Assembly (NCBI GenBank): GCA_964453315.1
Contig: CAYVSD010000003.1
Location: 8,689-72,688 of the forward strand
Reading direction: 5' to 3'
Source of the DNA: an uncultured Muribaculaceae bacterium
GTDB taxonomy: Bacteria > Cyanobacteriota > Vampirovibrionia > Gastranaerophilales > Gastranaerophilaceae
Length of the DNA stretch: 64,000 nt
Translations under genes and position numbers: made by a program
The notes under the pieces: generated by a model
Database searches by the model: none
The model's input: only the letters and a program-made list of their open reading frames with translations
What the model was told of the DNA's origin: nothing
Part shown: piece by piece, positions 1 through 64,000 of the stretch
How positions within the stretch are numbered: the stretch's first letter is position 1
Layout: every line of letters begins with the position of its first letter

Positions 1-153
1 ATTACATAATTCAGTTTTATTATTTTCTACAACACTTTGCAAATCAGATTCTTCAGATTTTAAAACAAATTCACGTGTCGTGAAAAAAGCTTGCGTTTTT
101 ATTATCAAATCAGAACGCAAAATTTTTTTAGAATTAATCTCCTCAAAATAAAA
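1..153 (-). CDS. Partial CDS (N-terminus only, runs off the window); possibly YfiH/PgeF-like
   Basis: ATG at 153-151, four nt after the RHH gene stop. Translation MFYFEEINSKKILRSDLIIKTQAFFTTREF... stays open to position 1. The AFFTTR block resembles the N-terminal motif of YfiH/PgeF (DUF152) proteins, but this is a weak recollection. Confidence 0.3.
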
Positions 154-157
154 CATA

Positions 158-346
158 TTAACCGATTATATCTTCTAAAATTTGTGCATTACGGGAAGCA
201 TTTTCTTTTTGATTTTTAGATAATCTGCGCATATAATTTTTAAGAGCTTCTCTAATTAATTCACTTCTTGAAAGACGCTCAATATCAGCCAACCCATCAA
301 CCTTATTTAAAAACTCATCAGGCATTGTAACCAAAACTTTTGCCAT
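158..346 (-). CDS. Ribbon-helix-helix (CopG/Arc/MetJ-type) DNA-binding protein
   Basis: 62-aa ORF. MAKVLVTMPDEFLNKVDGLA...SRSELIREALKNYM shows the beta-strand plus two-helix RHH pattern. A near-consensus promoter lies just upstream. Confidence 0.7.
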   Translation of the reverse strand: MAKVLVTMPDEFLNKVDGLADIERLSRSELIREALKNYMRRLSKNQKENASRNAQILEDIIG

Positions 347-369
347 GTATTAACCCTCTTTTTCAAGAA

Positions 370-398
370 ATTATAACACATGTACTTTTTTATTTCAA
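370..398 (-). promoter_or_regulatory. Sigma70-type promoter for the RHH gene
   Basis: On the minus strand: TTGAAA (398-393), 17-nt spacer, TATAAT (375-370), about 24 nt upstream of the ATG at 346. Confidence 0.45.
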
Positions 399-404
399 TA
401 GATA

Positions 405-431
405 TAAAAAAAACGACTCATCAAGAGTCGT
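405..431 (-). terminator. Intrinsic terminator of the 477-aa gene
   Basis: Stem ACGACTC / GAGTCGT (413-419 / 425-431) with a 5-nt loop. On the minus strand it is followed by a run of 8 T (A-run 405-412 on plus). Confidence 0.55.
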
Positions 432-480
432 TGGAAAATCAATAGGAAAAAGGGAAAGGAAAATATAAGCTTTTTTAATA

Positions 481-1914
481 CTATGCGGTAGTTTTAAATG
501 TTCCGAAAGTATCTTGAACGTTTTTGGAAATAACTTTTTGTACAGCTTCCATTTCTGTATTGATAGCTTGTTCTTCAGTATCTAACTGTTTCAAATTCAA
601 TTCCAAACTCTTATCTTGTTGTTGTACAATTTCAAGTTTTGAATTAATATCCTGTACTTTTTTATCATATTGAGCTTGCTGATAATTGTATTCATTCAAA
701 GCATTATTATATGCAGCTTCATCTGTAACGGTATTTGTTGTTAATGTATAAGTAATTGCAGAAGTTTTATCAACATTTCCTTCTTTATCTCTGTCATATA
801 AAGTAATAGAGATATATCTGCCTGAAGAATCTCTTTCAGGAATTGCAGCCGGTGCATTAACAACTTCTTTTGTTCTTGTAGTTGAACCAATAGTATAACA
901 AGAAACAGTACCGTAATCACCGGCAAAATTTGTGCTTTCTACATCTTTTGCCTTATAAAAATAAGGTTTGTCAGTACCTGTTTGAGAATCTTTTACGTAT
1001 CTCACATACCATTGACCGTCTTTATCATTGTTGTTATATTTTTCATTTAATAAATATCTGTAAGCTTCTTCTCTGGAGAGTTCTGCTTCTTCAATTTCAT
1101 TTTGAGTAGTAATAGAAGCGACTTCGGCGGTAGTCAAAATATGTTTTTCGGTTACTGTATCATATACTTGTTTTGTATAAACAGTATTACCATTTTCATC
1201 TTCCTGAGCTACAACAAGTTGTGTTGCATATTCAGGATTGATTGCTTTTTCATCAAATATACCGATTACTAAATTTGTTAAATCTGTAACTTCTTCACCT
1301 TGTTTATTATAAAATTTATCATTTTCTCTGATTAATTCTTCTTGTACCTTTTTGTTTTCAGTATCATAAAGATAATATTTAAAATTAGCTATATCTTCAT
1401 CAGTACATTGTGCATAAGAAGTTTGAATACGTTTTTCATTAACGAAATAATTTCCGTCATCATCTTTTTGGACATCATAACCATTAAATTTATTTCCAAC
1501 AACAGGAACCATACCGGCATTACCAAGCAATCTTAATTGAGTATTTCCAATAAAATAACCTGCTGCAGTTTTATTTATAAAACTTGATGCAGCTTGTACA
1601 GGAGAATAATCATCTTCCCATTGTTGAACATAACTAATTAAATATGGTACATCATCTTCATTACGATTAGGATTAGCTAACATAGAAGTAACAGTATTAG
1701 TCATCGCACCATCATTAAATGTATAAGAAATTTTAGTATAACTATCGATAGACGGAGGAGTAGGAACAACCATGTTGCAAAGCTCACTGTAATAATTTGC
1801 AGATTCATTGGACAAAGTTGTTCTTTGTTGGTTAATTTGTTGTCCTTGGAATTCTACATTAGACTTTCTTGCTGTTAAACTAAGAAATCTTGCTTGTGTA
1901 GCTGCCATTCCCAT
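481..1914 (-). CDS. Hypothetical protein with conserved helical/coiled-coil termini and a variable core
   Basis: 477-aa ORF with its own terminator. The N-terminal segment (ATQARFLSLTARKSNVEFQGQQINQQR) and the C-terminal ~70 aa (LEIVQQQDKSLELNLKQLDTEEQAINTEMEAVQKV) look helical. No family recognised. Confidence 0.6.
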   Translation of the reverse strand: MGMAATQARFLSLTARKSNVEFQGQQINQQRTTLSNESANYYSELCNMVVPTPPSIDSYTKISYTFNDGAMTNTVTSMLANPNRNEDDVPYLISYVQQWEDDYSPVQAASSFINKTAAGYFIGNTQLRLLGNAGMVPVVGNKFNGYDVQKDDDGNYFVNEKRIQTSYAQCTDEDIANFKYYLYDTENKKVQEELIRENDKFYNKQGEEVTDLTNLVIGIFDEKAINPEYATQLVVAQEDENGNTVYTKQVYDTVTEKHILTTAEVASITTQNEIEEAELSREEAYRYLLNEKYNNNDKDGQWYVRYVKDSQTGTDKPYFYKAKDVESTNFAGDYGTVSCYTIGSTTRTKEVVNAPAAIPERDSSGRYISITLYDRDKEGNVDKTSAITYTLTTNTVTDEAAYNNALNEYNYQQAQYDKKVQDINSKLEIVQQQDKSLELNLKQLDTEEQAINTEMEAVQKVISKNVQDTFGTFKTTA

Positions 1915-2038
1915 GGTCTTTTTCCTTTCATTTTGTTTCCTTACTCAACATATCGGCAATTGTGTTGAATTACTTTAGAATTATTTGAAGAATATTAAGA
2001 TTTTGTAACAATACTTTTATTATATGTACGCATTGGGG

Positions 2039-2068
2039 TTGAAAAGATTAGAGAAATAGAGTTATAAT
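2039..2068 (+). promoter_or_regulatory. Candidate ssrA promoter
   Basis: TTGAAA (2039-2044), 18-nt spacer, TATAAT (2063-2068), about 30 nt upstream of the mature tmRNA 5' end. tmRNA precursors are 5'-processed. Confidence 0.4.
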
Positions 2069-2097
2069 ATTAAGTACAGCACATTTACAAAAATCAT

Positions 2098-2500
2098 GGG
2101 GACGTTTTGGATTAGACAGGACGTTTTGGTGAATATATGCGGCGAGTCGGAGCGCTGTTCTCCGTTACAAACGAGCAAAACAAATTAAATGCTAACAATG
2201 TAATTAAAGCAGACTTTTCAAGAGCAGCAGCAATCGCTGCCTAAGTCGAGCTTCTTAGCTACTTGTAAAGCCCAGCTTGCCGGTTTTATGAGTCCATTAT
2301 GCAAGCGGCAGTGTGTCACAGGCTAAGTAAACACATCAAGCTAACTTGGCAGAGTTTAGTGTTTCTCTCAAATAAAACCTTTGATTAATTTAACGGGTTT
2401 AGACATTTTCCTGAATTAATCGAGAAAAAAATTGCCTACACTCGTAGAAGTATATATTTTCCCGTTTTGGACGTGGGTTCGACTCCCACCGTCTCCACCA
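2098..2500 (+). ncRNA. ssrA: tmRNA (transfer-messenger RNA)
   Basis: 5' GGGGACG pairs with 3' CGTCTCC followed by ACCA, including the G3:U pair. T-arm is GTGGG-TTCGACT-CCCAC. Resume codon GCT at 2191 opens the tag frame ANNVIKADFSRAAAIAA with TAA at 2242-2244. Confidence 0.92.
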
Positions 2501-2543
2501 TTTAGTTCAAGATGCATAGCCTTGACCAAATAAAAACAAAATA

Positions 2544-2568
2544 AAGCCCGTATTATCGGGCTTTTTTG
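2544..2568 (+). terminator. Intrinsic terminator after ssrA
   Basis: AAGCCCG-tattat-CGGGCTT followed by TTTT. Confidence 0.7.
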
Positions 2569-2672
2569 ATGTACAAATTTTTCAGAGAGTGGTTTTCAAA
2601 GAATATCTCTGAATTTTCTACCTCAAATCTCCCCAAATTCTCTGTTTGCCTTTTACCTAGACCAAAAATGTA

Positions 2673-5000
2673 CTAACCATCAAAAAATTTATCATCCATT
2701 ATAAAAGTAGGATATAATTGATAATATGCATTTTTCTCTGCAATTTTTTTATAACGTTTTAATACGGTTAGATCATAATTTGTGTTATAAATATATTTTA
2801 CGCTTTTTCCATCAAATATACCTAAAACTCCATACCACAGAAGAAAATCTGTCAATTTATCCCAATCTTCTTTATCTATTCCTTCGTAGTTATATATATC
2901 ATTCAATAATTGTGTATCTAAAATTGATTCTCGACCAATAAACATAAATAAGGCATCTTTTACTTTAGGTAAAACATCTCGAATTTCTCGACTAATTTCT
3001 TGAATTATATCGTATGAAAATTGTCTTATACCTTCTAAAATATCATCTTCTAAAATTTTTTCATGACCTCTATTTATGGCAACACCTATACAATTTTTTA
3101 CGCAATCAATTAATGCCCTTGGCCTCATTAATGTTCTATCAACTATATATTGAAAGCTGTCTTCACCTTTTACAAGATTTACGCATATACTACTCCACAA
3201 GGATTTAAAGTCGCATTCCTCATTTAATTCTAAGCTATAATTAAGTCTTTTCTTAATTACTTCCGCTAAAGCCTCAGTATCAATCCAGTCAAGCAATACT
3301 CGAGCTTCTTTACCTCTATCTGGAGTATAATCAATTAATAATTCATATACATCATTTCTTAAAAATATAACCGCTTTACATTCAACGTCCTTATTACTCA
3401 ATTGTTGTTCAATTTTTCTTGATGCATCCAGTAATGTTCTTACAATTATTAAATCTTCTTTAGATAAACCATCTGTATTCCAACCTTTATCTATATTATC
3501 AAATAATATCCATACACTTTCTTTATATTTCAAATATTGTTGTAATATATTTTTTAATTCTCCAATGCTGTGCTTATATATGATTTCTGTCACTTCGGCA
3601 TTAGATAATCTGACATTTTTCTTATCTCCAAATTTTATTTTAATTTTATCTATTATGCTATTTGTTATATATGAGAGTCTTTCTGAAAAATCTCCCTCTG
3701 CAGAATAATCACCACTTTGGTATATTCCCAATAATTTTGGATATAATTCCAATAAATCTGGATTTCTATAGTATATAAGTTTATCTTTTTCTAAGATTTT
3801 ATATGCAATCTCTAACAATAATACATATTCCCAAAACGCAGTGAGAGTATGATTATATGTTCCCTCTTGCATGCAAGTAGTAATTGTCTCCTTGAATTTT
3901 ATTAGTTCATAACTTTCAGGTTTTAAATCTAAAACAATATTTCGCTTATTTTCTCGCAATTTATTTCTTACTTGTGAGAATAAAGCTGTTTTACCCGATC
4001 CTTTTCGACCACAAACTATTCTTGCTTCACCTCGTAAAACTCTATTGTATTGATCTGTTTTAAAATAATAATTTGGCAAATTTCTAAATTCATTTTCCGC
4101 TGCAGATGAACCTAAATCAATTTCTTCTAATTTAGACTTTTTTTCTGTAATACTGTATGGTTTAGTTTTTTGCAAACTTTCGACAACATAATTTGCCATC
4201 TCAGAAATGGCTTCATCTATTTGGGAATCACTGAGACATTCTTTAACTACTTCACGTAAATCTAAAGATACATCACAAGATTCGATTTGAAGTATAGATA
4301 TATTTTTATTCATACCCATTGCTAAACCTGCAATAAAAGATGCACGGATATTATGATTAAAGGAATCGTTATAAATTTCTGGCAACCAAGATACAATAAT
4401 TCCAATCGAATTTGCAACTTGTTTAATTACATCTGTAGGGGACATTCTATATGTTTCTTCAGGATCAAAACTTCTATAAAATATTTTAGATTTTTTGATT
4501 CTTGAAGCTATTCTTATACTTTTATTTGTTTTGCAAAGACTATCAAGCAAAAATATCGGAGCTTCATTATTGATTTCATTTTCATCAAAACGCAAATTTG
4601 TTCTATGGTTTACAGAATTTATACATTCTAGAATATTACTAGTATTTGAATACTCTGTATATCCTATAGTATCAAAAATTCCTATATCTTTTATCTTTTC
4701 TTTTGTTGTTTCATTTATTGCTTTATTGCTTACTAATATTATATTTTTTCTTTTCGCAATTGCGTATCCAATTTCAAAAACAACATTATTATTCAAAACT
4801 GAAATATCTGCAATAAAGTCTTTCGAATTTTCAATTGCTTCATACACTTCTTGATTAATACTATTCCCCAATATATTAAGTTGTGACCAAGTTCTTATAG
4901 GGATATTGGATTTAACGCTATTCAAAGGTTCCAATGTTTCGCCAATAATACCTGGGGATGAAGCATATGCAATAAAATGATATTTCTTTTCTTCAACCAT
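2673..5000 (-). CDS. Two tandem nucleoside 2-deoxyribosyltransferase-like (TIR-like flavodoxin-fold) domains fused to a P-loop NTPase
   Basis: 775 aa. Domain 1: FIADISVLNNNVVFEIGYAIAKRKNIILV, the NDT-like 'aD...N.NV.fE.GyA...K' pattern. Domain 2: IGIIVSWLP...HNIRASFIAGLAMGMNKNISIL. Walker A is CGRKGSGKTALF and Walker B-like is VWILFDNIDKGW, followed by a long helical C-terminus. Confidence 0.6.
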   Translation of the reverse strand: MVEEKKYHFIAYASSPGIIGETLEPLNSVKSNIPIRTWSQLNILGNSINQEVYEAIENSKDFIADISVLNNNVVFEIGYAIAKRKNIILVSNKAINETTKEKIKDIGIFDTIGYTEYSNTSNILECINSVNHRTNLRFDENEINNEAPIFLLDSLCKTNKSIRIASRIKKSKIFYRSFDPEETYRMSPTDVIKQVANSIGIIVSWLPEIYNDSFNHNIRASFIAGLAMGMNKNISILQIESCDVSLDLREVVKECLSDSQIDEAISEMANYVVESLQKTKPYSITEKKSKLEEIDLGSSAAENEFRNLPNYYFKTDQYNRVLRGEARIVCGRKGSGKTALFSQVRNKLRENKRNIVLDLKPESYELIKFKETITTCMQEGTYNHTLTAFWEYVLLLEIAYKILEKDKLIYYRNPDLLELYPKLLGIYQSGDYSAEGDFSERLSYITNSIIDKIKIKFGDKKNVRLSNAEVTEIIYKHSIGELKNILQQYLKYKESVWILFDNIDKGWNTDGLSKEDLIIVRTLLDASRKIEQQLSNKDVECKAVIFLRNDVYELLIDYTPDRGKEARVLLDWIDTEALAEVIKKRLNYSLELNEECDFKSLWSSICVNLVKGEDSFQYIVDRTLMRPRALIDCVKNCIGVAINRGHEKILEDDILEGIRQFSYDIIQEISREIRDVLPKVKDALFMFIGRESILDTQLLNDIYNYEGIDKEDWDKLTDFLLWYGVLGIFDGKSVKYIYNTNYDLTVLKRYKKIAEKNAYYQLYPTFIMDDKFFDG

Positions 5001-5049
5001 GCTGCAATTATATCACATTTGCTTATACAATGAAAATTTTAACTAAAAC

Positions 5050-6666
5050 TTAATTATTTGAAACATTTATAAGTTGCTGCAAACTTAGTATTTCTGCTTG
5101 TGTCCCATTAAGAATGTGTTCTGTTAAATCAGGTGAAATGTATTTGAGGTTCAGGATATTTCGTATATATTTTGAATCTTTAAGGTTTTCTTCTTTTTGT
5201 AAATCTTCAATTGTTTTGCCATTGTGAATTTGCTTATGGTAATAATAGCTTTTTACAAGTGCATTTACCAAATAAGGATTTGGTTCAGGTGTATCGTTTT
5301 CTTTGGCATTAAGTATAAGAATATTTCCAGTCTTCGAGGGTTGAGAAATCCTTATCGATTTCTTAATTGTAATTGGTTCAGTATCTTTCCTTTGAGGAAT
5401 CAACATAATTTTATTGCCTCGATTTATAATTAATAATACCTCTCTTATATTCTTTGCATCATAAGTTATTTCAACATTTTTATCCGAAACAACAACTTTG
5501 TTTACTACAGATCTTATTAGTTTAGGGTTTTCGTAATCTTCGATAGTTTGGGCAACCTTTAGAAGTTCAATTTGTTTATTAACATCAAAGCCAGAAAGCA
5601 TTTTTTGCATCTGCTTTTTATTTTGTAAAAGTTCTTTGGTGGTTAAAATCACAAACTTTTCAATTTCTCCGGCAGGAATTTTAGAAACAGAACCTGCCGT
5701 TAGCTTACTGTATTTTTTAATAGCCTGACTTACATAATATCGGTAACGTCTTTTGTGGCTTGTGCTATGTGATGGCGTCATTTTGTTACCTTTGTCGTCA
5801 AATATCATACCTGTCAATAAAGAATTTGAGGAACATTTTGTTCCGCAAATTTTATCAACTTTGTTCTCATACAACAATTTTTGCACTCTTTCAAAAGTAA
5901 TTTCATCAATAATACCTTTATGTTCACCATCATAAACATTGTCTTTATGTACAATTTTACCGATATAAACTTTGTTAGAAAGCATATGGTACAACTGTCC
6001 TTTAAAGAAATATTTATCTGATTTGGTTTTAATATTTTCTTTCTCAAGCCAATCTTTTAGTTTTGGAACACTCTTTATTTCCAAATACTTATCAAAAATT
6101 AGTTTGACCTTTTGAGCATCTTTTTCTTCTATAACAAGTTTTTTATCTTCTTTCTTGTAACCAAGCGGAGTGCAACCACCCATCCACATCCCCTTTTTCT
6201 TTGATGCAGCAATTTTATCCCGAATTCTTTCTCCGGTAACTTCACGTTCAAATTGCGCGAAAGACAGAAGTATATTTAATGTTAACCGACCCATTGAAGT
6301 TGTGGTATTAAATTGCTGCGTTATGGATACAAAGGAAGTTTTATGTTTATCAAAAATCTCAACAATTTTTGAAAAATCCATAAGTGAGCGTGTTAAACGG
6401 TCAACTTTATAAACAACGACAATGTCTATTTTATCGCCTTCAATATCTAATAAAAGCTCTTGAAAAGCCGGACGATTCATTGTTCCGCCGGAATAACCAC
6501 CGTCATTGTATTCTTTTTCAATAAGCATCCAACCCTCATGCATTTGGGATTTTATGTAAGCTTCACAGGCTTCCCTTTGAGCATCAAGAGAGTTAAAATC
6601 CTGCTCCAATCCTTCTTCGGATGATTTTCTTGTATATATTGCACAACGAATTTTTTTCTTATCCAT
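5050..6666 (-). CDS. Large serine recombinase (resolvase/invertase catalytic domain plus recombinase extension)
   Basis: 538 aa. AIYTRKSS (catalytic Ser region), VVYKVDRLTRS, and E-helix FAQFEREVTGERIRDKI. The long C-terminal extension is typical of large serine integrases. Confidence 0.85.
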   Translation of the reverse strand: MDKKKIRCAIYTRKSSEEGLEQDFNSLDAQREACEAYIKSQMHEGWMLIEKEYNDGGYSGGTMNRPAFQELLLDIEGDKIDIVVVYKVDRLTRSLMDFSKIVEIFDKHKTSFVSITQQFNTTTSMGRLTLNILLSFAQFEREVTGERIRDKIAASKKKGMWMGGCTPLGYKKEDKKLVIEEKDAQKVKLIFDKYLEIKSVPKLKDWLEKENIKTKSDKYFFKGQLYHMLSNKVYIGKIVHKDNVYDGEHKGIIDEITFERVQKLLYENKVDKICGTKCSSNSLLTGMIFDDKGNKMTPSHSTSHKRRYRYYVSQAIKKYSKLTAGSVSKIPAGEIEKFVILTTKELLQNKKQMQKMLSGFDVNKQIELLKVAQTIEDYENPKLIRSVVNKVVVSDKNVEITYDAKNIREVLLIINRGNKIMLIPQRKDTEPITIKKSIRISQPSKTGNILILNAKENDTPEPNPYLVNALVKSYYYHKQIHNGKTIEDLQKEENLKDSKYIRNILNLKYISPDLTEHILNGTQAEILSLQQLINVSNN

Positions 6667-7111
6667 TGGCTACTCCAAAGAACTTTTTACCGTTCCAATG
6701 AGTACCGGTTATGACATTTGCAACCGCAGAAAGAGTTTTATATGTTTGATCTTTGTATTGAAAACCGTTTTCTACGGCAGTTACTTCATATTTTTCACCT
6801 TTATATTCGCGGATAAATTTTGTACCAAAGGTTACTTCAAAATTCCTGATCTTTTTAACATTGATTGACTTTGTTTTTTCGTAATCGCTAACAAGCAAAT
6901 CCAGTTTATGTTGCAGGTCATTGGGCAAACTTTTATACTGTTCTTGCCAAACAATCTCCTTAATTAGGTAAGATTTTGTGTAACCTTTAGGGGCAGAATA
7001 TCCAAAAACTTGCAGATATTTTTGTTCAAGTTCTTGTTTTGATAGAGCTTTATAATCAATAATTTTAACTTGCATACTCACATTAATCGCTCTTGTAGCA
7101 AGCTTTTTCAA
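6659..7111 (-). CDS. DUF2924-family protein (frequent partner of large serine recombinases)
   Basis: 150 aa. The C-terminus YKTLSAVANVITGTHWNGKKFFGV matches the DUF2924 signature (SLSaiA..ITG..WsG..FFG). It overlaps the recombinase start by 8 nt. Confidence 0.7.
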   Translation of the reverse strand: MKKLATRAINVSMQVKIIDYKALSKQELEQKYLQVFGYSAPKGYTKSYLIKEIVWQEQYKSLPNDLQHKLDLLVSDYEKTKSINVKKIRNFEVTFGTKFIREYKGEKYEVTAVENGFQYKDQTYKTLSAVANVITGTHWNGKKFFGVANG

Positions 7112-7140
7112 GTCATACCGACATATTTTGTATCAATATT

Positions 7141-8733
7141 TTATGGATTAACAATTAATTCATCATAAAATTCCTGCAGGTGATTTTTATATTTTTTCAA
7201 TTTCCTGATTACGCGAACAATAATTTGCCTAATACGTTCTTTTGAAACACCATACATTTGTCCAATTTCATCAAGTGTCCATTGAGTTCCATCTTCAAGC
7301 CCATAACGTAGTTTTATAATTTTGATTTCTCTCTCTGACAAGGCTTTTTCCAAAATAGCATTTATTCTTGTTTGTAATTCATCAACTAAAATTTTATTAT
7401 TTTCTTTTTGACGATCAATGCTATAATTATCAAACTTTGTATGATCCAAATTATAAGCATCCTCAAGTCCTAAGGTACATGTTGGGGATTGAAATAATTC
7501 TTCAATTTTTTCTTCTGAAATACTTAATGCATTTGCAATTTCTGCACAGGTAGGTTCTTTACTATATTCTTGAATATAATTGTCTTTGAAGATAAAAATT
7601 TTTCTAAATAATTCATTTATATGATGTGGATAATGAATCATTTTACCTTTATCAGAGATGGCTCTACTTATAGAATTTTTAATTAACCATGTTGCATATG
7701 TTGAAAATTTGTAACCTTTAGTATAATCAAATTTGTTAATTGCTTTTATTAGACCTATGTTACCTTCTTGTATTAAATCTGAGAATGATAGGCTTTTTCT
7801 ATAAATATATTTTTTAGCAATATTTATTACAAGTCTTAAATTGGCACAAATTAAAATATCTTTTGCTTGTTCTGATAATTCTGCATTATCTAAATCTTTA
7901 AAAAACATTGGTTCAAGATTTGTATCTAACATTGGGTATTTACATATTTTTTCCAAATACCAATATATTGAATTCTCAGTTAAATTACTTAATTGTTGAT
8001 TATATAAAGCAAGTAACTTTTCTAAGGAATATTTTCTTGCTGCTTCAATCAGTTCTTCTTCTACCTTGTCTATACCAAAATCTTCTTCATTTTGCAGATC
8101 GTATTCTTCTATATTAGAATAGGCAGTTTCTTGTTTTTGAGGAAGAGATTGCTCTTTTATCGTGGGGCTAAATATATTTTCGAGGCTAATTGTTTTAAGT
8201 TTTTTGATTTCGTTATCATCAATATTTTTACATTGAACCTTTATCATATGAACGGATTCTAAGACATCTTTATCCACATCTAATTTGTTTGGTCGTCTTT
8301 TAGTGTAAATTATATTTAAAAACGGGCCTGATACAATACTTATAATTGTTGGATAAAGAATTTGCTTATTAATTTCTGTAGCTATTTGTTTAAGTTCAGT
8401 ATCATTTAGCAAACCGTTTAATTTAATAGTGATAAATAATAAAGATTTTTGAAAATCTTCATCTGATGAAATGTTTAGAATTTTTTGAATATCCTGATTG
8501 GTTACTTGAAACAAAAATGCAGCATTCACCCAACGATTTATCATTGCTTTATTTTTATCAAGATTTGGAAAAGCACTTTCAAATGCTTCTATCGTATTTA
8601 GATTTGGAATACGTCTATTAGTAGGATAACCAAGAGATTCGAACAATAAAAATGAGTTTTCAACAAAATTATTGTTGAAATATAGAAAATTATTTAATAT
8701 ATTTTTTAATTTATCATTTGTAACTGTAAGCAT
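7141..8733 (-). CDS. Sigma-70 family factor (regions 2-4) with an extra N-terminal domain paralogous to the N-terminus of the adjacent methyltransferase
   Basis: 530 aa. Region 2: [41 protein letters not shown]. Region 4.2: [19 protein letters not shown]. The N-terminal ~190 aa align with aa 20-190 of the 1220-aa protein ([13 protein letters not shown] / [13 protein letters not shown]; AAFLFQV / AQFLFEL; [11 protein letters not shown] / [11 protein letters not shown]). Confidence 0.8.
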
Positions 8734-8741
8734 AATTTTGC

Positions 8742-11700
8742 CTATATAGTATAATTATTATATTCCTGTTCGGACATTGAGAAGTTTGGATCTATGACCA
8801 TAATCTCATTATAAGTAAGCTCATAGAGTTTATAAATTATTGTGTCTATATTATCTTCTAAATTTTTTATATTTTGCTGTTTTATATTATCTATGTTTGA
8901 ATTTATATCTTTTAATATCTCTAAAATCTTATCAACCATTTTAATAATATTTTCTTGATTTGTTACTTCTTTTGGTAAAGGGAATGACTCTAATTTGGCA
9001 ACACCTATATCAACTCCAGTTCCTCTTTTTTTGCCATTTTTATAAAACCAATTTAATGCAAATTTAGAATTTAAAATTGCTAATATTGTTTTAATCGAAT
9101 AATCTGAATTTACTCGCATAGTAATTATATTTGAAGACATCCCAAAATAACAATTTTGTGTATCATAGCCTACTTTGTTTACATCAAACATAGAGGGTAT
9201 AACTAATTTTTCTTGTTCAAAGAATTCTTGTTTCCGTGGCCAATGCAAGTGAAACCATTTATTTGAGCCTTTTATAGTTTCTCTACGATTATCCATTATA
9301 ACTTTATACTTATACAAATGATTTTTTATATTTGGATAATTATCAATATTCACACAATTTTCTTTTGTTAAATATAAAAGGTATTTCCCATCAGATTTAT
9401 TATTTACAGAATATTTACTAATAGCATTCTCTTCCAAAAATAATTTAACAAATTTTTTTTCATCACTATTTAAATTTATTTTATTTAGCTCATCTTTAGT
9501 TAATACAAATACCCCAGCATTTAAATTAAATCCATATTTCTCAGAATTTTTTTTATTTATTTTGTCTGGATTTTGAACAACACCTTGTACAACATTACAT
9601 TGGCTTGATAATTGTATAAAATGTTCATTAAAGTTTTGATTTTGCTCTAATATAATTTCATTATTAATATAGATACTTTTATTGCTCAGAGGAACTGTTA
9701 GTTTATTTTCATTATCATCCTCTTTATTTATATACATAACATCGTTCTCTAATTTATGATATTGAAATATCTCTAAATCTTTTGAAATATTTTTACGGTA
9801 TGTCGCAATCATGTGATAACCAGCGACATTATCAAAAACTTTTAATTTTCCAATGTCTACAAAATCTACAAATGATAAATTTTCTTTTACATCCATTATA
9901 AGTTTTTTTGCACCTGTGCTATTCAACCAATATCTTGATGTTATAAAGGATATTGTGCCATTATATTTGGACAATTCGATTGCTTTATGTAAGAAATAAT
10001 ACCAAAAATCCATCTTTCCTTGATGATATTTTTTCCCAAATACAGATATATTTACGGGTTCAAATACTTCTTTATGGTCTCTTTCTTTTAAATATGGTGG
10101 ATTGGCAATAATAATGTCAAAGCTATCAACATTAAACATCCATTTTGGATTAAACCATTCAGAAGAATAATCTTTATCATAAGGGCTCCATTGGGCAAGT
10201 TTTGCAGCTTGACCTAAATCAAGATTTAATATAACTGCTTCCTGTTTGATTTGTTCTCTTATTTTTTCATCTTGTGTTTTTAGATTTTCTTTTCTTTGGC
10301 TTGTATTTGCCCTAAAATACCCCTCTCTTATTTTTTCTAATTTCTTTTTGAGTTCTATAATTTTAGGTGCTTGTGCAAACAAATTATTTTCATTCAAATC
10401 TATCAAAGTATTAGCCGCAACGAATTTAGTTTCAAGGTTCGGAAGTGCCAAGATACCCATATTGTCTTTGTCCTTATCCACTTTTTCATCAACAATAAGA
10501 GAAATAAAAAATCTTAATCTTGAAATTTGTGTTGCCATTGGCTGAATATCAACCCCATATATGCATCGTTGAATTAAGTATAATTTTCTTGAATAGTCCA
10601 TCTCATTGTCATTGAACTGCTTTTCAATGATTTTAATTGCTTCTTCTCTTGCTTCTATATCATCAATTTGGCTTGCTTTGTCTAGTTGGGATTCTTTCCA
10701 CTTCTCATTGTGAGGATCTAATTTTGATAAGACATGAACTAATTTATGCAATAATCCCATAGGGAAAGCACCAGAGCCACATGCAGGATCTAAAATTTTA
10801 ACTTCATTTACTGCTTTTATCAGTTCATCAACTTCTGTTTCATTGAATGAGTGTTGCTCAGAATAAGACAAAAGTTCCTCTAATTTATCGTCAATATTTT
10901 CAATATTTAAACTTTCCACCTTAGTTTTTAAGTAGTTGATTAAAGATTGTTCACACATATAATCAACTATTTCACGAGGGGTATAATATGAACCTGTAGA
11001 TTTTCTCGCGGTTGTTTTTGTTTCAGGGTTGTGTGCAGCAAGTAAATTTTCAAAAACACGTCCCAAAAGTTCAGGATCTAATGCAATTTCTTCTTCCACA
11101 GGTGTTGTTTCATCAATAGTGAATTTATATGAGTTTAATATTGTAAATAAACCCTTAACCTTAGCATTTTTATAACTTCTATTTCCGTCAAAATGTTCAG
11201 ATAAATCAACAACTTTTTCATCTTTCATAAAGAAAATGTCATCAGGAATTTTTAGGAAGTTTTTGGAATCATTGTCGGTAAAGCAATCTATATATCTGCC
11301 ATTCCTTTTTTCATCCGTACATTCAAACAACCCACCATTCAAGAATGGTATATCCTTAAACAAATCAATTATATCTTGTGGATTATTCAGATATTTTCTA
11401 TAACGGAATAAATTATTTACATCATAGCCTGCATTTAAGTTATTATATCTATACTCTGGTCTAAATTCTCTTCTATCCATTGGTTTTGACAAACAACCAA
11501 AGAATAAATTTTGAAGTACAACTTTATAATACAAATCTCCTTGTTCTCGGTATTCAGGTTTTAACAGGTCTAAATAGGTCTGTTTATCAAAAACTTTTTC
11601 ACTAACTAAACCTTTTTCTTTGATAAACCAATCAAAGATAATTCTTGTAACCATTCTAATTCCGAACATTATATTATCTTTGTGGGTGTTGTCTTTCGAT

Positions 11701-12404
11701 AATTGGCAAGTATCTATCATCCAGAAAAACCAATTAGAAAGTTCTGTATAGAATTTTTTGTTTAATTCAGATACACTTAGTGCTTTCAACCAATTTAAAT
11801 GCAAATCAACAAAATTTTCTACTTTTAGATTTTTAAATGCAATATCTTCTAAAATATCAATATGTGCTCTGTGAGGATTACTAAAATTTATGTCCTTAAT
11901 CAAAACAACTTTTTCCAATACATCTTTATTTTCATCTTTTTTGTTTAAACGTCTGTCAATAATAGAAAAAGTTAGCTTATCAGCATATTTAAACAATATA
12001 AAAGCAGGAATTGTACGAACTTTATTAACTTCTCTTGTAATATCTGAAAGTTGTTTTTTAGAATATGTATCACCTTTTAATTCAATAGCATAAAACCAAT
12101 ATGTCTCAATATCTTTATCATCGATTCTGCCACCTGTAATTTCTGTTTCCTCAGAATTTAAATCATTGGGCTGTAATTCAAACAAAAATTGTGCATCTTT
12201 CCAATGGGAGTATAATGCTTTATCTTCATTTAAGTTATTTAACAAGAAGCGACCTTTAAAATCTTCAATAGAACTAACTGCAATTTGTCTTTTGGTTGTA
12301 TATCCAAGTGTAGAAAATAGCTTTAAAGCTGATTCTAAAATGGTATTATGTCTAAATTTTAATATGTCTGATTTAATCTGTTGTTTTAGTTCTTTATTCT
12401 CCAT
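8742..12404 (-). CDS. Type IIG/IIL-like (MmeI/Eco57I-family architecture) fusion: PD-(D/E)XK-like N-domain + N6-adenine DNA methyltransferase + C-terminal specificity-like region
   Basis: 1220 aa. D98-x9-E108-x-K110 ([13 protein letters not shown]); motif [12 protein letters not shown]; Eco57I-family helix [19 protein letters not shown]; motif IV IIANPPY. About 430 aa follow NPPY. Confidence 0.8.
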
Positions 12405-15400
12405 TAATTTTCTCCATCAATTATCAACCAAGTAATAAGCTCAAAATCATCATCCGATTTAACTTGCTCATCAATAGTTGGAATTACTCCTCCCCTACCT
12501 TGAAATGCAGATACCATATTGTTTTGATAAAATTTTGTAATTCCGCTTACGGCAGATTTTAATAATTTACTATATAAATTCATACCCTCCTGTGTTTGAA
12601 TTTGCTCATTGAATTTATTACATAGGTCTACAAACGGTTCTTTTTTACCTAAACATAGAGCTTTATAAATATCTAAAATTTCTCTTGATCTTTCATATGT
12701 ATATAAGACTTCACCATCTTCTTTTACATACACTAAATAGTAAGGTTGCAATTTATTTAATTTTGAGTTTTCTGTCGATGAATTTTTCTGTTTTAGACAG
12801 AAAATAACTCCGCTTTGTGCTATTACTTGCCCATTATCGTCTTTATTAGGGGTCAAAGCACAAATTCCAATTGGCATATTTTTCAAATCATCTTTTCTTG
12901 TTTCCATGAAATTAAACAAATCGCTTTGGAAGTCTTCAAGAGAAAAATCTGACATATTTATATCTTGAATAGAGTTATCAGTATCTTCTAAAGGCTTTTC
13001 TTCAATAATTTTCTTCAATTGTTTTTCACGATATGTTAAATCTCGTTTGATAATTTCCTCAGGGTCTTGATCTTCCAACAAAGGATTGTCATCGGCAGTA
13101 GCCGATGCATCTGCCAAAATCATCCTGGCCTCAACTCTATTTCTTAATTGAATGTAGGATTCTAAATCCTCGGTAGGCCAAAAGCAAATCATTTGTATAT
13201 AATCATTTAAACTGCCAATCCTATCAATACGACCAAATCTTTGAATTAGTCGTACAGGATTCCAATGTATATCATAATTAACAACTGTATCACAATCTTG
13301 CAAGTTTTGACCTTCTGAAATACAGTCTGTACCTATTAAAATATCAATTTGATCATTCCCTGTTCTTTTTTCTCCAAGTTTTGAATATGGAGAAAAGTTT
13401 TCCAAAATATCATCAAAATTATTTAAATTTTTGTATGTAGATTCTGTATCTTTACCTGATACAAGTGCAATATTTATATCTAATGTGTTTTTTACATAAT
13501 CTTTTAAGCAATCGTACAAATATTTTGCAGTATCACTGTATGTAGTAAATATTAATAATTTTTTGTTGTTTTGTTTTGATTTATCAGTAATAATATCTTT
13601 CAATTCAGACAATTTTTTATCACGTTCTTTGGTAACAGTTCTTGCCATGTTGTAAATTTTTTCAACCTGAATCCTATCAATTAACAATTCCTTTTTCCAT
13701 TTCTCTACATCTAAATCTGCTAAACTATATTCCATTTTTTTACCAACAACAAACTCATTATCTGCTATTTCTTGATCGTCTATAAAATCATCAGAATAGG
13801 CATCATCAGTTGAAATTGTAGAGTTAGTTTTGTTTTGAATATATTTATCAATTAGGACAATTCTACTATCAATCTTATCTAAGGTATTTTTCATTGAGAT
13901 TGTGAAAGATGCAATAGAACTTTCAAGACGTTTTAGAAAACCCATTTTCATCATACCAATCAAATAATTTTCACGTTTTTCCTGCGTCATAGTTGTATCT
14001 TTTTTTGATTGATATTTCTCATGATTTTTTACAACATATAACGAAGGTCTAAATAAGTATAATTGGTATTTAAGAATTTCGTCATTTATCTCTTTATAAC
14101 TTGGGAATTTATTTTCAACATCTATTGATGGAGTCTTTGTTACAGGATTCTTTCGTTTAGGGAAATTTAAAGAACTCTCGTCTTTTAAGTTAATATAACC
14201 TGATTTAATCTGTTTTCTTGATCTTGCAATTGTTAATTCTTCCAATAGCTTGAAAAAATTAACATTTAAATTATTTAATAAGTCGTTTTTATTTCTGTTA
14301 TCATCTTTCGCCCAATCAAGATACTTCTTATTTGCAACTTTTATAGCTCCTTCAATACTAGGAATCTGTATTGATTCGGCAAAAGCCTTATCATCTCCCA
14401 ATGAAATAAAATTTATTTGGTTCTTTAAATCATTTAAGGAAGTATTAACAGGTGTTGCTGAAAGCATCAAAACCATTGGATGTCTTTCGCCGTTCTTAAT
14501 TATATCAAGTAATTTATCATAACGACTAATTCTTAAGATATTACCTTCTTTGTCAGTTTTACTACCAGTTGCATTTCTAAAATTATGAGATTCATCAATA
14601 ACAATTAAATCAAAATCATTAAATTTTATTTCTTTATCAATATCCTTAGCAGTCAACATTGATTGAGATAAAAACTTAATTCTTAAATTATCGTCCTGAA
14701 AAATATTTTTAGGATGAAATTCCTCATAACGTTTCCAGTTATTTTCAAGTCTTTTTGGTGCTAAAACTAAGCATCGAGTCTTACCTTTACATATTGCATA
14801 TTGAATAACACCTAAAGCTGTAAAAGTTTTACCTAAACCAACACTATCTGCTAAAATGCAGCCATTATATTTTTGTAATCTCCGCCATATAGAGTTGACG
14901 GCGTCTTGTTGGAATGGGTATAACATATTCCAAATTTTTGTTTGTGTAAATTTTTTATTTAGTTTTACGTCTTCAACGTCATTTGTATCTAATTTTTCTT
15001 CAAATAAATGGTATAACGTCTTATAATACACTTGTTCTGGCGAATTTTCTTTATATATTGCTTCTATATATGATAAAATTTCTTTCTTAGCATCTTCAGT
15101 ATTTTCTGTCCATAAGTCATTAAACCAATCTTTTAAATCTTTTTTGCCATTATCGCTATCAATAATGGTATTTAATTCGTAATTAGAACAATCATTGATC
15201 CCTAATCCACAAGTAGTAAAATTTGAACTTCCAACGATTGCGTCAACAACACGATCATTATGTTCCTGTTCAATATGATACATTTTACCATGTATTAAAG
15301 TTTTTTTATTATCTTTTTTGGGAGCTGTTCTAATTTCTATATTACTATTTTTTAGCCATTCATAACAGTCTTTAGCAATTTTATTTTGCTTTAATACATT

Positions 15401-15697
15401 ATTTAACGTAATATCTTCATCTTGTATTTTAAAAACTCTAAATCGTTTATTTTTAATGCCTAAATTTTCAACTGACGAAGGTTCGCCTAAAATAAATTTT
15501 ACTTCTGAAACTTTATTTTTTAATTCATTACGTAATGCATAAAAGGCATATATAGTAAAATAAGCAGAAACGATTTTTAATTTGGATTTATCATTATACT
15601 TATCAAAATTATTATTTAAAACTTCTTGCAAAAAACTATAAACGGTACCGTATTTTGCGTTGTCTTTAATACTTGATCTATTTTTTACTTCCTGCAT
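12404..15697 (-). CDS. PLD (single HKD) nuclease domain fused to an SNF2-family helicase
   Basis: 1097 aa. HKD: LIHGKMYHIE...AIVGSSNFT. SNF2: ADSVGLGKTF, VIDESHNFRN, LSATPVNT, DIHWNPVRLIQRFGRIDRIGS. Its stop overlaps the methyltransferase start (TAATG at 12402-12406). Confidence 0.85.
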   Translation of the reverse strand: MQEVKNRSSIKDNAKYGTVYSFLQEVLNNNFDKYNDKSKLKIVSAYFTIYAFYALRNELKNKVSEVKFILGEPSSVENLGIKNKRFRVFKIQDEDITLNNVLKQNKIAKDCYEWLKNSNIEIRTAPKKDNKKTLIHGKMYHIEQEHNDRVVDAIVGSSNFTTCGLGINDCSNYELNTIIDSDNGKKDLKDWFNDLWTENTEDAKKEILSYIEAIYKENSPEQVYYKTLYHLFEEKLDTNDVEDVKLNKKFTQTKIWNMLYPFQQDAVNSIWRRLQKYNGCILADSVGLGKTFTALGVIQYAICKGKTRCLVLAPKRLENNWKRYEEFHPKNIFQDDNLRIKFLSQSMLTAKDIDKEIKFNDFDLIVIDESHNFRNATGSKTDKEGNILRISRYDKLLDIIKNGERHPMVLMLSATPVNTSLNDLKNQINFISLGDDKAFAESIQIPSIEGAIKVANKKYLDWAKDDNRNKNDLLNNLNVNFFKLLEELTIARSRKQIKSGYINLKDESSLNFPKRKNPVTKTPSIDVENKFPSYKEINDEILKYQLYLFRPSLYVVKNHEKYQSKKDTTMTQEKRENYLIGMMKMGFLKRLESSIASFTISMKNTLDKIDSRIVLIDKYIQNKTNSTISTDDAYSDDFIDDQEIADNEFVVGKKMEYSLADLDVEKWKKELLIDRIQVEKIYNMARTVTKERDKKLSELKDIITDKSKQNNKKLLIFTTYSDTAKYLYDCLKDYVKNTLDINIALVSGKDTESTYKNLNNFDDILENFSPYSKLGEKRTGNDQIDILIGTDCISEGQNLQDCDTVVNYDIHWNPVRLIQRFGRIDRIGSLNDYIQMICFWPTEDLESYIQLRNRVEARMILADASATADDNPLLEDQDPEEIIKRDLTYREKQLKKIIEEKPLEDTDNSIQDINMSDFSLEDFQSDLFNFMETRKDDLKNMPIGICALTPNKDDNGQVIAQSGVIFCLKQKNSSTENSKLNKLQPYYLVYVKEDGEVLYTYERSREILDIYKALCLGKKEPFVDLCNKFNEQIQTQEGMNLYSKLLKSAVSGITKFYQNNMVSAFQGRGGVIPTIDEQVKSDDDFELITWLIIDGEN

Positions 15698-15793
15698 ATT
15701 ATTATCCTATTTATGCTATAAATCTTTATTTTAATTCTGAAAATATAATAACAAATTTTACTTTATATAACAATACAATAAAAGATTGAAAAA

Positions 15794-16633
15794 CTATGTA
15801 AAAACAATATTCTGAGCTTGATTAAAAACCTGTTTAAACATTTCATTTTTATCTTCATTTTCAGATATAGCAAAAATTATATTTTCGAAGAATTTTTCAT
15901 ATTCTTCAGTGTATAAGACATCAAAATAGTATTGTATTACATCTTGTGTAAAATTCTTAATATAGTCCAAAACTCTTAAAATCAACGTTTTGTATCCATA
16001 TAAAATGGCAATATTAAACAAATTTCTTATTTTATTTTTCACTAGTATTTCAATCTCAGTACTTTTTGTTTCGGACACAAAATTATTTTTATAAGGTCCA
16101 GGAATTGAAATTATGCTTACTAAATAAGGATTTTTAAGAAGTTCGCAAGAAGAATTGCGAAAAACACAAACATTTTTACTTAATAACATGTAATTAGAAC
16201 AACAAGCCAATTCTCTATTATTTCTGTTATATTCATACATGTCGTGAGCTTTTGCCGAACATAATGATTTATATAAAGTGCTGTTTCGGCAAAATGATTC
16301 TTCTTGATTTCTTATGCCAGACCAAAAATTCCCTCCAGGGTTTGTTGCACTAGCAAAATTTAAAACCAAAGGGTTATCATAATTTTTTGCAGATTCCAAA
16401 ACATCTGAATTCATTACAACATAAGCAGGTTTATTATTTAAATCTTTTTTATTTTTCAATTTTGCGGAAATAACATTTGAAACAAATTCTAATGTTTTTG
16501 GGGTAAAAAGAGTAACTTGGCTGTAATTCTCTTTTGGTAATTGAATAATCTCCCCGTTTAATTCGTAATACCCAGCATCAGTAATCTTAATTGTTTCAAT
16601 ACCGATACTAATAAGTTCCTTTCTGCGTAACAT
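15794..16633 (-). CDS. TIGR02452-type (microbial PARG-like) macrodomain protein
   Basis: 279 aa. LVLNFASATNPGGNFWSGIRNQEESFCRNSTLY matches the NFAsa.nPGGG...G..aQEE.lCR.S.LY signature, with a GGG->GGN variation. Confidence 0.65.
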   Translation of the reverse strand: MLRRKELISIGIETIKITDAGYYELNGEIIQLPKENYSQVTLFTPKTLEFVSNVISAKLKNKKDLNNKPAYVVMNSDVLESAKNYDNPLVLNFASATNPGGNFWSGIRNQEESFCRNSTLYKSLCSAKAHDMYEYNRNNRELACCSNYMLLSKNVCVFRNSSCELLKNPYLVSIISIPGPYKNNFVSETKSTEIEILVKNKIRNLFNIAILYGYKTLILRVLDYIKNFTQDVIQYYFDVLYTEEYEKFFENIIFAISENEDKNEMFKQVFNQAQNIVFT

Positions 16634-16659
16634 ATAAACTCCTTAAACTTGAAACAAAT

Positions 16660-16959
16660 CTAATAGTTATAATATCCCTGTCTGTTGCCATTAAAATCGT
16701 ATACATTTACTCCCGTTCCATTTGATTTAGGAACTGCGTATCCTCTTGGATTTCCACTATTGTCATAAATTAAATTTGCATTTGGATTGTTTGGGCTGTT
16801 GCTCCAATTGAATGGACTATTCTTCCAGTTATTGGAACTGTTTTCCCAATTTGCCTCACTATTGTTCCAATTGTTCGGGCTGTTTTCCCATGTTGTGAAA
16901 GCTTTTGTCATTTGCTGTACTCCTATTAAAATTATTAAAGCAATTAAAATCTTTTTCAT
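16660..16959 (-). CDS. Small secreted protein with Asn/Trp heptad-like repeats
   Basis: 99 aa. Signal peptide MKKILIALIILIGVQQMTKA, then WENSPNNWNNSEANWENSSNNWKNSPFNWSNSPNN (NWxNSxx repeated about 5 times). Confidence 0.55.
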   Translation of the reverse strand: MKKILIALIILIGVQQMTKAFTTWENSPNNWNNSEANWENSSNNWKNSPFNWSNSPNNPNANLIYDNSGNPRGYAVPKSNGTGVNVYDFNGNRQGYYNY

Positions 16960-16972
16960 ATAAATCTTTTCT

Positions 16973-17941
16973 TTATAAAGCCAATAGTTCTTTCATAATA
17001 CGTGCGTGTTTTTTTGCTTTTTGAGTGTTGCCGAGTTTTTTATAACAGATTTCAAGCTTTTCGTGCGCTTTGTAGTTATAATCCTGTATCTCTAAAATAT
17101 TTTCAAAACAGTCTATAGCCTTTTTATAGTTAAGTTCGTTCATATATGCCATTCCGAGTTTGAAATATAATTTTTGAACATAAGAATGGTATGAATTTGA
17201 AGAATAAAGTATTCCCTTTTGTTCATTATAGTACTCATCTATATATTTATATGCCAAGTCATATTCACCATTATCAATAGCTTCATTTGCCAACTTCGCT
17301 TTTTGCATGCGGAATTTTGGCATCTTTATAATATCATTACGAGAATCTTCAACTCTTTTTATCCACGCTTGAACATTATTATTCTTTTTTATTTCTTTCT
17401 TTGCCAATAAAGTAGTAACAGGACTTGCGATTTTACAACCTAAAATATATATTCTTTTGTTATTTGCAAAGTAAGGCTCTGTATAACAATTTTCCTTTAT
17501 CTGCGAATATAAAATGTTATAGTCGTAATCAGTGTTATCGAAAATTTTTAAATAATTTATAGCCTCATCATAGTGACCTATAGTTTCTAATACAAAAACC
17601 CACGACAATTCTAAAAACTTAAAAGGAGTATTATTGTTTACAATATTCCTGTTTGTTGCAATATGTCCTGTTATATTGTTTCTTGTATAAATTTTATTTT
17701 TGTCCGAATTGTTTTGAATGTTATATAAAGTATTGTAATCAGGAAAATTATATACAAATATTACTTTATCTGAGCAAGTGTTAAAATATTTATGAGCATA
17801 TTGAATATTTCCGACACTGCAATTTTTAACTTTAATCGGTACCGTCATATACCAACTCAATAACAGAACACCGAAAACAGTTCCGAGTATAACAACCCGC
17901 TTTTTAAATAAATCTTTAATTCTTTGCAAAAAATCTTTCAT
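16973..17941 (-). CDS. Membrane-anchored TPR-repeat protein
   Basis: The ORF track extends to 18004. The ATG at 17941 has an AAGGGA Shine-Dalgarno and leaves the repeated operator-like motif (17989-18003) upstream. One TM helix (VVILGTVFGVLLLSWY). C-terminal TPR-like repeats (AIDCFENILEIQDYNYKAHEKLEICYKKLGN). Confidence 0.55.
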   Translation of the reverse strand: MKDFLQRIKDLFKKRVVILGTVFGVLLLSWYMTVPIKVKNCSVGNIQYAHKYFNTCSDKVIFVYNFPDYNTLYNIQNNSDKNKIYTRNNITGHIATNRNIVNNNTPFKFLELSWVFVLETIGHYDEAINYLKIFDNTDYDYNILYSQIKENCYTEPYFANNKRIYILGCKIASPVTTLLAKKEIKKNNNVQAWIKRVEDSRNDIIKMPKFRMQKAKLANEAIDNGEYDLAYKYIDEYYNEQKGILYSSNSYHSYVQKLYFKLGMAYMNELNYKKAIDCFENILEIQDYNYKAHEKLEICYKKLGNTQKAKKHARIMKELLAL

Positions 17942-17988
17942 ACAATATCCCTTTCTGTTCATTACATGAAAATTATAAAATATAACTG

Positions 17989-18003
17989 TGCCAAAATTGG
18001 ACA
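17989..18003 (-). promoter_or_regulatory. Operator/promoter motif copy 3 (TGCCAAaatTGGACA)
   Basis: One of three 15-mers fitting TGYCAA-N3-TGGACA. On the minus strand TGTCCA-N3-TTGGCA is followed 11 nt later by TATAAT. Confidence 0.4.
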
Positions 18004-18006
18004 CCC

Positions 18007-18981
18007 TTAAATTTGTTTAATTGCTTTATCTAAAAGTTCTTTATAAGTATCTTTCAATTCTTGCGGCTCAAGGATTTTTACATTTTCTCCCCAGCGGAAA
18101 AGGTGCCAGCAGATTTCATATCTCCCGCCTGCTTCAAAAGTAACGGTTGTTGTGTCGTCAGGATTAACCTTTAATTTCTGAGTTGGGTGCAAATTATAGT
18201 CCTTAATTGCGTCTTTGACATCCTTTGAAAACAACAGCTTTATCTTCATTGGTTTTTCCTGATAAACTCCAAACGAATTTTTTAAATAGTCCTTCAAGTT
18301 GAATTTTTCATCTTTGTCAAAATATTCATCCAAAACTTTTGGTTCTTTGATTTTGTGTAAAAGATAGTATCTAAGTCCTTGCTTTTTATCGTTGTAACCA
18401 AGCAAATATGTCTTTTCACCATAAATAATCCCATATGGTTGAATCTTTAATTTTGCGACTTCTCCTTTATTGTTTTCGTAGGTAAATTCAAGATATTTAT
18501 AGGATTTCAAAGCATCTGAAATAACATTCAGTGTATTAAAATTCATCTTGTATCTTGGGTGTTGACGAACTGCATAACCTTCAACTTCCAAAAGTGCTTC
18601 GACATCTGTTTCAACTGATTTCGATTCGTTAATCATATTAATTTTAGCCATTATTTCCGATAATAAATCACAACGATTCGTGTAATTTAGGTTTTTCATC
18701 ATAGATTTGCAGTTTTCAAGTTCTGCAATTTCTTCCGCGGTAAAAGAAATCATTTTATTTAACGGAGTTTTATTGAGTCGCCATTTTTTTATTCTAGAAA
18801 GAGGGTTTTCAACTTCTTCCATACTCGGGAAAAGTCTTTCAACAGCATCCTTCATACGGATTGCAGTTCGTCGTGAAACCTCAAATTCATCCATAATATC
18901 CTGAATTGAGAATCCCTGATAGCTATTTTGCATATCTATTGCAAGTCTTAAAATATCTTCAACACGGTCATATCTTGGCAT
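18007..18981 (-). CDS. WYL-domain transcriptional regulator (HTH-WYL-WCX architecture)
   Basis: 324 aa. N-terminal wHTH (FSIQDIMDEFEVSRRTAIRMKDAVERLF). WYL-like core (TYLLGYNDKKQGLRYYLLHKI). The C-terminal domain ends WGENVKILEP. Confidence 0.75.
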   Translation of the reverse strand: MPRYDRVEDILRLAIDMQNSYQGFSIQDIMDEFEVSRRTAIRMKDAVERLFPSMEEVENPLSRIKKWRLNKTPLNKMISFTAEEIAELENCKSMMKNLNYTNRCDLLSEIMAKINMINESKSVETDVEALLEVEGYAVRQHPRYKMNFNTLNVISDALKSYKYLEFTYENNKGEVAKLKIQPYGIIYGEKTYLLGYNDKKQGLRYYLLHKIKEPKVLDEYFDKDEKFNLKDYLKNSFGVYQEKPMKIKLLFSKDVKDAIKDYNLHPTQKLKVNPDDTTTVTFEAGGRYEICWHLFRWGENVKILEPQELKDTYKELLDKAIKQI

Positions 18982-19023
18982 AGTTAAACTCCTTTTTTAT
19001 ATTATGATTATAAGCTGTAACTA

Positions 19024-19038
19024 TGTCAATTTTGGACA
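19024..19038 (-). promoter_or_regulatory. Operator/promoter motif copy 2 (TGTCAAtttTGGACA)
   Basis: Lies 43 nt upstream of the WYL gene start. On the minus strand TGTCCAaaaTTGACA is followed 11 nt later by TATAAT. Confidence 0.45.
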
Positions 19039-19040
19039 CA

Positions 19041-22000
19041 TTATATCAAATCAAGCCTGCAAAGTTGTTTATATGCACAGAATTTACAAGCCCCGTCGCG
19101 AGTTTCACGTATTGGTTCAAATTTTAATTCTTTAATATTTTTAAAAGTTTCTTTTATTTTGTTTTCAATATATTCCATATCAGAAGCGTCAAGTTCTTTA
19201 TATACACTCTTATTAGGGTATTCTACAAAAATTATACCTGTATGCGCAACTTTTTTGCCTGAAAACTTTTCAAAAGCATACTTATAAAAACAAAGTTGAT
19301 TGTAATATCCTTCTTTCTCCTGACCTAATGCAATTTTGTTTTCTGTCGCATAATACCCTGTTTTATAGTCAAACAGAGAATATGTGCCGTCTTTATTCTT
19401 TTCAATACGGTCAATTTTACCCGTAATTAAATCCCCGTCAACTTCAACCCCTCGAAAACTAAACTCAATATCTTCAACCATATGAATAGGTGTTTGTTTA
19501 AATATAGGATAATAGCCTTCAATTACAGCTAAACCCGCTTTTTCAAACTTCTCTTTTGAAGCTTCACTTGTAAATCTTTGGGTATCTAATAACTTGTTAA
19601 ATTCTCGTGTAATTTCTTCGGTTGCTGGATAATCCCCTTTCTCTTTTGCATATTTAACGGCATTTTCCAAGATTTTGTGAATTACCGTACCAAAATTTGC
19701 ATTATCCCAATCTGCATCTTCAACATCTATTCCTAAAATCTTTGTGTAGAAAAATTTTCGAGGACAACCGATGTAATCATTCATTCTGCTTAACGAAAGT
19801 TCAAGCTTTTCAACTCTTTCCTGAATTTCAGATTTAAATGCTACTTGATTATCATAAACATCTCTTGACAAACTGCGGAAAAATTCAGCAGTAAAATCAT
19901 CTTCATTATATTCATAAGTTCGGCTGTCAAAATCATAATTTGATAGATTTAACAGATATTTTGTAAGTTGATTCGCTCTATCTCCCTCTTTGTCAGCAAA
20001 AGAAATTGTCAAAGCATGTTTTGCCCTTGTTATTCCGACAAATAGCAGTTTTAACAATTCTGTATTTTTTTTACTCTGTGCTTCGTCTTTATCTAAAACT
20101 TCCTCTGTTATAAGTTTGTATTCCCCCGGCATTGTAAAGTCTTCCCAGTTGCGAGAAATTAAATTCGGCAAGTATACATACTCAAATTCTCTGCCCTTTG
20201 ACCCATGGTAAGTCGTTAACTGAACGGCATTTTGAATAATTGTGTTTTTATCCGTTGTAATATCTATCTCATTATTCCAACAATCATCAAGGTATTTTAC
20301 AAAATCACCCAGCGAACGGGTAAAGTCAAGATTGCCAAATTCAGTTGCTTCCTCAATGATTTTTTTAATCCCCATAAGGTTTTCCATACGATTTTTCTCT
20401 TCTTTATAAAAAGCTTCTAAAATTCCCGTACGGTTTACTATTTCAACAACGGTTTCTCTTAGTTGATTTGTGGCAGAGAATTCTTGCAAATATTTAAAGT
20501 TTGCTAAAAATTCTTCTATTTTTTGAGGATTTTTCCAGCCGTCTAAATTACGCATAAGCGAAATAAAATCATTCGATTCATCTTTTTTATAGAGTTGTTT
20601 TTCGTGCAAAATTCTATTGTAATCTTCTAAATCCAATTTAAACGGCTCGGACAGTAAAAGTCCGAAAAGTTTGTCGCTTGATAGCAAGTAATTATCTAGT
20701 GCTTTCATATAAAAATAGAGTAAAATAGAAGAACGAATAGAAAAAATACTTTTACCTTCATCTATCTGAAACGGAATATTTTTTCCCTTCAACATTTCAG
20801 CATAACTTTGCAATTCAGGACGTTTTTTAGAAATAATTGCAATCTGAGATAAATCTTTTTCGCCATTTTCATTTTTAGGACAAGAGTCAGAATTTACAAG
20901 GTTTTGGATTTCTTCAACAATATGGTTCATTTCCTGTAAACTGTCCCCGAAATGCAAATTCCTGACCTTTTTATCTAACGGTGTAATTTTTGGATTTTTT
21001 GCTGTTAATTTTTTAGAAATATTTTTATCCTGAAATTTCTTATTATTTTCAAGGCGGTTTTCATCCTGAGATATAACTTCATAACTGAAATCCAAAATTG
21101 ACTGAGTAGAACGGTTATTTTCTTTCAGACAAATAACTTCCGTTTGCGGATATTTAATTAAAAAGTTTTCAATACTATCAAGTTTTGCGCCCTGAAAACC
21201 ATAAATAATCTGATCATCATCACCCACAACAAAAATATTTTTTTCTTCGTTTGCGTCAACTAAATTAAAGATAATTGAATTTTGAGAATCGTTTGTGTCT
21301 TGATATTCGTCAACTAAAAAATACCTGTATTTGTTTGAAACCTCACGTAAAAATGCTTTATCATTTTCAAACTCATCAAGAACAAAGTTTATCATATCCG
21401 AAAAGTCAATAAGATTATGCTCAATCATTTTTTTAGAATACAATTCGTACAAATTCCAAAGTTCTTTTGCTTTTTCAATATTGTTTTTAATTTTTTCTAT
21501 TTCTGTGTAACGGGTTTTGTTGCGTGTTTCGCCACGCTGTTCACGTTCATAAATCTCACTTTCAACTTCTTTTAAGCGTGGCATTAAAGTTGGATTAGTT
21601 TCAATACAAGCTAAATATTTATCTTTAGTTATGCGTTTAGACTTTAATTTTTCAATATAATCAATAAAATTTTTTGTAAAATAATATCTGTCCCCTCGAG
21701 TTGGTACAAAATATTGGAGTTTAATTTCATCAATACATTCACGCATTAAAGAAATTTTTTCCGTTCCGTTGATTAACCTTATACCAACGGCTAAATCAAA
21801 TTGTGAAGGGTAAAGTTTAATCAAGTCATTACAGAATGAATGATAAGTATAAATATCCACAGAAGTTGCAATTACGCCCATTTTTTTGATTAATCTTTGG
21901 CGCATTTCATTTGCAGCAGCATCGGAGAATGTCAAACAAAGAATTGACGAAGGTTTAACCCCTTGCTCTAACATCTTTTCTATTCGGTGTATAACAGTAA

Positions 22001-22094
22001 AAGTTTTCCCAGTTCCAGGACCTGCCAAAAGCATCACAGGGCCGTTTAATATATCTATCGTTCTTTGTTGATTTTCGTTTAGTGTAATCGCCAT
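19041..22094 (-). CDS. UvrD/PcrA-type SF1 helicase fused to a C-terminal Cas4/AddB-like PD-(D/E)XK nuclease with a Cys cluster
   Basis: 1017 aa. Helicase: AGPGTGKTF, LVDEYQDTN, VGDDDQIIYGFQGA, TYHGSKGREFEYVYL, VGITRAK. Nuclease: GCPRKFFY, GKIDRIE...LFDYKTG, QLCFYKYA, CKFCAYKQLC. Confidence 0.85.
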   Translation of the reverse strand: MAITLNENQQRTIDILNGPVMLLAGPGTGKTFTVIHRIEKMLEQGVKPSSILCLTFSDAAANEMRQRLIKKMGVIATSVDIYTYHSFCNDLIKLYPSQFDLAVGIRLINGTEKISLMRECIDEIKLQYFVPTRGDRYYFTKNFIDYIEKLKSKRITKDKYLACIETNPTLMPRLKEVESEIYEREQRGETRNKTRYTEIEKIKNNIEKAKELWNLYELYSKKMIEHNLIDFSDMINFVLDEFENDKAFLREVSNKYRYFLVDEYQDTNDSQNSIIFNLVDANEEKNIFVVGDDDQIIYGFQGAKLDSIENFLIKYPQTEVICLKENNRSTQSILDFSYEVISQDENRLENNKKFQDKNISKKLTAKNPKITPLDKKVRNLHFGDSLQEMNHIVEEIQNLVNSDSCPKNENGEKDLSQIAIISKKRPELQSYAEMLKGKNIPFQIDEGKSIFSIRSSILLYFYMKALDNYLLSSDKLFGLLLSEPFKLDLEDYNRILHEKQLYKKDESNDFISLMRNLDGWKNPQKIEEFLANFKYLQEFSATNQLRETVVEIVNRTGILEAFYKEEKNRMENLMGIKKIIEEATEFGNLDFTRSLGDFVKYLDDCWNNEIDITTDKNTIIQNAVQLTTYHGSKGREFEYVYLPNLISRNWEDFTMPGEYKLITEEVLDKDEAQSKKNTELLKLLFVGITRAKHALTISFADKEGDRANQLTKYLLNLSNYDFDSRTYEYNEDDFTAEFFRSLSRDVYDNQVAFKSEIQERVEKLELSLSRMNDYIGCPRKFFYTKILGIDVEDADWDNANFGTVIHKILENAVKYAKEKGDYPATEEITREFNKLLDTQRFTSEASKEKFEKAGLAVIEGYYPIFKQTPIHMVEDIEFSFRGVEVDGDLITGKIDRIEKNKDGTYSLFDYKTGYYATENKIALGQEKEGYYNQLCFYKYAFEKFSGKKVAHTGIIFVEYPNKSVYKELDASDMEYIENKIKETFKNIKELKFEPIRETRDGACKFCAYKQLCRLDLI

Positions 22095-22145
22095 TCTTAA
22101 ACTCCTTTAAATTTATTCTAACATGATTATTTTAAAGGTATGCTA

Positions 22146-22160
22146 TGTCAAATATGGACA
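22146..22160 (-). promoter_or_regulatory. Operator/promoter motif copy 1 (TGTCAAataTGGACA)
   Basis: Lies 52 nt upstream of the helicase-nuclease start. Same 15-mer family as 19024-19038 and 17989-18003. Confidence 0.45.
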
Positions 22161-22369
22161 TAAAATATCCATTCTGTTTTAGCATCATGATAAAAAACAA
22201 AAAAATAGTAAATAACGTTAATAGATAAATTAGTTAATTATTTAATAGATATACTCACTATAAATTTGTTTCATGGTTAAAATGACAAGCTTTATGCCTG
22301 TCGTTTGCGTTATAGCAGAATTTAAGGAATTGATCTTAGCTGTTAATTCTAAAAAGAAAATAACTCCCC

Positions 22370-23083
22370 TTATCTTCTAATTTTATGTTTGATCTTGGTG
22401 TTTCCAATAAATATTTTATCCAAATATTTCAAAAAAGTTTTTCTTATTTTACCCGGAGAACCGAAAAATATTTCTTCAGATTTTGTAAAATGCTTACCTT
22501 GTTCAAGTTTATTTTTTATTAATGTAAGCGTACATATTAAATCTGCTGTTTGGAATAATTTATAATCTTTTGGCAAAACTTGTCTAAAATCACAATCATT
22601 ACTCAATAATGTATTAAATACTGCAACAAGTATTTGTGTTAGTTGATATTGACCGTTGTCATAATAAATAATAATATTATCAAAATTTGAAAAATATTCA
22701 AAGTTGTCACGAATTAATGCTGCTATTTGTTTAGATAGTTGCCTTGTAATTTCAAGTTGTGTAGATTGCGGGTGTTTATGAACAACTAAACTTGCATACG
22801 AAATTTCTATATTTTTAGTAAAGCAGAATAATTTATAAAACAACTTGCGGCGAATACTGATATCAACATCTTTGTAACTCTGCTCTTTTCTAACTAAAGG
22901 TGCTGTATGAATTGTATGATTTTTAAACCCAATTTCTGTAATAGAATGATCCAATTGCAAGACTTGATCTTTTATGGAATTTTGTTGTTCGTGAAAGACA
23001 AATGAAACAATATAGTATGGGGATTTTTCATTAAATTTTCCAAAATCTCCGGATTCATCAACAAATATGCTTAATTCCTTCAC
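22370..23083 (-). CDS. DUF3800-family protein
   Basis: LSIFVDESGDFG near the N-terminus is the DUF3800 hallmark. I prefer the GTG start at 23083 (Shine-Dalgarno AAGGGG at 23094-23089) over the track's ATG at 23143, which would translate through a GC-rich hairpin. Confidence 0.65.
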   Translation of the reverse strand: MKELSIFVDESGDFGKFNEKSPYYIVSFVFHEQQNSIKDQVLQLDHSITEIGFKNHTIHTAPLVRKEQSYKDVDISIRRKLFYKLFCFTKNIEISYASLVVHKHPQSTQLEITRQLSKQIAALIRDNFEYFSNFDNIIIYYDNGQYQLTQILVAVFNTLLSNDCDFRQVLPKDYKLFQTADLICTLTLIKNKLEQGKHFTKSEEIFFGSPGKIRKTFLKYLDKIFIGNTKIKHKIRR

Positions 23084-23189
23084 TCTATCCCCTTTACTAA
23101 AAATGGCAGGAATGACTCCTGCCGTGGTGGACCGAGGCCACATAGCCAGCCCATATCTGTATTATAACACATTGTAACACAAATTTCAA
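23084..23189 (-). promoter_or_regulatory. Near-consensus promoter plus GC-rich structured leader / terminator-like hairpin upstream of DUF3800
   Basis: Minus strand: TTGAAA (23189-23184), 17 nt, TATAAT (23166-23161). A leader of about 70 nt contains GGCAGGA-gtcat-TCCTGCC followed by ATTTTT (plus-strand hairpin 23106-23124). Confidence 0.45.
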
Positions 23190-23197
23190 GTGTTACA

Positions 23198-23764
23198 CTA
23201 AATTTTTCTATATAAATCCGCTAAATTTTTATTTTTTATAACTTCTAGATTCTTCATTTCCTCGTAATTATTTTGTTCTTTTCCGGTTAATGTATAGTTA
23301 CAAAATTTAATTTCAGGTAATGATAACAGATTACTAAATACTTGAAAATTGTAGGGATGTTTTAAGTTAACTACCAAATAATCATTTAGATAATTATAAA
23401 GCATTTCTTTTTTAATTTCTTCATCTAAACTTTTTATATTTGTAATTTTTACTCTTTTTTTGACTTTTTCTATAGACTGTTCTTTTACAAATTTAGTAAA
23501 TTCTTGTAAATTTAGAGAGAATTTATCATTTTCATTGAAAGTACTAAGCTTAGAAAGTGCAAGTAATGTTTTTAAAACTAAGTATTGATCTTTTGTATAG
23601 CATCCCAGTTTTGAGTTTTTTCCATAAACACTTCCGCAAATGTAGCATTTAAATTTTGTGCAGTTTTCACCTTTTGATACTGCTCCATATCGTCCGCATT
23701 TTTTACATTTATATCTTTTCTGTCCTTCAATGTATCTAAAGCTCATAGTTATATTATAATCCAC
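23198..23764 (-). CDS. Hypothetical zinc-ribbon protein
   Basis: 188 aa. The N-terminus has CKKCG...C...CYICG (two CxxC pairs). The rest is helical and Lys-rich. No family recognised. Confidence 0.5.
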   Translation of the reverse strand: MDYNITMSFRYIEGQKRYKCKKCGRYGAVSKGENCTKFKCYICGSVYGKNSKLGCYTKDQYLVLKTLLALSKLSTFNENDKFSLNLQEFTKFVKEQSIEKVKKRVKITNIKSLDEEIKKEMLYNYLNDYLVVNLKHPYNFQVFSNLLSLPEIKFCNYTLTGKEQNNYEEMKNLEVIKNKNLADLYRKI

Positions 23765-23940
23765 TATTTTTTATAAAGAGGATTATCTTAAGTTATGTAA
23801 AGTTACCTATTTACAATGGTTTTCAGGTTTTGACGCAAAAAATTACCTTTACTATAAGGACCCTTCTTTAAATTTATATAGATTGGAAAAGCCAATCTGT
23901 TTGAACAAAATTCAAACGCACTAATTATAAGGAGTTCACT

Positions 23941-25389
23941 ATGAACAAATTATTAAATTTAAAGCAGCAAGAGCTTGCTGATCTTAAAACTATTGAAGCA
24001 AAAATCGGATCTGGTATTAAGAGTAAAGATTTATCTTCAAAAGAGTTAGAAAATGTTGCGCGGTCAGTTTTAAAAAACTTTAAACGTATAATGGAAACTG
24101 ATTCGAACAACAATCTTAACGTAGTCGATGTAAATTCAATAGTTGTTCGGGATAGCAATCCTCGTAAACATTCTAAAAAACAACTTCAAAAGTTGAAAAA
24201 TGCAATCAAAAAATTCGGCTATACTGCACCGATTATCGTAGATGACAAATATCATCTGATATCCGGAGAGCTCCGGCTTCAGGCTATAAAAGATTTAAAA
24301 ATAGACAAAATTCCTGCTATAGTTCTTGAAAATATAACTGAAGAACAAGCTCGTGCAATACGAATTGCAGATAACCGAATTGCAGAAGACGGGACTTGGA
24401 ATTTTTCACTTTTAAAAGAAGAACTTGATAAAGTTTTGAAATTCGAGATAACTTTTGAAGATGTTGGTTTTGAAACAATTGATTATGACAAAATCTTTCT
24501 ATCTAAAAGTTCTGAAGATAACAGTGTCGATAATAGTGAAGATAGTTCCTGGCTTGATGAAAATATTCCAAAGTTGGTTAACAAAGGTGATTTAATCCGG
24601 CTCGGAGATCATTTCCTGTTTTGCGGAGATTCATTGGATGAAAAGTCTTTTGAAACCGTAATGCAGGGTGAAAAAGCACAAATAATTATAACCGATCCAC
24701 CGTATAATTGCCCGATAGATAAATATGTCTGCGGACTTGGCAAAACCAAGCACGAAGAATTTGAAATGGCATCCGGTGAAATGTCAGAAGTTGAATTTGG
24801 ACAATTTATTTCAAGATTTGTTTCAAATCTTGTGAAGTATTCAGATGACGGTTCACTACATTACCTTTTCATGGATTGGAAAGGTATAAATATTTTACAA
24901 AATCAATGCAACAGATTATATAACGAACAGCTTAATCTTGCTGTTTGGAATAAGGGTGTAGGTGGTATGGGTGCGTTTTATCGTTCTCAGCATGAATTAG
25001 TTGCTATTTATAAAAACGGCAAAGGTAAACATCAAAACCACATACAACTTGGCAAATATGGAAGATACCGAACGAATGTTTGGGATTACCCTGGAATACG
25101 TGCAACAAATCCAGGTTCACTGGAACTTTTAAAGCTTCATCCGACAGTAAAACCTGTTGCAATGTTGCACGATATTCTACTCGATGCATCGAGTAAAAAT
25201 GAAGTTGTTCTTGATTGTTTTGGCGGTAGCGGAAGTACATTACTTGCAGCAGAACGAGCAAAACGCAGAGCAAGACTTATTGAAATAGACCCGCGTTATT
25301 GTGATGTTACCATTTGGCGTTGGGAAAAAGAAACAGGTAAACAAGCAAAAATACTTAAAAATATAGAGGAGATAAACAATGCAGAATAA
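23941..25389 (+). CDS. ParB-like nuclease domain fused to a beta-class N4/N6 DNA methyltransferase
   Basis: 482 aa. ParB/Srx-like N-domain (NPRKHSKKQLQKLKNAIKKFGYTAPIIV...ISGELRLQA). Motif IV IITDPPY precedes motif I VLDCFGGSGST, the beta-class order. Confidence 0.8.
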   Translation: MNKLLNLKQQELADLKTIEAKIGSGIKSKDLSSKELENVARSVLKNFKRIMETDSNNNLNVVDVNSIVVRDSNPRKHSKKQLQKLKNAIKKFGYTAPIIVDDKYHLISGELRLQAIKDLKIDKIPAIVLENITEEQARAIRIADNRIAEDGTWNFSLLKEELDKVLKFEITFEDVGFETIDYDKIFLSKSSEDNSVDNSEDSSWLDENIPKLVNKGDLIRLGDHFLFCGDSLDEKSFETVMQGEKAQIIITDPPYNCPIDKYVCGLGKTKHEEFEMASGEMSEVEFGQFISRFVSNLVKYSDDGSLHYLFMDWKGINILQNQCNRLYNEQLNLAVWNKGVGGMGAFYRSQHELVAIYKNGKGKHQNHIQLGKYGRYRTNVWDYPGIRATNPGSLELLKLHPTVKPVAMLHDILLDASSKNEVVLDCFGGSGSTLLAAERAKRRARLIEIDPRYCDVTIWRWEKETGKQAKILKNIEEINNAE

Positions 25390-25831
25390 GGATATCAAAG
25401 AAGAAAAAGTAGGCTATAAAAACCCGCCAAAATCAAGCCAGTTCAAAAAGGGACAATCAGGAAACCCTGCCGGCAGAAAGAAAAGAATCATTCCAAAATC
25501 ATTTTATGAGGCATTTATTATTTGTGCCAATGAAATAAAAACCATAAGAAACGAAAACGGAGTTCCTCAAAGATTCAGTATGTTTGAGATTTTTTGTAAA
25601 AAGATTATACAGGATGCTTGTCAAAAAGACGGTTATTCTCGTAAATTCTTAATGGATACGTTCTTGAAAATTGATTTAGAAACAGCATACAAAGCTCTTG
25701 TTGAAAAATCTAAACCCAAGACTGAAGAAACTATTGATCATGTAAAACTTCGTAATTACTTAGAGGAAATATATTTGGAAAAATTAAGAGAAGAACAAGC
25801 AGAAAGTGAGAAAAACGGGGATTTTTCATAA
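25379..25831 (+). CDS. DUF5681-like protein (phage/plasmid associated)
   Basis: 150 aa. KNPPKSSQFKKGQSGNPAGRKK matches the F.kGqSGNP.GRpkG signature. It overlaps the preceding gene by 11 nt. Confidence 0.5.
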   Translation: MQNKDIKEEKVGYKNPPKSSQFKKGQSGNPAGRKKRIIPKSFYEAFIICANEIKTIRNENGVPQRFSMFEIFCKKIIQDACQKDGYSRKFLMDTFLKIDLETAYKALVEKSKPKTEETIDHVKLRNYLEEIYLEKLREEQAESEKNGDFS

Positions 25832-25841
25832 AAAATTCCCT

Positions 25842-25878
25842 GCTAATTCCCTGTTCTTTGAAAAAACAGGGAATTAGC
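25842..25878 (+). terminator. Long perfect hairpin after the DUF5681 gene
   Basis: GCTAATTCCCTGTT (25842-25855) and AACAGGGAATTAGC (25865-25878) form a 14-bp perfect stem. A weak T tail follows. Confidence 0.45.
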
Positions 25879-26020
25879 TTAATCTCTTGATATTGCTTGG
25901 TTTTAAATAATTTCGAGTGAATAATTCGTATAAAATCCCTGTAAAATCTGTTTTGCAGGGATTTTAATAGCCTAAAACCCAGATATAACGGAGCCAATAG
26001 CTCGCAGGACTGCTTCCGCC

Positions 26021-26093
26021 AGTTTATATATTGTAAATTAATATTTGTTTGGGAGGAGTACTATAGATTTTCAGGACATTTGTGATGGGAGTT
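26021..26093 (+). repeat. Copy A of a repeated end-like module (candidate transposon end or att sequence)
   Basis: 38 of the first 40 nt are identical to 52482-52521 (AGTTTATAT.TTG.AAATTAATATTTGTTTGGGAGGAGTA). Shared CAGGACATTTG and AGTTT blocks follow. TGTAAATT at 26032 would be a Mu-like TG terminus. Confidence 0.6.
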
Positions 26094-26160
26094 TTTAGGC
26101 AAAGTGACCTAATTTTAGGGCAATAGAGGCAGATTTATAGTGTAGAGATTTGCCGGACTA

Positions 26161-26292
26161 TTTTTGCACTTTTGTCCTAATTTTTGCACTATTTTGCACT
26201 AAAAACTTGTCACCCTGAACTTGTTTCAGGGTCTATCCCGCTTGGTATTTAATTTTTAGCGAGTGCAAATAAGTGCAACAAAGTGCAAAAAT
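26161..26292. promoter_or_regulatory. Iteron/operator cluster: 3 x TTGCACT and 3 x AGTGCAA in inverted orientation around a hairpin
   Basis: TTGCACT at 26164, 26184 and 26194. AGTGCAA at 26262, 26272 and 26282 (10-bp phasing). Central hairpin ACCCTGAA/TTCAGGGT at 26212-26232. Located 110 nt upstream of the transposase ATG. Confidence 0.5.
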
Positions 26293-26400
26293 AATTTATC
26301 TTGCATTTTGATATGTGTAGAAATGTCTCTGAGATTGAGATGCAAGACTTGATGTTTCCGAGACAAAGAGCGATTAATGTGTGTATAAAGGAATACGCAC

Positions 26401-28107
26401 ATGGCAGAATTTACACCAGAAAAATGTAAACAAATAGCACTCGCAAGACTTGATATTGTTCACAAGTGGCTTGAGTTCAGAAAGAAATCTCAAAACAAAC
26501 TTCAGGCTGATTATGATTTTGTGAAATTACATAATACTTCAAATTCTCACCTCTTTGAGATTTTAGGCAAGATTTCCCGCGGAAGTTTACACCGTTGGTA
26601 TGCAATGCTAAACGGAACGGAAGATTACACGAAATTATTGCCACAGTACAAATATAGCAGCGTCGATGAATATAGAACCGTTCTTAATGACGATGAAATA
26701 AAAATATTTATGGGATTGCTTTTGCACCCAAATAGACTTTCAATCGGAAAAGCAATCGCGTTAACCAAATATAAATTAAAAGAACAAGGACAGAGTTTTA
26801 TTCCAGCTGATATTACATTCAGACGTTATGCAAAATGGTTCAAAGATAACAATTATGATAAATGGATTCTTGCCCGTGACGGTGAGAAAGCATTATCTGA
26901 TAAAGTCGAACCGTATATAAAACGTGATGCAAGTTTGCTTGAAGTCGGGGATATTCTTGTAGCCGATGGACATAAATTAGCCTTTCAAGTAATAAATCCG
27001 TTTACAGGAAAACCCACTAGAGCTACCCTTGTTGGATTTTTAGATTGGAAATCAACGGCATTAGTAGGTTATGAAATTATGCTTGAAGAAAATACACAGT
27101 GTATTGCAAGTGCCCTGCGTAATTCAATAATCAATCTTGATATGATACCGAAAGTTGTTTATCAGGACAACGGCAGAGCTTTTAGGGCAAAATATTTTAC
27201 TGATGATAAGGGTTTTACTGAGCTTGGCTTTCAAGGTCTATACTCAAAACTCGGAATAGAAACTGTTTTTGCTCGCCCGTATAATGCCAGAGCGAAAGTA
27301 ATAGAAAGATTCTTCAAAGAGTTTCAGGAAAGTTTTGAAAAACTTTTGCCGAGTTATATCGGAAGCAGCATTCAGAACAAACCCGCTTATATGATGCGAA
27401 ATGAAAAATTCCACAAAAATCTTCATAACGATTTTATTCCGACAATTGAAGAAACAATAAAAATGATTGATATGTGGTTGAGTTTCAAGAATTCTCAGCC
27501 TTGTCCGAATGCACCAAATAAAACGATTGCTGAAGTTTTAGAAGAACGAAAAAGACAAAATGTTGATATTAATACTCTTGATGATTTGATGCTTGCAACC
27601 GAAGTTAAAACAATTCAAAGAAACGGAATTAGGTTTTTAAATTGCGACTATTTTGATGAAAGGTTATACGGATTTAAGAGCAAAGTTATAATTAAATATA
27701 ATCTCTTTGACCTAACAAGTATTAAGGTTTATACCCCGAAAGGCGAGTATTTATGCACCGCAGAAAGAGTAACCGAAACTCATCCGATGGCAAAATTACT
27801 AGGGGATGTAAAAGATTATGAGGATTATAAGCAAAAAATAGTCAGACAACGACAGCTGAAAAAGAAAACAGTTGAATCAGTAAAAAAATATCTTCAAAGT
27901 GAGGATATAAAATTGCTTGAAACACAAGTAGAACAATCTGATTATCATTTGCCCCTTCAAATGCCGTTCAAAATGGATTCAAAAAGGGTTCAAACGCTGT
28001 TCAAAAATAATTCAGAAAAATATGAGTATTTAATAATCCATAATCCACAAGATGAATGGATTGCAGAGTTTAAAAAGACAAAGGAGTACAGACTTTTATA
28101 TGAATAA
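26401..28107 (+). CDS. DDE (RNase H-fold) transposase of the MuA/TnsB/TniA type with a Mu-transposase C-terminal domain
   Basis: 568 aa. Candidate DDE residues in ILVADGHKL, VVYQDNGRAF and RAKVIERFFKE. C-terminal barrel RNGIRFLNCDYFDERLYGFKSKVIIKYNLFDLTSIKVY. Confidence 0.8.
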   Translation: MAEFTPEKCKQIALARLDIVHKWLEFRKKSQNKLQADYDFVKLHNTSNSHLFEILGKISRGSLHRWYAMLNGTEDYTKLLPQYKYSSVDEYRTVLNDDEIKIFMGLLLHPNRLSIGKAIALTKYKLKEQGQSFIPADITFRRYAKWFKDNNYDKWILARDGEKALSDKVEPYIKRDASLLEVGDILVADGHKLAFQVINPFTGKPTRATLVGFLDWKSTALVGYEIMLEENTQCIASALRNSIINLDMIPKVVYQDNGRAFRAKYFTDDKGFTELGFQGLYSKLGIETVFARPYNARAKVIERFFKEFQESFEKLLPSYIGSSIQNKPAYMMRNEKFHKNLHNDFIPTIEETIKMIDMWLSFKNSQPCPNAPNKTIAEVLEERKRQNVDINTLDDLMLATEVKTIQRNGIRFLNCDYFDERLYGFKSKVIIKYNLFDLTSIKVYTPKGEYLCTAERVTETHPMAKLLGDVKDYEDYKQKIVRQRQLKKKTVESVKKYLQSEDIKLLETQVEQSDYHLPLQMPFKMDSKRVQTLFKNNSEKYEYLIIHNPQDEWIAEFKKTKEYRLLYE

Positions 28108-28780
28108 GATTTTTGTAAAAACGCAGAATGTGAAAAACTTTATAGGATTAGTTGAAAATCTAATTAATAAGCCGAAAAATATTCCTAAAATGGGACTTGT
28201 TTATGGAGAACCCGGATTAGGCAAATCACAAACAGCATTGTGGCTTGCTTGCAAATACGATGGAATTTATCTTCGTGCATCAAACCTTATGACTGGCAGA
28301 TGGCTTTTGGAAGAGATGGTAAAAGAGCTTGATGAAATTCCGAGATTTCTGACATCAGATAATTTCAATATCGTGGTTAAAAAGTTGAAACAAAATCCGC
28401 AGATAATTATAATTGATGAAATTGATTACCTGATGAATAACTATAAAACAATTGAAACTCTGCGGGATATCCACGATGAAACCGGATGCCCGATAATTTT
28501 TATCGGAATGGGTTTGGCACACAGAAAACTTGAACGGTACGAGCATCTTTATGATAGGTTTTCAGAAATTTTAAAGTTTGAAAATTTTGGAATAAATGAT
28601 TTATCACAAATAATCGGACAACTTTCGGAGATTCCATTTGCTCCGGATGCTATTGAATATATCCATTCAAAATACAACAGGTTCAGACAAATTGTTCAGC
28701 TGATAAACCAAATGGAAACTTTTTTAAAGGACAATAATTTAACCGAAATTACAAAAGAAATTATGGAGCAGATTTTATGA
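28100..28780 (+). CDS. AAA+ transposition ATPase (TniB/MuB/TnsC-like)
   Basis: Start ATG at 28100 overlaps the transposase stop (ATGAATAA); the track's 28052 start is probably too early. Walker A GEPGLGKSQT. Walker B IIIIDEIDYL. Confidence 0.75.
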   Translation: MNKIFVKTQNVKNFIGLVENLINKPKNIPKMGLVYGEPGLGKSQTALWLACKYDGIYLRASNLMTGRWLLEEMVKELDEIPRFLTSDNFNIVVKKLKQNPQIIIIDEIDYLMNNYKTIETLRDIHDETGCPIIFIGMGLAHRKLERYEHLYDRFSEILKFENFGINDLSQIIGQLSEIPFAPDAIEYIHSKYNRFRQIVQLINQMETFLKDNNLTEITKEIMEQIL

Positions 28781-29019
28781 ATATAGAAAAATTGGTACGA
28801 CATTTAAAGGAATTTACTCTTGATGAAATTGAAATGATTGCAGAATGTGACTGTAAAACGGAACTTGAACAGCTTTTGAACAAGGGTAAATTGGTCTTTG
28901 AACAAGGTTTGTATAAATATAAGGAGCCGGAGCAAAAACAAACTTTTGAATTTATTGCAAAACCAAAATTATACAAAACAAAAAAATCTTATTTAAAGAT
29001 ATGGCTTTGTGTTATTTAA
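28777..29019 (+). CDS. Small hypothetical protein
   Basis: 80-aa ORF whose start overlaps the ATPase stop (ATGA). No motif recognised. Confidence 0.4.
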   Translation: MNIEKLVRHLKEFTLDEIEMIAECDCKTELEQLLNKGKLVFEQGLYKYKEPEQKQTFEFIAKPKLYKTKKSYLKIWLCVI

Positions 29020-29285
29020 ATAACAGAGATTTGACACATTCAACATACAAAGGCTATTGTTATCAACTTAAATATAACATTCTGCCCTATTTTGGCGAAA
29101 AATATATTGATGAAATAACCTATGAAATGCTAATAGATTTTATGACTATGATGAAATCAAAATATAAACCTAAAACAGCAAGTAATGGTGTTACTTTGGT
29201 TGGAAGTATTATGAAATATGCGTTTTTTGAAGGGTATATAAAATACAACCCTTACTTTGGTGTAATTAATTCAAAATGTAAATAA
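29001..29285 (+). CDS. Stand-alone tyrosine-integrase N-terminal SAM-like (core-binding) domain; catalytic domain absent
   Basis: 94 aa. THSTYKGYCYQLKYNILPYFGEKYIDEITYEMLIDFMTMM...TASNGVTLVGSIMKYAFFEGYIKYNP matches the integrase N-terminal domain and ends exactly where the catalytic domain should begin. Confidence 0.5.
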   Translation: MALCYLNNRDLTHSTYKGYCYQLKYNILPYFGEKYIDEITYEMLIDFMTMMKSKYKPKTASNGVTLVGSIMKYAFFEGYIKYNPYFGVINSKCK

Positions 29286-29294
29286 GGAGATACT

Positions 29295-29702
29295 ATGACA
29301 AAATTAGATAAATTATCGCAAGCAGAACAGATGTACATTTATGAGAACCAACCACTCGATTTGATTGGTAAAAAACTTGATCTTTCTCGCAGAACTTTAT
29401 TCTATTGGAAGAAAGAATACGAATGGGATAAAAAGAAGTTTGAAAACGGCAGAGAACAGGAACTTTTTAATCGTGAACTGCTAAATTTTGCACAAAAAAT
29501 TATGTATAAAATTTCAAATGATATTGATAATAACAAGCAAACTCCACAGGCAGAAATGTATTCGCTGATGAATATTTTAAAAAATCTGCCACAGGTTAAA
29601 CAACAAATTACCGAGCCAAAACAAAAGCAAAAGTCTAAAGAGGAAGAATGTTTACCGGAAGATATTGTAAAAATAGTTGAAAGAGATATTTTAGGAATGT
29701 AA
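29295..29702 (+). CDS. HTH protein resembling DUF1804 / small-terminase-like proteins of transposable phages
   Basis: 135 aa. Strong Shine-Dalgarno (AAGGAG). LIGKKLDLSRRTLFYWKKEYEWDKKK resembles the 'iA..lgvs..Tly.W..k..W' motif. Confidence 0.4.
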   Translation: MTKLDKLSQAEQMYIYENQPLDLIGKKLDLSRRTLFYWKKEYEWDKKKFENGREQELFNRELLNFAQKIMYKISNDIDNNKQTPQAEMYSLMNILKNLPQVKQQITEPKQKQKSKEEECLPEDIVKIVERDILGM

Positions 29703-29766
29703 TAGATAATATGTCCATATCTGACATAGCTCACATTTATGATATTATTAAAAAGAGGTAAATATC

Positions 29767-30564
29767 ATGATTAAAGAACTTAGAACTTACGATACAATAG
29801 TTGGACTTAGTGACTTTGATGAATATTCATACTGTGAAAAAGACCAAATGTGGTATGAAGATGCAAAAGAAGTTTTGCCTCAACCGGAAAAAGAATCCGA
29901 GGTTGTTTCTGATTTAATATGTGAAATAAAGGTGAACCATGATGCAAGTATATGGGACGAAGCTGAAGATTGGAATAAACTTGAAGAGGATAAAGACGGC
30001 CTAAGATTATTTGCGGAGTTTTTATTTGGAGATAACTTTGGTTGGGATTGTACAGACAATGCCTTTTTATTAAAAACTCCAAATCAGGTTTTTATAGCAG
30101 GGCTCAATGACTATGGTCTTTGGGAAGTGGAATCATTCACTAAAAAGTTGAAAAATCAAGCATATGCAACTGAATATTCTGAATATGGTGGTGTCTTGAA
30201 ATTTATTGCTTGGACTAATGAAGATAATCAGACAAGATTTGTTATACATTCATATAACGAAAAGGTTGTAATGATACTTTGTCTTGGAGGAAATACAAAC
30301 GCAATAGTTTCGCCATATATCTTGAAGTTACTCAATGAACTTTCTGTTCCGACTTTTGTAATTTGTACGTTCCCATTTTCGTACGAACCAAACAAGAAAA
30401 AGACTTTGGCTTTAAGTTGTTTAACTGAAATCAATAAACTTAATGATAACAGGTATTTTCTGCGAAATGACGATCTTCTCGACTTGAACAGTCATTATAC
30501 TTTAGAGCAGATGTTCGGATTTCAAAATGAAGAAATCGCAAGAAAAATAAATGAAAGGAATTAA
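29767..30564 (+). CDS. Hypothetical protein; C-terminal two thirds resemble a degenerate FtsZ/tubulin GTPase-domain core
   Basis: 265 aa. VFIAGLNDYG, KFIAWTNEDNQ, ILCLGGNTNAIVSPYI, FVICTFPFSYEP and LRNDDLL occur in the same order as the FtsZ T1 loop, NTDxQ, the T4 loop GGGTGTG, PFxFEG and NDxLL. The Gly-rich loops are not conserved. Confidence 0.35.
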   Translation: MIKELRTYDTIVGLSDFDEYSYCEKDQMWYEDAKEVLPQPEKESEVVSDLICEIKVNHDASIWDEAEDWNKLEEDKDGLRLFAEFLFGDNFGWDCTDNAFLLKTPNQVFIAGLNDYGLWEVESFTKKLKNQAYATEYSEYGGVLKFIAWTNEDNQTRFVIHSYNEKVVMILCLGGNTNAIVSPYILKLLNELSVPTFVICTFPFSYEPNKKKTLALSCLTEINKLNDNRYFLRNDDLLDLNSHYTLEQMFGFQNEEIARKINERN

Positions 30565-30887
30565 GCGGTATTGTTTACAGGTATTATAAGGTTTAGTTAT
30601 AGTTACCTTCGCCATTGATATTTTAGGCGATTTAATCGAAAGATTTAGTTTTGGTGAGTCCGATACATAAAAATCAGGTGAGAATTCATAAAAATTATAA
30701 TTTTAAAAAATTTATAAATGCCCGATGCTGGCATAGACGTATTTTATAATTTTTCTGTAACAGATAAAAAAGGAGAAAATTATGAAAAAGATTGTCAGTT
30801 TAGTTTGTTTATTAGCGTTAGTTAATGCATTTATTCCGGCTTTTACCGCTACAAAAGTTCCTGCAGGAACGACCATTCCAATTTCAA

Positions 30888-33800
30888 TTAATCATCTGAT
30901 TCCAAATTTTCTTCATCCGATAATGTATAATTAATTACTTCTTCTGATGTTATATTGCTTGTGTCTAATTTCACTTCTACTGTTTTTATTAATGAAGCAT
31001 CAGGAGCAACAAGGTTTTTGTAAATATCTTTTGAAACTTGTTGAACAATATTTTCTTTCAAAGTTAATCTCGTAAAACTATTTTCGCTATGGTATCCGTT
31101 TACTAAAATATTATCAAGATAATGAACAACAGGAGCATTTGTTGTTATGTTTATGCTTTCGTTCATTCCAAGATTAAAATTACCTGTTTTTTGTGTATAC
31201 AACTGAACATCTGACGGTACAAGGTTTCTCGTATTATTATCTACAACTACAATATGATTATAATCTGACGTATCGTGATTACCGTTTATAATTGTTGCTT
31301 TATTAGTAATATAAGCATCTTTTATTGTTAAATCCGTCATATTTGTTGTAACTGCTGCATTATCTGCATATAAAGAATTGAAAATTACACCGTGGTTATT
31401 ATTTGTATCCGTATCTATATTAATTTTTACATTATTTGCAACATAATTTCCGTCTTTAATATTATAATTTGTACGAGTACCGCCGACAGATACAACATCA
31501 TCTTTTGATACACCTCTTACTTCAAAAACAATCGGTTCTTTTGTAATATCTGATGTTGCATTGGAATCAAAAACAATATTATCCGCAACAAGTTTAACGT
31601 CAACTATTCTGTTACCGCTTTCATCTTTCAAGCCAAGCCCTAAAATATCTGCATTTTTAATTGTTATGGTTGAATTTCCTTCACCATTTGCATAAGCATC
31701 ATAAGCCTCAATTATAATTTGTTTTCCTATTGCATTTCTTGCTTCCTCAGCAATTGGTAAAATTGAATCGTCATCATCAAGGTGTTCTCCGTACATTGAA
31801 ATGTTATTAATAACTAAATTTTTACCTTTTTGTTTAACACTTATTGTGTTTCCGAATACCAAGTTTTCTATAGTTGTTTCATCTTCAAGATCAAGAACGA
31901 TTTGGCCCAAGCCTTTTGTTCTTGCTTGCGCTATTCTTAGTTTTTCACCGACTTTATTTGATCTTCCGTCAAAATATATTGAATCATAAGCTTCAAGATA
32001 CACTCTTGAATCGGGATTTCCGAGATGATCTTGTATCATTGTCAGATTTTTGCCGTCTTCGCCTATATTTTCACTTGCAACAATTGACACATTTTGTCCT
32101 GAAATCACATAATCTCCGATATCTCCCGCATTTTTTACGGAATATGATTTATATGGAGCATAACCCTGCTCATCGGGTTCGCCTGTTTGTATCATATCTG
32201 CTGCCGTCAAGACTATATTTCCGTCTGATACAATATTATAAAGATTTAAATCAGATTCTTTTGCTCTTAAATTAATAAAGCGTTTGTCTGTTTTATTTTC
32301 GTTTTCGGCTTTTGCCGTTATTTTGCCGTCAATTTTAACATTTATTGATTCATCAGGAACTCTTGTTTCTGCTTTTGTTGAAACTCCGGGTTTTGGAGCA
32401 TCTGTTCTTCCGATATCACCGTCTGATACGGTTAGCATTAAATCTCCGTTTGATACAAGTAGAGTTTTATATGCATGTTTATCGTTGTTTGTTTCCGAAC
32501 CGTTCAATATAGAACCGTTTGTTTGATTTATTATAATGTCTTTTGCAGATGTAATATAGTTATCGTTATTTGAATCAGCTTCGCCGATATAAATGTTTGA
32601 ATTTTGGTTTGTTATATTTATATTTTTAGCATCAGTTTTGATTAAGCCTTCAATATCTATACCTTTGGAACCTGTATTTGTAAGACTTATTTCATCATTA
32701 ACATTATGAATTTTGCCTGATGTTGCCAGATAAATACCACCGTTTGAAGATGTATTTGCAATATTTGTTTCACCTTTACGGTTTAATATATTTGCACCTA
32801 TTTGAAGTGAACCTTTATCAGTGTTATTTAAATTAATCATTCCGTTTGTATTTTCAACAATTCCGTTGACTACTGCACCATTAACCGTTGAAATAACAAT
32901 ATTTCCGCTTTCACTATTAGCTATTTTGCCGTTAGTAGTCAATTTATCGGAATTTTCTTCTGTTGAAATATTTATATTTCCGTTTTTAGTTTCAATATTT
33001 GAATCAGATAAAAGATTTATAGCACCTTTTTTGTTTGTAATTGTAATATTACCATCAGTATTCTTAACAGAAGAATTTATTGATGTAGAATTACTGTTTG
33101 TTGTTATTCCAATGTTGCCTTTGGTGTTTGTGATATCGCCAATGATTACGTTTGTTCCGTTTGTGCTTGTGATTGTTGTGTTACCCTCGCCATTTACGAC
33201 ATTACCGCTTTGTGAATAACCGTTGGTACTTGTCAAAGTTATCTCACCTTTATTTGTCGAAACATCTTTGACAGACAAGCCGTTTGATGCTATTGTTACA
33301 TCACCGATATTTGTTGAAACGGCTCCCGATATACCTGTTGTGCCGTTATTTGTTAGTATAATATTTCCGTTTCCGTTGGTTATTGCTCCTGATATTGCAG
33401 CTAAACCTAAATTATTTGAGATATTAATATCTCCTGTTTCATTCAAAATAGCATTTGATATTGTTAAACCATTCAGAGAAGAAATAACAACATCATTATT
33501 TTTATTTGATACAGTTCCTGATATATCAATTTTTTGGGCATTATTAGTATTTTTAATTGCAACGCCGTTTGTTGCTGAAACAGTTGATACATCCGTTAAG
33601 AATAAATTGCCTTGTTTGTTTTCTATATTAACAGTTCCGTCATAGGTTTTTATATCTGTACCTATACTTGTGCTTACTGAATCTGTTGTTATACTAATAT
33701 TGCCTTTGGTATTGGTTATATCACCGATAAATACATTAGAACCGTTTGTACTTGAAATAACAGTATTACCTTCTTTGTTTACAATGTTGCCTGACTGGCT

Positions 33801-36800
33801 GTAACCGTTGGTACTTGTCAGAGTTATATCACCTTTATTTGTTGAAATACCTGCTATTGACAAGCCGTTTGATGCTATTGTTATATTACCTATATCTGTT
33901 GAAATCTTATCTGATATTATGCTGTTACCGTTTGATGTTACAGTTATATCAGCATTTTGTACTTCTATAGCATTAGATACTACTAAGTTTGAAGTTGAAT
34001 TGTTTGCTATATTAACATTCCCGTTATTTTCGATTTTTCCTGAAATATTTGCTTCATTATTTCCGGCTTGAGTAATATTTAATAAGCCGTTGTTTGTAAT
34101 ATCTCCGGAAACGGTTAATCTTGCTCCGGAATTTGTTATGGCTACATCTCCTAAAGCGTTATTTATTGAATTTGATATTATTAAATCATTATTTATATTT
34201 GTAATATTTATATCACCGTTAGTATTTGAAATAGCTCCTTTAGCATGAATTCCGTTATTTGATAATATATCAATATCTCCGTCTAAATTTGTTATATCAG
34301 AATTAATGCTTAGTTGATTACCTGTATTATTAAGTGTAATACCATCAGTTGCTGTAACGCTCGATAATTCTATATTACCTTTTTTATTTTCAATGTTAAC
34401 CGAACCGTCAGATGTTTTAATATCGGAAGCAATACTCGTACCGGCACCGTTTGTTGTTATTTCAATATCACCTTTTGTATTAGTAATATCACCGATAATC
34501 ATATTAGCGCCGTTAGTGCTTGAGATAACAGTGTTACCTTCTTGATTTATGATATTACCTGATTGGCTGTATCCGTTGGTACTTGTCAGTGTTATTTTAC
34601 CTTTATTTGTCGAAACATCTTTGACAGACAAGCCGTTTGAAGTGATTGAAACATCTCCTGTATTTGTTGAAACAGAATTTGAAAGAATTGAGTTTCCACT
34701 GTTTGAGATTAAAATATTTCCGTTATTGTTGGTTATTACGCCTGAAATTGTTGCCAAACCTGAATTATTAGAAATATTAATATTTCCTGTTTCATTTGAA
34801 ATTGCGTCAGATATTGTCAAACCGTTCAATGATGAAATGTCGACATTTCCTGTTTCGTTCGTTACTGTGTTTGAAATTGTCAAATCTTTTAAAGATGAAA
34901 TGACGATGTCATTATTTTTGTTTGAAACAGTTCCGTCAATATTCAATTTTTGTGCGTTATTTGTGTTTTTAATCGAAATACCCTCAGTCGCAGAAACATT
35001 AGATAATTCTAAGTCGCCTTTTTGGTTTTCTATTGAAACTGTGCCGTCTGATGTTGAAATATTTGATGCAATATTTGTGCTTGTTGAATTTGTTGTAATT
35101 CCAATGTTGCCTTTGGTGTTTGTGATGTCGCCAATGATTACGTTTGTTCCGTTTGTGCTTGTAATTGTCGTGTTGCCCTCATTATTTACGACATTACCGC
35201 TTTGTGAATAGCCGTTTGTGCTTGTTAAAGTTATTTCACCTTTGTTTGTTGAAACATCTTTAACAGACAAGCCGTTTGAAGTGATTGAAACATCTCCTGT
35301 ATTTGTTGAAACAGAATTTGAAAGAATTGAGTTTCCACTGTTTGAGATTAAAATATTTCCGTTATTGTTGGTTATTACGCCTGAAATTGTTGCCAAACCT
35401 GAATTATTAGAAATATTAATATTTCCTGTTTCATTTGAAATTGCGTCAGATATTGTCAAACCGTTCAATGATGAAATGTCGACATTTCCTGTTTCGTTCG
35501 TTACTGTGTTTGAAATTGTCAAATCTTTTAAAGATGAAATGACGATGTCATTATTTTTGTTTGAAACAGTTCCGTCAATATTCAATTTTTGTGCGTTATT
35601 TGTGTTTTTAATCGAAATACCCTCAGTCGCAGAAACATTAGATAATTCTAAGTCGCCTTTTTGGTTTTCTATTGAAACTGTGCCGTCTGATGTTGAAATA
35701 TTTGATGCAATATTTGTGCTTGTTGAATTTGTTGTAATTCCAATGTTGCCTTTTGTGTTTGTAATGTCGCCAATGATTACGTTTGTTCCGTTTGTGCTTG
35801 TAATTGTTGTATTGCCCTCATTATTTACGACATTACCGCTTTGTGAATAACCATTAGTGCTTGTTAAAGTTATTTCACCTTTTTTTGTTGAAACGTCTTT
35901 GACAGACAAGCCGTTTGAAGTGATTGTTATATTTCCTGTGCCGTCTGTAATATTATTTGAAATGGCACTTGTAATTATGCTATTTCCGTTTGATGAAATT
36001 ACTATATTGCCGTTTTCATTTGTTATTGCATTTGATATTGCCAAATTTGAGATTGACTGATTATCAATCCTGATATTTCCAATATTGTCGATTAAGCCTG
36101 CAATATTAACTGTTCCACTACCTTTTTGAGTAATTGCGAAATTTCCTATATTATCTATATCGCCTGTTATGTCAATTTTACCACCGCCATTTGCAAAGAA
36201 AACTTCACCATCAAGATTTGTAATTTTACTTTCTGATGTCAAATCACCATTTGTATTGAATATGGATAAATCTCCCTTTTTGTTGATTATGGAGCCTTTA
36301 ATATCCAAACCATTTTTAGACGATATTTCAATACCATGGTCATCATTAGTTAATTCGGCATTAATAGTCAGTTTTTCGGAACTTCCGCTATTTTGAATTA
36401 GAATGCCGTTTGTTGCTTCAATGTCTTTTGCACCTTTAAATTCTAAATTACCTTTTTTATTGTCTATCTCAATCTTGCCATCAGATGTTTTAATGTTTGA
36501 ATCAAATTGAGTGTTTAATGAATTTGTTTCAATTCCAATATTACCTTTTGTATTTATTATATCTCCGTTTATTGTGTTTGAACCGTTAGATAATGATATT
36601 AAAATTTTGCCGTAATCCGTTGTAATATTTCCGTTTTGAGTATATCCGTTTGTTGATGTAATAGTAATATCACCGGCTTTTTCTACAACTGCAGAGCCTA
36701 AAGTCAAACCGTTTGATGTTACTACGATATTGCCGAAATCAGTAGTAATTGTATTTGAAATTACACTGTTTCCGTTAGATATAATATTAATATTTCCATT

Positions 36801-39800
36801 TTTAGTTGAAATATTTTTGCTTATTGTTAAATCAGAATACGAATTGTTAGTAATATCAATAACACCTGTATTTGCAATTAAAGATTGAATTACGCTATTG
36901 CCGGTTCCGTCTTGTGTAATAACTATATGACCTGAATTTTCGATATTCCCGCCAACAAATAATTCATTTCCGGAATTGGTAATTTGTACATTTCCAATGG
37001 CATTTGTTATTGCTCCTGCTAATACCAAATTCCCGGCTGTATTAGAAACGATAAAGTTTCCGTTTTGATTTGTAATATTTTCAGTAAGACTTAAGCCGTT
37101 AGTTGAAGATATTTCAATATTACCGGCATCGGAATTTGTGATAGGAGCATTAATATTTAAAGCACTACCGGTATTTTCAATACTAACACCTTTCGTTGCT
37201 TTTATCGCAGATGTATCAGTAAATGTTAAACCGCCTTTTTTATTTTTAACTTCTATTGTTCCGTCTAAAGTTTCTACTGTTGAATTAATATTTGATGTTG
37301 TAGAATTCGTTATAAGTCTGATATTACCTTTGGTATTTTCTACTTTACCGTTTATTGTTGCAGATGTGCCCTCGGCGTTTATTAATGTATTTCCGTCTTT
37401 GTTCGTTATATTTGCATTTTGACTGTAGCTATTTGAACTTGATACGGAAATGGTACCTTTTTCAGTTGATATATTATTATTAATACTTAAATCTTTTGAC
37501 GAGATTGAAATACTTCCTGTTTTATTTACAACGGTATTATCAAGACTCAAAGCGTTTAATGATGATATTTTAACATCACCTGAATTTGTATTGTTTACTG
37601 TCCCAGCAATATTGAGGTTTTGAGCATTGTTTGTATTTTTAATCGAAATACCGTCGGTTGCTTCAACACTCGACGTATTTTTTAATGTCAAATTGCCTTT
37701 TTTATTTTCTATTGCTATGTTACCTGCGGAAGTTTTAATATTTGATGCGATATCTGCGCTAACTCCGCTCGTTGTAATACTGATATCACCAATAGCATTT
37801 GTAATATTGCCGTTTATTGAAGTTGTGCCATTAGAAACGATAATAGCAGTGTCACCTTGATTATTTATTATTGCAGCGTCTTGCTTGTAATTATTTGTGC
37901 TTGAGATTGAAATGTTGCCTTTGTCGGCTGTAATTACATTATTTATATCTATACCGTTCGAATCAATTGTAATATCTCCGAGCTCACTTGTAACAGCATT
38001 TGAGATTACCGTTTTTCCGGCATCTAAGATAACAATCTCTCCACCTTTATTTGTAACACCTTTCAGAAGTTCGATTCCGTCAGTATTCACATTTGTTATA
38101 CTTATTTTACCTGAACCTGTATTCAGTATATCGGATTTGATAACTAATTTGTTTGTATGATTATCTCCGTTATATATAGAAATACCTGTTTTTGCCTTAA
38201 TTGAGGAATTATCCCCGGTAATAAATTTCCAACCTGGATTTAAAATATTGACAGAACCTTCAACAGCCTCAATATTCGAATTTAAATCAAAACCGGCGGT
38301 TTCAAAAACAATATCACCGTTATTATTAATAATAGAATCATAAATACTTGCCATTCCGTTATGATTGTTAACTATTTTTATTAAACCGTTATTATTAGTA
38401 ATTTTACCGGTTTGATTATATCCGCCTTGTGAAGAGATTATTACATCTCCGTTTTGATTTTCAATACTGCCGGAGAAATCAATTCCTTTATTGTATTCTT
38501 TATTTGTAATATTTATATCGCCATTTTTGTTTTTAATTTTAGAAGAAATTACAAAAGGTGTATAGCTGTCTTTAATGATATTTAGATTTCCGGTATGAGA
38601 AATATTACCTGAAATATCTGAAGCTCCGTTTTTGATATCAATTAAAGTTTCGCCTGAAGCAATAATAGAATCTTGTACTTCATCTAAATTATTGATTACC
38701 GGATTTATATCCAAACCATTGTTTGTAACAATGTTAAGAGTTCCTTCGCCATTATTAATGATACCTTCTAATACAAGTTTTCCGACTGAATTAATTATCG
38801 TATTAGTGCTGTCATATCCTATATATGTTACTCCTCTTTTTAAAGTAGCACCATTTGCACTGAATATACCGTCAATAGATTTATTTGATATATTTGAAAC
38901 ATTTAATTGTTTTGATGTTTTATTATCAATAGATATTGCCTGATAACCTTTAGCCATTGTTATATCTGCATCTATTACACCCGCAACATTGGAACCGTCT
39001 TTTTTTGTTATGGTTATATTTCCGCCGGTTTGACCAACATTATACAAATAAATCTGATTATCCGTGTATATAGCTTTAATATTATCATTCTCTCCAAGAT
39101 TAATCATGTTCTTTTGACCTGTTGTTTCATCAACAATAAGGTTATTTAACATAGAGTCTGTTATTGTTATAGTTCTGTCAGAATATCCTGTGGCTAATTT
39201 ACCTTTTATATCAACTTCGTTAGCTTTTATGTTAATATTTTTTCCTGCGAAAATTTTATCATTTGCTTTAAGAGTTAATTTGGCATCATTTTTCTTTAAT
39301 GTTATATCAACATTTCCTTGCTGTGCTTCTAAGTTCAAATTGTTAGAAACAATTGAATCAAGGTCAAATACAATATTTCCGCTTGTATTTTTAATATTTA
39401 ATGCACTATTAGATGTAATGTCATCATAAAATATAATATCAGGTACCAAACTTACATCTAAAAAAGGATTTGATGTATCAAAGTAGTTTGTAATAGTTAT
39501 ACCGTCAGGAGCATTATTTTGCGAATTGCTTAAATAATGGACTCCTGTTGTCGGTATGTTTGCAAAATTGGAACCGATAAAGTTTTCAATATAATAATAT
39601 GCAGATACACCGCTCAAAGCTTTTTCACTGCCTTTAAATTTCTGCATGTTTTTGCCGTTTATAAATAAACCGCTTTGAGCAGATGCATTCAAGTCAATTC
39701 CATTAAAGACAATTGATCTTTGCGAATAGTTATCAATCACAAAATTTGATGCTGCAGTTTTTATGCTGCCTGTTCCTGAAATTTCATTATTACGAATATT

Positions 39801-42800
39801 ATTAAGTTTAATGACTGAAGAATTCGGACTTATATAATTAAAGACTATTGCATATTTTTTGTTGGCATCGTCTTCTATTACATCTTGTTGAGCCTTAGTT
39901 AAACCTGACTCAAGAGTTTGTTTACGTGCGATTAATTCTTCTTTTACCTGAGTATTATCGTCTATTTTTGTTGAAATGCTATCAATCGTGGATTGTATAC
40001 TATTTTGCGTATTTAAAATATCAGCGTATTCTTCACCAATATTTTTATTATCTTTTGTTACAATTTTATTTGTTAAAATATATTGGTTATTGTATGTTGT
40101 AAAATCACCCTTGTCTGTTGCACTAATTAAAGCCTTTTCAGAATTCATTGCATTTGCCATTACTGTTTTTTGTTCAGATGATAAACCGTAATCATTTGCA
40201 TCTAAAAATTCAGAAATTGTTGGAGCAGTGATATATTCACCCTCACGTGCTCCGCTATAAATTTGTGAATTTATATCTTCGATTTCTGCAAGTCTTGTAT
40301 TGTAACTTGTTAAAATTGTATTATACTTTTCTTCCAAAACCCCTGAAGCCATAACAGTTGTTTTTATTTTATTTTGAATAATATTATTTACTTCACTAAC
40401 AGTTTTAAATGTATAGCCATTTTCTTGTAAATTTTGTATATAATCCGTAATTTCTTTATTTTCAGCATAATCTTGTTCCAAACTTGATTTTTTATCATTT
40501 AACGAAGTTATGGTTTCAGTAATTTCTGTAATATTATCTTTTGTATTTTTTAAATCAATCTGTATAGAAGCAATATTATTTTGCTTCATATTGTCAATAT
40601 CAGCAATACCGTCATTTTTTAATGCGTATTCATAATCATAAAAACCATAGGTTGAAGAATCAATTGAGCCGTCTTGATTGATTTTCATATACCTATCGTT
40701 ACCGTTACCCGCAATAATTTCACCATCCAATTTAAGAGATCTTGTGTGAGTAGATGTAAAGTTTGATTTATTACCTTTGCTTGTAATCGGAATGCCAAAT
40801 ACTACACGACAAACGGATTCATAAGACACTTCAGAACTTTCTTTTCCTGCACCTGAAGAATATGTTATATCTATATCGTTTCCTGAAATTACTTTTGCAC
40901 CGCTATTAATATTAAGTTTATTATTTACTTTCTTTGTCAAAGAACCTTTTTCTGTTGAAGTCGGTATAGCAGCTTGAGCTTCCGTATGAGCATATTGAGT
41001 CAGGTTACTTGTTGAATTACCCATAAAGTCAATATCTACATCATTACCTGCTTCAATAACACCGTTATTATTTATTTCATTATTGATTTCTACTTTTAAA
41101 TAAGATTCAGCCTGAGGATCTTTAAAACCAAAGTGTTCTGATTTTGCATTTGCTCTTGCCTCAAGATCATTTTTTGAATCTAAATTAATATCAACTTTAG
41201 AGTCGCTGTATAATTTTGACTTATTATCAATATTTAGAGTATTATTACCGGTAACATTCAATGTATTTGAGTTTTTAGGACTTGCAATAAAACCTGATGC
41301 TTTGGCATTTGTTTGTTGTTTAAATTTTGATTCGGTTAAGATTTCAAGTTTTAGTTTGTCTTTAGCTCTGAGCTCAGAATTTTCAATATTAATTTTGCTA
41401 TTTTCTTTTATATTATTTGTTATATCTAATTTTTGAGAAGCATAAAATCCGCTGCCTTTACCATAATATGTTAGGTGCTTATCTCCGGTTGAAGCAACAT
41501 TTGCAGCTGATTTCAGATTTACATTTCTGGCTTTAATTTTTGAATTTTTAACATTTAATTCAGCATTGGAATTATATTCTTGAGAATATACATTTTTAGA
41601 TACAGCAACTATTCCTTCTGAAAGGCTATCGGAAGAATCAGCGATTAGAGTATTATTTTTAACGTTAAGGCCGACATCTGACAGTGAATTTATCTCTGAA
41701 TTTTCTACGTTCAATTTTGTATTTGTATCAAATTTTACATTATAATTTATTGCACCGGAGCCAATAACACCACCGCTATATTGATGTGTTATAGTATTTG
41801 ATTTATTAGTTGCAACGTTAGATAGATTCATACTGTTAACTTTTTTATTTGAATCAGTTATCAGATTTGAAAGCGTTAGTATTGAATCACCTTTTATTTC
41901 ATTCTTTAAAACTAAGTTACCGGCACCAATAACTCCGCCTGCTCTTGAAGTAAGATCAAAGTCAGTATTTCTGTTTGTATTAATTTCAGCAGTTAAAGAA
42001 CCTGAGTTAAAGTTTCCGCTCAAATTAACATTTGTATTTGTTTGCATTGATGATTCTAATGATGTTTTAAGTCCGGAAACAAATGCCACAATAGCAGAGA
42101 ACATACTTACTTTATTTAATGCGGTATTGTTTATATATATATTTGCAGCATTAGAAATTGTATTATTTCCGGCAATGTCAACTTTTAAATCACCGTTCGC
42201 CGTAGCAGTTATTTCTGCAACACTAACACCCAAAAGCGTTGCAACTGTACTGTCAAGACTTGCATCATTTACTTCATTTTGCATTGCTTTAATTACTAAA
42301 CTGTCGGCATTGTGTTCATTTGCCTTTAATTTTGCATTTATTTTTGCTTTGTTTGTTACTTTAGCTTCTGTTCCTGTATATACACCTAAAATGCTTGAAT
42401 TTACGGATAATATTTTTGAAGTTGCTTTAATATCAGATGCCTTTGTATTATCGGAATGTTTGACACCTGTTAAAATTTGAGTTTGTCCTACGTTATCAAC
42501 AACCAATCCGTTTAAACTGTCAATGCCTGCTGTTAATTCAGCATCCATAGTAGCACCTGCCCCACCCAGTGCAGCTGCAGAAATACCTGTTACAGATACA
42601 ACGTTTGTTCTGGAATTGACGCTCATTAAATCAGAATCTGCAATTATATTTAAACCGTTTGATGCAATTTTTCCGTTAACATTTTCTATAATTGCTTTTG
42701 TAATAGATTTTTCTTCTGCGGTATTTTTAATATATGTTATAGGAGCTACCAAACTTACTATAGTTGTTCTCAAAACAGAACTTAAATCAGCATTATTTGT

Positions 42801-45800
42801 TGCATTTATGTTAATTGCGCCTGATGCTTCAATATTCGTATCACCTGTAATAATTGCTACTATTTTATTTATATCCGTAGCATCCGTTACTGATATACCA
42901 AAAGAAGCACCGCTAACTAAGACCGAAGTGCCTGTTAATTCAGCTTTTGCATCGGAATTCGATATTACATTAACATTATCTGCAGAGATTGTTGAATTTG
43001 CTATTTTTGATGTTGTATCCGAGCTGTTTACATAAAGTGCGCTTGAACCCGCAACTGATACACCTGCAACATTAACATCTGTATTTATTATTTCAACATT
43101 GTTTTTAAATTCGGAACTTAAGTTTACATCTCCTGCTGCATTAATCTCTCCGCCTGATGTTTCCGCTAATGTATTATTATTTAATTTGACGCCTTTTATT
43201 CCGACACCGATAGCAGCACCGCCAACTGATGTATTTACATTTTTTAGAGATAACTTATCGGAATCAATTCCTTTTAGTTTGGATTGTGCATTTATATTAA
43301 CATCTTCAGTTGTCGAAATATTAGCATTTGATGATGCTATTGAACCTGTTTTCAAATTTTCCGGAGATGATGTCGGAGTATAGTAACTCTGACCATTTTG
43401 AGAGGTTTTATCATATAAATTTTTAGATTCATCTTTTGCTTGTGTAATATTGCTTTTTTCTTCCGAAGTTGAATATTTATCACTTCTTTTGCCTAAACGA
43501 AGCCCGAATACATCACCTGCTATACCACCAATACCTAGTGCAACACCAACATTTGTATTACCTAATGCAATTTCTGATGATGAATTTACATCAACATTTC
43601 TTGCACTGATTAAACCATCTGTTTCAGATAAAATTTGAGCTTTAACTAAATTATCCGAATCAAAGAAATTTACGTTTGCACCTGCAAATCCTGCACCGCC
43701 ATATACGGCTACCATTGTATTTGATGATTGCATCTTATCATTGGCTAAAACGGTTACATCATCCGTTAAAAATATTTGTTTGTTCTTGACATCTATTGTT
43801 GCGGTTGTAGTTGAATCAAGTTCATTAACAAGAGTGTCAACCAAAATACCTGCACCAACGATACCTGCAGATACACCGACGTTTCTGTTTGTTATAACCT
43901 TATCGGAATATGCTTCAACATCAAGTGAAGTTGCTTGTTCTATCTCTGTTGATATAACATCTGCCGAAGTTTTATTTTTGTAAATATTATAAATATTTCC
44001 GGTTGTACCGCTTACACCTGTTGCTGCAACTGCAACACCGCCAGAAACATTAATTATTTTATCCTGCTTACCTTTATTTGCAATAACTTCAATGTTTCCT
44101 GCATTTTCAACGGTTGAATTTTTAATTGATGCTTCTGTTTCTTTTAAAACATGGTTTTTTACAACATTTGCAACAACACTGACACCTTCTATAGCAACGC
44201 CAACAGATGCTAAAACATTTAGACTATATAAAGATGAATTTGATAAAACAGAGATATCTTTTGTCGTATCAATAACAGACTTATCAATTGTTGACTTAAT
44301 AGTATCAGCATAATCGTTAATAACAACTAAACCTACACCTGCAACAACGCCGGAACCTGCAACGCCTGCTTGAATATCTCTTGTTTTTGTATCGTTATTT
44401 GCATTTACATTTATTGAACTGTTTTCAACTGTTGTGTTTAAAATACCTGCTTTTGTTTCTGATTTATATGTATTTATTGCAGGGTTTATAGCAAGGGCAA
44501 CAGTACCGGCTCCGCCTCCTGCAACAATTACATGAGTTGAATTTTGGTCGCTTTGAGCATTTACGTATGTTTGAGAAGCTTTTACCTTAACATTTTGAGC
44601 ATTGTCCCATTGTTGCTTTTGTTCATTATATATTGCTGTTTGCTCAGATGTCGGGTTTTTAGGTAAAACAGGCTCATCCATTTTTAATTTGTCGATTTTA
44701 GCAACTGTTTTATCGGTATTGTCATTTTTAAGTACATTAACTCCGGCATACCCGGTTCCGCCACCACCAAGTGCTGCTAATACCTGAATATTATCTTTTA
44801 TATTTTTTGCATCTGCCCTTAATCTGTTTTCTATATCTAAATCAGAACCGTTTGTAATGAGAGAATATACGTTAGAATTATCTTTTGTAATTAAAACTGA
44901 CGCACCAACCCCGACTTGACCTGACCCTGATATTGCGCCTGAGATTATATTTTTAATGGAATAGTCTTGTGCAACCACATCAAGATTATTTGCACCGATT
45001 ACACTATTTGAAACTTCTGCCTCTATTTCGTTTTTGACATTTTTAATAATCCAGGCACCTGCAAAAGCCAAAGCTGCACCTGCTGAAACATCATAAAACA
45101 TATTCCAGTTTGTGAAGTTTGCACCTTGTTTTAGACCTGTATATTCACCTTTGTCATTTTTTGCAAGCAGTTTTTCATCATAATTATCATCAGAGAAATT
45201 ATCTCTGTCATACTTATCCTGAGCATTTTTTGTTCCGCCAAAAGAATTTATTGATGATGCGTTTACGGTTACATCTTTTGAATCAATAACACTATCAAAG
45301 ATTTTTGCATTTACTGTTTTATTCAAAATATCATAATTTATTGTTCCGCCGACTGCAGCAAGTGCATCAGGGCCTGCAACAGACGCGGTTACGCCTCTTG
45401 AATAAAGGGTTGTTTCGTCATATGCTGATACATCAAGGTTATCAGAAGTTAATATCTTACCCTTAACAAGCGAATTTACGGAATTTCTTATTATGTTTAA
45501 AACAATATTTGCGGCAGCCATAGTATTTTTCTTCGCAAAAGCAGCTCCTACAGCCGTGCCGGTTGACTTCTCATTTGATTGAGCTGCTACGGAAACATTA
45601 TCTGCAATAATTTCTTTATCATTACCGTTATTAATTTCTGCTGTTAAATCATTTTTCTGAGAATTAACAACAACATTACCGTTAACGCCAAGTCCTGTGT
45701 TTGCAGAAGAGTAATTTAGAGTTCCCGCAACATTTAAATTATCTGTATTAGAAGTCGCAGAAACATCAATATCACCTGATGCCAAAACATCGGAATTAAC

Positions 45801-48800
45801 TATTTTTGATGACATAGCATTATGTATAAAATCCAGATTTAAAGCACCATTAAACAAAAAACCTGTAGAGGTTTCGTTAACTATTGCTCCCGCAACAGCA
45901 ACATTGGTAAAATTATTTTGTGCCAAAGATTGTACAGACAAGTCATTTATATCTGTCAGTGTTGAATTTTGAACAAGAGCGTTTATAGTATTGTTAATAT
46001 CATTATAATTTGTGGCAAATCCTGCACCAACGCCCAGCGTACCTCCGTTTAAATATGCTCCGCCGCCTGCAATATCAAGTATTGTAATTTGTGAATTTGC
46101 CGAAACATTTGCAGTTATTAATTTTGAATCATCAGTTGAACTGACTGCAGAATCATTTATAATAGCTTCTATTGTAGGTGTAATTGTATTTCTGGTATAC
46201 GAACCTCCTGCCGCACCTCTAAACCCTGTTGCTTCTGCTTGAGAATTTGCACCAACTCCGGCTCCGATTGCTATATCAACAATTTTATTTGTATTGTTTG
46301 ATGTAACATTTAAAGTTGGTGTCGGAGCTGAGAACTCAACCGTAGAACTGTTTATTTTTGACGAAATCTTTCCGTTTTGTCTGTAAAAATTAAGTGCTGC
46401 GCCTGCTCCGACTTTTTTTGATTTACCGAGTCCGCCTGACATATTTATAATTCTTGATTCTTTGTTTGATATAACATTAAAAGCAGAGCCTGTATTTACT
46501 GTCGTGTTTGATATACCGCTTTCAACATTTGTTGTATCCATTGTTAAATTTACGGCACCGGCACCTGATAATGAAAACGGTGCTAAGGCATTACCAACAG
46601 GATTTTTCATGTATTGATCTTCATTTTCAAAAAGATTTCCAAATACTTCATTATTGTCGTTTTTTGCCTTATCAACGCCACTATCAATTTTTGATATATT
46701 TTTATTTTTTTGTACTACACCGCCTGAAAAAGCAGCAGCGACAGCCAAATTTAAGGTTTGTGAGTATGTATTTGCATTAATTGCCGTATTTAGAGCAGAT
46801 GTAGTTGTCGAATTTTCAACTAATGCTTTAATATTTCTTTCAATAGATGTGTAATTAACATCAGCACCTATTGCAACACCTTTAGAACTTTCCTGAACAT
46901 TATTATCAATTTCTTTATATTGAGAAACCCAAGCACCTGTCGCAATAATGTTTGTTATTTGATCTTCAGCTTTTCTTTCTTCTTTCAATTCCGCCTGATT
47001 AGCATCTTCTCTCAAATTTATTTTTCCGCCGGAAGTCTTAATGACTCCGTTTCCGGCATTAACATTAACATTTTTAGCAGTTATTTCAGAATTATTTAAT
47101 ACATTAGAATAGGTATTTCCTTTTAGTTTTTGAACATTAACTGAGCCATCAATACCAATTGACTTACTTCTTGCACCTGTTGCAATTGCCGTAATATATG
47201 CTTGTTCGTTAGCGCTTGTAACATTAACATCACCATTTTCAGAAGTTACTGTTGAGTTTTCTATTTTTGCAACGGCATTATTGTTATATATATCCCATAT
47301 AACATTTGCACCGACACCAAAAGAATCGGTATCCATTTGAGGTACATATTCCCAATCAGGCTGTCCCGGAAGTTTATAATTGAGTTTGTTAATTAATACA
47401 TCAATCATGCCGGCAGCGTTGTAACCGATAACCGAATTTACCGCATTTACGGTTAAATCTCCGTCCAAATTTATATTGGAATTATTTCTGATATCTGCAA
47501 GAGTATTATTAACAACTTCGTTGTAAATTATTGAAGCTGAAACATCAACACCCTCAGCAGCAGAAGAAGTTTGAGCAAAATTGTTGAAAAATCCCGTTAA
47601 TCTAAATTTTGGCAAGATGGCATCAGTTACAGTAGAAGTTATATTCTGATTAGCTACACCCGTAAAATCGGCACCTGCACTATATGATGCGGTACTTCCC
47701 GGATAAATAAAAGATAAATCCCATTTGCCGTTTGCTTCCGATGCAAAATCACCGCCAAACTGAATTTTATCTACACCGTAAATATTAAATGGTAAATTTA
47801 CGCCAAAAGTTATAGCCCCCTGATTCATAGGTAATTCTGTGGTCGAATAAACATCTATATTATCAGCATATATTGTAGAATTATCAATAATTGCGTTGGT
47901 GTTATTTGATTCTTCATTAACAATAACACCAAGTCCGACGCCTACTTTCGCCTTTCCGTTTGAGTCTGCAAGCGCACTATTTGCAGTTAAATCAATAGTA
48001 TTCGCACGAACATCAACATCCTCACCGGCTGTAACTGTAGAATTAGTAATTTTTGCATTGGCATTATTTGCTGTTTCGCTCCAAACTAGTGCGCCTCCCG
48101 CTTGAACCAAAGAGTTTCCGCTTGCTTCAATTTCGGTTTTCCCTTTTACTCTGGAGAATAAGCTTCTGTTTAAATATGTTGTTTGAAAACCCTTCAATTT
48201 TTTCTTAGCATCAGAGAATTTAGCACTCGGAGATACAACATTCGCATCCTGAATTTTTCCTGACGCTGAATTTTTATTAATATTTAAGCTTTGTGCCAAA
48301 ACATTAACATCTTCTGTTGTATTAATTGTACCTTGATTAATTTCTGCCGTTACATTATTGCTTGAACGATTTAATATTCCAACTAAAGATACTGCAGAAT
48401 TTGCACTATCTCCCTGATTTTGAACATTTTTATCAACCAAAGCTGTCATTGCAACTTTAACATCACTGTTTGATAAATTTACCGCTTCAACGTTTAAATC
48501 TCTTGCATTTACCTCTGAATTATTAACTTTTGCTTCAGTTGTTGTTTTGGTTGTGTTATTTAATAGAATTGCAAATGCTCCGTCTTCAACAGGCATAGAC
48601 AATAAGCTGTCTGAAGACATTACAATCTTATTGGTATTTAAAGATAAAGCTCCGACATTAGTATCTCCCGTTGAATTTAAAAATGAGTCACTAACAATAG
48701 CTTTTGATACCGTACTGGTACCGACACCATAAATACCTATAGGCAAAACTTGAGCTAAAAGCGTTGATGTAGCGGTTAGCGAAGAATCAGCAAAAGAATT

Positions 48801-50186
48801 TATGTTAATATTCCGCCCTGCCGTAATTCGAGTACCTTGTTGTATATTAACAACGCTTGAAGTTCTTGGTCCTTCAAAGCCGTTAAAAATGCCTGACGAA
48901 AAATATTCGGAAAGCTTTGCATTTGCTCTTTGAGTAGTATCTATTGAGCCGTCATTACCTACAATTGCATCTTTCAGAAGAAGTATAGCAGTAGGTGATA
49001 ATAAATTTATGTTTTGTTCTGTTTTTGATGTAGATTCCGCATATACAGAAACATCATTTGTTGCTTCTATTACGGCGTTTTTAATTGTAACATTAGCCTC
49101 CGCTCCGCCTGATGTTCCCCAAAGACTTGTTAGAGAGTAATTAGGAGAAAATAAATCCACGACAGCATTTTTGATAAATGCAATAGAATCAGGACTTAAA
49201 GTTGAAATTATTTTTTCGTTAGTTGCAAGTGCCTGTATTTCAACATCTTTTGACTTTATATTTGAATCTTCAATTTTGATTTCCGATTTTACCAAATCTT
49301 TGTGTTCTTGTTCGGAATATTTGGCATTTGACTTTATATCAATTTTATTTGAGGCAACCAAATCCGATTTTTGAACATCAATTTTTGCATTAGAGTCACT
49401 TTGAGCTAAAATGACTATTTTACCGTTTTGTAAATCAAACGTTGTTCCGTCTGTTATATTATGAGAAACTAAATTGTCAAAAAGGGTTTTTGCCGTATCG
49501 TAATCCGTAAATGCAGTATTAGTATCTTTCAAACCAGAAACAATACCGGCATGAGAATTATTTGTACCTTCCACTTTTATTTCTTTTCCGTAAAGATTTA
49601 CTTCTCCTCTCGCTAAAATCTTTCCGTTTACAACGATATTTCCAGTTGAATCTTTTAATAATGAGTTATATTTTTCAGCACCGACTTGGTAGGTTGATAA
49701 ACTATCCAAACTACCATTGATATGCTGATTATATTTATCTAAAAACGCATTATAAGAATTATGAGAAGGAGTAATTAACGACAAAGAACCAACATTTAAA
49801 ATACCTGATGACCCTATAACAACACCGCTGGGAGATACAAAAATTGCGTGTCCGTTAAAGAAGTTGTTCCCTTGCATTGTATTCAAAATACCATTTATAT
49901 TGACCTGATTATTTACAAGGTTTATGAATTTATCATAACCGATTTTGTAAATCAGGTTTGCAATATCACCTTCTGTAAGGTTAAAGTTGGAGTACTGCCT
50001 GAATTGAGTTGAACCTGAAAATTTTTGGCCTTCAATATTGTATACATTATGGCCACTTTGTTGCGTCGGATCTACACCCGAAATACTAGACGCAAAAACA
50101 AACGGTGAAGAGTTATAAAGCATAAAACTTATAACAAGTGCACCGGCAACAATCCGTTGTCTTATTTTATTTTCTGATATATTCAT
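30888..50186 (-). CDS. Giant two-partner-secretion exoprotein (TpsA / filamentous haemagglutinin-like adhesin), 6432 aa
   Basis: Extended signal peptide plus TPS (haemagglutination activity) domain: NIEGQKFSGSTQFRQYSNFNLTEGDIANL...NGHAIFVSPSGVVIGSSGILNVGSLSL. Thousands of residues of beta-helix-type repeats follow. A divergent TpsB gene lies next door. Confidence 0.9.
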   Translation of the reverse strand: MNISENKIRQRIVAGALVISFMLYNSSPFVFASSISGVDPTQQSGHNVYNIEGQKFSGSTQFRQYSNFNLTEGDIANLIYKIGYDKFINLVNNQVNINGILNTMQGNNFFNGHAIFVSPSGVVIGSSGILNVGSLSLITPSHNSYNAFLDKYNQHINGSLDSLSTYQVGAEKYNSLLKDSTGNIVVNGKILARGEVNLYGKEIKVEGTNNSHAGIVSGLKDTNTAFTDYDTAKTLFDNLVSHNITDGTTFDLQNGKIVILAQSDSNAKIDVQKSDLVASNKIDIKSNAKYSEQEHKDLVKSEIKIEDSNIKSKDVEIQALATNEKIISTLSPDSIAFIKNAVVDLFSPNYSLTSLWGTSGGAEANVTIKNAVIEATNDVSVYAESTSKTEQNINLLSPTAILLLKDAIVGNDGSIDTTQRANAKLSEYFSSGIFNGFEGPRTSSVVNIQQGTRITAGRNININSFADSSLTATSTLLAQVLPIGIYGVGTSTVSKAIVSDSFLNSTGDTNVGALSLNTNKIVMSSDSLLSMPVEDGAFAILLNNTTKTTTEAKVNNSEVNARDLNVEAVNLSNSDVKVAMTALVDKNVQNQGDSANSAVSLVGILNRSSNNVTAEINQGTINTTEDVNVLAQSLNINKNSASGKIQDANVVSPSAKFSDAKKKLKGFQTTYLNRSLFSRVKGKTEIEASGNSLVQAGGALVWSETANNANAKITNSTVTAGEDVDVRANTIDLTANSALADSNGKAKVGVGLGVIVNEESNNTNAIIDNSTIYADNIDVYSTTELPMNQGAITFGVNLPFNIYGVDKIQFGGDFASEANGKWDLSFIYPGSTASYSAGADFTGVANQNITSTVTDAILPKFRLTGFFNNFAQTSSAAEGVDVSASIIYNEVVNNTLADIRNNSNINLDGDLTVNAVNSVIGYNAAGMIDVLINKLNYKLPGQPDWEYVPQMDTDSFGVGANVIWDIYNNNAVAKIENSTVTSENGDVNVTSANEQAYITAIATGARSKSIGIDGSVNVQKLKGNTYSNVLNNSEITAKNVNVNAGNGVIKTSGGKINLREDANQAELKEERKAEDQITNIIATGAWVSQYKEIDNNVQESSKGVAIGADVNYTSIERNIKALVENSTTTSALNTAINANTYSQTLNLAVAAAFSGGVVQKNKNISKIDSGVDKAKNDNNEVFGNLFENEDQYMKNPVGNALAPFSLSGAGAVNLTMDTTNVESGISNTTVNTGSAFNVISNKESRIINMSGGLGKSKKVGAGAALNFYRQNGKISSKINSSTVEFSAPTPTLNVTSNNTNKIVDIAIGAGVGANSQAEATGFRGAAGGSYTRNTITPTIEAIINDSAVSSTDDSKLITANVSANSQITILDIAGGGAYLNGGTLGVGAGFATNYNDINNTINALVQNSTLTDINDLSVQSLAQNNFTNVAVAGAIVNETSTGFLFNGALNLDFIHNAMSSKIVNSDVLASGDIDVSATSNTDNLNVAGTLNYSSANTGLGVNGNVVVNSQKNDLTAEINNGNDKEIIADNVSVAAQSNEKSTGTAVGAAFAKKNTMAAANIVLNIIRNSVNSLVKGKILTSDNLDVSAYDETTLYSRGVTASVAGPDALAAVGGTINYDILNKTVNAKIFDSVIDSKDVTVNASSINSFGGTKNAQDKYDRDNFSDDNYDEKLLAKNDKGEYTGLKQGANFTNWNMFYDVSAGAALAFAGAWIIKNVKNEIEAEVSNSVIGANNLDVVAQDYSIKNIISGAISGSGQVGVGASVLITKDNSNVYSLITNGSDLDIENRLRADAKNIKDNIQVLAALGGGGTGYAGVNVLKNDNTDKTVAKIDKLKMDEPVLPKNPTSEQTAIYNEQKQQWDNAQNVKVKASQTYVNAQSDQNSTHVIVAGGGAGTVALAINPAINTYKSETKAGILNTTVENSSINVNANNDTKTRDIQAGVAGSGVVAGVGLVVINDYADTIKSTIDKSVIDTTKDISVLSNSSLYSLNVLASVGVAIEGVSVVANVVKNHVLKETEASIKNSTVENAGNIEVIANKGKQDKIINVSGGVAVAATGVSGTTGNIYNIYKNKTSADVISTEIEQATSLDVEAYSDKVITNRNVGVSAGIVGAGILVDTLVNELDSTTTATIDVKNKQIFLTDDVTVLANDKMQSSNTMVAVYGGAGFAGANVNFFDSDNLVKAQILSETDGLISARNVDVNSSSEIALGNTNVGVALGIGGIAGDVFGLRLGKRSDKYSTSEEKSNITQAKDESKNLYDKTSQNGQSYYTPTSSPENLKTGSIASSNANISTTEDVNINAQSKLKGIDSDKLSLKNVNTSVGGAAIGVGIKGVKLNNNTLAETSGGEINAAGDVNLSSEFKNNVEIINTDVNVAGVSVAGSSALYVNSSDTTSKIANSTISADNVNVISNSDAKAELTGTSVLVSGASFGISVTDATDINKIVAIITGDTNIEASGAININATNNADLSSVLRTTIVSLVAPITYIKNTAEEKSITKAIIENVNGKIASNGLNIIADSDLMSVNSRTNVVSVTGISAAALGGAGATMDAELTAGIDSLNGLVVDNVGQTQILTGVKHSDNTKASDIKATSKILSVNSSILGVYTGTEAKVTNKAKINAKLKANEHNADSLVIKAMQNEVNDASLDSTVATLLGVSVAEITATANGDLKVDIAGNNTISNAANIYINNTALNKVSMFSAIVAFVSGLKTSLESSMQTNTNVNLSGNFNSGSLTAEINTNRNTDFDLTSRAGGVIGAGNLVLKNEIKGDSILTLSNLITDSNKKVNSMNLSNVATNKSNTITHQYSGGVIGSGAINYNVKFDTNTKLNVENSEINSLSDVGLNVKNNTLIADSSDSLSEGIVAVSKNVYSQEYNSNAELNVKNSKIKARNVNLKSAANVASTGDKHLTYYGKGSGFYASQKLDITNNIKENSKINIENSELRAKDKLKLEILTESKFKQQTNAKASGFIASPKNSNTLNVTGNNTLNIDNKSKLYSDSKVDINLDSKNDLEARANAKSEHFGFKDPQAESYLKVEINNEINNNGVIEAGNDVDIDFMGNSTSNLTQYAHTEAQAAIPTSTEKGSLTKKVNNKLNINSGAKVISGNDIDITYSSGAGKESSEVSYESVCRVVFGIPITSKGNKSNFTSTHTRSLKLDGEIIAGNGNDRYMKINQDGSIDSSTYGFYDYEYALKNDGIADIDNMKQNNIASIQIDLKNTKDNITEITETITSLNDKKSSLEQDYAENKEITDYIQNLQENGYTFKTVSEVNNIIQNKIKTTVMASGVLEEKYNTILTSYNTRLAEIEDINSQIYSGAREGEYITAPTISEFLDANDYGLSSEQKTVMANAMNSEKALISATDKGDFTTYNNQYILTNKIVTKDNKNIGEEYADILNTQNSIQSTIDSISTKIDDNTQVKEELIARKQTLESGLTKAQQDVIEDDANKKYAIVFNYISPNSSVIKLNNIRNNEISGTGSIKTAASNFVIDNYSQRSIVFNGIDLNASAQSGLFINGKNMQKFKGSEKALSGVSAYYYIENFIGSNFANIPTTGVHYLSNSQNNAPDGITITNYFDTSNPFLDVSLVPDIIFYDDITSNSALNIKNTSGNIVFDLDSIVSNNLNLEAQQGNVDITLKKNDAKLTLKANDKIFAGKNINIKANEVDIKGKLATGYSDRTITITDSMLNNLIVDETTGQKNMINLGENDNIKAIYTDNQIYLYNVGQTGGNITITKKDGSNVAGVIDADITMAKGYQAISIDNKTSKQLNVSNISNKSIDGIFSANGATLKRGVTYIGYDSTNTIINSVGKLVLEGIINNGEGTLNIVTNNGLDINPVINNLDEVQDSIIASGETLIDIKNGASDISGNISHTGNLNIIKDSYTPFVISSKIKNKNGDINITNKEYNKGIDFSGSIENQNGDVIISSQGGYNQTGKITNNNGLIKIVNNHNGMASIYDSIINNNGDIVFETAGFDLNSNIEAVEGSVNILNPGWKFITGDNSSIKAKTGISIYNGDNHTNKLVIKSDILNTGSGKISITNVNTDGIELLKGVTNKGGEIVILDAGKTVISNAVTSELGDITIDSNGIDINNVITADKGNISISSTNNYKQDAAIINNQGDTAIIVSNGTTSINGNITNAIGDISITTSGVSADIASNIKTSAGNIAIENKKGNLTLKNTSSVEATDGISIKNTNNAQNLNIAGTVNNTNSGDVKISSLNALSLDNTVVNKTGSISISSKDLSINNNISTEKGTISVSSSNSYSQNANITNKDGNTLINAEGTSATINGKVENTKGNIRLITNSTTSNINSTVETLDGTIEVKNKKGGLTFTDTSAIKATKGVSIENTGSALNINAPITNSDAGNIEISSTNGLSLTENITNQNGNFIVSNTAGNLVLAGAITNAIGNVQITNSGNELFVGGNIENSGHIVITQDGTGNSVIQSLIANTGVIDITNNSYSDLTISKNISTKNGNINIISNGNSVISNTITTDFGNIVVTSNGLTLGSAVVEKAGDITITSTNGYTQNGNITTDYGKILISLSNGSNTINGDIINTKGNIGIETNSLNTQFDSNIKTSDGKIEIDNKKGNLEFKGAKDIEATNGILIQNSGSSEKLTINAELTNDDHGIEISSKNGLDIKGSIINKKGDLSIFNTNGDLTSESKITNLDGEVFFANGGGKIDITGDIDNIGNFAITQKGSGTVNIAGLIDNIGNIRIDNQSISNLAISNAITNENGNIVISSNGNSIITSAISNNITDGTGNITITSNGLSVKDVSTKKGEITLTSTNGYSQSGNVVNNEGNTTITSTNGTNVIIGDITNTKGNIGITTNSTSTNIASNISTSDGTVSIENQKGDLELSNVSATEGISIKNTNNAQKLNIDGTVSNKNNDIVISSLKDLTISNTVTNETGNVDISSLNGLTISDAISNETGNINISNNSGLATISGVITNNNGNILISNSGNSILSNSVSTNTGDVSITSNGLSVKDVSTNKGEITLTSTNGYSQSGNVVNNEGNTTITSTNGTNVIIGDITNTKGNIGITTNSTSTNIASNISTSDGTVSIENQKGDLELSNVSATEGISIKNTNNAQKLNIDGTVSNKNNDIVISSLKDLTISNTVTNETGNVDISSLNGLTISDAISNETGNINISNNSGLATISGVITNNNGNILISNSGNSILSNSVSTNTGDVSITSNGLSVKDVSTNKGKITLTSTNGYSQSGNIINQEGNTVISSTNGANMIIGDITNTKGDIEITTNGAGTSIASDIKTSDGSVNIENKKGNIELSSVTATDGITLNNTGNQLSINSDITNLDGDIDILSNNGIHAKGAISNTNGDINITNINNDLIISNSINNALGDVAITNSGARLTVSGDITNNGLLNITQAGNNEANISGKIENNGNVNIANNSTSNLVVSNAIEVQNADITVTSNGNSIISDKISTDIGNITIASNGLSIAGISTNKGDITLTSTNGYSQSGNIVNKEGNTVISSTNGSNVFIGDITNTKGNISITTDSVSTSIGTDIKTYDGTVNIENKQGNLFLTDVSTVSATNGVAIKNTNNAQKIDISGTVSNKNNDVVISSLNGLTISNAILNETGDINISNNLGLAAISGAITNGNGNIILTNNGTTGISGAVSTNIGDVTIASNGLSVKDVSTNKGEITLTSTNGYSQSGNVVNGEGNTTITSTNGTNVIIGDITNTKGNIGITTNSNSTSINSSVKNTDGNITITNKKGAINLLSDSNIETKNGNINISTEENSDKLTTNGKIANSESGNIVISTVNGAVVNGIVENTNGMINLNNTDKGSLQIGANILNRKGETNIANTSSNGGIYLATSGKIHNVNDEISLTNTGSKGIDIEGLIKTDAKNINITNQNSNIYIGEADSNNDNYITSAKDIIINQTNGSILNGSETNNDKHAYKTLLVSNGDLMLTVSDGDIGRTDAPKPGVSTKAETRVPDESINVKIDGKITAKAENENKTDKRFINLRAKESDLNLYNIVSDGNIVLTAADMIQTGEPDEQGYAPYKSYSVKNAGDIGDYVISGQNVSIVASENIGEDGKNLTMIQDHLGNPDSRVYLEAYDSIYFDGRSNKVGEKLRIAQARTKGLGQIVLDLEDETTIENLVFGNTISVKQKGKNLVINNISMYGEHLDDDDSILPIAEEARNAIGKQIIIEAYDAYANGEGNSTITIKNADILGLGLKDESGNRIVDVKLVADNIVFDSNATSDITKEPIVFEVRGVSKDDVVSVGGTRTNYNIKDGNYVANNVKINIDTDTNNNHGVIFNSLYADNAAVTTNMTDLTIKDAYITNKATIINGNHDTSDYNHIVVVDNNTRNLVPSDVQLYTQKTGNFNLGMNESINITTNAPVVHYLDNILVNGYHSENSFTRLTLKENIVQQVSKDIYKNLVAPDASLIKTVEVKLDTSNITSEEVINYTLSDEENLESDD
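34579..35856. repeat. Two essentially identical 639-bp (213-aa) tandem units inside tpsA
   Basis: The protein segment GEITLTSTNGYSQSGNVVNNEGNTT...SITSNGLSVKDVSTNKG occurs twice without change. The antisense ORFs 34549-35211 and 35218-35850 are identical over about 200 aa. More diverged units flank it (about 33.2-38.5 kb). Confidence 0.85.
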
Positions 50187-50344
50187 GAATATTGTATACT
50201 TCTTATTATTAATAATTGCTTCTAGATTATTGTTTTATGTAATTATTATAACACTTATTAATAAGAAATTAAACCTCAAATTATTTTTTTGTTACATTCA
50301 TAGTATGGAATATTACAATTTTTTGATGTACAATATTATAGGAA

Positions 50345-52273
50345 ATGAGAAGAAGATTTTTTTTTGCAATTATATATTTAGTTTTATCCTGTGGGGCAGC
50401 CATTGCGGCACCTCAAGACATTAATCCTTCGGTGTTTCTTCCTGCGGGTTCTTTAAATACTCATGATATGGACACACTCAGAAAATTTGAGATGGAAAAG
50501 CAAGAGCAAAAAGATTTTGAGCAGTACAAAGATAATAATATGCAAAAAGAGTCTGTAAAAAAAAAGAAAAAAATAAAAGCAAAAGTTGAAAAAGCAAATA
50601 TAAATGAATATGCAACAAAAGGGGTTTATGTTGAAAATATTGAAGTTTCCCCCTCTGAAATTTTAACAGAAGAAGAAATAAAGAGTATTATTGAAGAATA
50701 CACACAAACGAATATTACTTTTGAACAATTACAGGAAATAGCGAACAGAATAAATAAATTATATCTTGATAAAGGTTATGTAACTGCCAGAGCATACATT
50801 CCGCAGCAAACAATAGAAAATGAAACCGTAAAAATAGAACTGTTAGAAGGCAGAGTTGGAGATATTACCATAACAGGCAATAGATGGACTCGTACAAAAT
50901 ACATAAAAGACCGAATTGATTCCCAAAAAGATTCTATTTTTAATGTCATAAAACTTGAGCAGAATATGACTCTGTTTAATCGTTATAATTATGGGATAGA
51001 CCTCACAGGGAATCTAAACCCAGGGGCTAAAAAACTTGGGACAACGGATATAGAACTTGTTGCACACGAAAAATCCCCTTTCCATTTAACGGCTTTGATG
51101 GATAATGCAGGTCGTGAAACTATTGGGAAATATAGAGCTGGATTGATGTTGCAAGACGATAGTTTGTTTGGAATGAGGGATAAATTAACTTTAGGTGCTT
51201 ATGCATCAAGGTATTCTGTCACACCATTTGCTGATTATAATATTCCTGTAAATAAAAAAGACGGCAGAATAGGATTTTCTTTTTCATCCAGTAATTCAAA
51301 AATAGGTTACGGTGATTACAGAATATTTAATATTAAAAGCAGGTCTCAAAATTATTCAATATACTTTAATCAACCTATTATCCGAAAATCTTATATGGAA
51401 TTGTCAAGTATAACTTCGTTAGATTATAAACAAGCAACAACAAGTTTTGACGGCGAAGATTTATATACAGATAAAATACCATCCGCTAAAACCGGTTTAA
51501 ATTTTAGATATGATACTAAAAGAGGGATTTGGTATTTAAATCAGAGTGTAGCTTATGCCGCACCATTATTCCAAAAAGATATCAATTACGTAAAAATTGA
51601 AGGCGGAATTTTAAGATTACACGATTTCGGTCATGGTATTGTTGGTCAGTTAAGAGGGAATTATCAGGTAATTCCTAAAGATGTTGTTCCCTATGCTGAT
51701 CAATTTGTTGCCGGTGGACTTGCAACAGTAAGAGGTTATTCAGAAGGTCTTTTAATTGGTCGTTCCGGATATTTATTGAGCGGAGAACTTTTATTCCCTC
51801 TTGCACCAAGAACAAGAGTTGATAAGAAGACAAACAAAACAAGGAATTTTATAGGAAACTATTTAAAAGGATTTGTGTTCTGCGACCACGCAATGGTTTT
51901 CCCGTATAAGGGCAATGGTACAGGGTCTGAGGGCTACAATAAAGATGACGTATTATTAAGTATTGGTTTAGGTACGAGAATAAACCTTCCTGGGGATCTA
52001 TCTATAAGGCTTTCTTGGGGTTTTCCGCTAATGAAAAATAAATATGAAGCTCCCCAAAGTTGGGGAAGATTTCATATAGAAATGAGTCTTTCACCTGATT
52101 TTGATGCTATCGTAAGATTAAGAAAGCCGAAAAATGTTGAAAAAGTTAAAATTGATGATGATATAAAATTAGTAAAAAATCATAAAAAAGAGAAAACTAT
52201 AAAAACACAAAAACGTACAATTATTAAATCTTTAAGTCCAGAACAAAAAATGAAATTGGGTTATTATAAATAA
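50345..52273 (+). CDS. TpsB outer-membrane transporter (ShlB/FhaC/HecB family, POTRA + beta-barrel)
   Basis: 642 aa. Signal peptide MRRRFFFAIIYLVLSCGAAIAAP. POTRA-like segment (GVYVENIEVSPSEILTEEEIKSIIEEY...LYLDKGYVTARAYIP). Barrel motif FVAGGLATVRGY. Divergent from tpsA with a 158-bp spacer. Confidence 0.85.
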   Translation: MRRRFFFAIIYLVLSCGAAIAAPQDINPSVFLPAGSLNTHDMDTLRKFEMEKQEQKDFEQYKDNNMQKESVKKKKKIKAKVEKANINEYATKGVYVENIEVSPSEILTEEEIKSIIEEYTQTNITFEQLQEIANRINKLYLDKGYVTARAYIPQQTIENETVKIELLEGRVGDITITGNRWTRTKYIKDRIDSQKDSIFNVIKLEQNMTLFNRYNYGIDLTGNLNPGAKKLGTTDIELVAHEKSPFHLTALMDNAGRETIGKYRAGLMLQDDSLFGMRDKLTLGAYASRYSVTPFADYNIPVNKKDGRIGFSFSSSNSKIGYGDYRIFNIKSRSQNYSIYFNQPIIRKSYMELSSITSLDYKQATTSFDGEDLYTDKIPSAKTGLNFRYDTKRGIWYLNQSVAYAAPLFQKDINYVKIEGGILRLHDFGHGIVGQLRGNYQVIPKDVVPYADQFVAGGLATVRGYSEGLLIGRSGYLLSGELLFPLAPRTRVDKKTNKTRNFIGNYLKGFVFCDHAMVFPYKGNGTGSEGYNKDDVLLSIGLGTRINLPGDLSIRLSWGFPLMKNKYEAPQSWGRFHIEMSLSPDFDAIVRLRKPKNVEKVKIDDDIKLVKNHKKEKTIKTQKRTIIKSLSPEQKMKLGYYK

Positions 52274-52440
52274 AAAATGGAGTGAATATCAATCTCACAG
52301 TTAATTTAATCTTATTCTTAGTGTTAAATTAAAAGTACCCAACAGACCGACAGGTCTGTCTGTGGTTCGAGCGAGGAGCGAGCAGAGGGCGAAGCAAATT
52401 TTGCTTGTGGCAACAAGCCACTAAAAGCAAAATGCGTAGT

Positions 52441-52481
52441 CCCGTTTATTGCGAGCGACTCAAGACTCTCCCACCGTCTCT
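52441..52481 (+). other. Decayed duplicate of the tmRNA 3' end (candidate displaced att half-site)
   Basis: CCCGTTTattgcgagcGACTcaagactCTCCCACCGTCTCt versus tmRNA 2461-2497 CCCGTTTtggacgtgggttcGACTCCCACCGTCTCC. This includes an exact GC-rich 11-mer, CCCACCGTCTC. Confidence 0.55.
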
Positions 52482-52553
52482 AGTTTATATTTTGCAAATT
52501 AATATTTGTTTGGGAGGAGTATCTTTTATCAGGACATTTGGTCGAAAGAGTTT
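52482..52553 (+). repeat. Copy B of the end-like module (no transposase follows)
   Basis: Homologous to 26021-26093. A second shared block (TTTTTGCAC..TTTTGTCC...TTGCACTAAAAA) lies at 52669-52708 versus 26161-26205. Same orientation as copy A. Confidence 0.6.
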
Positions 52554-52919
52554 CATGTCTTTGCAAGGGCGAAAGCCCGAAGCAATCCAGTTTTTGCCAA
52601 TTTATAAAGGTCGGAAGTTACTTGATTAAAAATGTCCTAAATATCCGATTTCAGTAGCAAAAATGTCCTCTTTTTGCACCCTTTTGTCCCCAAAATTGCA
52701 CTAAAAAGTAGGGTTGACTTTAGTCAACCATTTCAAGATATTTGGTAGACTGAAGTCTACCCTACCAACTTATATGACATAAATTGGTGTAATTTTAAGG
52801 ATAAATACAAAATTTCAGAGTTAAATTTGGAATAATTAATAAAATTTTGGTCGGGTTGAAACCCGACCTATTTACTAATTTTTCATATTCCTTATAAAAA
52901 ACTATATGATTTATTGCTA

Positions 52920-53606
52920 CTATTTTGATAACATGTCACTTGACAGAACATAAACAGGAGTATCTAATTTGAATAAAATTTTACTTCCGGCTTTAATTTT
53001 ATAATTCAAACCTTTTGCCATAGAACTTATCAAAATTCCAAATCCCTTGCATGTTCTTGGAACTACAACCAAACCTACAACACTTACTGATTCTATAGCT
53101 ACAGTAGCGACACTTATCGCTGAAAAAGTAACAATACCAATACTTGCAGGAATTACTCTTAATGCATTTAAGAATTGAGGAGATTTTAAATCACTTCCTT
53201 TTTTAGGTTCCATTCTTAGATTATAAGTTTGTTCATTCGGGAAAATTATTTTATCTATAATAATATATCCTCTTGCTCTTTTAAACATAGGTGAACTTTT
53301 TTTAATTTTTACAAATTTACCTGCAAATCTTGTATGTTCAGGTATATACATTCCGTTAGAAGCTTTTACTTTTGAAACTAATCTAAAAAAGACTTCATCA
53401 TTAACATTTGTATCATTTATATCTATATCGGATTCTGATTCAAGAACGTATGTTGTTTTCGGAACTAAAAAAACTTTTTCATCTTCAACTGTAGCTGAAA
53501 GAACTGTAGAATTTTGATCCTCATCATCATTTAATTCTGCTAACACAGGTTGAACCGTAACAAAATTTAGTAATAAAATTAACGCAAATAATATAAACTT
53601 TTTCAT
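52920..53606 (-). CDS. Hypothetical secreted/membrane protein
   Basis: 228 aa. Signal peptide MKKFILFALILLLNFVTVQPVLA. C-terminal hydrophobic stretch (IPASIGIVTFSAISVATVAIESVSVVGLVVV). Confidence 0.5.
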   Translation of the reverse strand: MKKFILFALILLLNFVTVQPVLAELNDDEDQNSTVLSATVEDEKVFLVPKTTYVLESESDIDINDTNVNDEVFFRLVSKVKASNGMYIPEHTRFAGKFVKIKKSSPMFKRARGYIIIDKIIFPNEQTYNLRMEPKKGSDLKSPQFLNALRVIPASIGIVTFSAISVATVAIESVSVVGLVVVPRTCKGFGILISSMAKGLNYKIKAGSKILFKLDTPVYVLSSDMLSK

Positions 53607-53720
53607 TCTATCCTCTAATAATCATTCTCTCTCAATTATATTTTAAAATCTGTAAAAGTAAAGTTTTTTATAAAGAGCGCATATCTTTTAACATTTTTAT
53701 GTATAATTTTATTAAAAAAA

Positions 53721-55832
53721 ATGTTTAAAATTAACTTTAAAATAATATTTAATATACTGTTCATATTCTTTTGTATTGTTGGAAATAATGTATTTGCGCA
53801 GGAAACATTAAATAATAATTCAAGTCCTACTCAAATTGTAGAAAAAGAAAATCCTATTATTGATACAAAAAAAGAAGTTTTTATAGATTCCCGAATAAAA
53901 AAAGAATTAAAAAATTCTATTAAAAATGTATATGAACAAAATGACACTGAAGAAATTTATGAAAAATTAATTGAACATGCTTCATCTGCAATAGAAAATA
54001 GACCACAAAAACTTAAACAACAAGATATAAAAAGAGAGTCCGATTGGTTTAAAAATGAAATTATATATATGTTCTATGTAAACCAATTTGGGGTTGTACA
54101 AAATAATAAAGATAATACTTTCCATAATACAGAAGAAATGCTTGATTATTTACAAGATTTAGGAGTAACTACACTTTATTTACTACCTTTTGTTGACAGC
54201 CCAATGGAAGATGCAGGTTTTGACGTTAAAAATCCGCAAGATGTCAGAAATGATCTTGGTGGCATGCAACAATTTGAACATTTTATAAAAACCGCAAAAG
54301 ATAAAGGTTTTAATATTAAAGCAGATCTTGTTTTAAATCATCTTTCAGATAAGCATATATGGTTTCAACAATTACAAGCAGGAAATACAAATTATTTAGA
54401 TTATTTTATTTGGCGAGATACGATGCCGGAATATAAAAAATATACAGATGAAAAGCTCGGAACAGTAATTGAATATACTGAAAACGACGGAACTATATCT
54501 AAAAGACGATTAATTTTTCCTGAAAATACTGAAAGAAATTGGCGAGAAATAAATATTAAAAACAAAAATAACGAAAATGAAACAAAAACATATTATCTCT
54601 ATCATACATTTTATCCATTTCAATTGGATATAAATTGGGAAAATCCGGAAGTTTTATATTATATGCTTGATACAATCACCAAATGGGCAAATCTTGGAGT
54701 AGATATTTTTAGAATGGATGCTATTCCTTATTTATCAAAAGAATCCGGAACAAATGCGGAAAATCAACCTAAAACACATTTTATAATTAATATTTTAAGT
54801 AATTATATTCAATTAACCTCTCCGTCTTCTGTTATTCAAGTCGAAGCATGTCAACATCCTAAAGATATCATTCCTTATTACGGAAAAAATAGAAATGTAA
54901 ATATTAAAATTGACGACATTAATAAAGAACTTGAAAGAACTTCTGAAGCTCAAATAGCTTATAATTTTCCATATATGGATGCAATTTGGGCAAGTTTAAT
55001 ATCCGAAGATAAAAAATATTTTATTAACACTTATAAAAAAACTCCAAATATTCCTAAAAACACTTCTTGGGGAATATTTTTACGCGTTCACGACGAATTA
55101 ACTCTTGAAATGGTTAGTCCGGAAGTAAGAACATTAATATTTGAAGATTTAGAACCTAAAGGAGCAAGTTTTAGAAACGGTTTTGGAGTATCCGGAAGAC
55201 TTGCAAATTTTTTGGATAAAAATCCTGAAAGAATAAAATTAGCATATGCAATAATGTTTTCAACTCCCGGAATTCCTATAATATACTATGGTGATGAAGT
55301 CGGGGTTACAAATAATTTTGAAAATGCTAAAAAATCTGCTCAAAATCGAAAAAATAAAAACAAATTTTTGAAATTATTATCCGTTTTTGATTCACGTGAT
55401 ATCAATAGAGGTCCTGTTCCCAAAAAATTGTTCTATGGCTCTCAAAAAGGCTGGTATTTATTTAATTCAAAAGTATATAATAATACAAAACATTTAATTA
55501 AAGTTAGAAGATCCTTACCTGTAATGACTGACGGTAATTTTGATTTTATAAAAAGTTCATCAAAAAATTGTTTATCTTATATACGAAAGAATAAAACACA
55601 ACAAATTCTTGTAATTAATAATCTTTCAAAAAATAAAATTATTACGGATATTTCACTTCCGATAACTACATTTATAAAAAATAATAAAAAAATAACGCGG
55701 CTTAAAGACTTATTAACCGGTAATAATATTAAAGTAAATATTTCACTTACAGATAATACTATACACATACTTTTAGCACCATATCAAGTTTTATGGCTTG
55801 ATTTAGCGGAAGGAATGAATAATGGAAAATAA
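53721..55832 (+). CDS. GH13 alpha-amylase-family enzyme (TreS/amylosucrase-like) with an N-terminal signal sequence
   Basis: 703 aa. DLVLNHLS, GVDIFRMDAIPYL (nucleophile region), QVEA, FLRVHDELTLEMV. Confidence 0.75.
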   Translation: MFKINFKIIFNILFIFFCIVGNNVFAQETLNNNSSPTQIVEKENPIIDTKKEVFIDSRIKKELKNSIKNVYEQNDTEEIYEKLIEHASSAIENRPQKLKQQDIKRESDWFKNEIIYMFYVNQFGVVQNNKDNTFHNTEEMLDYLQDLGVTTLYLLPFVDSPMEDAGFDVKNPQDVRNDLGGMQQFEHFIKTAKDKGFNIKADLVLNHLSDKHIWFQQLQAGNTNYLDYFIWRDTMPEYKKYTDEKLGTVIEYTENDGTISKRRLIFPENTERNWREINIKNKNNENETKTYYLYHTFYPFQLDINWENPEVLYYMLDTITKWANLGVDIFRMDAIPYLSKESGTNAENQPKTHFIINILSNYIQLTSPSSVIQVEACQHPKDIIPYYGKNRNVNIKIDDINKELERTSEAQIAYNFPYMDAIWASLISEDKKYFINTYKKTPNIPKNTSWGIFLRVHDELTLEMVSPEVRTLIFEDLEPKGASFRNGFGVSGRLANFLDKNPERIKLAYAIMFSTPGIPIIYYGDEVGVTNNFENAKKSAQNRKNKNKFLKLLSVFDSRDINRGPVPKKLFYGSQKGWYLFNSKVYNNTKHLIKVRRSLPVMTDGNFDFIKSSSKNCLSYIRKNKTQQILVINNLSKNKIITDISLPITTFIKNNKKITRLKDLLTGNNIKVNISLTDNTIHILLAPYQVLWLDLAEGMNNGK

Positions 55833-56922
55833 GAAAAAATCATTTTTAAATTATATAAATGTTTTTAGGGGGCTTGCAATTTTACTTATTATCGCAGGTC
55901 ATACAATGCAGTTTGGAGAAAGTTCAAGTTTACTTCATAAAATTAATTGTGAAATAATATGTGGCGGAACAGCTCTTTTTATATTTATTTCAGGTTTTCT
56001 ATTTCAACATTTATCTGCAAAATTTGAATACAAAAATTATCTTTCCAAAAAATGGACCAATGTTGTTTTGCCATATTTTATAACTTCAATTCCCGGTATT
56101 TTATTTTGTTTATGCTTCCCGCAAATTTATGGTAATTCGTTTGACGGCTTAAATCCGTTTATTCAAATCCCGATGTTTTTAACAACAGGCAGAATTCATA
56201 ACACTCCGACCTGGTTTATTCCTATGATAATCCTGTTTTTCTTTTGTTCTTGGATTTTGCTTAAATTAGAAAAAAAAGGTATTTTATATAAACTATTACC
56301 TTTTATGTTTTTTATAACATTAATTTGCCCAAGAGTTGATGTTGATTACAATTCTATAATAAATTTAACTTATATTCAAAAATATTTTGCTTGTTTGGGA
56401 TATATATTTAATGGTTTTGTGCATTTCTTTTCTTTATATGTTTTCGGAATGTTTTGTTCTAAATATAAAGAAGTTATTGACATTTTTTATAACAAAAGAC
56501 TATTGTTATGGTTTTTAATGATTGGTTTGTCAGTTGGAAATGTATATTTATCTTATAAAGGGATTTATTCAAATTTCACAATTTCAAAAACCATATTAAC
56601 AATGCTTGTTTTAGGATATTTGAAACATTATGATGAATGGATTTTGTCAAAAGAAAAAATAAACAATTTTCTTGATATTACGGCAAAATACAGTTTTGGT
56701 TTATTTTTTGTACATTGGTATTGGTTTTTTATTTATAATCAAGTTTTCGGATTAGAAAAAGTTATTCCTATAATTGATAACAATTACATTTTAGTTTTAG
56801 GCATTGTAATTATCAGATTTTTATTTATAACAATTCTTTCTATGCTTTCACTATATTTAGGCAAAAAAATTATCTTATTTATAAGCAAAAATGCTAATAC
56901 AAGAATGTTTTTAGGTATTTAA
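55822..56922 (+). CDS. Acyltransferase family 3 integral membrane protein
   Basis: 366 aa. N-terminal NVFRGLAILLIIAGH motif and about 10 hydrophobic segments. Confidence 0.7.
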   Translation: MENKKKSFLNYINVFRGLAILLIIAGHTMQFGESSSLLHKINCEIICGGTALFIFISGFLFQHLSAKFEYKNYLSKKWTNVVLPYFITSIPGILFCLCFPQIYGNSFDGLNPFIQIPMFLTTGRIHNTPTWFIPMIILFFFCSWILLKLEKKGILYKLLPFMFFITLICPRVDVDYNSIINLTYIQKYFACLGYIFNGFVHFFSLYVFGMFCSKYKEVIDIFYNKRLLLWFLMIGLSVGNVYLSYKGIYSNFTISKTILTMLVLGYLKHYDEWILSKEKINNFLDITAKYSFGLFFVHWYWFFIYNQVFGLEKVIPIIDNNYILVLGIVIIRFLFITILSMLSLYLGKKIILFISKNANTRMFLGI

Positions 56923-57957
56923 TTATACGATTTTTCTTATCCAGCCTTCAGGGGCTTCAATTTTGCCATACTGAATTCCGGTTAAAGTGTCGTACAATTT
57001 CTTTGTAATCGGTCCGGCATCATTCATTCCGGAAGGAAAATTAATTTCTTTACCGTGATCTACGATTTTACCGACAGGAGAAATCACTGCGGCTGTACCA
57101 CACAAACCGCATTCTGCAAAATCTTTTAATTCTTCCAAATAAACTTCTCTTTCTTCGGTTTCAAGTCCTAAGTATTCTTTTGCAACATACATCAAAGAAC
57201 GACGTGTTATTGAAGGTAAAATACTTGATGATTTCGGAGTTACAACTTTATTATCTTTGGTTATAAACAAGAAGTTTGCGCCGCCTGTTTCTTCAACTTT
57301 AGTACGAGTTTGCGGATCAAGATATAAATTTTCTGCAAAACCCTCTCTATGAGCGGTTGTAACAGCATGAAGACTCATCGCATAGTTTAAACCTGCCTTA
57401 ACGTGGCCTGTACCGTGAGGAGCAGCCCTGTCAAAATCACTTACTTTCAAGGTAATCGGTTTTGAACCGCCTTTGAAATAAGGCCCTACCGGAGAAACAA
57501 ATATCCTGAACATAAACTCTTTTGCAGGTTTTACCCCCATTACAGGAGAATAACCAAACATATATGGTCTTATATAAAGACTTGCACCTGTTCCGTATGG
57601 CGGAACGTATTTTAAATTAGCTTTAACAACTTGTTCTACGGCTTCTACAAATTTATCTTGAGGGAAGGGCGCCATTTCTAATCTTAATGCTGTATCATGC
57701 ATTCTTTGCGCGTTTAAATCAGGACGGAAAATTACAACATCACCGTTTACTGTTTCATAAGCTTTCATACCTTCAAAACACGTTTGAGCATACTGTAAAA
57801 CACAAGCACATTCATTCATTTGGATATTTTCATCATCAATAATTTGACCTTCGTCCCATTTGCCGTCTTTGTACATAGAGACAAAACGCTTGTCTGTTTT
57901 GTAATACCCAAACCCTAAATTTTCCCAATCAATATTTGCTTTTTCCATAGTAATCAT
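56923..57957 (-). CDS. ilvE: Branched-chain amino-acid aminotransferase (class IV PLP enzyme)
   Basis: 344 aa. CFEGMKAY, GTGHVKAGLNYAMS, ETGGANFLFI, ECGLCGTAAVISPV. Confidence 0.85.
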   Translation of the reverse strand: MITMEKANIDWENLGFGYYKTDKRFVSMYKDGKWDEGQIIDDENIQMNECACVLQYAQTCFEGMKAYETVNGDVVIFRPDLNAQRMHDTALRLEMAPFPQDKFVEAVEQVVKANLKYVPPYGTGASLYIRPYMFGYSPVMGVKPAKEFMFRIFVSPVGPYFKGGSKPITLKVSDFDRAAPHGTGHVKAGLNYAMSLHAVTTAHREGFAENLYLDPQTRTKVEETGGANFLFITKDNKVVTPKSSSILPSITRRSLMYVAKEYLGLETEEREVYLEELKDFAECGLCGTAAVISPVGKIVDHGKEINFPSGMNDAGPITKKLYDTLTGIQYGKIEAPEGWIRKIV

Positions 57958-58151
57958 TTTACCCTCACTAACTTATATCTAAATTGTAAAACAAACAAAA
58001 TAAAAGTGAAGAAGAGGTAAATAATCAAATATTAAACAAATACCCCGAAAAAATCCAAGATACTTACAAAATTGTCAAAGCTTTAGTTGAGTAGTTGCAT
58101 AAAATTTATCTTTTTTGTACACTTGTTTATGCAAACAAAAAGGAGACAAGA

Positions 58152-58409
58152 ATGGCTCAACAATATAACAATCCAAATGCACAAAATATTAAAAAACGCT
58201 ACGCTGTATTAGTTTTTATCAAAGGTTCTACAGCTCCGTTAGTATTGTATGTGAAAGAGCCTATGGCTTTATACGAAGACCTCGTTAACAAAATGCAAGA
58301 GCCAAAACCTGTTTATATTGAAGAAGAAACAGAAGGTCCTATCAAAAAGGTTTGTTTCATCTCAAATCAAATCTCTGCAGTTGCTTTGCAAGAAGAACAA
58401 TATGTATAA
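58152..58409 (+). CDS. Small hypothetical protein upstream of rpmF
   Basis: 85 aa from the ATG at 58152, preceded by AAAGGAG. The track start at 58095 lacks an RBS. No family recognised. Confidence 0.45.
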   Translation: MAQQYNNPNAQNIKKRYAVLVFIKGSTAPLVLYVKEPMALYEDLVNKMQEPKPVYIEEETEGPIKKVCFISNQISAVALQEEQYV

Positions 58410-58518
58410 TATAACTTATTGTATCAATCTGTAATATTAAATTATCCAAATAAAAAAGTTTGTGATATTAATAGTTTATAAAATAGTTAGTAAGAATAGA
58501 AAATAAAGGAAAAACAAA

Positions 58519-58854
58519 ATGGCAGTACCTAAGAAAAGAACAGGACATTCTGCTCAAGGCAGCAGAAGAGCAAACTGGAAGGCAACCAAGCCTGAAACAA
58601 CAAAATGCCCTAATTGCGGCGCAACAGTTTTGACTCATACAGTATGTACAGAATGCGGGACCTACAAAGGTCAACCGGTAAAATTAGCAGATAAAGCAGC
58701 CGCTGCAGCAGAAGCAGCAAAACCTGCTAAAAAAACAACCGCTAAAAAAACCGCTTCAACAAAAAAAGCTTCTGCAAAAAAAGCTGAAAAACCGGCTGAA
58801 ACAGTTGAAGAAACTAAAGCAGAAGAAGTAAAAGAAGAAAAAACTGAAGAATAA
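58519..58854 (+). CDS. rpmF: Ribosomal protein bL32 with a ~55-aa Ala/Lys-rich then acidic C-terminal extension
   Basis: MAVPKKRTGHSAQGSRRANWK...CPNCGATVLTHTVCTECGTYKG is canonical zinc-ribbon L32. It is followed by KLADKAAAAAEAAKPAKKTTAKKTASTKKASAKKAEKPAETVEETKAEEVKEEKTEE. Confidence 0.9.
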   Translation: MAVPKKRTGHSAQGSRRANWKATKPETTKCPNCGATVLTHTVCTECGTYKGQPVKLADKAAAAAEAAKPAKKTTAKKTASTKKASAKKAEKPAETVEETKAEEVKEEKTEE

Positions 58855-58914
58855 TAAGTATATAAGGAACAAGGATTTCCTTGTTCCTTATTTCTATAAA
58901 CAAGAGAGGGGAGC

Positions 58915-59979
58915 ATGGCAAGAATAGCAATAGACGCAATGGGTGGAGATTACGCACCAAAAGCAATAGTAGAAGGCGCACTTTGGGCAGCCCAAGAATA
59001 TAACGTGGGCTTAGAACTTGTTGGACGCCAAGAAGAGCTTGAAGCAGAAATCAACCGTATTAAAAACGTCGGCTATATTCTTTCAGATTGCGGAACAAAA
59101 GGACATCAAAGAAAAATTCGTATTGATATCGACAAAATTGATTATACAATCACTCACGCCTCAGAAGTTATCGGCATGGGCGAAGCTGTAGGTCAATCTA
59201 TCAGACGCAAAAAAGACTCCTCAATCGTTAGCGCTGTTCAAGCAGTTGCAGACGGAAGATGCGAAGCCGTAGTTTCTGCCGGTTCAACCGGAGCAGCAAT
59301 GGCTGCAAGTTTATTCGGTTTAGGCAGAATTCACGGAGTTACAAGACCTGCAATTGCCGTAACTTTACCTACTATGAAAAAACCCGTTGTATTAATCGAC
59401 GGTGGAGCAAACAGCGACTGTACCCCTGAAATGCTTGTTCAATTCGCTGAAATGGGTATTGCATACTCTAAATATATTATAGGTATCGAAAATCCGAAAG
59501 TCGGAATTCTAAGTATCGGCGAAGAAGAAGGCAAAGGTAATGCTTTAGTAAAAGAAACTTATCCGCTTCTTAAAGAAATGCACGAACAAGGTATTATTGA
59601 TTTTGCAGGAAACATTGAAGGCAAAGAATTATTTATTAACAAAGCAGACGTTGTAGTCGCAGACGGTTTTGCAGGAAATGTCGCTTTGAAAGTAACCGAA
59701 GGCACAGCGTCAATGCTTCTTAAAATGATAAAAAAAGAATTTAAATCAGATTTTGTCGGCTGTTTAATAGGACTTATGGCAAAACCGTTCTTGAGAAGAA
59801 TTTTAAAATTTATCAGTTGGGAAACGTTTGGCGGCATGCTATTATTAGGTGTAAGAGGAATTTCGGTTATCGCTCATGGCAGAAGTTCGTCTTATGCAAT
59901 GAAAAACGCCGTTAGAGCCGCTGTCGAAGTTTTAAACAAAGACATAAACTCAGAAATTGCAAAAAATATAAACAGATAG
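58915..59979 (+). CDS. plsX: Phosphate acyltransferase PlsX
   Basis: MARIAIDAMGGDYAP start, GSTGA, and GFAGNVALK motifs. Canonical rpmF-plsX-fabH order. Confidence 0.9.
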   Translation: MARIAIDAMGGDYAPKAIVEGALWAAQEYNVGLELVGRQEELEAEINRIKNVGYILSDCGTKGHQRKIRIDIDKIDYTITHASEVIGMGEAVGQSIRRKKDSSIVSAVQAVADGRCEAVVSAGSTGAAMAASLFGLGRIHGVTRPAIAVTLPTMKKPVVLIDGGANSDCTPEMLVQFAEMGIAYSKYIIGIENPKVGILSIGEEEGKGNALVKETYPLLKEMHEQGIIDFAGNIEGKELFINKADVVVADGFAGNVALKVTEGTASMLLKMIKKEFKSDFVGCLIGLMAKPFLRRILKFISWETFGGMLLLGVRGISVIAHGRSSSYAMKNAVRAAVEVLNKDINSEIAKNINR

Positions 59980-59988
59980 GATTTTATT

Positions 59989-61002
59989 ATGTCAGCGAAT
60001 GTTAAACCTTTAAAAATTGCAGGAATAGGATATTGTGTACCACAAGCCGTTATAACAAATGAAGATTTGACAAAATTGTATGAAACTTCTGATGAATGGA
60101 TTTATTCCCGTACAGGAATTAAAGAAAGACGCGTTGTTTCCGGCAACGAAACCGCAATTGATTTAGGTTTTGACGCCGCACAAAAAGCTCTTGATAAATC
60201 AGGAATTAAACCGCAAGAAATTGACTGTATAATCTGCGCGGCTTCTGTTCCGCCTCAATTATACCCTACTCTTGCCTGTACTTTGCAAACCAAACTAGGT
60301 ATCCCAAAAGGAGTTCCTGCGTTTGATTTAACAGCAGCATGCACGGGTTTGATTTATGCACTCCAAGTAGCAAGAGGTTTTATTGGAACAGGAACTTACA
60401 AAAATATTCTTATCGTAGCTTCTGACAACAATTCAAAAATTACCGACTGGACAGACAGAGGAACATCAATTCTTTTTGGTGATGGCGCTGGCGCTATGGT
60501 TGTTACTGAATCAACCGACGGAATTGATGATATTCTATCTTTAAAAATCAGCGCTGACGGTTCTATCGGACAATATATTCAAACAAATATGCCGGGACAA
60601 AATTGCCCGCTTGTAAAACAAGCAGACGAAGTCGGTGACGGTAAAATCAGAATGAACGGAAAAGAAGTTTATAAATTTGCAGTAACCACCGTTCCGAAAT
60701 ACGTAGAAGAATGTATAGCCGAATCTGGCATGACTTCAGAAGAAATTGATTACCTTATTCCACATCAAGCAAATCAAAGAATTATTGAATCAATACAACA
60801 AAGATTAAAATACTCAGACAATAAAGTTATTTCTAATATAAAATACTACGGCAATACCTCTGCTGCTTCTATTCCGATTGCATTGGTTGAAGGAGTTGAA
60901 CAAGGTAAAATCAAACTTGGTTCAACAGCTATTTTATGCGGTTTTGGCGCCGGTATGACTTGGGGTGCCGCTGTTGTAAGACTTCGTGAAGGCATTTGCT
61001 AG
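59989..61002 (+). CDS. fabH: 3-oxoacyl-ACP synthase III
   Basis: 337 aa. AACTGLIYAL (active-site Cys), HQANQRII, GNTSAASIP. Confidence 0.9.
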   Translation: MSANVKPLKIAGIGYCVPQAVITNEDLTKLYETSDEWIYSRTGIKERRVVSGNETAIDLGFDAAQKALDKSGIKPQEIDCIICAASVPPQLYPTLACTLQTKLGIPKGVPAFDLTAACTGLIYALQVARGFIGTGTYKNILIVASDNNSKITDWTDRGTSILFGDGAGAMVVTESTDGIDDILSLKISADGSIGQYIQTNMPGQNCPLVKQADEVGDGKIRMNGKEVYKFAVTTVPKYVEECIAESGMTSEEIDYLIPHQANQRIIESIQQRLKYSDNKVISNIKYYGNTSAASIPIALVEGVEQGKIKLGSTAILCGFGAGMTWGAAVVRLREGIC

Positions 61003-61050
61003 GGGTAAATAATATTTAATATTTTAAATATTATTTGTTCGCCTATAATT

Positions 61051-61200
61051 TTACTTTAAATTATCTTTAACATAATTTTTTACTAATGTTGCACCGAGAT
61101 TACCCGCTGTACGGTTTTGCTCTTGTGCTAATTTCTTAAATTTTTCAAATATATCTTGATCAATAAGTAATACAAATCTTTTTTTCTCGCTTACTGCCAT
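61051..61200 (-). CDS. 49-aa ribbon-helix-helix protein (below the ORF-track size cutoff)
   Basis: Minus-strand ATG at 61200, stop at 61053-61051. MAVSEKKRFVLLIDQDIFEKFKKLAQEQNRTAGNLGATLVKNYVKDNLK shows the RHH pattern. Divergent from the XRE gene. Confidence 0.5.
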   Translation of the reverse strand: MAVSEKKRFVLLIDQDIFEKFKKLAQEQNRTAGNLGATLVKNYVKDNLK

Positions 61201-61314
61201 AACTTATAACCTTTTTATAACTTTTTAACAATTTTATTGTATTTTTATTGACATTTCAATTGCAAAAAACTTATAATTAAATTGTAATTATGTTGTAACA
61301 ATTAGGAATAAGAC

Positions 61315-61521
61315 ATGGATATTATTGAACAATTTTCTAAAAACATAAAACATCTCAGAGAACAAAACAACATGACAATTAACGAACTTTCAAAACTTAC
61401 CGGCATTACCAAAAGTTATCTGCTTAAAGTCGAAAATATGCAGGTCAAAACTATTTCTTTTAAACAACTAAACTCTTTTTGCAAAGTTTTTAAAGCAGAA
61501 GTAAAAGACATTTTGTACTAA
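61315..61521 (+). CDS. XRE-family helix-turn-helix protein
   Basis: 68 aa. IKHLREQNNMTINELSKLTGITKSYLLKVEN is the Cro/C1-type HTH. Confidence 0.7.
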   Translation: MDIIEQFSKNIKHLREQNNMTINELSKLTGITKSYLLKVENMQVKTISFKQLNSFCKVFKAEVKDILY

Positions 61522-61539
61522 ATATGTTATACTATCTTT

Positions 61540-64000
61540 ATGTTTCACATAAAGACGGAAAATACTTGCCCTCAATATGAACGTTTTAAACAAAAAATTC
61601 AACAAAACGAATCTTTTGCCGTAACAGGATTGAGTGGTTTTTTACGCATTTTTTTATTGAGTGAAATCAAAAAACAACAAAAAATTATTCTGATAACTTC
61701 AAATGAGCAAAGCGCATTGAAATATCAAAGTGATTTAAAAACTGTTTTTGATATAAATGCAGAAATTTTCCCATTTCAGGATATTTCAATGTACGAAAGT
61801 GTTTCACCTAACTTATATAACTACGCACAACAGGTTAAAACCTTACTTAAAACACCTGATTTTATAATTTGTCCTGTAAAATCTTTATTAGAAAAATTCC
61901 CAAATAAAGATTTCTTCAATAAAAATTCATTTAAAATAAAAATCGGCGACACAATTGATTTAGGCAAGCTTTCAAGAAAACTTATTGATTTAGGTTACAA
62001 AAAAGCCACTATGGTAAGTGACGTATCAGAATTTAGTATTCGAGGAGATATTGCAGACATTTATTCTCTCAATTCAAACCCCGTCAGAATAGAACTCTGG
62101 GGAGATGAAGTTGTTGATATAAGATATTTTGACAATGAAACCCAAAAATCTGTTGAAAAAACGAAAGAAACAACAATCTATCCTATTTACAAATTTATTA
62201 CTGTCGGACAAGAAGAAATAGTAAAAAACCTTCAAAATACAATAGAAGATGAATCTCCTGAAGAAGGATATTTTGAAGGAATTGAAGTTTATCAAAATTT
62301 ATTTAACAAAAATCTGGTCGGAGTTTTAAACTATTTTGAAGATTACACTATTATATTTGATGAAGCATCTGAAATTTATTCAAAATACGAATTTTTAGAT
62401 GAAAATTATAATAAGCAGCTTGAAGAAAATTTAAAACAAGGTTTAATTTCTGAGCAAATAAAACAAACAAAAAATCACATTACTTATGAAGAATTTTTAC
62501 GTCAAACATCATACTTTACCAAAATAGGATTTAATAATTTTATAGACGGAAATGCAGGAGAAATAATCGAATTTAATACGCAACCTTTGCGCAGTTTCAA
62601 TGCTGATTTTGAACAAATTACAAATTTTATAAAAGAACACTCAAGCGAAAAAATAATTATTGCAACAGATTACCCCGAGCGTATACGCGAAGTTTTTAAA
62701 GAAAATGAAATTTTTAATATTGAATACGAAAACAGTATAATTTCCGGCGGTTGTATTCTTGAAGATTTCAAAACAATAATAATTACTGACAGAGAATTAT
62801 TTAATAAACGTTCAAAAGAAATTTCTGCATCTAAAAAATCTTATTACAAAGAAAAACCGGAATTTATTGAAAATATTAACGACATAAAAATCGGAGAATA
62901 TGTTGTTCATACCGTTCACGGACTCGGAATTTATCAGGGACTTTCAAAACAAGAAATTGACGGGCAGTTAAAAGATTATTTAACAATAGAATATGCAAAC
63001 AAAGACAGATTACACATCCCTGCCGAACAAATAAACCTTCTTTGCAGATATAGAGGCTCCGGTAATGCACGCCCTGCTTTATCAAAAATGGGCGGACGTG
63101 ATTGGGAAAATACAAAAACAAAAGTTAAAAAAGCTGTAGAAACCGTTGCTTATGACCTTTTAAGATTATATGCCAAACGCAAAATGCAGCAAGGAATAGA
63201 GTTTTTGCCTGATACAAATTGGCAAATAGAAATGGAAGAAGCTTTTGAATACGTTGAAACACCAGACCAACTGCGTGCAATATCAGAAGTTAAACATGAT
63301 ATGGAATCTTCTCAACCAATGGACAGGCTCATTTGCGGAGATGTAGGTTTTGGTAAAACAGAAGTCGCAATGAGAGCTATTTTCAAAGCAATAACCTCCG
63401 GAAAACAAGCAGCCGTAATCGTTCCAACAACTATTTTAGCCCTGCAGCATTATCAAACTCTAAGTGAAAGATTTTCTCCATTCGGAGTAAAAGTAGAACT
63501 TTTATCAAGATTTCGAACCCCAAAAGAACAAAAAGAAACAATAAAACATCTTGCAACAGGAGAATGCGATGTAGTTATAGGTACACATAGACTTTTGCAG
63601 GAAGGAATTGTTTTTAAAGATTTAGGATTTTTGGTAATTGATGAAGAACATCGTTTTGGAGTTCGCCATAAAGAAAAATTAAAACAATTGCGCGAAAATA
63701 TTGATATTCTTTCAATGTCAGCAACCCCTATTCCGCGAACATTGTATATGTCATTATCAGGCATTAAGGATATTTCACTAATTAATACACCGCCTAAAAA
63801 CCGTCTGCCAATTAAAACTTATGTCGGAATGTGGAATGAAAATATGGTTAAAAATGCAATTCTCCACGAGATAGATAGAGAAGGACAAATATTCTATCTA
63901 TACAATAGAGTTGAAACCATAAGAGAATTTAAAAATCAATTACAAAAAATTGTTCCAAATGCAAGAATAGCAATCGGTCACGGTCAAATGGACGAAAAAG
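61540..64000 (+). CDS. mfd: Transcription-repair coupling factor (partial, continues beyond the window)
   Basis: Open frame from the ATG at 61540 to the window end; absent from the ORF track because it has no stop. CarD-like VVHTVHGLGIYQG, SF2 motifs GDVGFGKTEVAMRA and VIDEEHRFGV, then LSMSATPIPRTL. Confidence 0.9.
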   Translation, partial: MFHIKTENTCPQYERFKQKIQQNESFAVTGLSGFLRIFLLSEIKKQQKIILITSNEQSALKYQSDLKTVFDINAEIFPFQDISMYESVSPNLYNYAQQVKTLLKTPDFIICPVKSLLEKFPNKDFFNKNSFKIKIGDTIDLGKLSRKLIDLGYKKATMVSDVSEFSIRGDIADIYSLNSNPVRIELWGDEVVDIRYFDNETQKSVEKTKETTIYPIYKFITVGQEEIVKNLQNTIEDESPEEGYFEGIEVYQNLFNKNLVGVLNYFEDYTIIFDEASEIYSKYEFLDENYNKQLEENLKQGLISEQIKQTKNHITYEEFLRQTSYFTKIGFNNFIDGNAGEIIEFNTQPLRSFNADFEQITNFIKEHSSEKIIIATDYPERIREVFKENEIFNIEYENSIISGGCILEDFKTIIITDRELFNKRSKEISASKKSYYKEKPEFIENINDIKIGEYVVHTVHGLGIYQGLSKQEIDGQLKDYLTIEYANKDRLHIPAEQINLLCRYRGSGNARPALSKMGGRDWENTKTKVKKAVETVAYDLLRLYAKRKMQQGIEFLPDTNWQIEMEEAFEYVETPDQLRAISEVKHDMESSQPMDRLICGDVGFGKTEVAMRAIFKAITSGKQAAVIVPTTILALQHYQTLSERFSPFGVKVELLSRFRTPKEQKETIKHLATGECDVVIGTHRLLQEGIVFKDLGFLVIDEEHRFGVRHKEKLKQLRENIDILSMSATPIPRTLYMSLSGIKDISLINTPPKNRLPIKTYVGMWNENMVKNAILHEIDREGQIFYLYNRVETIREFKNQLQKIVPNARIAIGHGQMDEK

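What the first reader, a model, noticed from the sequence alone, without database searches (positions are those of the whole stretch)
26006..52730. A ~230-bp end-like module present twice in DIRECT orientation, each copy abutting a tmRNA-3'-like remnant
Seen:
- 26021-26060 and 52482-52521 are identical at 38 of 40 positions (AGTTTATAT.TTG.AAATTAATATTTGTTTGGGAGGAGTA).
- Both copies continue with CAGGACATTTG and, 140-190 nt later, with TTTTTGCAC..TTTTGTCC..TTGCACTAAAAA followed by a hairpin.
- Copy A is followed by the DDE transposase and AAA+ genes. Copy B is followed by nothing.
- TGTAAATT / TGCAAATT would give the TG terminus typical of Mu/Tn7-superfamily ends.

Two readings are possible. (a) Two successive insertions of a transposon that homes to the position just downstream of ssrA were later pushed apart by island integrations into ssrA, with copy B a solo end. 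(b) The copies are attL/attR-like direct repeats bracketing a 26.4-kb element (transposition genes plus the TPS locus). Either would be an unusual targeting behaviour for a TniA/TniB-only element.
Basis: partly seen in the sequence, partly recalled or inferred. Interest (0 to 1): 0.65.

Follow-up and report, generated by a model that had tools for sequence, protein, structure and literature searches.

The report
tRNA/tmRNA-flank-homing Mu-like transposon, inserted twice
The two "modules" are left ends of a widespread gut-bacterial (Gastranaerophilales) transposon family that inserts, always in the same direction, about 40-100 bases behind tRNA and tmRNA genes; its likely targeting protein, a stand-alone integrase DNA-binding domain, has not been described.

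Summary
The repeat is real: 38 of 40 identical, plus the shared motifs. But the module is two things joined.

- **Target DNA, not transposon.** The 40-nt block is the spacer that follows an ssrA 3' end in this lineage.
- **The transposon left end (LE)** starts only at 26062 in copy A and 52520 in copy B. The guessed TG terminus is wrong.
- **Copy A** is the LE of a complete 26.3-kb element, 26062-52333. I found its 48-bp right end. A 5-bp duplication (AGTAC) flanks it. The ShlB-type transporter and the giant protein gene are its cargo.
- **Copy B** is a lone LE of a sister lineage.
- **tmRNA remnant.** Only copy B abuts a true ssrA 3' copy (13 nt exact). Copy A abuts the end of a 23.5-kb island carrying a serine recombinase.

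In 82 related loci the transposase gene lies 0.4-0.6 kb downstream of a same-strand tRNA gene (at least 15 amino-acid specificities) or tmRNA gene. The core genes are a Mu/TnsB-like transposase, an AAA+ ATPase, a 169-aa protein (winged helix plus integrase core-binding domain) and a helix-turn-helix (HTH) protein. There is no TnsA, TniQ or Cas.

Reading (a) is largely right. Reading (b) is wrong. A structured ~135-nt element, "X", always followed by a tRNA 3'-end copy, remains unexplained.

The parts
2098..2500 (+). Intact ssrA (tmRNA) gene, the original homing landmark.
   Evidence: ARAGORN and Rfam RF00023 at 137 bits.
2501..26020 (.). Island 1 (~23.5 kb), inserted exactly between the ssrA 3' end and the spacer. 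It carries a large serine recombinase (5050-6666, minus strand), DUF2924, a sigma factor, an Eco57I-type methylase, a SNF2/PLD helicase-nuclease, PARG, WYL, a UvrD-PD-(D/E)XK protein, a ParB-methylase and DUF5681.
   Evidence: Pfam. The right end has no significant similarity to ssrA or to the sequence upstream of B and is not matched by the X model.
26021..26061 (+). Spacer A. This is non-transposon target DNA: the AT-rich spacer that follows an ssrA 3' end in this lineage, plus the first bases of element X. Its last 5 nt (26057-26061, AGTAC) are the left copy of the target-site duplication.
   Evidence: It resembles the spacer after intact ssrA in L029, L038 and L042. It is absent from the element at other tRNA loci. 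Coordinates.
26062..26400 (+). Left end (LE) of transposon A. The tip is TATAGATTTTCAGGACATTT. A candidate transposase site TGTGATGGGAG lies at 26081-26091. Three direct TTTTGCAC repeats (26159-26200), a hairpin (26207-26233) and three inverted repeats (26262-26293) precede the transposase ATG.
   Evidence: nhmmer LE profile covers 26062-26260, E 7e-55. Consensus from 32 loci. Inverted repeat I10.
26401..28107 (+). tnpA: Mu/TnsB-like DDE transposase, 568 aa.
   Evidence: Pfam Mu-transpos_C and rve. phrog_310, E 3e-85. Nearest solved structure is type V-K CAST TnsB, E 6e-4. 25-29% identical to Mu-like phage transposases. More than 5400 homologues.
28052..28780 (+). tnpB: AAA+ ATPase of the MuB/TnsC/TniB type, 242 aa here and 226 aa in relatives.
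   Evidence: Pfam AAA_22, AAA and TniB. phrog_296 'DNA transposition protein', E 6e-40.
28777..29285 (+). Gene C, split here by a frameshift in an A-run at about 28985-29000. In relatives it encodes a 169-184-aa protein with a winged helix at the N terminus and a tyrosine-recombinase core-binding (SAM-like) domain, but no catalytic domain. It is the candidate target selector.
   Evidence: Frames compared. Pfam Phage_int_M and Phage_int_SAM. 799 homologues, all ~169 aa. AlphaFold2 model, pLDDT 84. Foldseek matches to the core-binding domains of lambda Int, Tn1549 Int, IntB and IntS.
29295..29702 (+). Gene D: a 135-aa helix-turn-helix protein, weakly DUF1804/Terminase_5-like. It is conserved as the fourth core gene.
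   Evidence: Pfam and PHROGs. Synteny in L001 and L002.
29767..52273 (.). Cargo of transposon A: a 265-aa ORF (29767-30564), a giant repetitive 6432-aa ORF (30888-50186, minus strand) and a ShlB/FhaC-type outer-membrane transporter (50345-52273).
   Evidence: ORF list. Pfam ShlB and POTRA_2. No Pfam hit in the first or last 1500 aa of the giant ORF. Internal 639-nt repeats.
52286..52333 (+). Right end (RE) of transposon A, 48 bp: ATCAATCTCACAGTTAATTTAATCTTATTCTTAGTGTTAAATTAAA. The family consensus ends ...TTACA, whereas this copy ends ...TTAAA.
   Evidence: The same 48-bp sequence occurs in L013, L019, L028, L044, L063, L069 and L073 and in 60 metagenome loci.
52334..52338 (+). Right copy of the 5-bp target-site duplication, AGTAC.
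   Evidence: Removing 26062-52338 gives GGGAGGAGTACCCAACAG, which is colinear with the uninterrupted GTGAGGAGAACCCAACAA of L029.
52334..52467 (+). Element X, about 135 nt. It has two covarying hairpins plus a T-arm 5' half (GTGGTTCGAG). Transposon A split it at its 5' edge. Its nature is unresolved.
   Evidence: nhmmer. RNAalifold. Covariance model hit, 161 bits. Pair counts: 88% paired against 69% in shuffles. No Rfam family.
52468..52481 (+). Copy of the ssrA 3' end (T-stem 3' strand plus acceptor 3' strand, CTCCCACCGTCTCT). This is the true 'tmRNA remnant' of copy B.
   Evidence: 13-nt exact match to 2483-2495. Every X in relatives is followed by the 3' end of the local tRNA or tmRNA.
52482..52519 (+). 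Spacer B, the second copy of the ssrA-downstream spacer. It ends in the first bases of another X (GGGAGGAG), which LE_B cuts off.
   Evidence: 38 of 40 identity to spacer A.
52520..52708 (+). LE_B, a lone left end of a sister lineage. The tip is TATCTTTTATCAGGACATTT, followed by AAATGTCC repeats and TTTTTGCAC..TTTTGTCC..TTGCACTAAAAA. No transposition genes follow. Unrelated hairpins lie at 52709-52770.
   Evidence: 71-79% identical copies occur in L096, L114, L116 and L132. In L096 the copy also lies 39 nt after an X-plus-tRNA-Ser-type 3' end. None is followed by this transposase.

Best explanation
The window holds two independent insertions of a family of Mu/Tn7-like DDE transposons from Gastranaerophilales (Melainabacteria). 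The family homes to the DNA just downstream of tRNA and tmRNA genes, always with the left end facing the gene.

**Shown**
- Element A (26062-52333) is complete. It has an LE, four core genes, cargo (the ShlB-type transporter and the giant protein gene) and a 48-bp RE. A 5-bp duplication, AGTAC, flanks it.
- Element A inserted 41 nt behind what was then the ssrA 3' end.
- Element B is only an LE of a sister lineage. It sits 38 nt behind a second copy of the ssrA 3' end.

**Inferred**
- The 38/40 block common to both is the target. This lineage carries tandem units of [ssrA 3' end + ~40-nt spacer + structured element X]. Each transposon landed at nearly the same place, 3 nt apart, in successive units.
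- A 23.5-kb island carrying a serine recombinase later entered at the ssrA 3' boundary and separated ssrA from copy A.

**Proposed mechanism (inferred)**
- A selector protein binds the feature shared by all tRNA and tmRNA genes, the T-arm/acceptor DNA. Gene C is the most likely selector: a winged helix plus a tyrosine-integrase core-binding domain without a catalytic domain.
- The selector recruits or orients the AAA+ protein. The AAA+ protein in turn directs the transposase to insert at least 37 nt downstream in one orientation.
- With no TnsA, transposition is probably replicative, as in Mu and type V-K CASTs.
For: **tRNA/tmRNA adjacency**
- In 57 of 82 related loci a same-strand tRNA or tmRNA gene ends upstream of the transposase gene, 364-608 nt upstream in 46 of them (Ser, Asp, Leu, Thr, Ile, His, Ala, Lys, Tyr, Gln, Gly, Met, Arg, Glu; 10 tmRNA). 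Most of the remaining loci lack upstream sequence.
- The gap from gene end to LE is 37-100 nt in 39 of 44 loci and is never below 37.
- GGTTCRA lies on the same strand within 150 nt of 39 of 51 distinct LE junctions. Background is 2.4%, and the motif is on the reverse strand at only 3 of 51.

**Ends**
- The LE consensus starts at TATAGG/TATAAC in all loci, whichever tRNA is adjacent.
- The 48-bp RE recurs at 60+ loci.

**Insertion of element A**
- AGTAC lies at 26057-26061 and 52334-52338. Joining the flanks restores the X 5' end, colinear with L029.

**Core genes**
- The four genes are syntenic in L001 and L002.

**Stacking of insertions**
- Truncated older LEs lie between the tRNA and a newer LE in L008, L022, L048 and L088. 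RE abuts LE in L028, L044 and 10 metagenome loci.

**LE_B**
- It is a real, mobile end type. L096 has the same layout (RE, X, tRNA-Ser-type 3' end, 39 nt, LE_B type) at a different tRNA identity.

**Precedents**
- TnsF of Tn6022 is an inactivated tyrosine recombinase used as a Tn7 target selector (PMC10293859).
- TnsD-directed tRNA-targeting Tn7-like elements have a conserved motif 40-50 bp from the end (PMC11837452).
Against: - A 5-bp duplication is seen only for element A. Three other complete copies (L019, L088, L126) have none, and L013 has a different tRNA identity on each flank. This fits replicative transposition or recombination between copies, but neither was shown.
[quoted passage not shown] The determinant could be X, a terminator or something else.
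- The roles of C and D are inferred from fold and synteny only.
- The two ends share only a short tip (TRTAR) and one ~11-nt motif, so the transposase binding sites are not established.
- In element A, gene C is frameshifted and the RE tip is ACA>AAA, so this copy may be immobile.
- One locus (L121) has the opposite orientation.
- None of the five LE_B-type copies seen is followed by a transposase, so LE_B's membership of the same family rests on its tip, its repeat region and its position.
Confidence: 0.75

Rival explanations
1. Reading (b). The two modules are attL/attR-type direct repeats of a 26.4-kb island that integrates into ssrA by site-specific recombination.
For: - A ~55-nt direct repeat (ssrA-like 3' end plus spacer) does bracket transposon A plus X.
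- X-plus-3'-end units in relatives look like attR junctions of tRNA-integrating elements.
- Gene C has an integrase-like domain.
Against: - No catalytic tyrosine-recombinase domain is present. All 799 homologues of C are ~169 aa.
- The segment has its own LE and RE, which recur at many other tRNA loci without this repeat.
- A 5-bp duplication lies precisely at the LE and RE tips.
- The left 'remnant' is not ssrA-like.
Confidence: 0.05
2. A decayed Mu-like prophage that inserted at random. Its position near ssrA remnants is coincidence, and copy B is an unrelated repeat.
For: - The transposase and ATPase match PHROG families of transposable phages.
- They are 25-29% identical to the transposases of BalMu-1, phiRTG5 and D3112-like phages.
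- D is weakly DUF1804-like.
Against: - No capsid, tail, lysis, repressor or ner genes appear in any of the loci examined.
- Adjacency and orientation relative to tRNA or tmRNA genes hold in 57 loci.
- Cargo differs from locus to locus.
- The ends are conserved as LE and RE of a 10-26-kb non-phage element.
Confidence: 0.03
3. The real target is element X, or the X-plus-3'-end junction, rather than the tRNA gene itself. Transposons lie near tRNA genes only because X does.
For: - At least 15 of 60 RE junctions abut X at varied positions.
- Several LE junctions cut X (L010, L014, L023, L035, L038 and both window copies).
- Insertions occur behind X-borne pseudo 3' ends as well as behind real genes (L029, L034, L088, L096, L126).
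Against: - Many LE junctions follow a tRNA terminator directly, with no X remnant (L001, L012, L013, L016, L021). X could still lie beyond the RE there.
- The 37-nt minimum is measured from a tRNA-type 3' end, whether real or X-borne.
Confidence: 0.15
4. The 230-bp module is a dispersed intergenic repeat of the REP or MITE type, unconnected with the transposase.
For: - These metagenomes are rich in small hairpin repeats.
- Parts of LE_B and of X have contig depths in the hundreds.
- LE_B-type copies lack adjacent transposases.
Against: - The 40-nt block occurs only twice in the window. It was not found in the 142 fetched loci or in JGI metagenome contigs.
- The LE_A type is linked to the transposase gene at a fixed ~340 nt in more than 50 loci.
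Confidence: 0.02

Closest known systems
TnsD/TniQ-directed tRNA-targeting Tn7-like transposons of cyanobacteria, including type I-D and I-B2 CAST homing (PMC11837452, PMC9881144)
   Same: - A DDE TnsB-type transposase with an AAA+ regulator.
- Insertion downstream of tRNA genes in a fixed orientation, a few tens of bp from the gene end.
- Asymmetric ends.
- 5-bp duplication (seen here in the window copy).
- Host phylum related to cyanobacteria.
   Different: - No TnsA and no TniQ/TnsD.
- The target range covers at least 15 tRNA specificities plus tmRNA, not one tRNA.
- The distance to the gene is variable (37-100 nt), not fixed.
- The transposase is nearer to Mu-like phage transposases.
Tn6022 TnsF, an inactivated tyrosine recombinase used as a target selector (Faure et al. 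2023, PMC10293859)
   Same: A tyrosine-recombinase-derived DNA-binding module without catalysis, encoded in the transposition operon of a Tn7-type element.
   Different: - TnsF is 498 aa, with zinc fingers, two core-binding-like domains and a partial catalytic domain. It works with TniQ and targets comM.
- Protein C is 169 aa, with a winged helix and one core-binding domain. No TniQ is present.
- The role of C as selector is untested.
[quoted passage not shown]
   Same: - The nearest solved homologue of the transposase is ShCAST TnsB.
- No TnsA.
- A short AAA+ protein.
- Natural homing next to tRNA genes with the LE proximal.
   Different: - No Cas12k, tracrRNA, CRISPR array or TniQ.
- X lies outside the element, and the transposon interrupts it. 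It is therefore not an element-borne guide.
Bacteriophage Mu and Mu-like transposable phages; Tn5053/Tn402 (TniABQR)
   Same: - A MuA-type transposase with the Mu-transpos_C domain and a MuB/TniB-type ATPase.
- 5-bp duplication.
- Probably replicative transposition.
   Different: - Not a phage: no virion genes.
- Not a res-hunter: no TniQ and no TniR resolvase.
- Targeted rather than near-random insertion.
Tyrosine-integrase genomic islands in tRNA and tmRNA genes (Williams 2002, cited in PMC11837452)
   Same: - The same landmark genes.
- Tandem arrays behind one gene.
- Displaced 3'-end copies (the X units behave like attR junctions).
   Different: - The transposon does not recombine within the gene and does not replace its 3' end. 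It inserts downstream by DDE transposition.

Membership tests
Tn7-like transposons | TnsB-type DDE transposase (rve plus Mu-transpos_C) | tested here: met
   Pfam. Nearest PDB sequence is ShCAST TnsB, E 6e-4.
Tn7-like transposons | Adjacent AAA+ regulator (TnsC) | tested here: met
   AAA_22, AAA and TniB domains, phrog_296.
Tn7-like transposons | TnsA endonuclease | tested here: not met
   No such gene or domain in the window element or in L001 and L002.
Tn7-like transposons | TniQ/TnsD-family target selector | tested here: not met
   No TniQ (PF06527) hit for any core ORF at E up to 1.
Tn7-like transposons | 5-bp target-site duplication | tested here: inconclusive
   Present for the window element (AGTAC). 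Absent at L019, L088 and L126.
Tn7-like transposons | Site- and orientation-specific insertion next to a conserved gene | tested here: met
   57 loci with a same-strand tRNA or tmRNA gene upstream. T-loop motif statistics.
Tn7-like transposons | Asymmetric ends with several transposase-binding repeats and TGT...ACA tips | tested here: inconclusive
   The ends are asymmetric: LE at least 200 nt, RE 48 nt. The tips are TATAR and TTACA. Only one shared ~11-nt motif was found.
Transposable (Mu-like) phages | MuA-like and MuB-like genes | tested here: met
   phrog_310 and phrog_296. 25-29% identity to phage transposases.
Transposable (Mu-like) phages | Virion, lysis and repressor genes within the ends | tested here: not met
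   None in the window element or in L001 and L002.
Tn5053/Tn402 family | TniQ and TniR resolvase with a res site | tested here: not met
   No such domains among the core genes.
Type V-K CAST | Cas12k, tracrRNA and CRISPR array inside the element | tested here: not met
   No candidate ORF, and no Rfam CRISPR or tracrRNA hit in the window.
Tyrosine-integrase integrative island (reading b) | Catalytic tyrosine recombinase, and attL/attR repeats of the target gene's 3' end at the element's own boundaries | tested here: not met
   C has only the core-binding domain. The left 'remnant' is not ssrA-like. The element's boundaries are the LE and RE with a 5-bp duplication.
Any Rfam family (for element X) | Match to a curated covariance model | tested here: not met
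   No relevant hit at E up to 10 on 52200-52900.

The most novel reading that the evidence does not exclude
A non-phage Mu/Tn7-like transposon family has replaced TniQ/TnsD or Cas targeting with a stand-alone integrase core-binding-domain protein. That protein reads the T-arm/acceptor DNA common to all tRNA and tmRNA genes, so dozens of safe landing sites are available per genome. Its usual landing zone is occupied by X, a previously undescribed ~135-nt structured element. X duplicates tRNA 3' ends. It may be a miniature integrative element, an attR relic kept under selection, or an ncRNA.
Probability: 0.3. Interest if true: 0.8.

Novelty: new variant of a known kind. Interest (0 to 1): 0.66.

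Why it matters
- **A new targeting solution.** Targeted DDE transposons (Tn7, CASTs) are studied as models of target choice and as tools for inserting large DNA. This family appears to reach a generic, multi-copy, safe target class, the 3' flank of any tRNA or tmRNA gene. It does so with a very small gene set and without TnsA, TniQ or Cas. If the 169-aa integrase-derived protein is the selector, it would be a second, independent case of a tyrosine-recombinase DNA-binding module taken over for transposon targeting.
- **Genome plasticity in gut Melainabacteria.** The family is abundant, with more than 5400 transposase homologues, mostly from rumen and gut Gastranaerophilales. It carries large cargo, here a 19-kb giant-protein gene and its transporter. 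That makes it a major source of genome change in an uncultured gut lineage.
- **Element X.** It gives a testable lead on how tRNA 3' ends become duplicated.

Tried and rejected
- **Partial tmRNA next to either copy.** Rfam at a permissive threshold found none. Local alignment supports only the 13-nt ssrA match at copy B.
- **An inverted copy of the LE tip as the right end.** None lies within 10 kb in any locus. The RE turned out to be a different 48-bp sequence.
- **X as an element-borne guide RNA (scaffold plus tRNA-matching 'spacer').** Rejected for the window: the transposon ends before X and interrupts it, with a duplication. In L013 the match continues through the whole native terminator.
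- **An X-like element at the right end of island 1.** The covariance model does not support it.
- **An empty-site search with the 24-nt spacer core in JGI metagenomes.** No hits.
- **Contigs of four public runs laid on 52150-52950.** They showed only that X and LE_B pieces are high-copy. There were no informative joints.
- **RNA runs holding X.** None usable.
- **A right end for element B in 52709-52900.** Not convincing. The 26-nt match to the flank of an RE in L112 is probably a small hairpin repeat.
- **A fixed-distance motif upstream of the LE.** None found.
- **Literature.** No description of this family in the held library.

Full report
**1. The observation**

The 40-nt blocks 26021-60 and 52482-521 match at 38 of 40 positions and are the only such pair in the window (D15). 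Both copies continue with CAGGACATTTG and, 140-190 nt later, with the TTTTTGCAC/TTTTGTCC/TTGCACTAAAAA cluster and hairpins. That cluster is the only part of the two downstream segments that aligns significantly.

Copy A precedes a Mu-type DDE transposase (26401-28107) and an AAA+ gene (28052-28780). Copy B precedes nothing of the kind.

The window has one intact ssrA gene, at 2098-2500. Upstream of B, 52468-52480 is identical to ssrA 2483-2495, the T-stem and acceptor 3' strand. Upstream of A there is no significant similarity to ssrA or to the sequence upstream of B. The 'remnant' claim therefore holds for B only.

**2. What the transposase locus is**

The transposase has more than 5400 homologues. 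The best 120 are at least 92% identical and come from Gastranaerophilales/Melainabacteria genome bins of gut and rumen.

In two long contigs the gene order is transposase (568-572 aa), AAA+ (226 aa), a 169-184-aa protein with a phage-integrase SAM-like domain, a ~135-aa HTH protein, and then variable cargo. In the window the third gene is split by a frameshift in an A-run. None of these proteins matches TnsA, TniQ, a resolvase or a Cas protein.

The transposase matches the PHROG family of Mu-like transposases. It is 25-29% identical to those of BalMu-1, phiRTG5 and D3112-like phages. Its nearest solved relative is the TnsB of the type V-K CAST. No phage structural genes are present.

**3. Homing**

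In L001 the element follows tRNA-Ser, and in L002 it follows tRNA-Asp.

Of the 82 related loci (80 from reference genomes plus L001 and L002), 57 have a tRNA or tmRNA gene on the same strand upstream of the transposase gene, ending 364-608 nt upstream in 46 of them. At least 15 amino-acid specificities are represented, and 10 loci have tmRNA. Most of the other loci are cut by a contig end.

Similarity between loci with different tRNAs begins at TATAGGTTTTCAGGACAG or TATAACCTTTCAGGACAG, ~340 nt before the ATG. This defines the left end (LE). In the window it starts at 26062 (TATAGATTTTCAGG) and, for copy B, at 52520 (TATCTTTTATCAGG). The 40-nt block therefore lies outside the element, and TGTAAATT is not its tip.

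- The gap from the tRNA end to the LE is 37-100 nt in 39 of 44 cases and never below 37.
- The T-loop motif GGTTCRA lies on the same strand within 150 nt of 39 of 51 distinct LE junctions. Background is 2.4%, and the motif is on the opposite strand at 3 of 51.

**4. The right end and the duplication**

A conserved sequence, ATCTCcATCTCATAGTTAATTTAATCTTGTTCTGTATGTTAAATTACA, precedes X or another LE in seven loci and at window 52286-52333. A pattern scan found it in 60 more metagenome loci, and conservation stops 48 nt from the tip. It is not an inverted copy of the LE. The ends share only the tip (TRTAR) and one ~11-nt motif, TGWGATGGRAG.

In the window AGTAC occurs immediately left of the LE tip (26057-61) and immediately right of the RE tip (52334-38). 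Deleting 26062-52338 gives ...TTTGGGAGGAGTACCCAACAGACC.... This is colinear, without an indel, with the uninterrupted ...GTGAGGAGAACCCAACAAACC... downstream of ssrA in L029.

Element A is therefore a 26,272-bp transposon inserted with a 5-bp duplication. The 265-aa ORF, the 6432-aa repetitive ORF and the ShlB/POTRA transporter gene are its cargo. Pfam finds no TPS domain at either end of the giant ORF.

Three other complete copies (L019, L088, L126) lack a duplication. L013 has tRNA-Leu on one side and a tRNA-Ile 3' end on the other. I attribute this to replicative transposition or recombination between copies. That attribution is inferred, not shown.

**5. Why the 40-nt block is duplicated**

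In several loci a ~135-nt element that I call X lies between the tRNA or tmRNA gene and the LE.

- X has two hairpins with many compensatory changes, plus a T-arm 5' half, GTGGTTCGAG.
- With a covariance model, 19 copies give 88% paired cells against 69% in shuffles. 24 of 29 pairs have double changes, and slid controls are near 0.05-0.1 against 0.42. The alignment is fitted to the model, which inflates these numbers somewhat.
- X is in no Rfam family.
- Every X ends ...CAAGACA and is followed by a copy of the 3' part, from the T-loop onwards, of the local tRNA or tmRNA. This copy is often followed by 3-60 nt of the same downstream flank, so it forms a direct repeat with the real gene upstream. 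At least 9 tRNA identities are seen.
- X units can be tandem (L014, L131).

The window, with element A and island 1 removed, reads: ssrA, spacer, X, ssrA 3' copy, spacer, then the start of another X cut by LE_B. This is the L029 arrangement with one more unit. The 38/40 block is the spacer of two successive units.

The two transposons landed 41 and 38 nt behind an ssrA-type 3' end, 3 nt apart within the unit. The same layout occurs in L096 at a tRNA-Ser-type unit: RE, X, 3' end, 39 nt, LE_B type.

**6. Copy B**

LE_B matches the common LE profile only weakly. It has 71-79% identical copies in L096, L114, L116 and L132, so it is a sister type of end. None of those copies is followed by this transposase within the available sequence. 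It is either a solo end or the end of a non-autonomous derivative.

Solo and truncated LEs stacked between a tRNA gene and a newer element are common in relatives (L008, L022, L048, L072, L078, L088). This is expected if each new insertion is measured from the gene and pushes older ones away.

**7. Copy A's left neighbour**

Segment 2501-26020 carries a large serine recombinase next to ssrA, restriction and defence-type genes and a ParB-methylase. Its junctions share the dinucleotide CA (...GTCTC[CA]CCATTT and ...TTCCGC[CA]GTTTAT). This fits serine-recombinase integration at the ssrA/spacer boundary, but it is an inference.

This island, not a transposon-related event, separates ssrA from copy A. 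Because its right end is not tRNA-like, element A probably inserted before the island arrived.

**8. Mechanism**

Shown:
- DDE-type insertion with a 5-bp duplication, in one case.
- Strong regional and orientation specificity for the 3' flank of tRNA and tmRNA genes, and of X-borne pseudo 3' ends.
- A four-gene core.

Inferred:
- Protein C is the target selector. Its AlphaFold2 model (pLDDT 84) has an N-terminal winged helix and a four-helix domain that Foldseek matches to the core-binding domains of lambda Int, Tn1549 Int, IntB and IntS. Integrases of tRNA-integrating elements use this domain to read the T-arm/acceptor region.
- TnsF of Tn6022 is a precedent for a recombinase-derived selector (PMC10293859).
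- TnsD-directed tRNA-targeting Tn7-like elements are a precedent for the distance and orientation (PMC11837452).
- The variable offset suggests a looser coupling, for example an AAA+ filament of variable length, than in TnsD or Cas systems.

D, or the N terminus of the transposase, could equally be the selector. X could be the true target (rival 3).

**9. Novelty**

Targeted Tn7/Mu-type transposons next to tRNA genes are known. What I did not find described in the held literature is this gene set (no TnsA, no TniQ, no Cas, and a stand-alone core-binding-domain protein), the range across tRNA and tmRNA genes, and element X. I rate it a new variant of a known kind.

Noticed in passing
window 52334-52467; also L012 2267-2421(-), L014 259-415(-) and 446-603(-), L029 9485-9642, L034 9497-9647, L096 1664-1822, L131, L121, L093, L141: Element X is a ~135-nt structured element with strong covariation and no Rfam family. 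It is always followed by a copy of the local tRNA or tmRNA 3' end, which forms a direct repeat with the real gene. It may be a miniature integrative element, a conserved attR relic or an ncRNA.
   Followed up: partly
L023 3404-3459, L037 9257-9369 and 10025-10080, L025 10987-11105, L059 11711-11797, L078 7710-7765, L081 1591-1646, L002 9830-9940: The GC-rich hairpin core of X (GCGAGCAGAGGGC...GCCCGTTTAACGCGAGC, with tandem G.A mismatches) also occurs alone as a 56-90-nt insertion. It lies just after the transposase stop codon, in the LE spacer, and apparently inside the transposase ORF of L025 and L037 (these transposase matches are 1752 nt instead of ~1692 nt). It looks like a small mobile palindromic element.
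   Followed up: partly
window 2501-26020: A 23.5-kb island inserted at the ssrA 3' boundary. It carries a large serine recombinase (5050-6666) with DUF2924, a sigma-70 factor, an Eco57I/MmeI-type methylase, a SNF2-PLD helicase-nuclease, PARG, a WYL regulator, a UvrD-PD-(D/E)XK protein and DUF3800. Both junctions share the dinucleotide CA. The integration gives ssrA an encoded CCA.
   Followed up: partly
window 28960-29010: Gene C of element A is frameshifted in the run CAAAACAAAAAAAT. This is either a pseudogene or a homopolymer assembly error.
   Followed up: yes
window 52329-52333: The RE tip of element A reads TTAAA where 58 other copies read TTACA or TTATA. Together with the broken gene C, this suggests the copy is immobilised.
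   Followed up: partly
window 30888-50186 (-) and 50345-52273 (+): The giant 6432-aa ORF, with 585-768-nt (mostly 639-nt) internal repeats, has no Pfam hit in its first or last 1500 aa, so no recognisable TPS domain. Its divergent neighbour is a clear ShlB/FhaC-type transporter. The pair is transposon cargo.
   Followed up: partly
L022 9552-9640, L008 104-170, L048 9499-9560, L088, L072, L077, L078, L079: Stacks of truncated left ends (28-44 nt, or longer internal pieces) lie in direct orientation between a tRNA gene and a complete element. New insertions land inside the first 2-45 nt of older left ends.
   Followed up: partly
L121 about 5300-5560: One element lies in the opposite orientation: its RE tip is ~20 nt behind an X-plus-3'-end unit. 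This is the only exception to the orientation rule that I saw.
   Followed up: no
window 52745-52770 and L112 next to an RE: The 26-nt hairpin-containing sequence GTAGACTGAAGTCTACCCTACCAAC is identical in the window (after LE_B) and directly after an RE in L112. It is probably another small repeat family.
   Followed up: partly
window 23941-25831: A ParB-N/N6-N4 methyltransferase fusion and a DUF5681 gene lie at the right end of island 1. Both are typical of phage or plasmid modules.
   Followed up: no
L013 9535-20173: This element has tRNA-Leu(cag) at its LE side. At its RE side it has X plus a tRNA-Ile 3' end and that gene's native terminator. It is a chimeric flank, as expected from intramolecular replicative transposition or recombination between copies.
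   Followed up: partly
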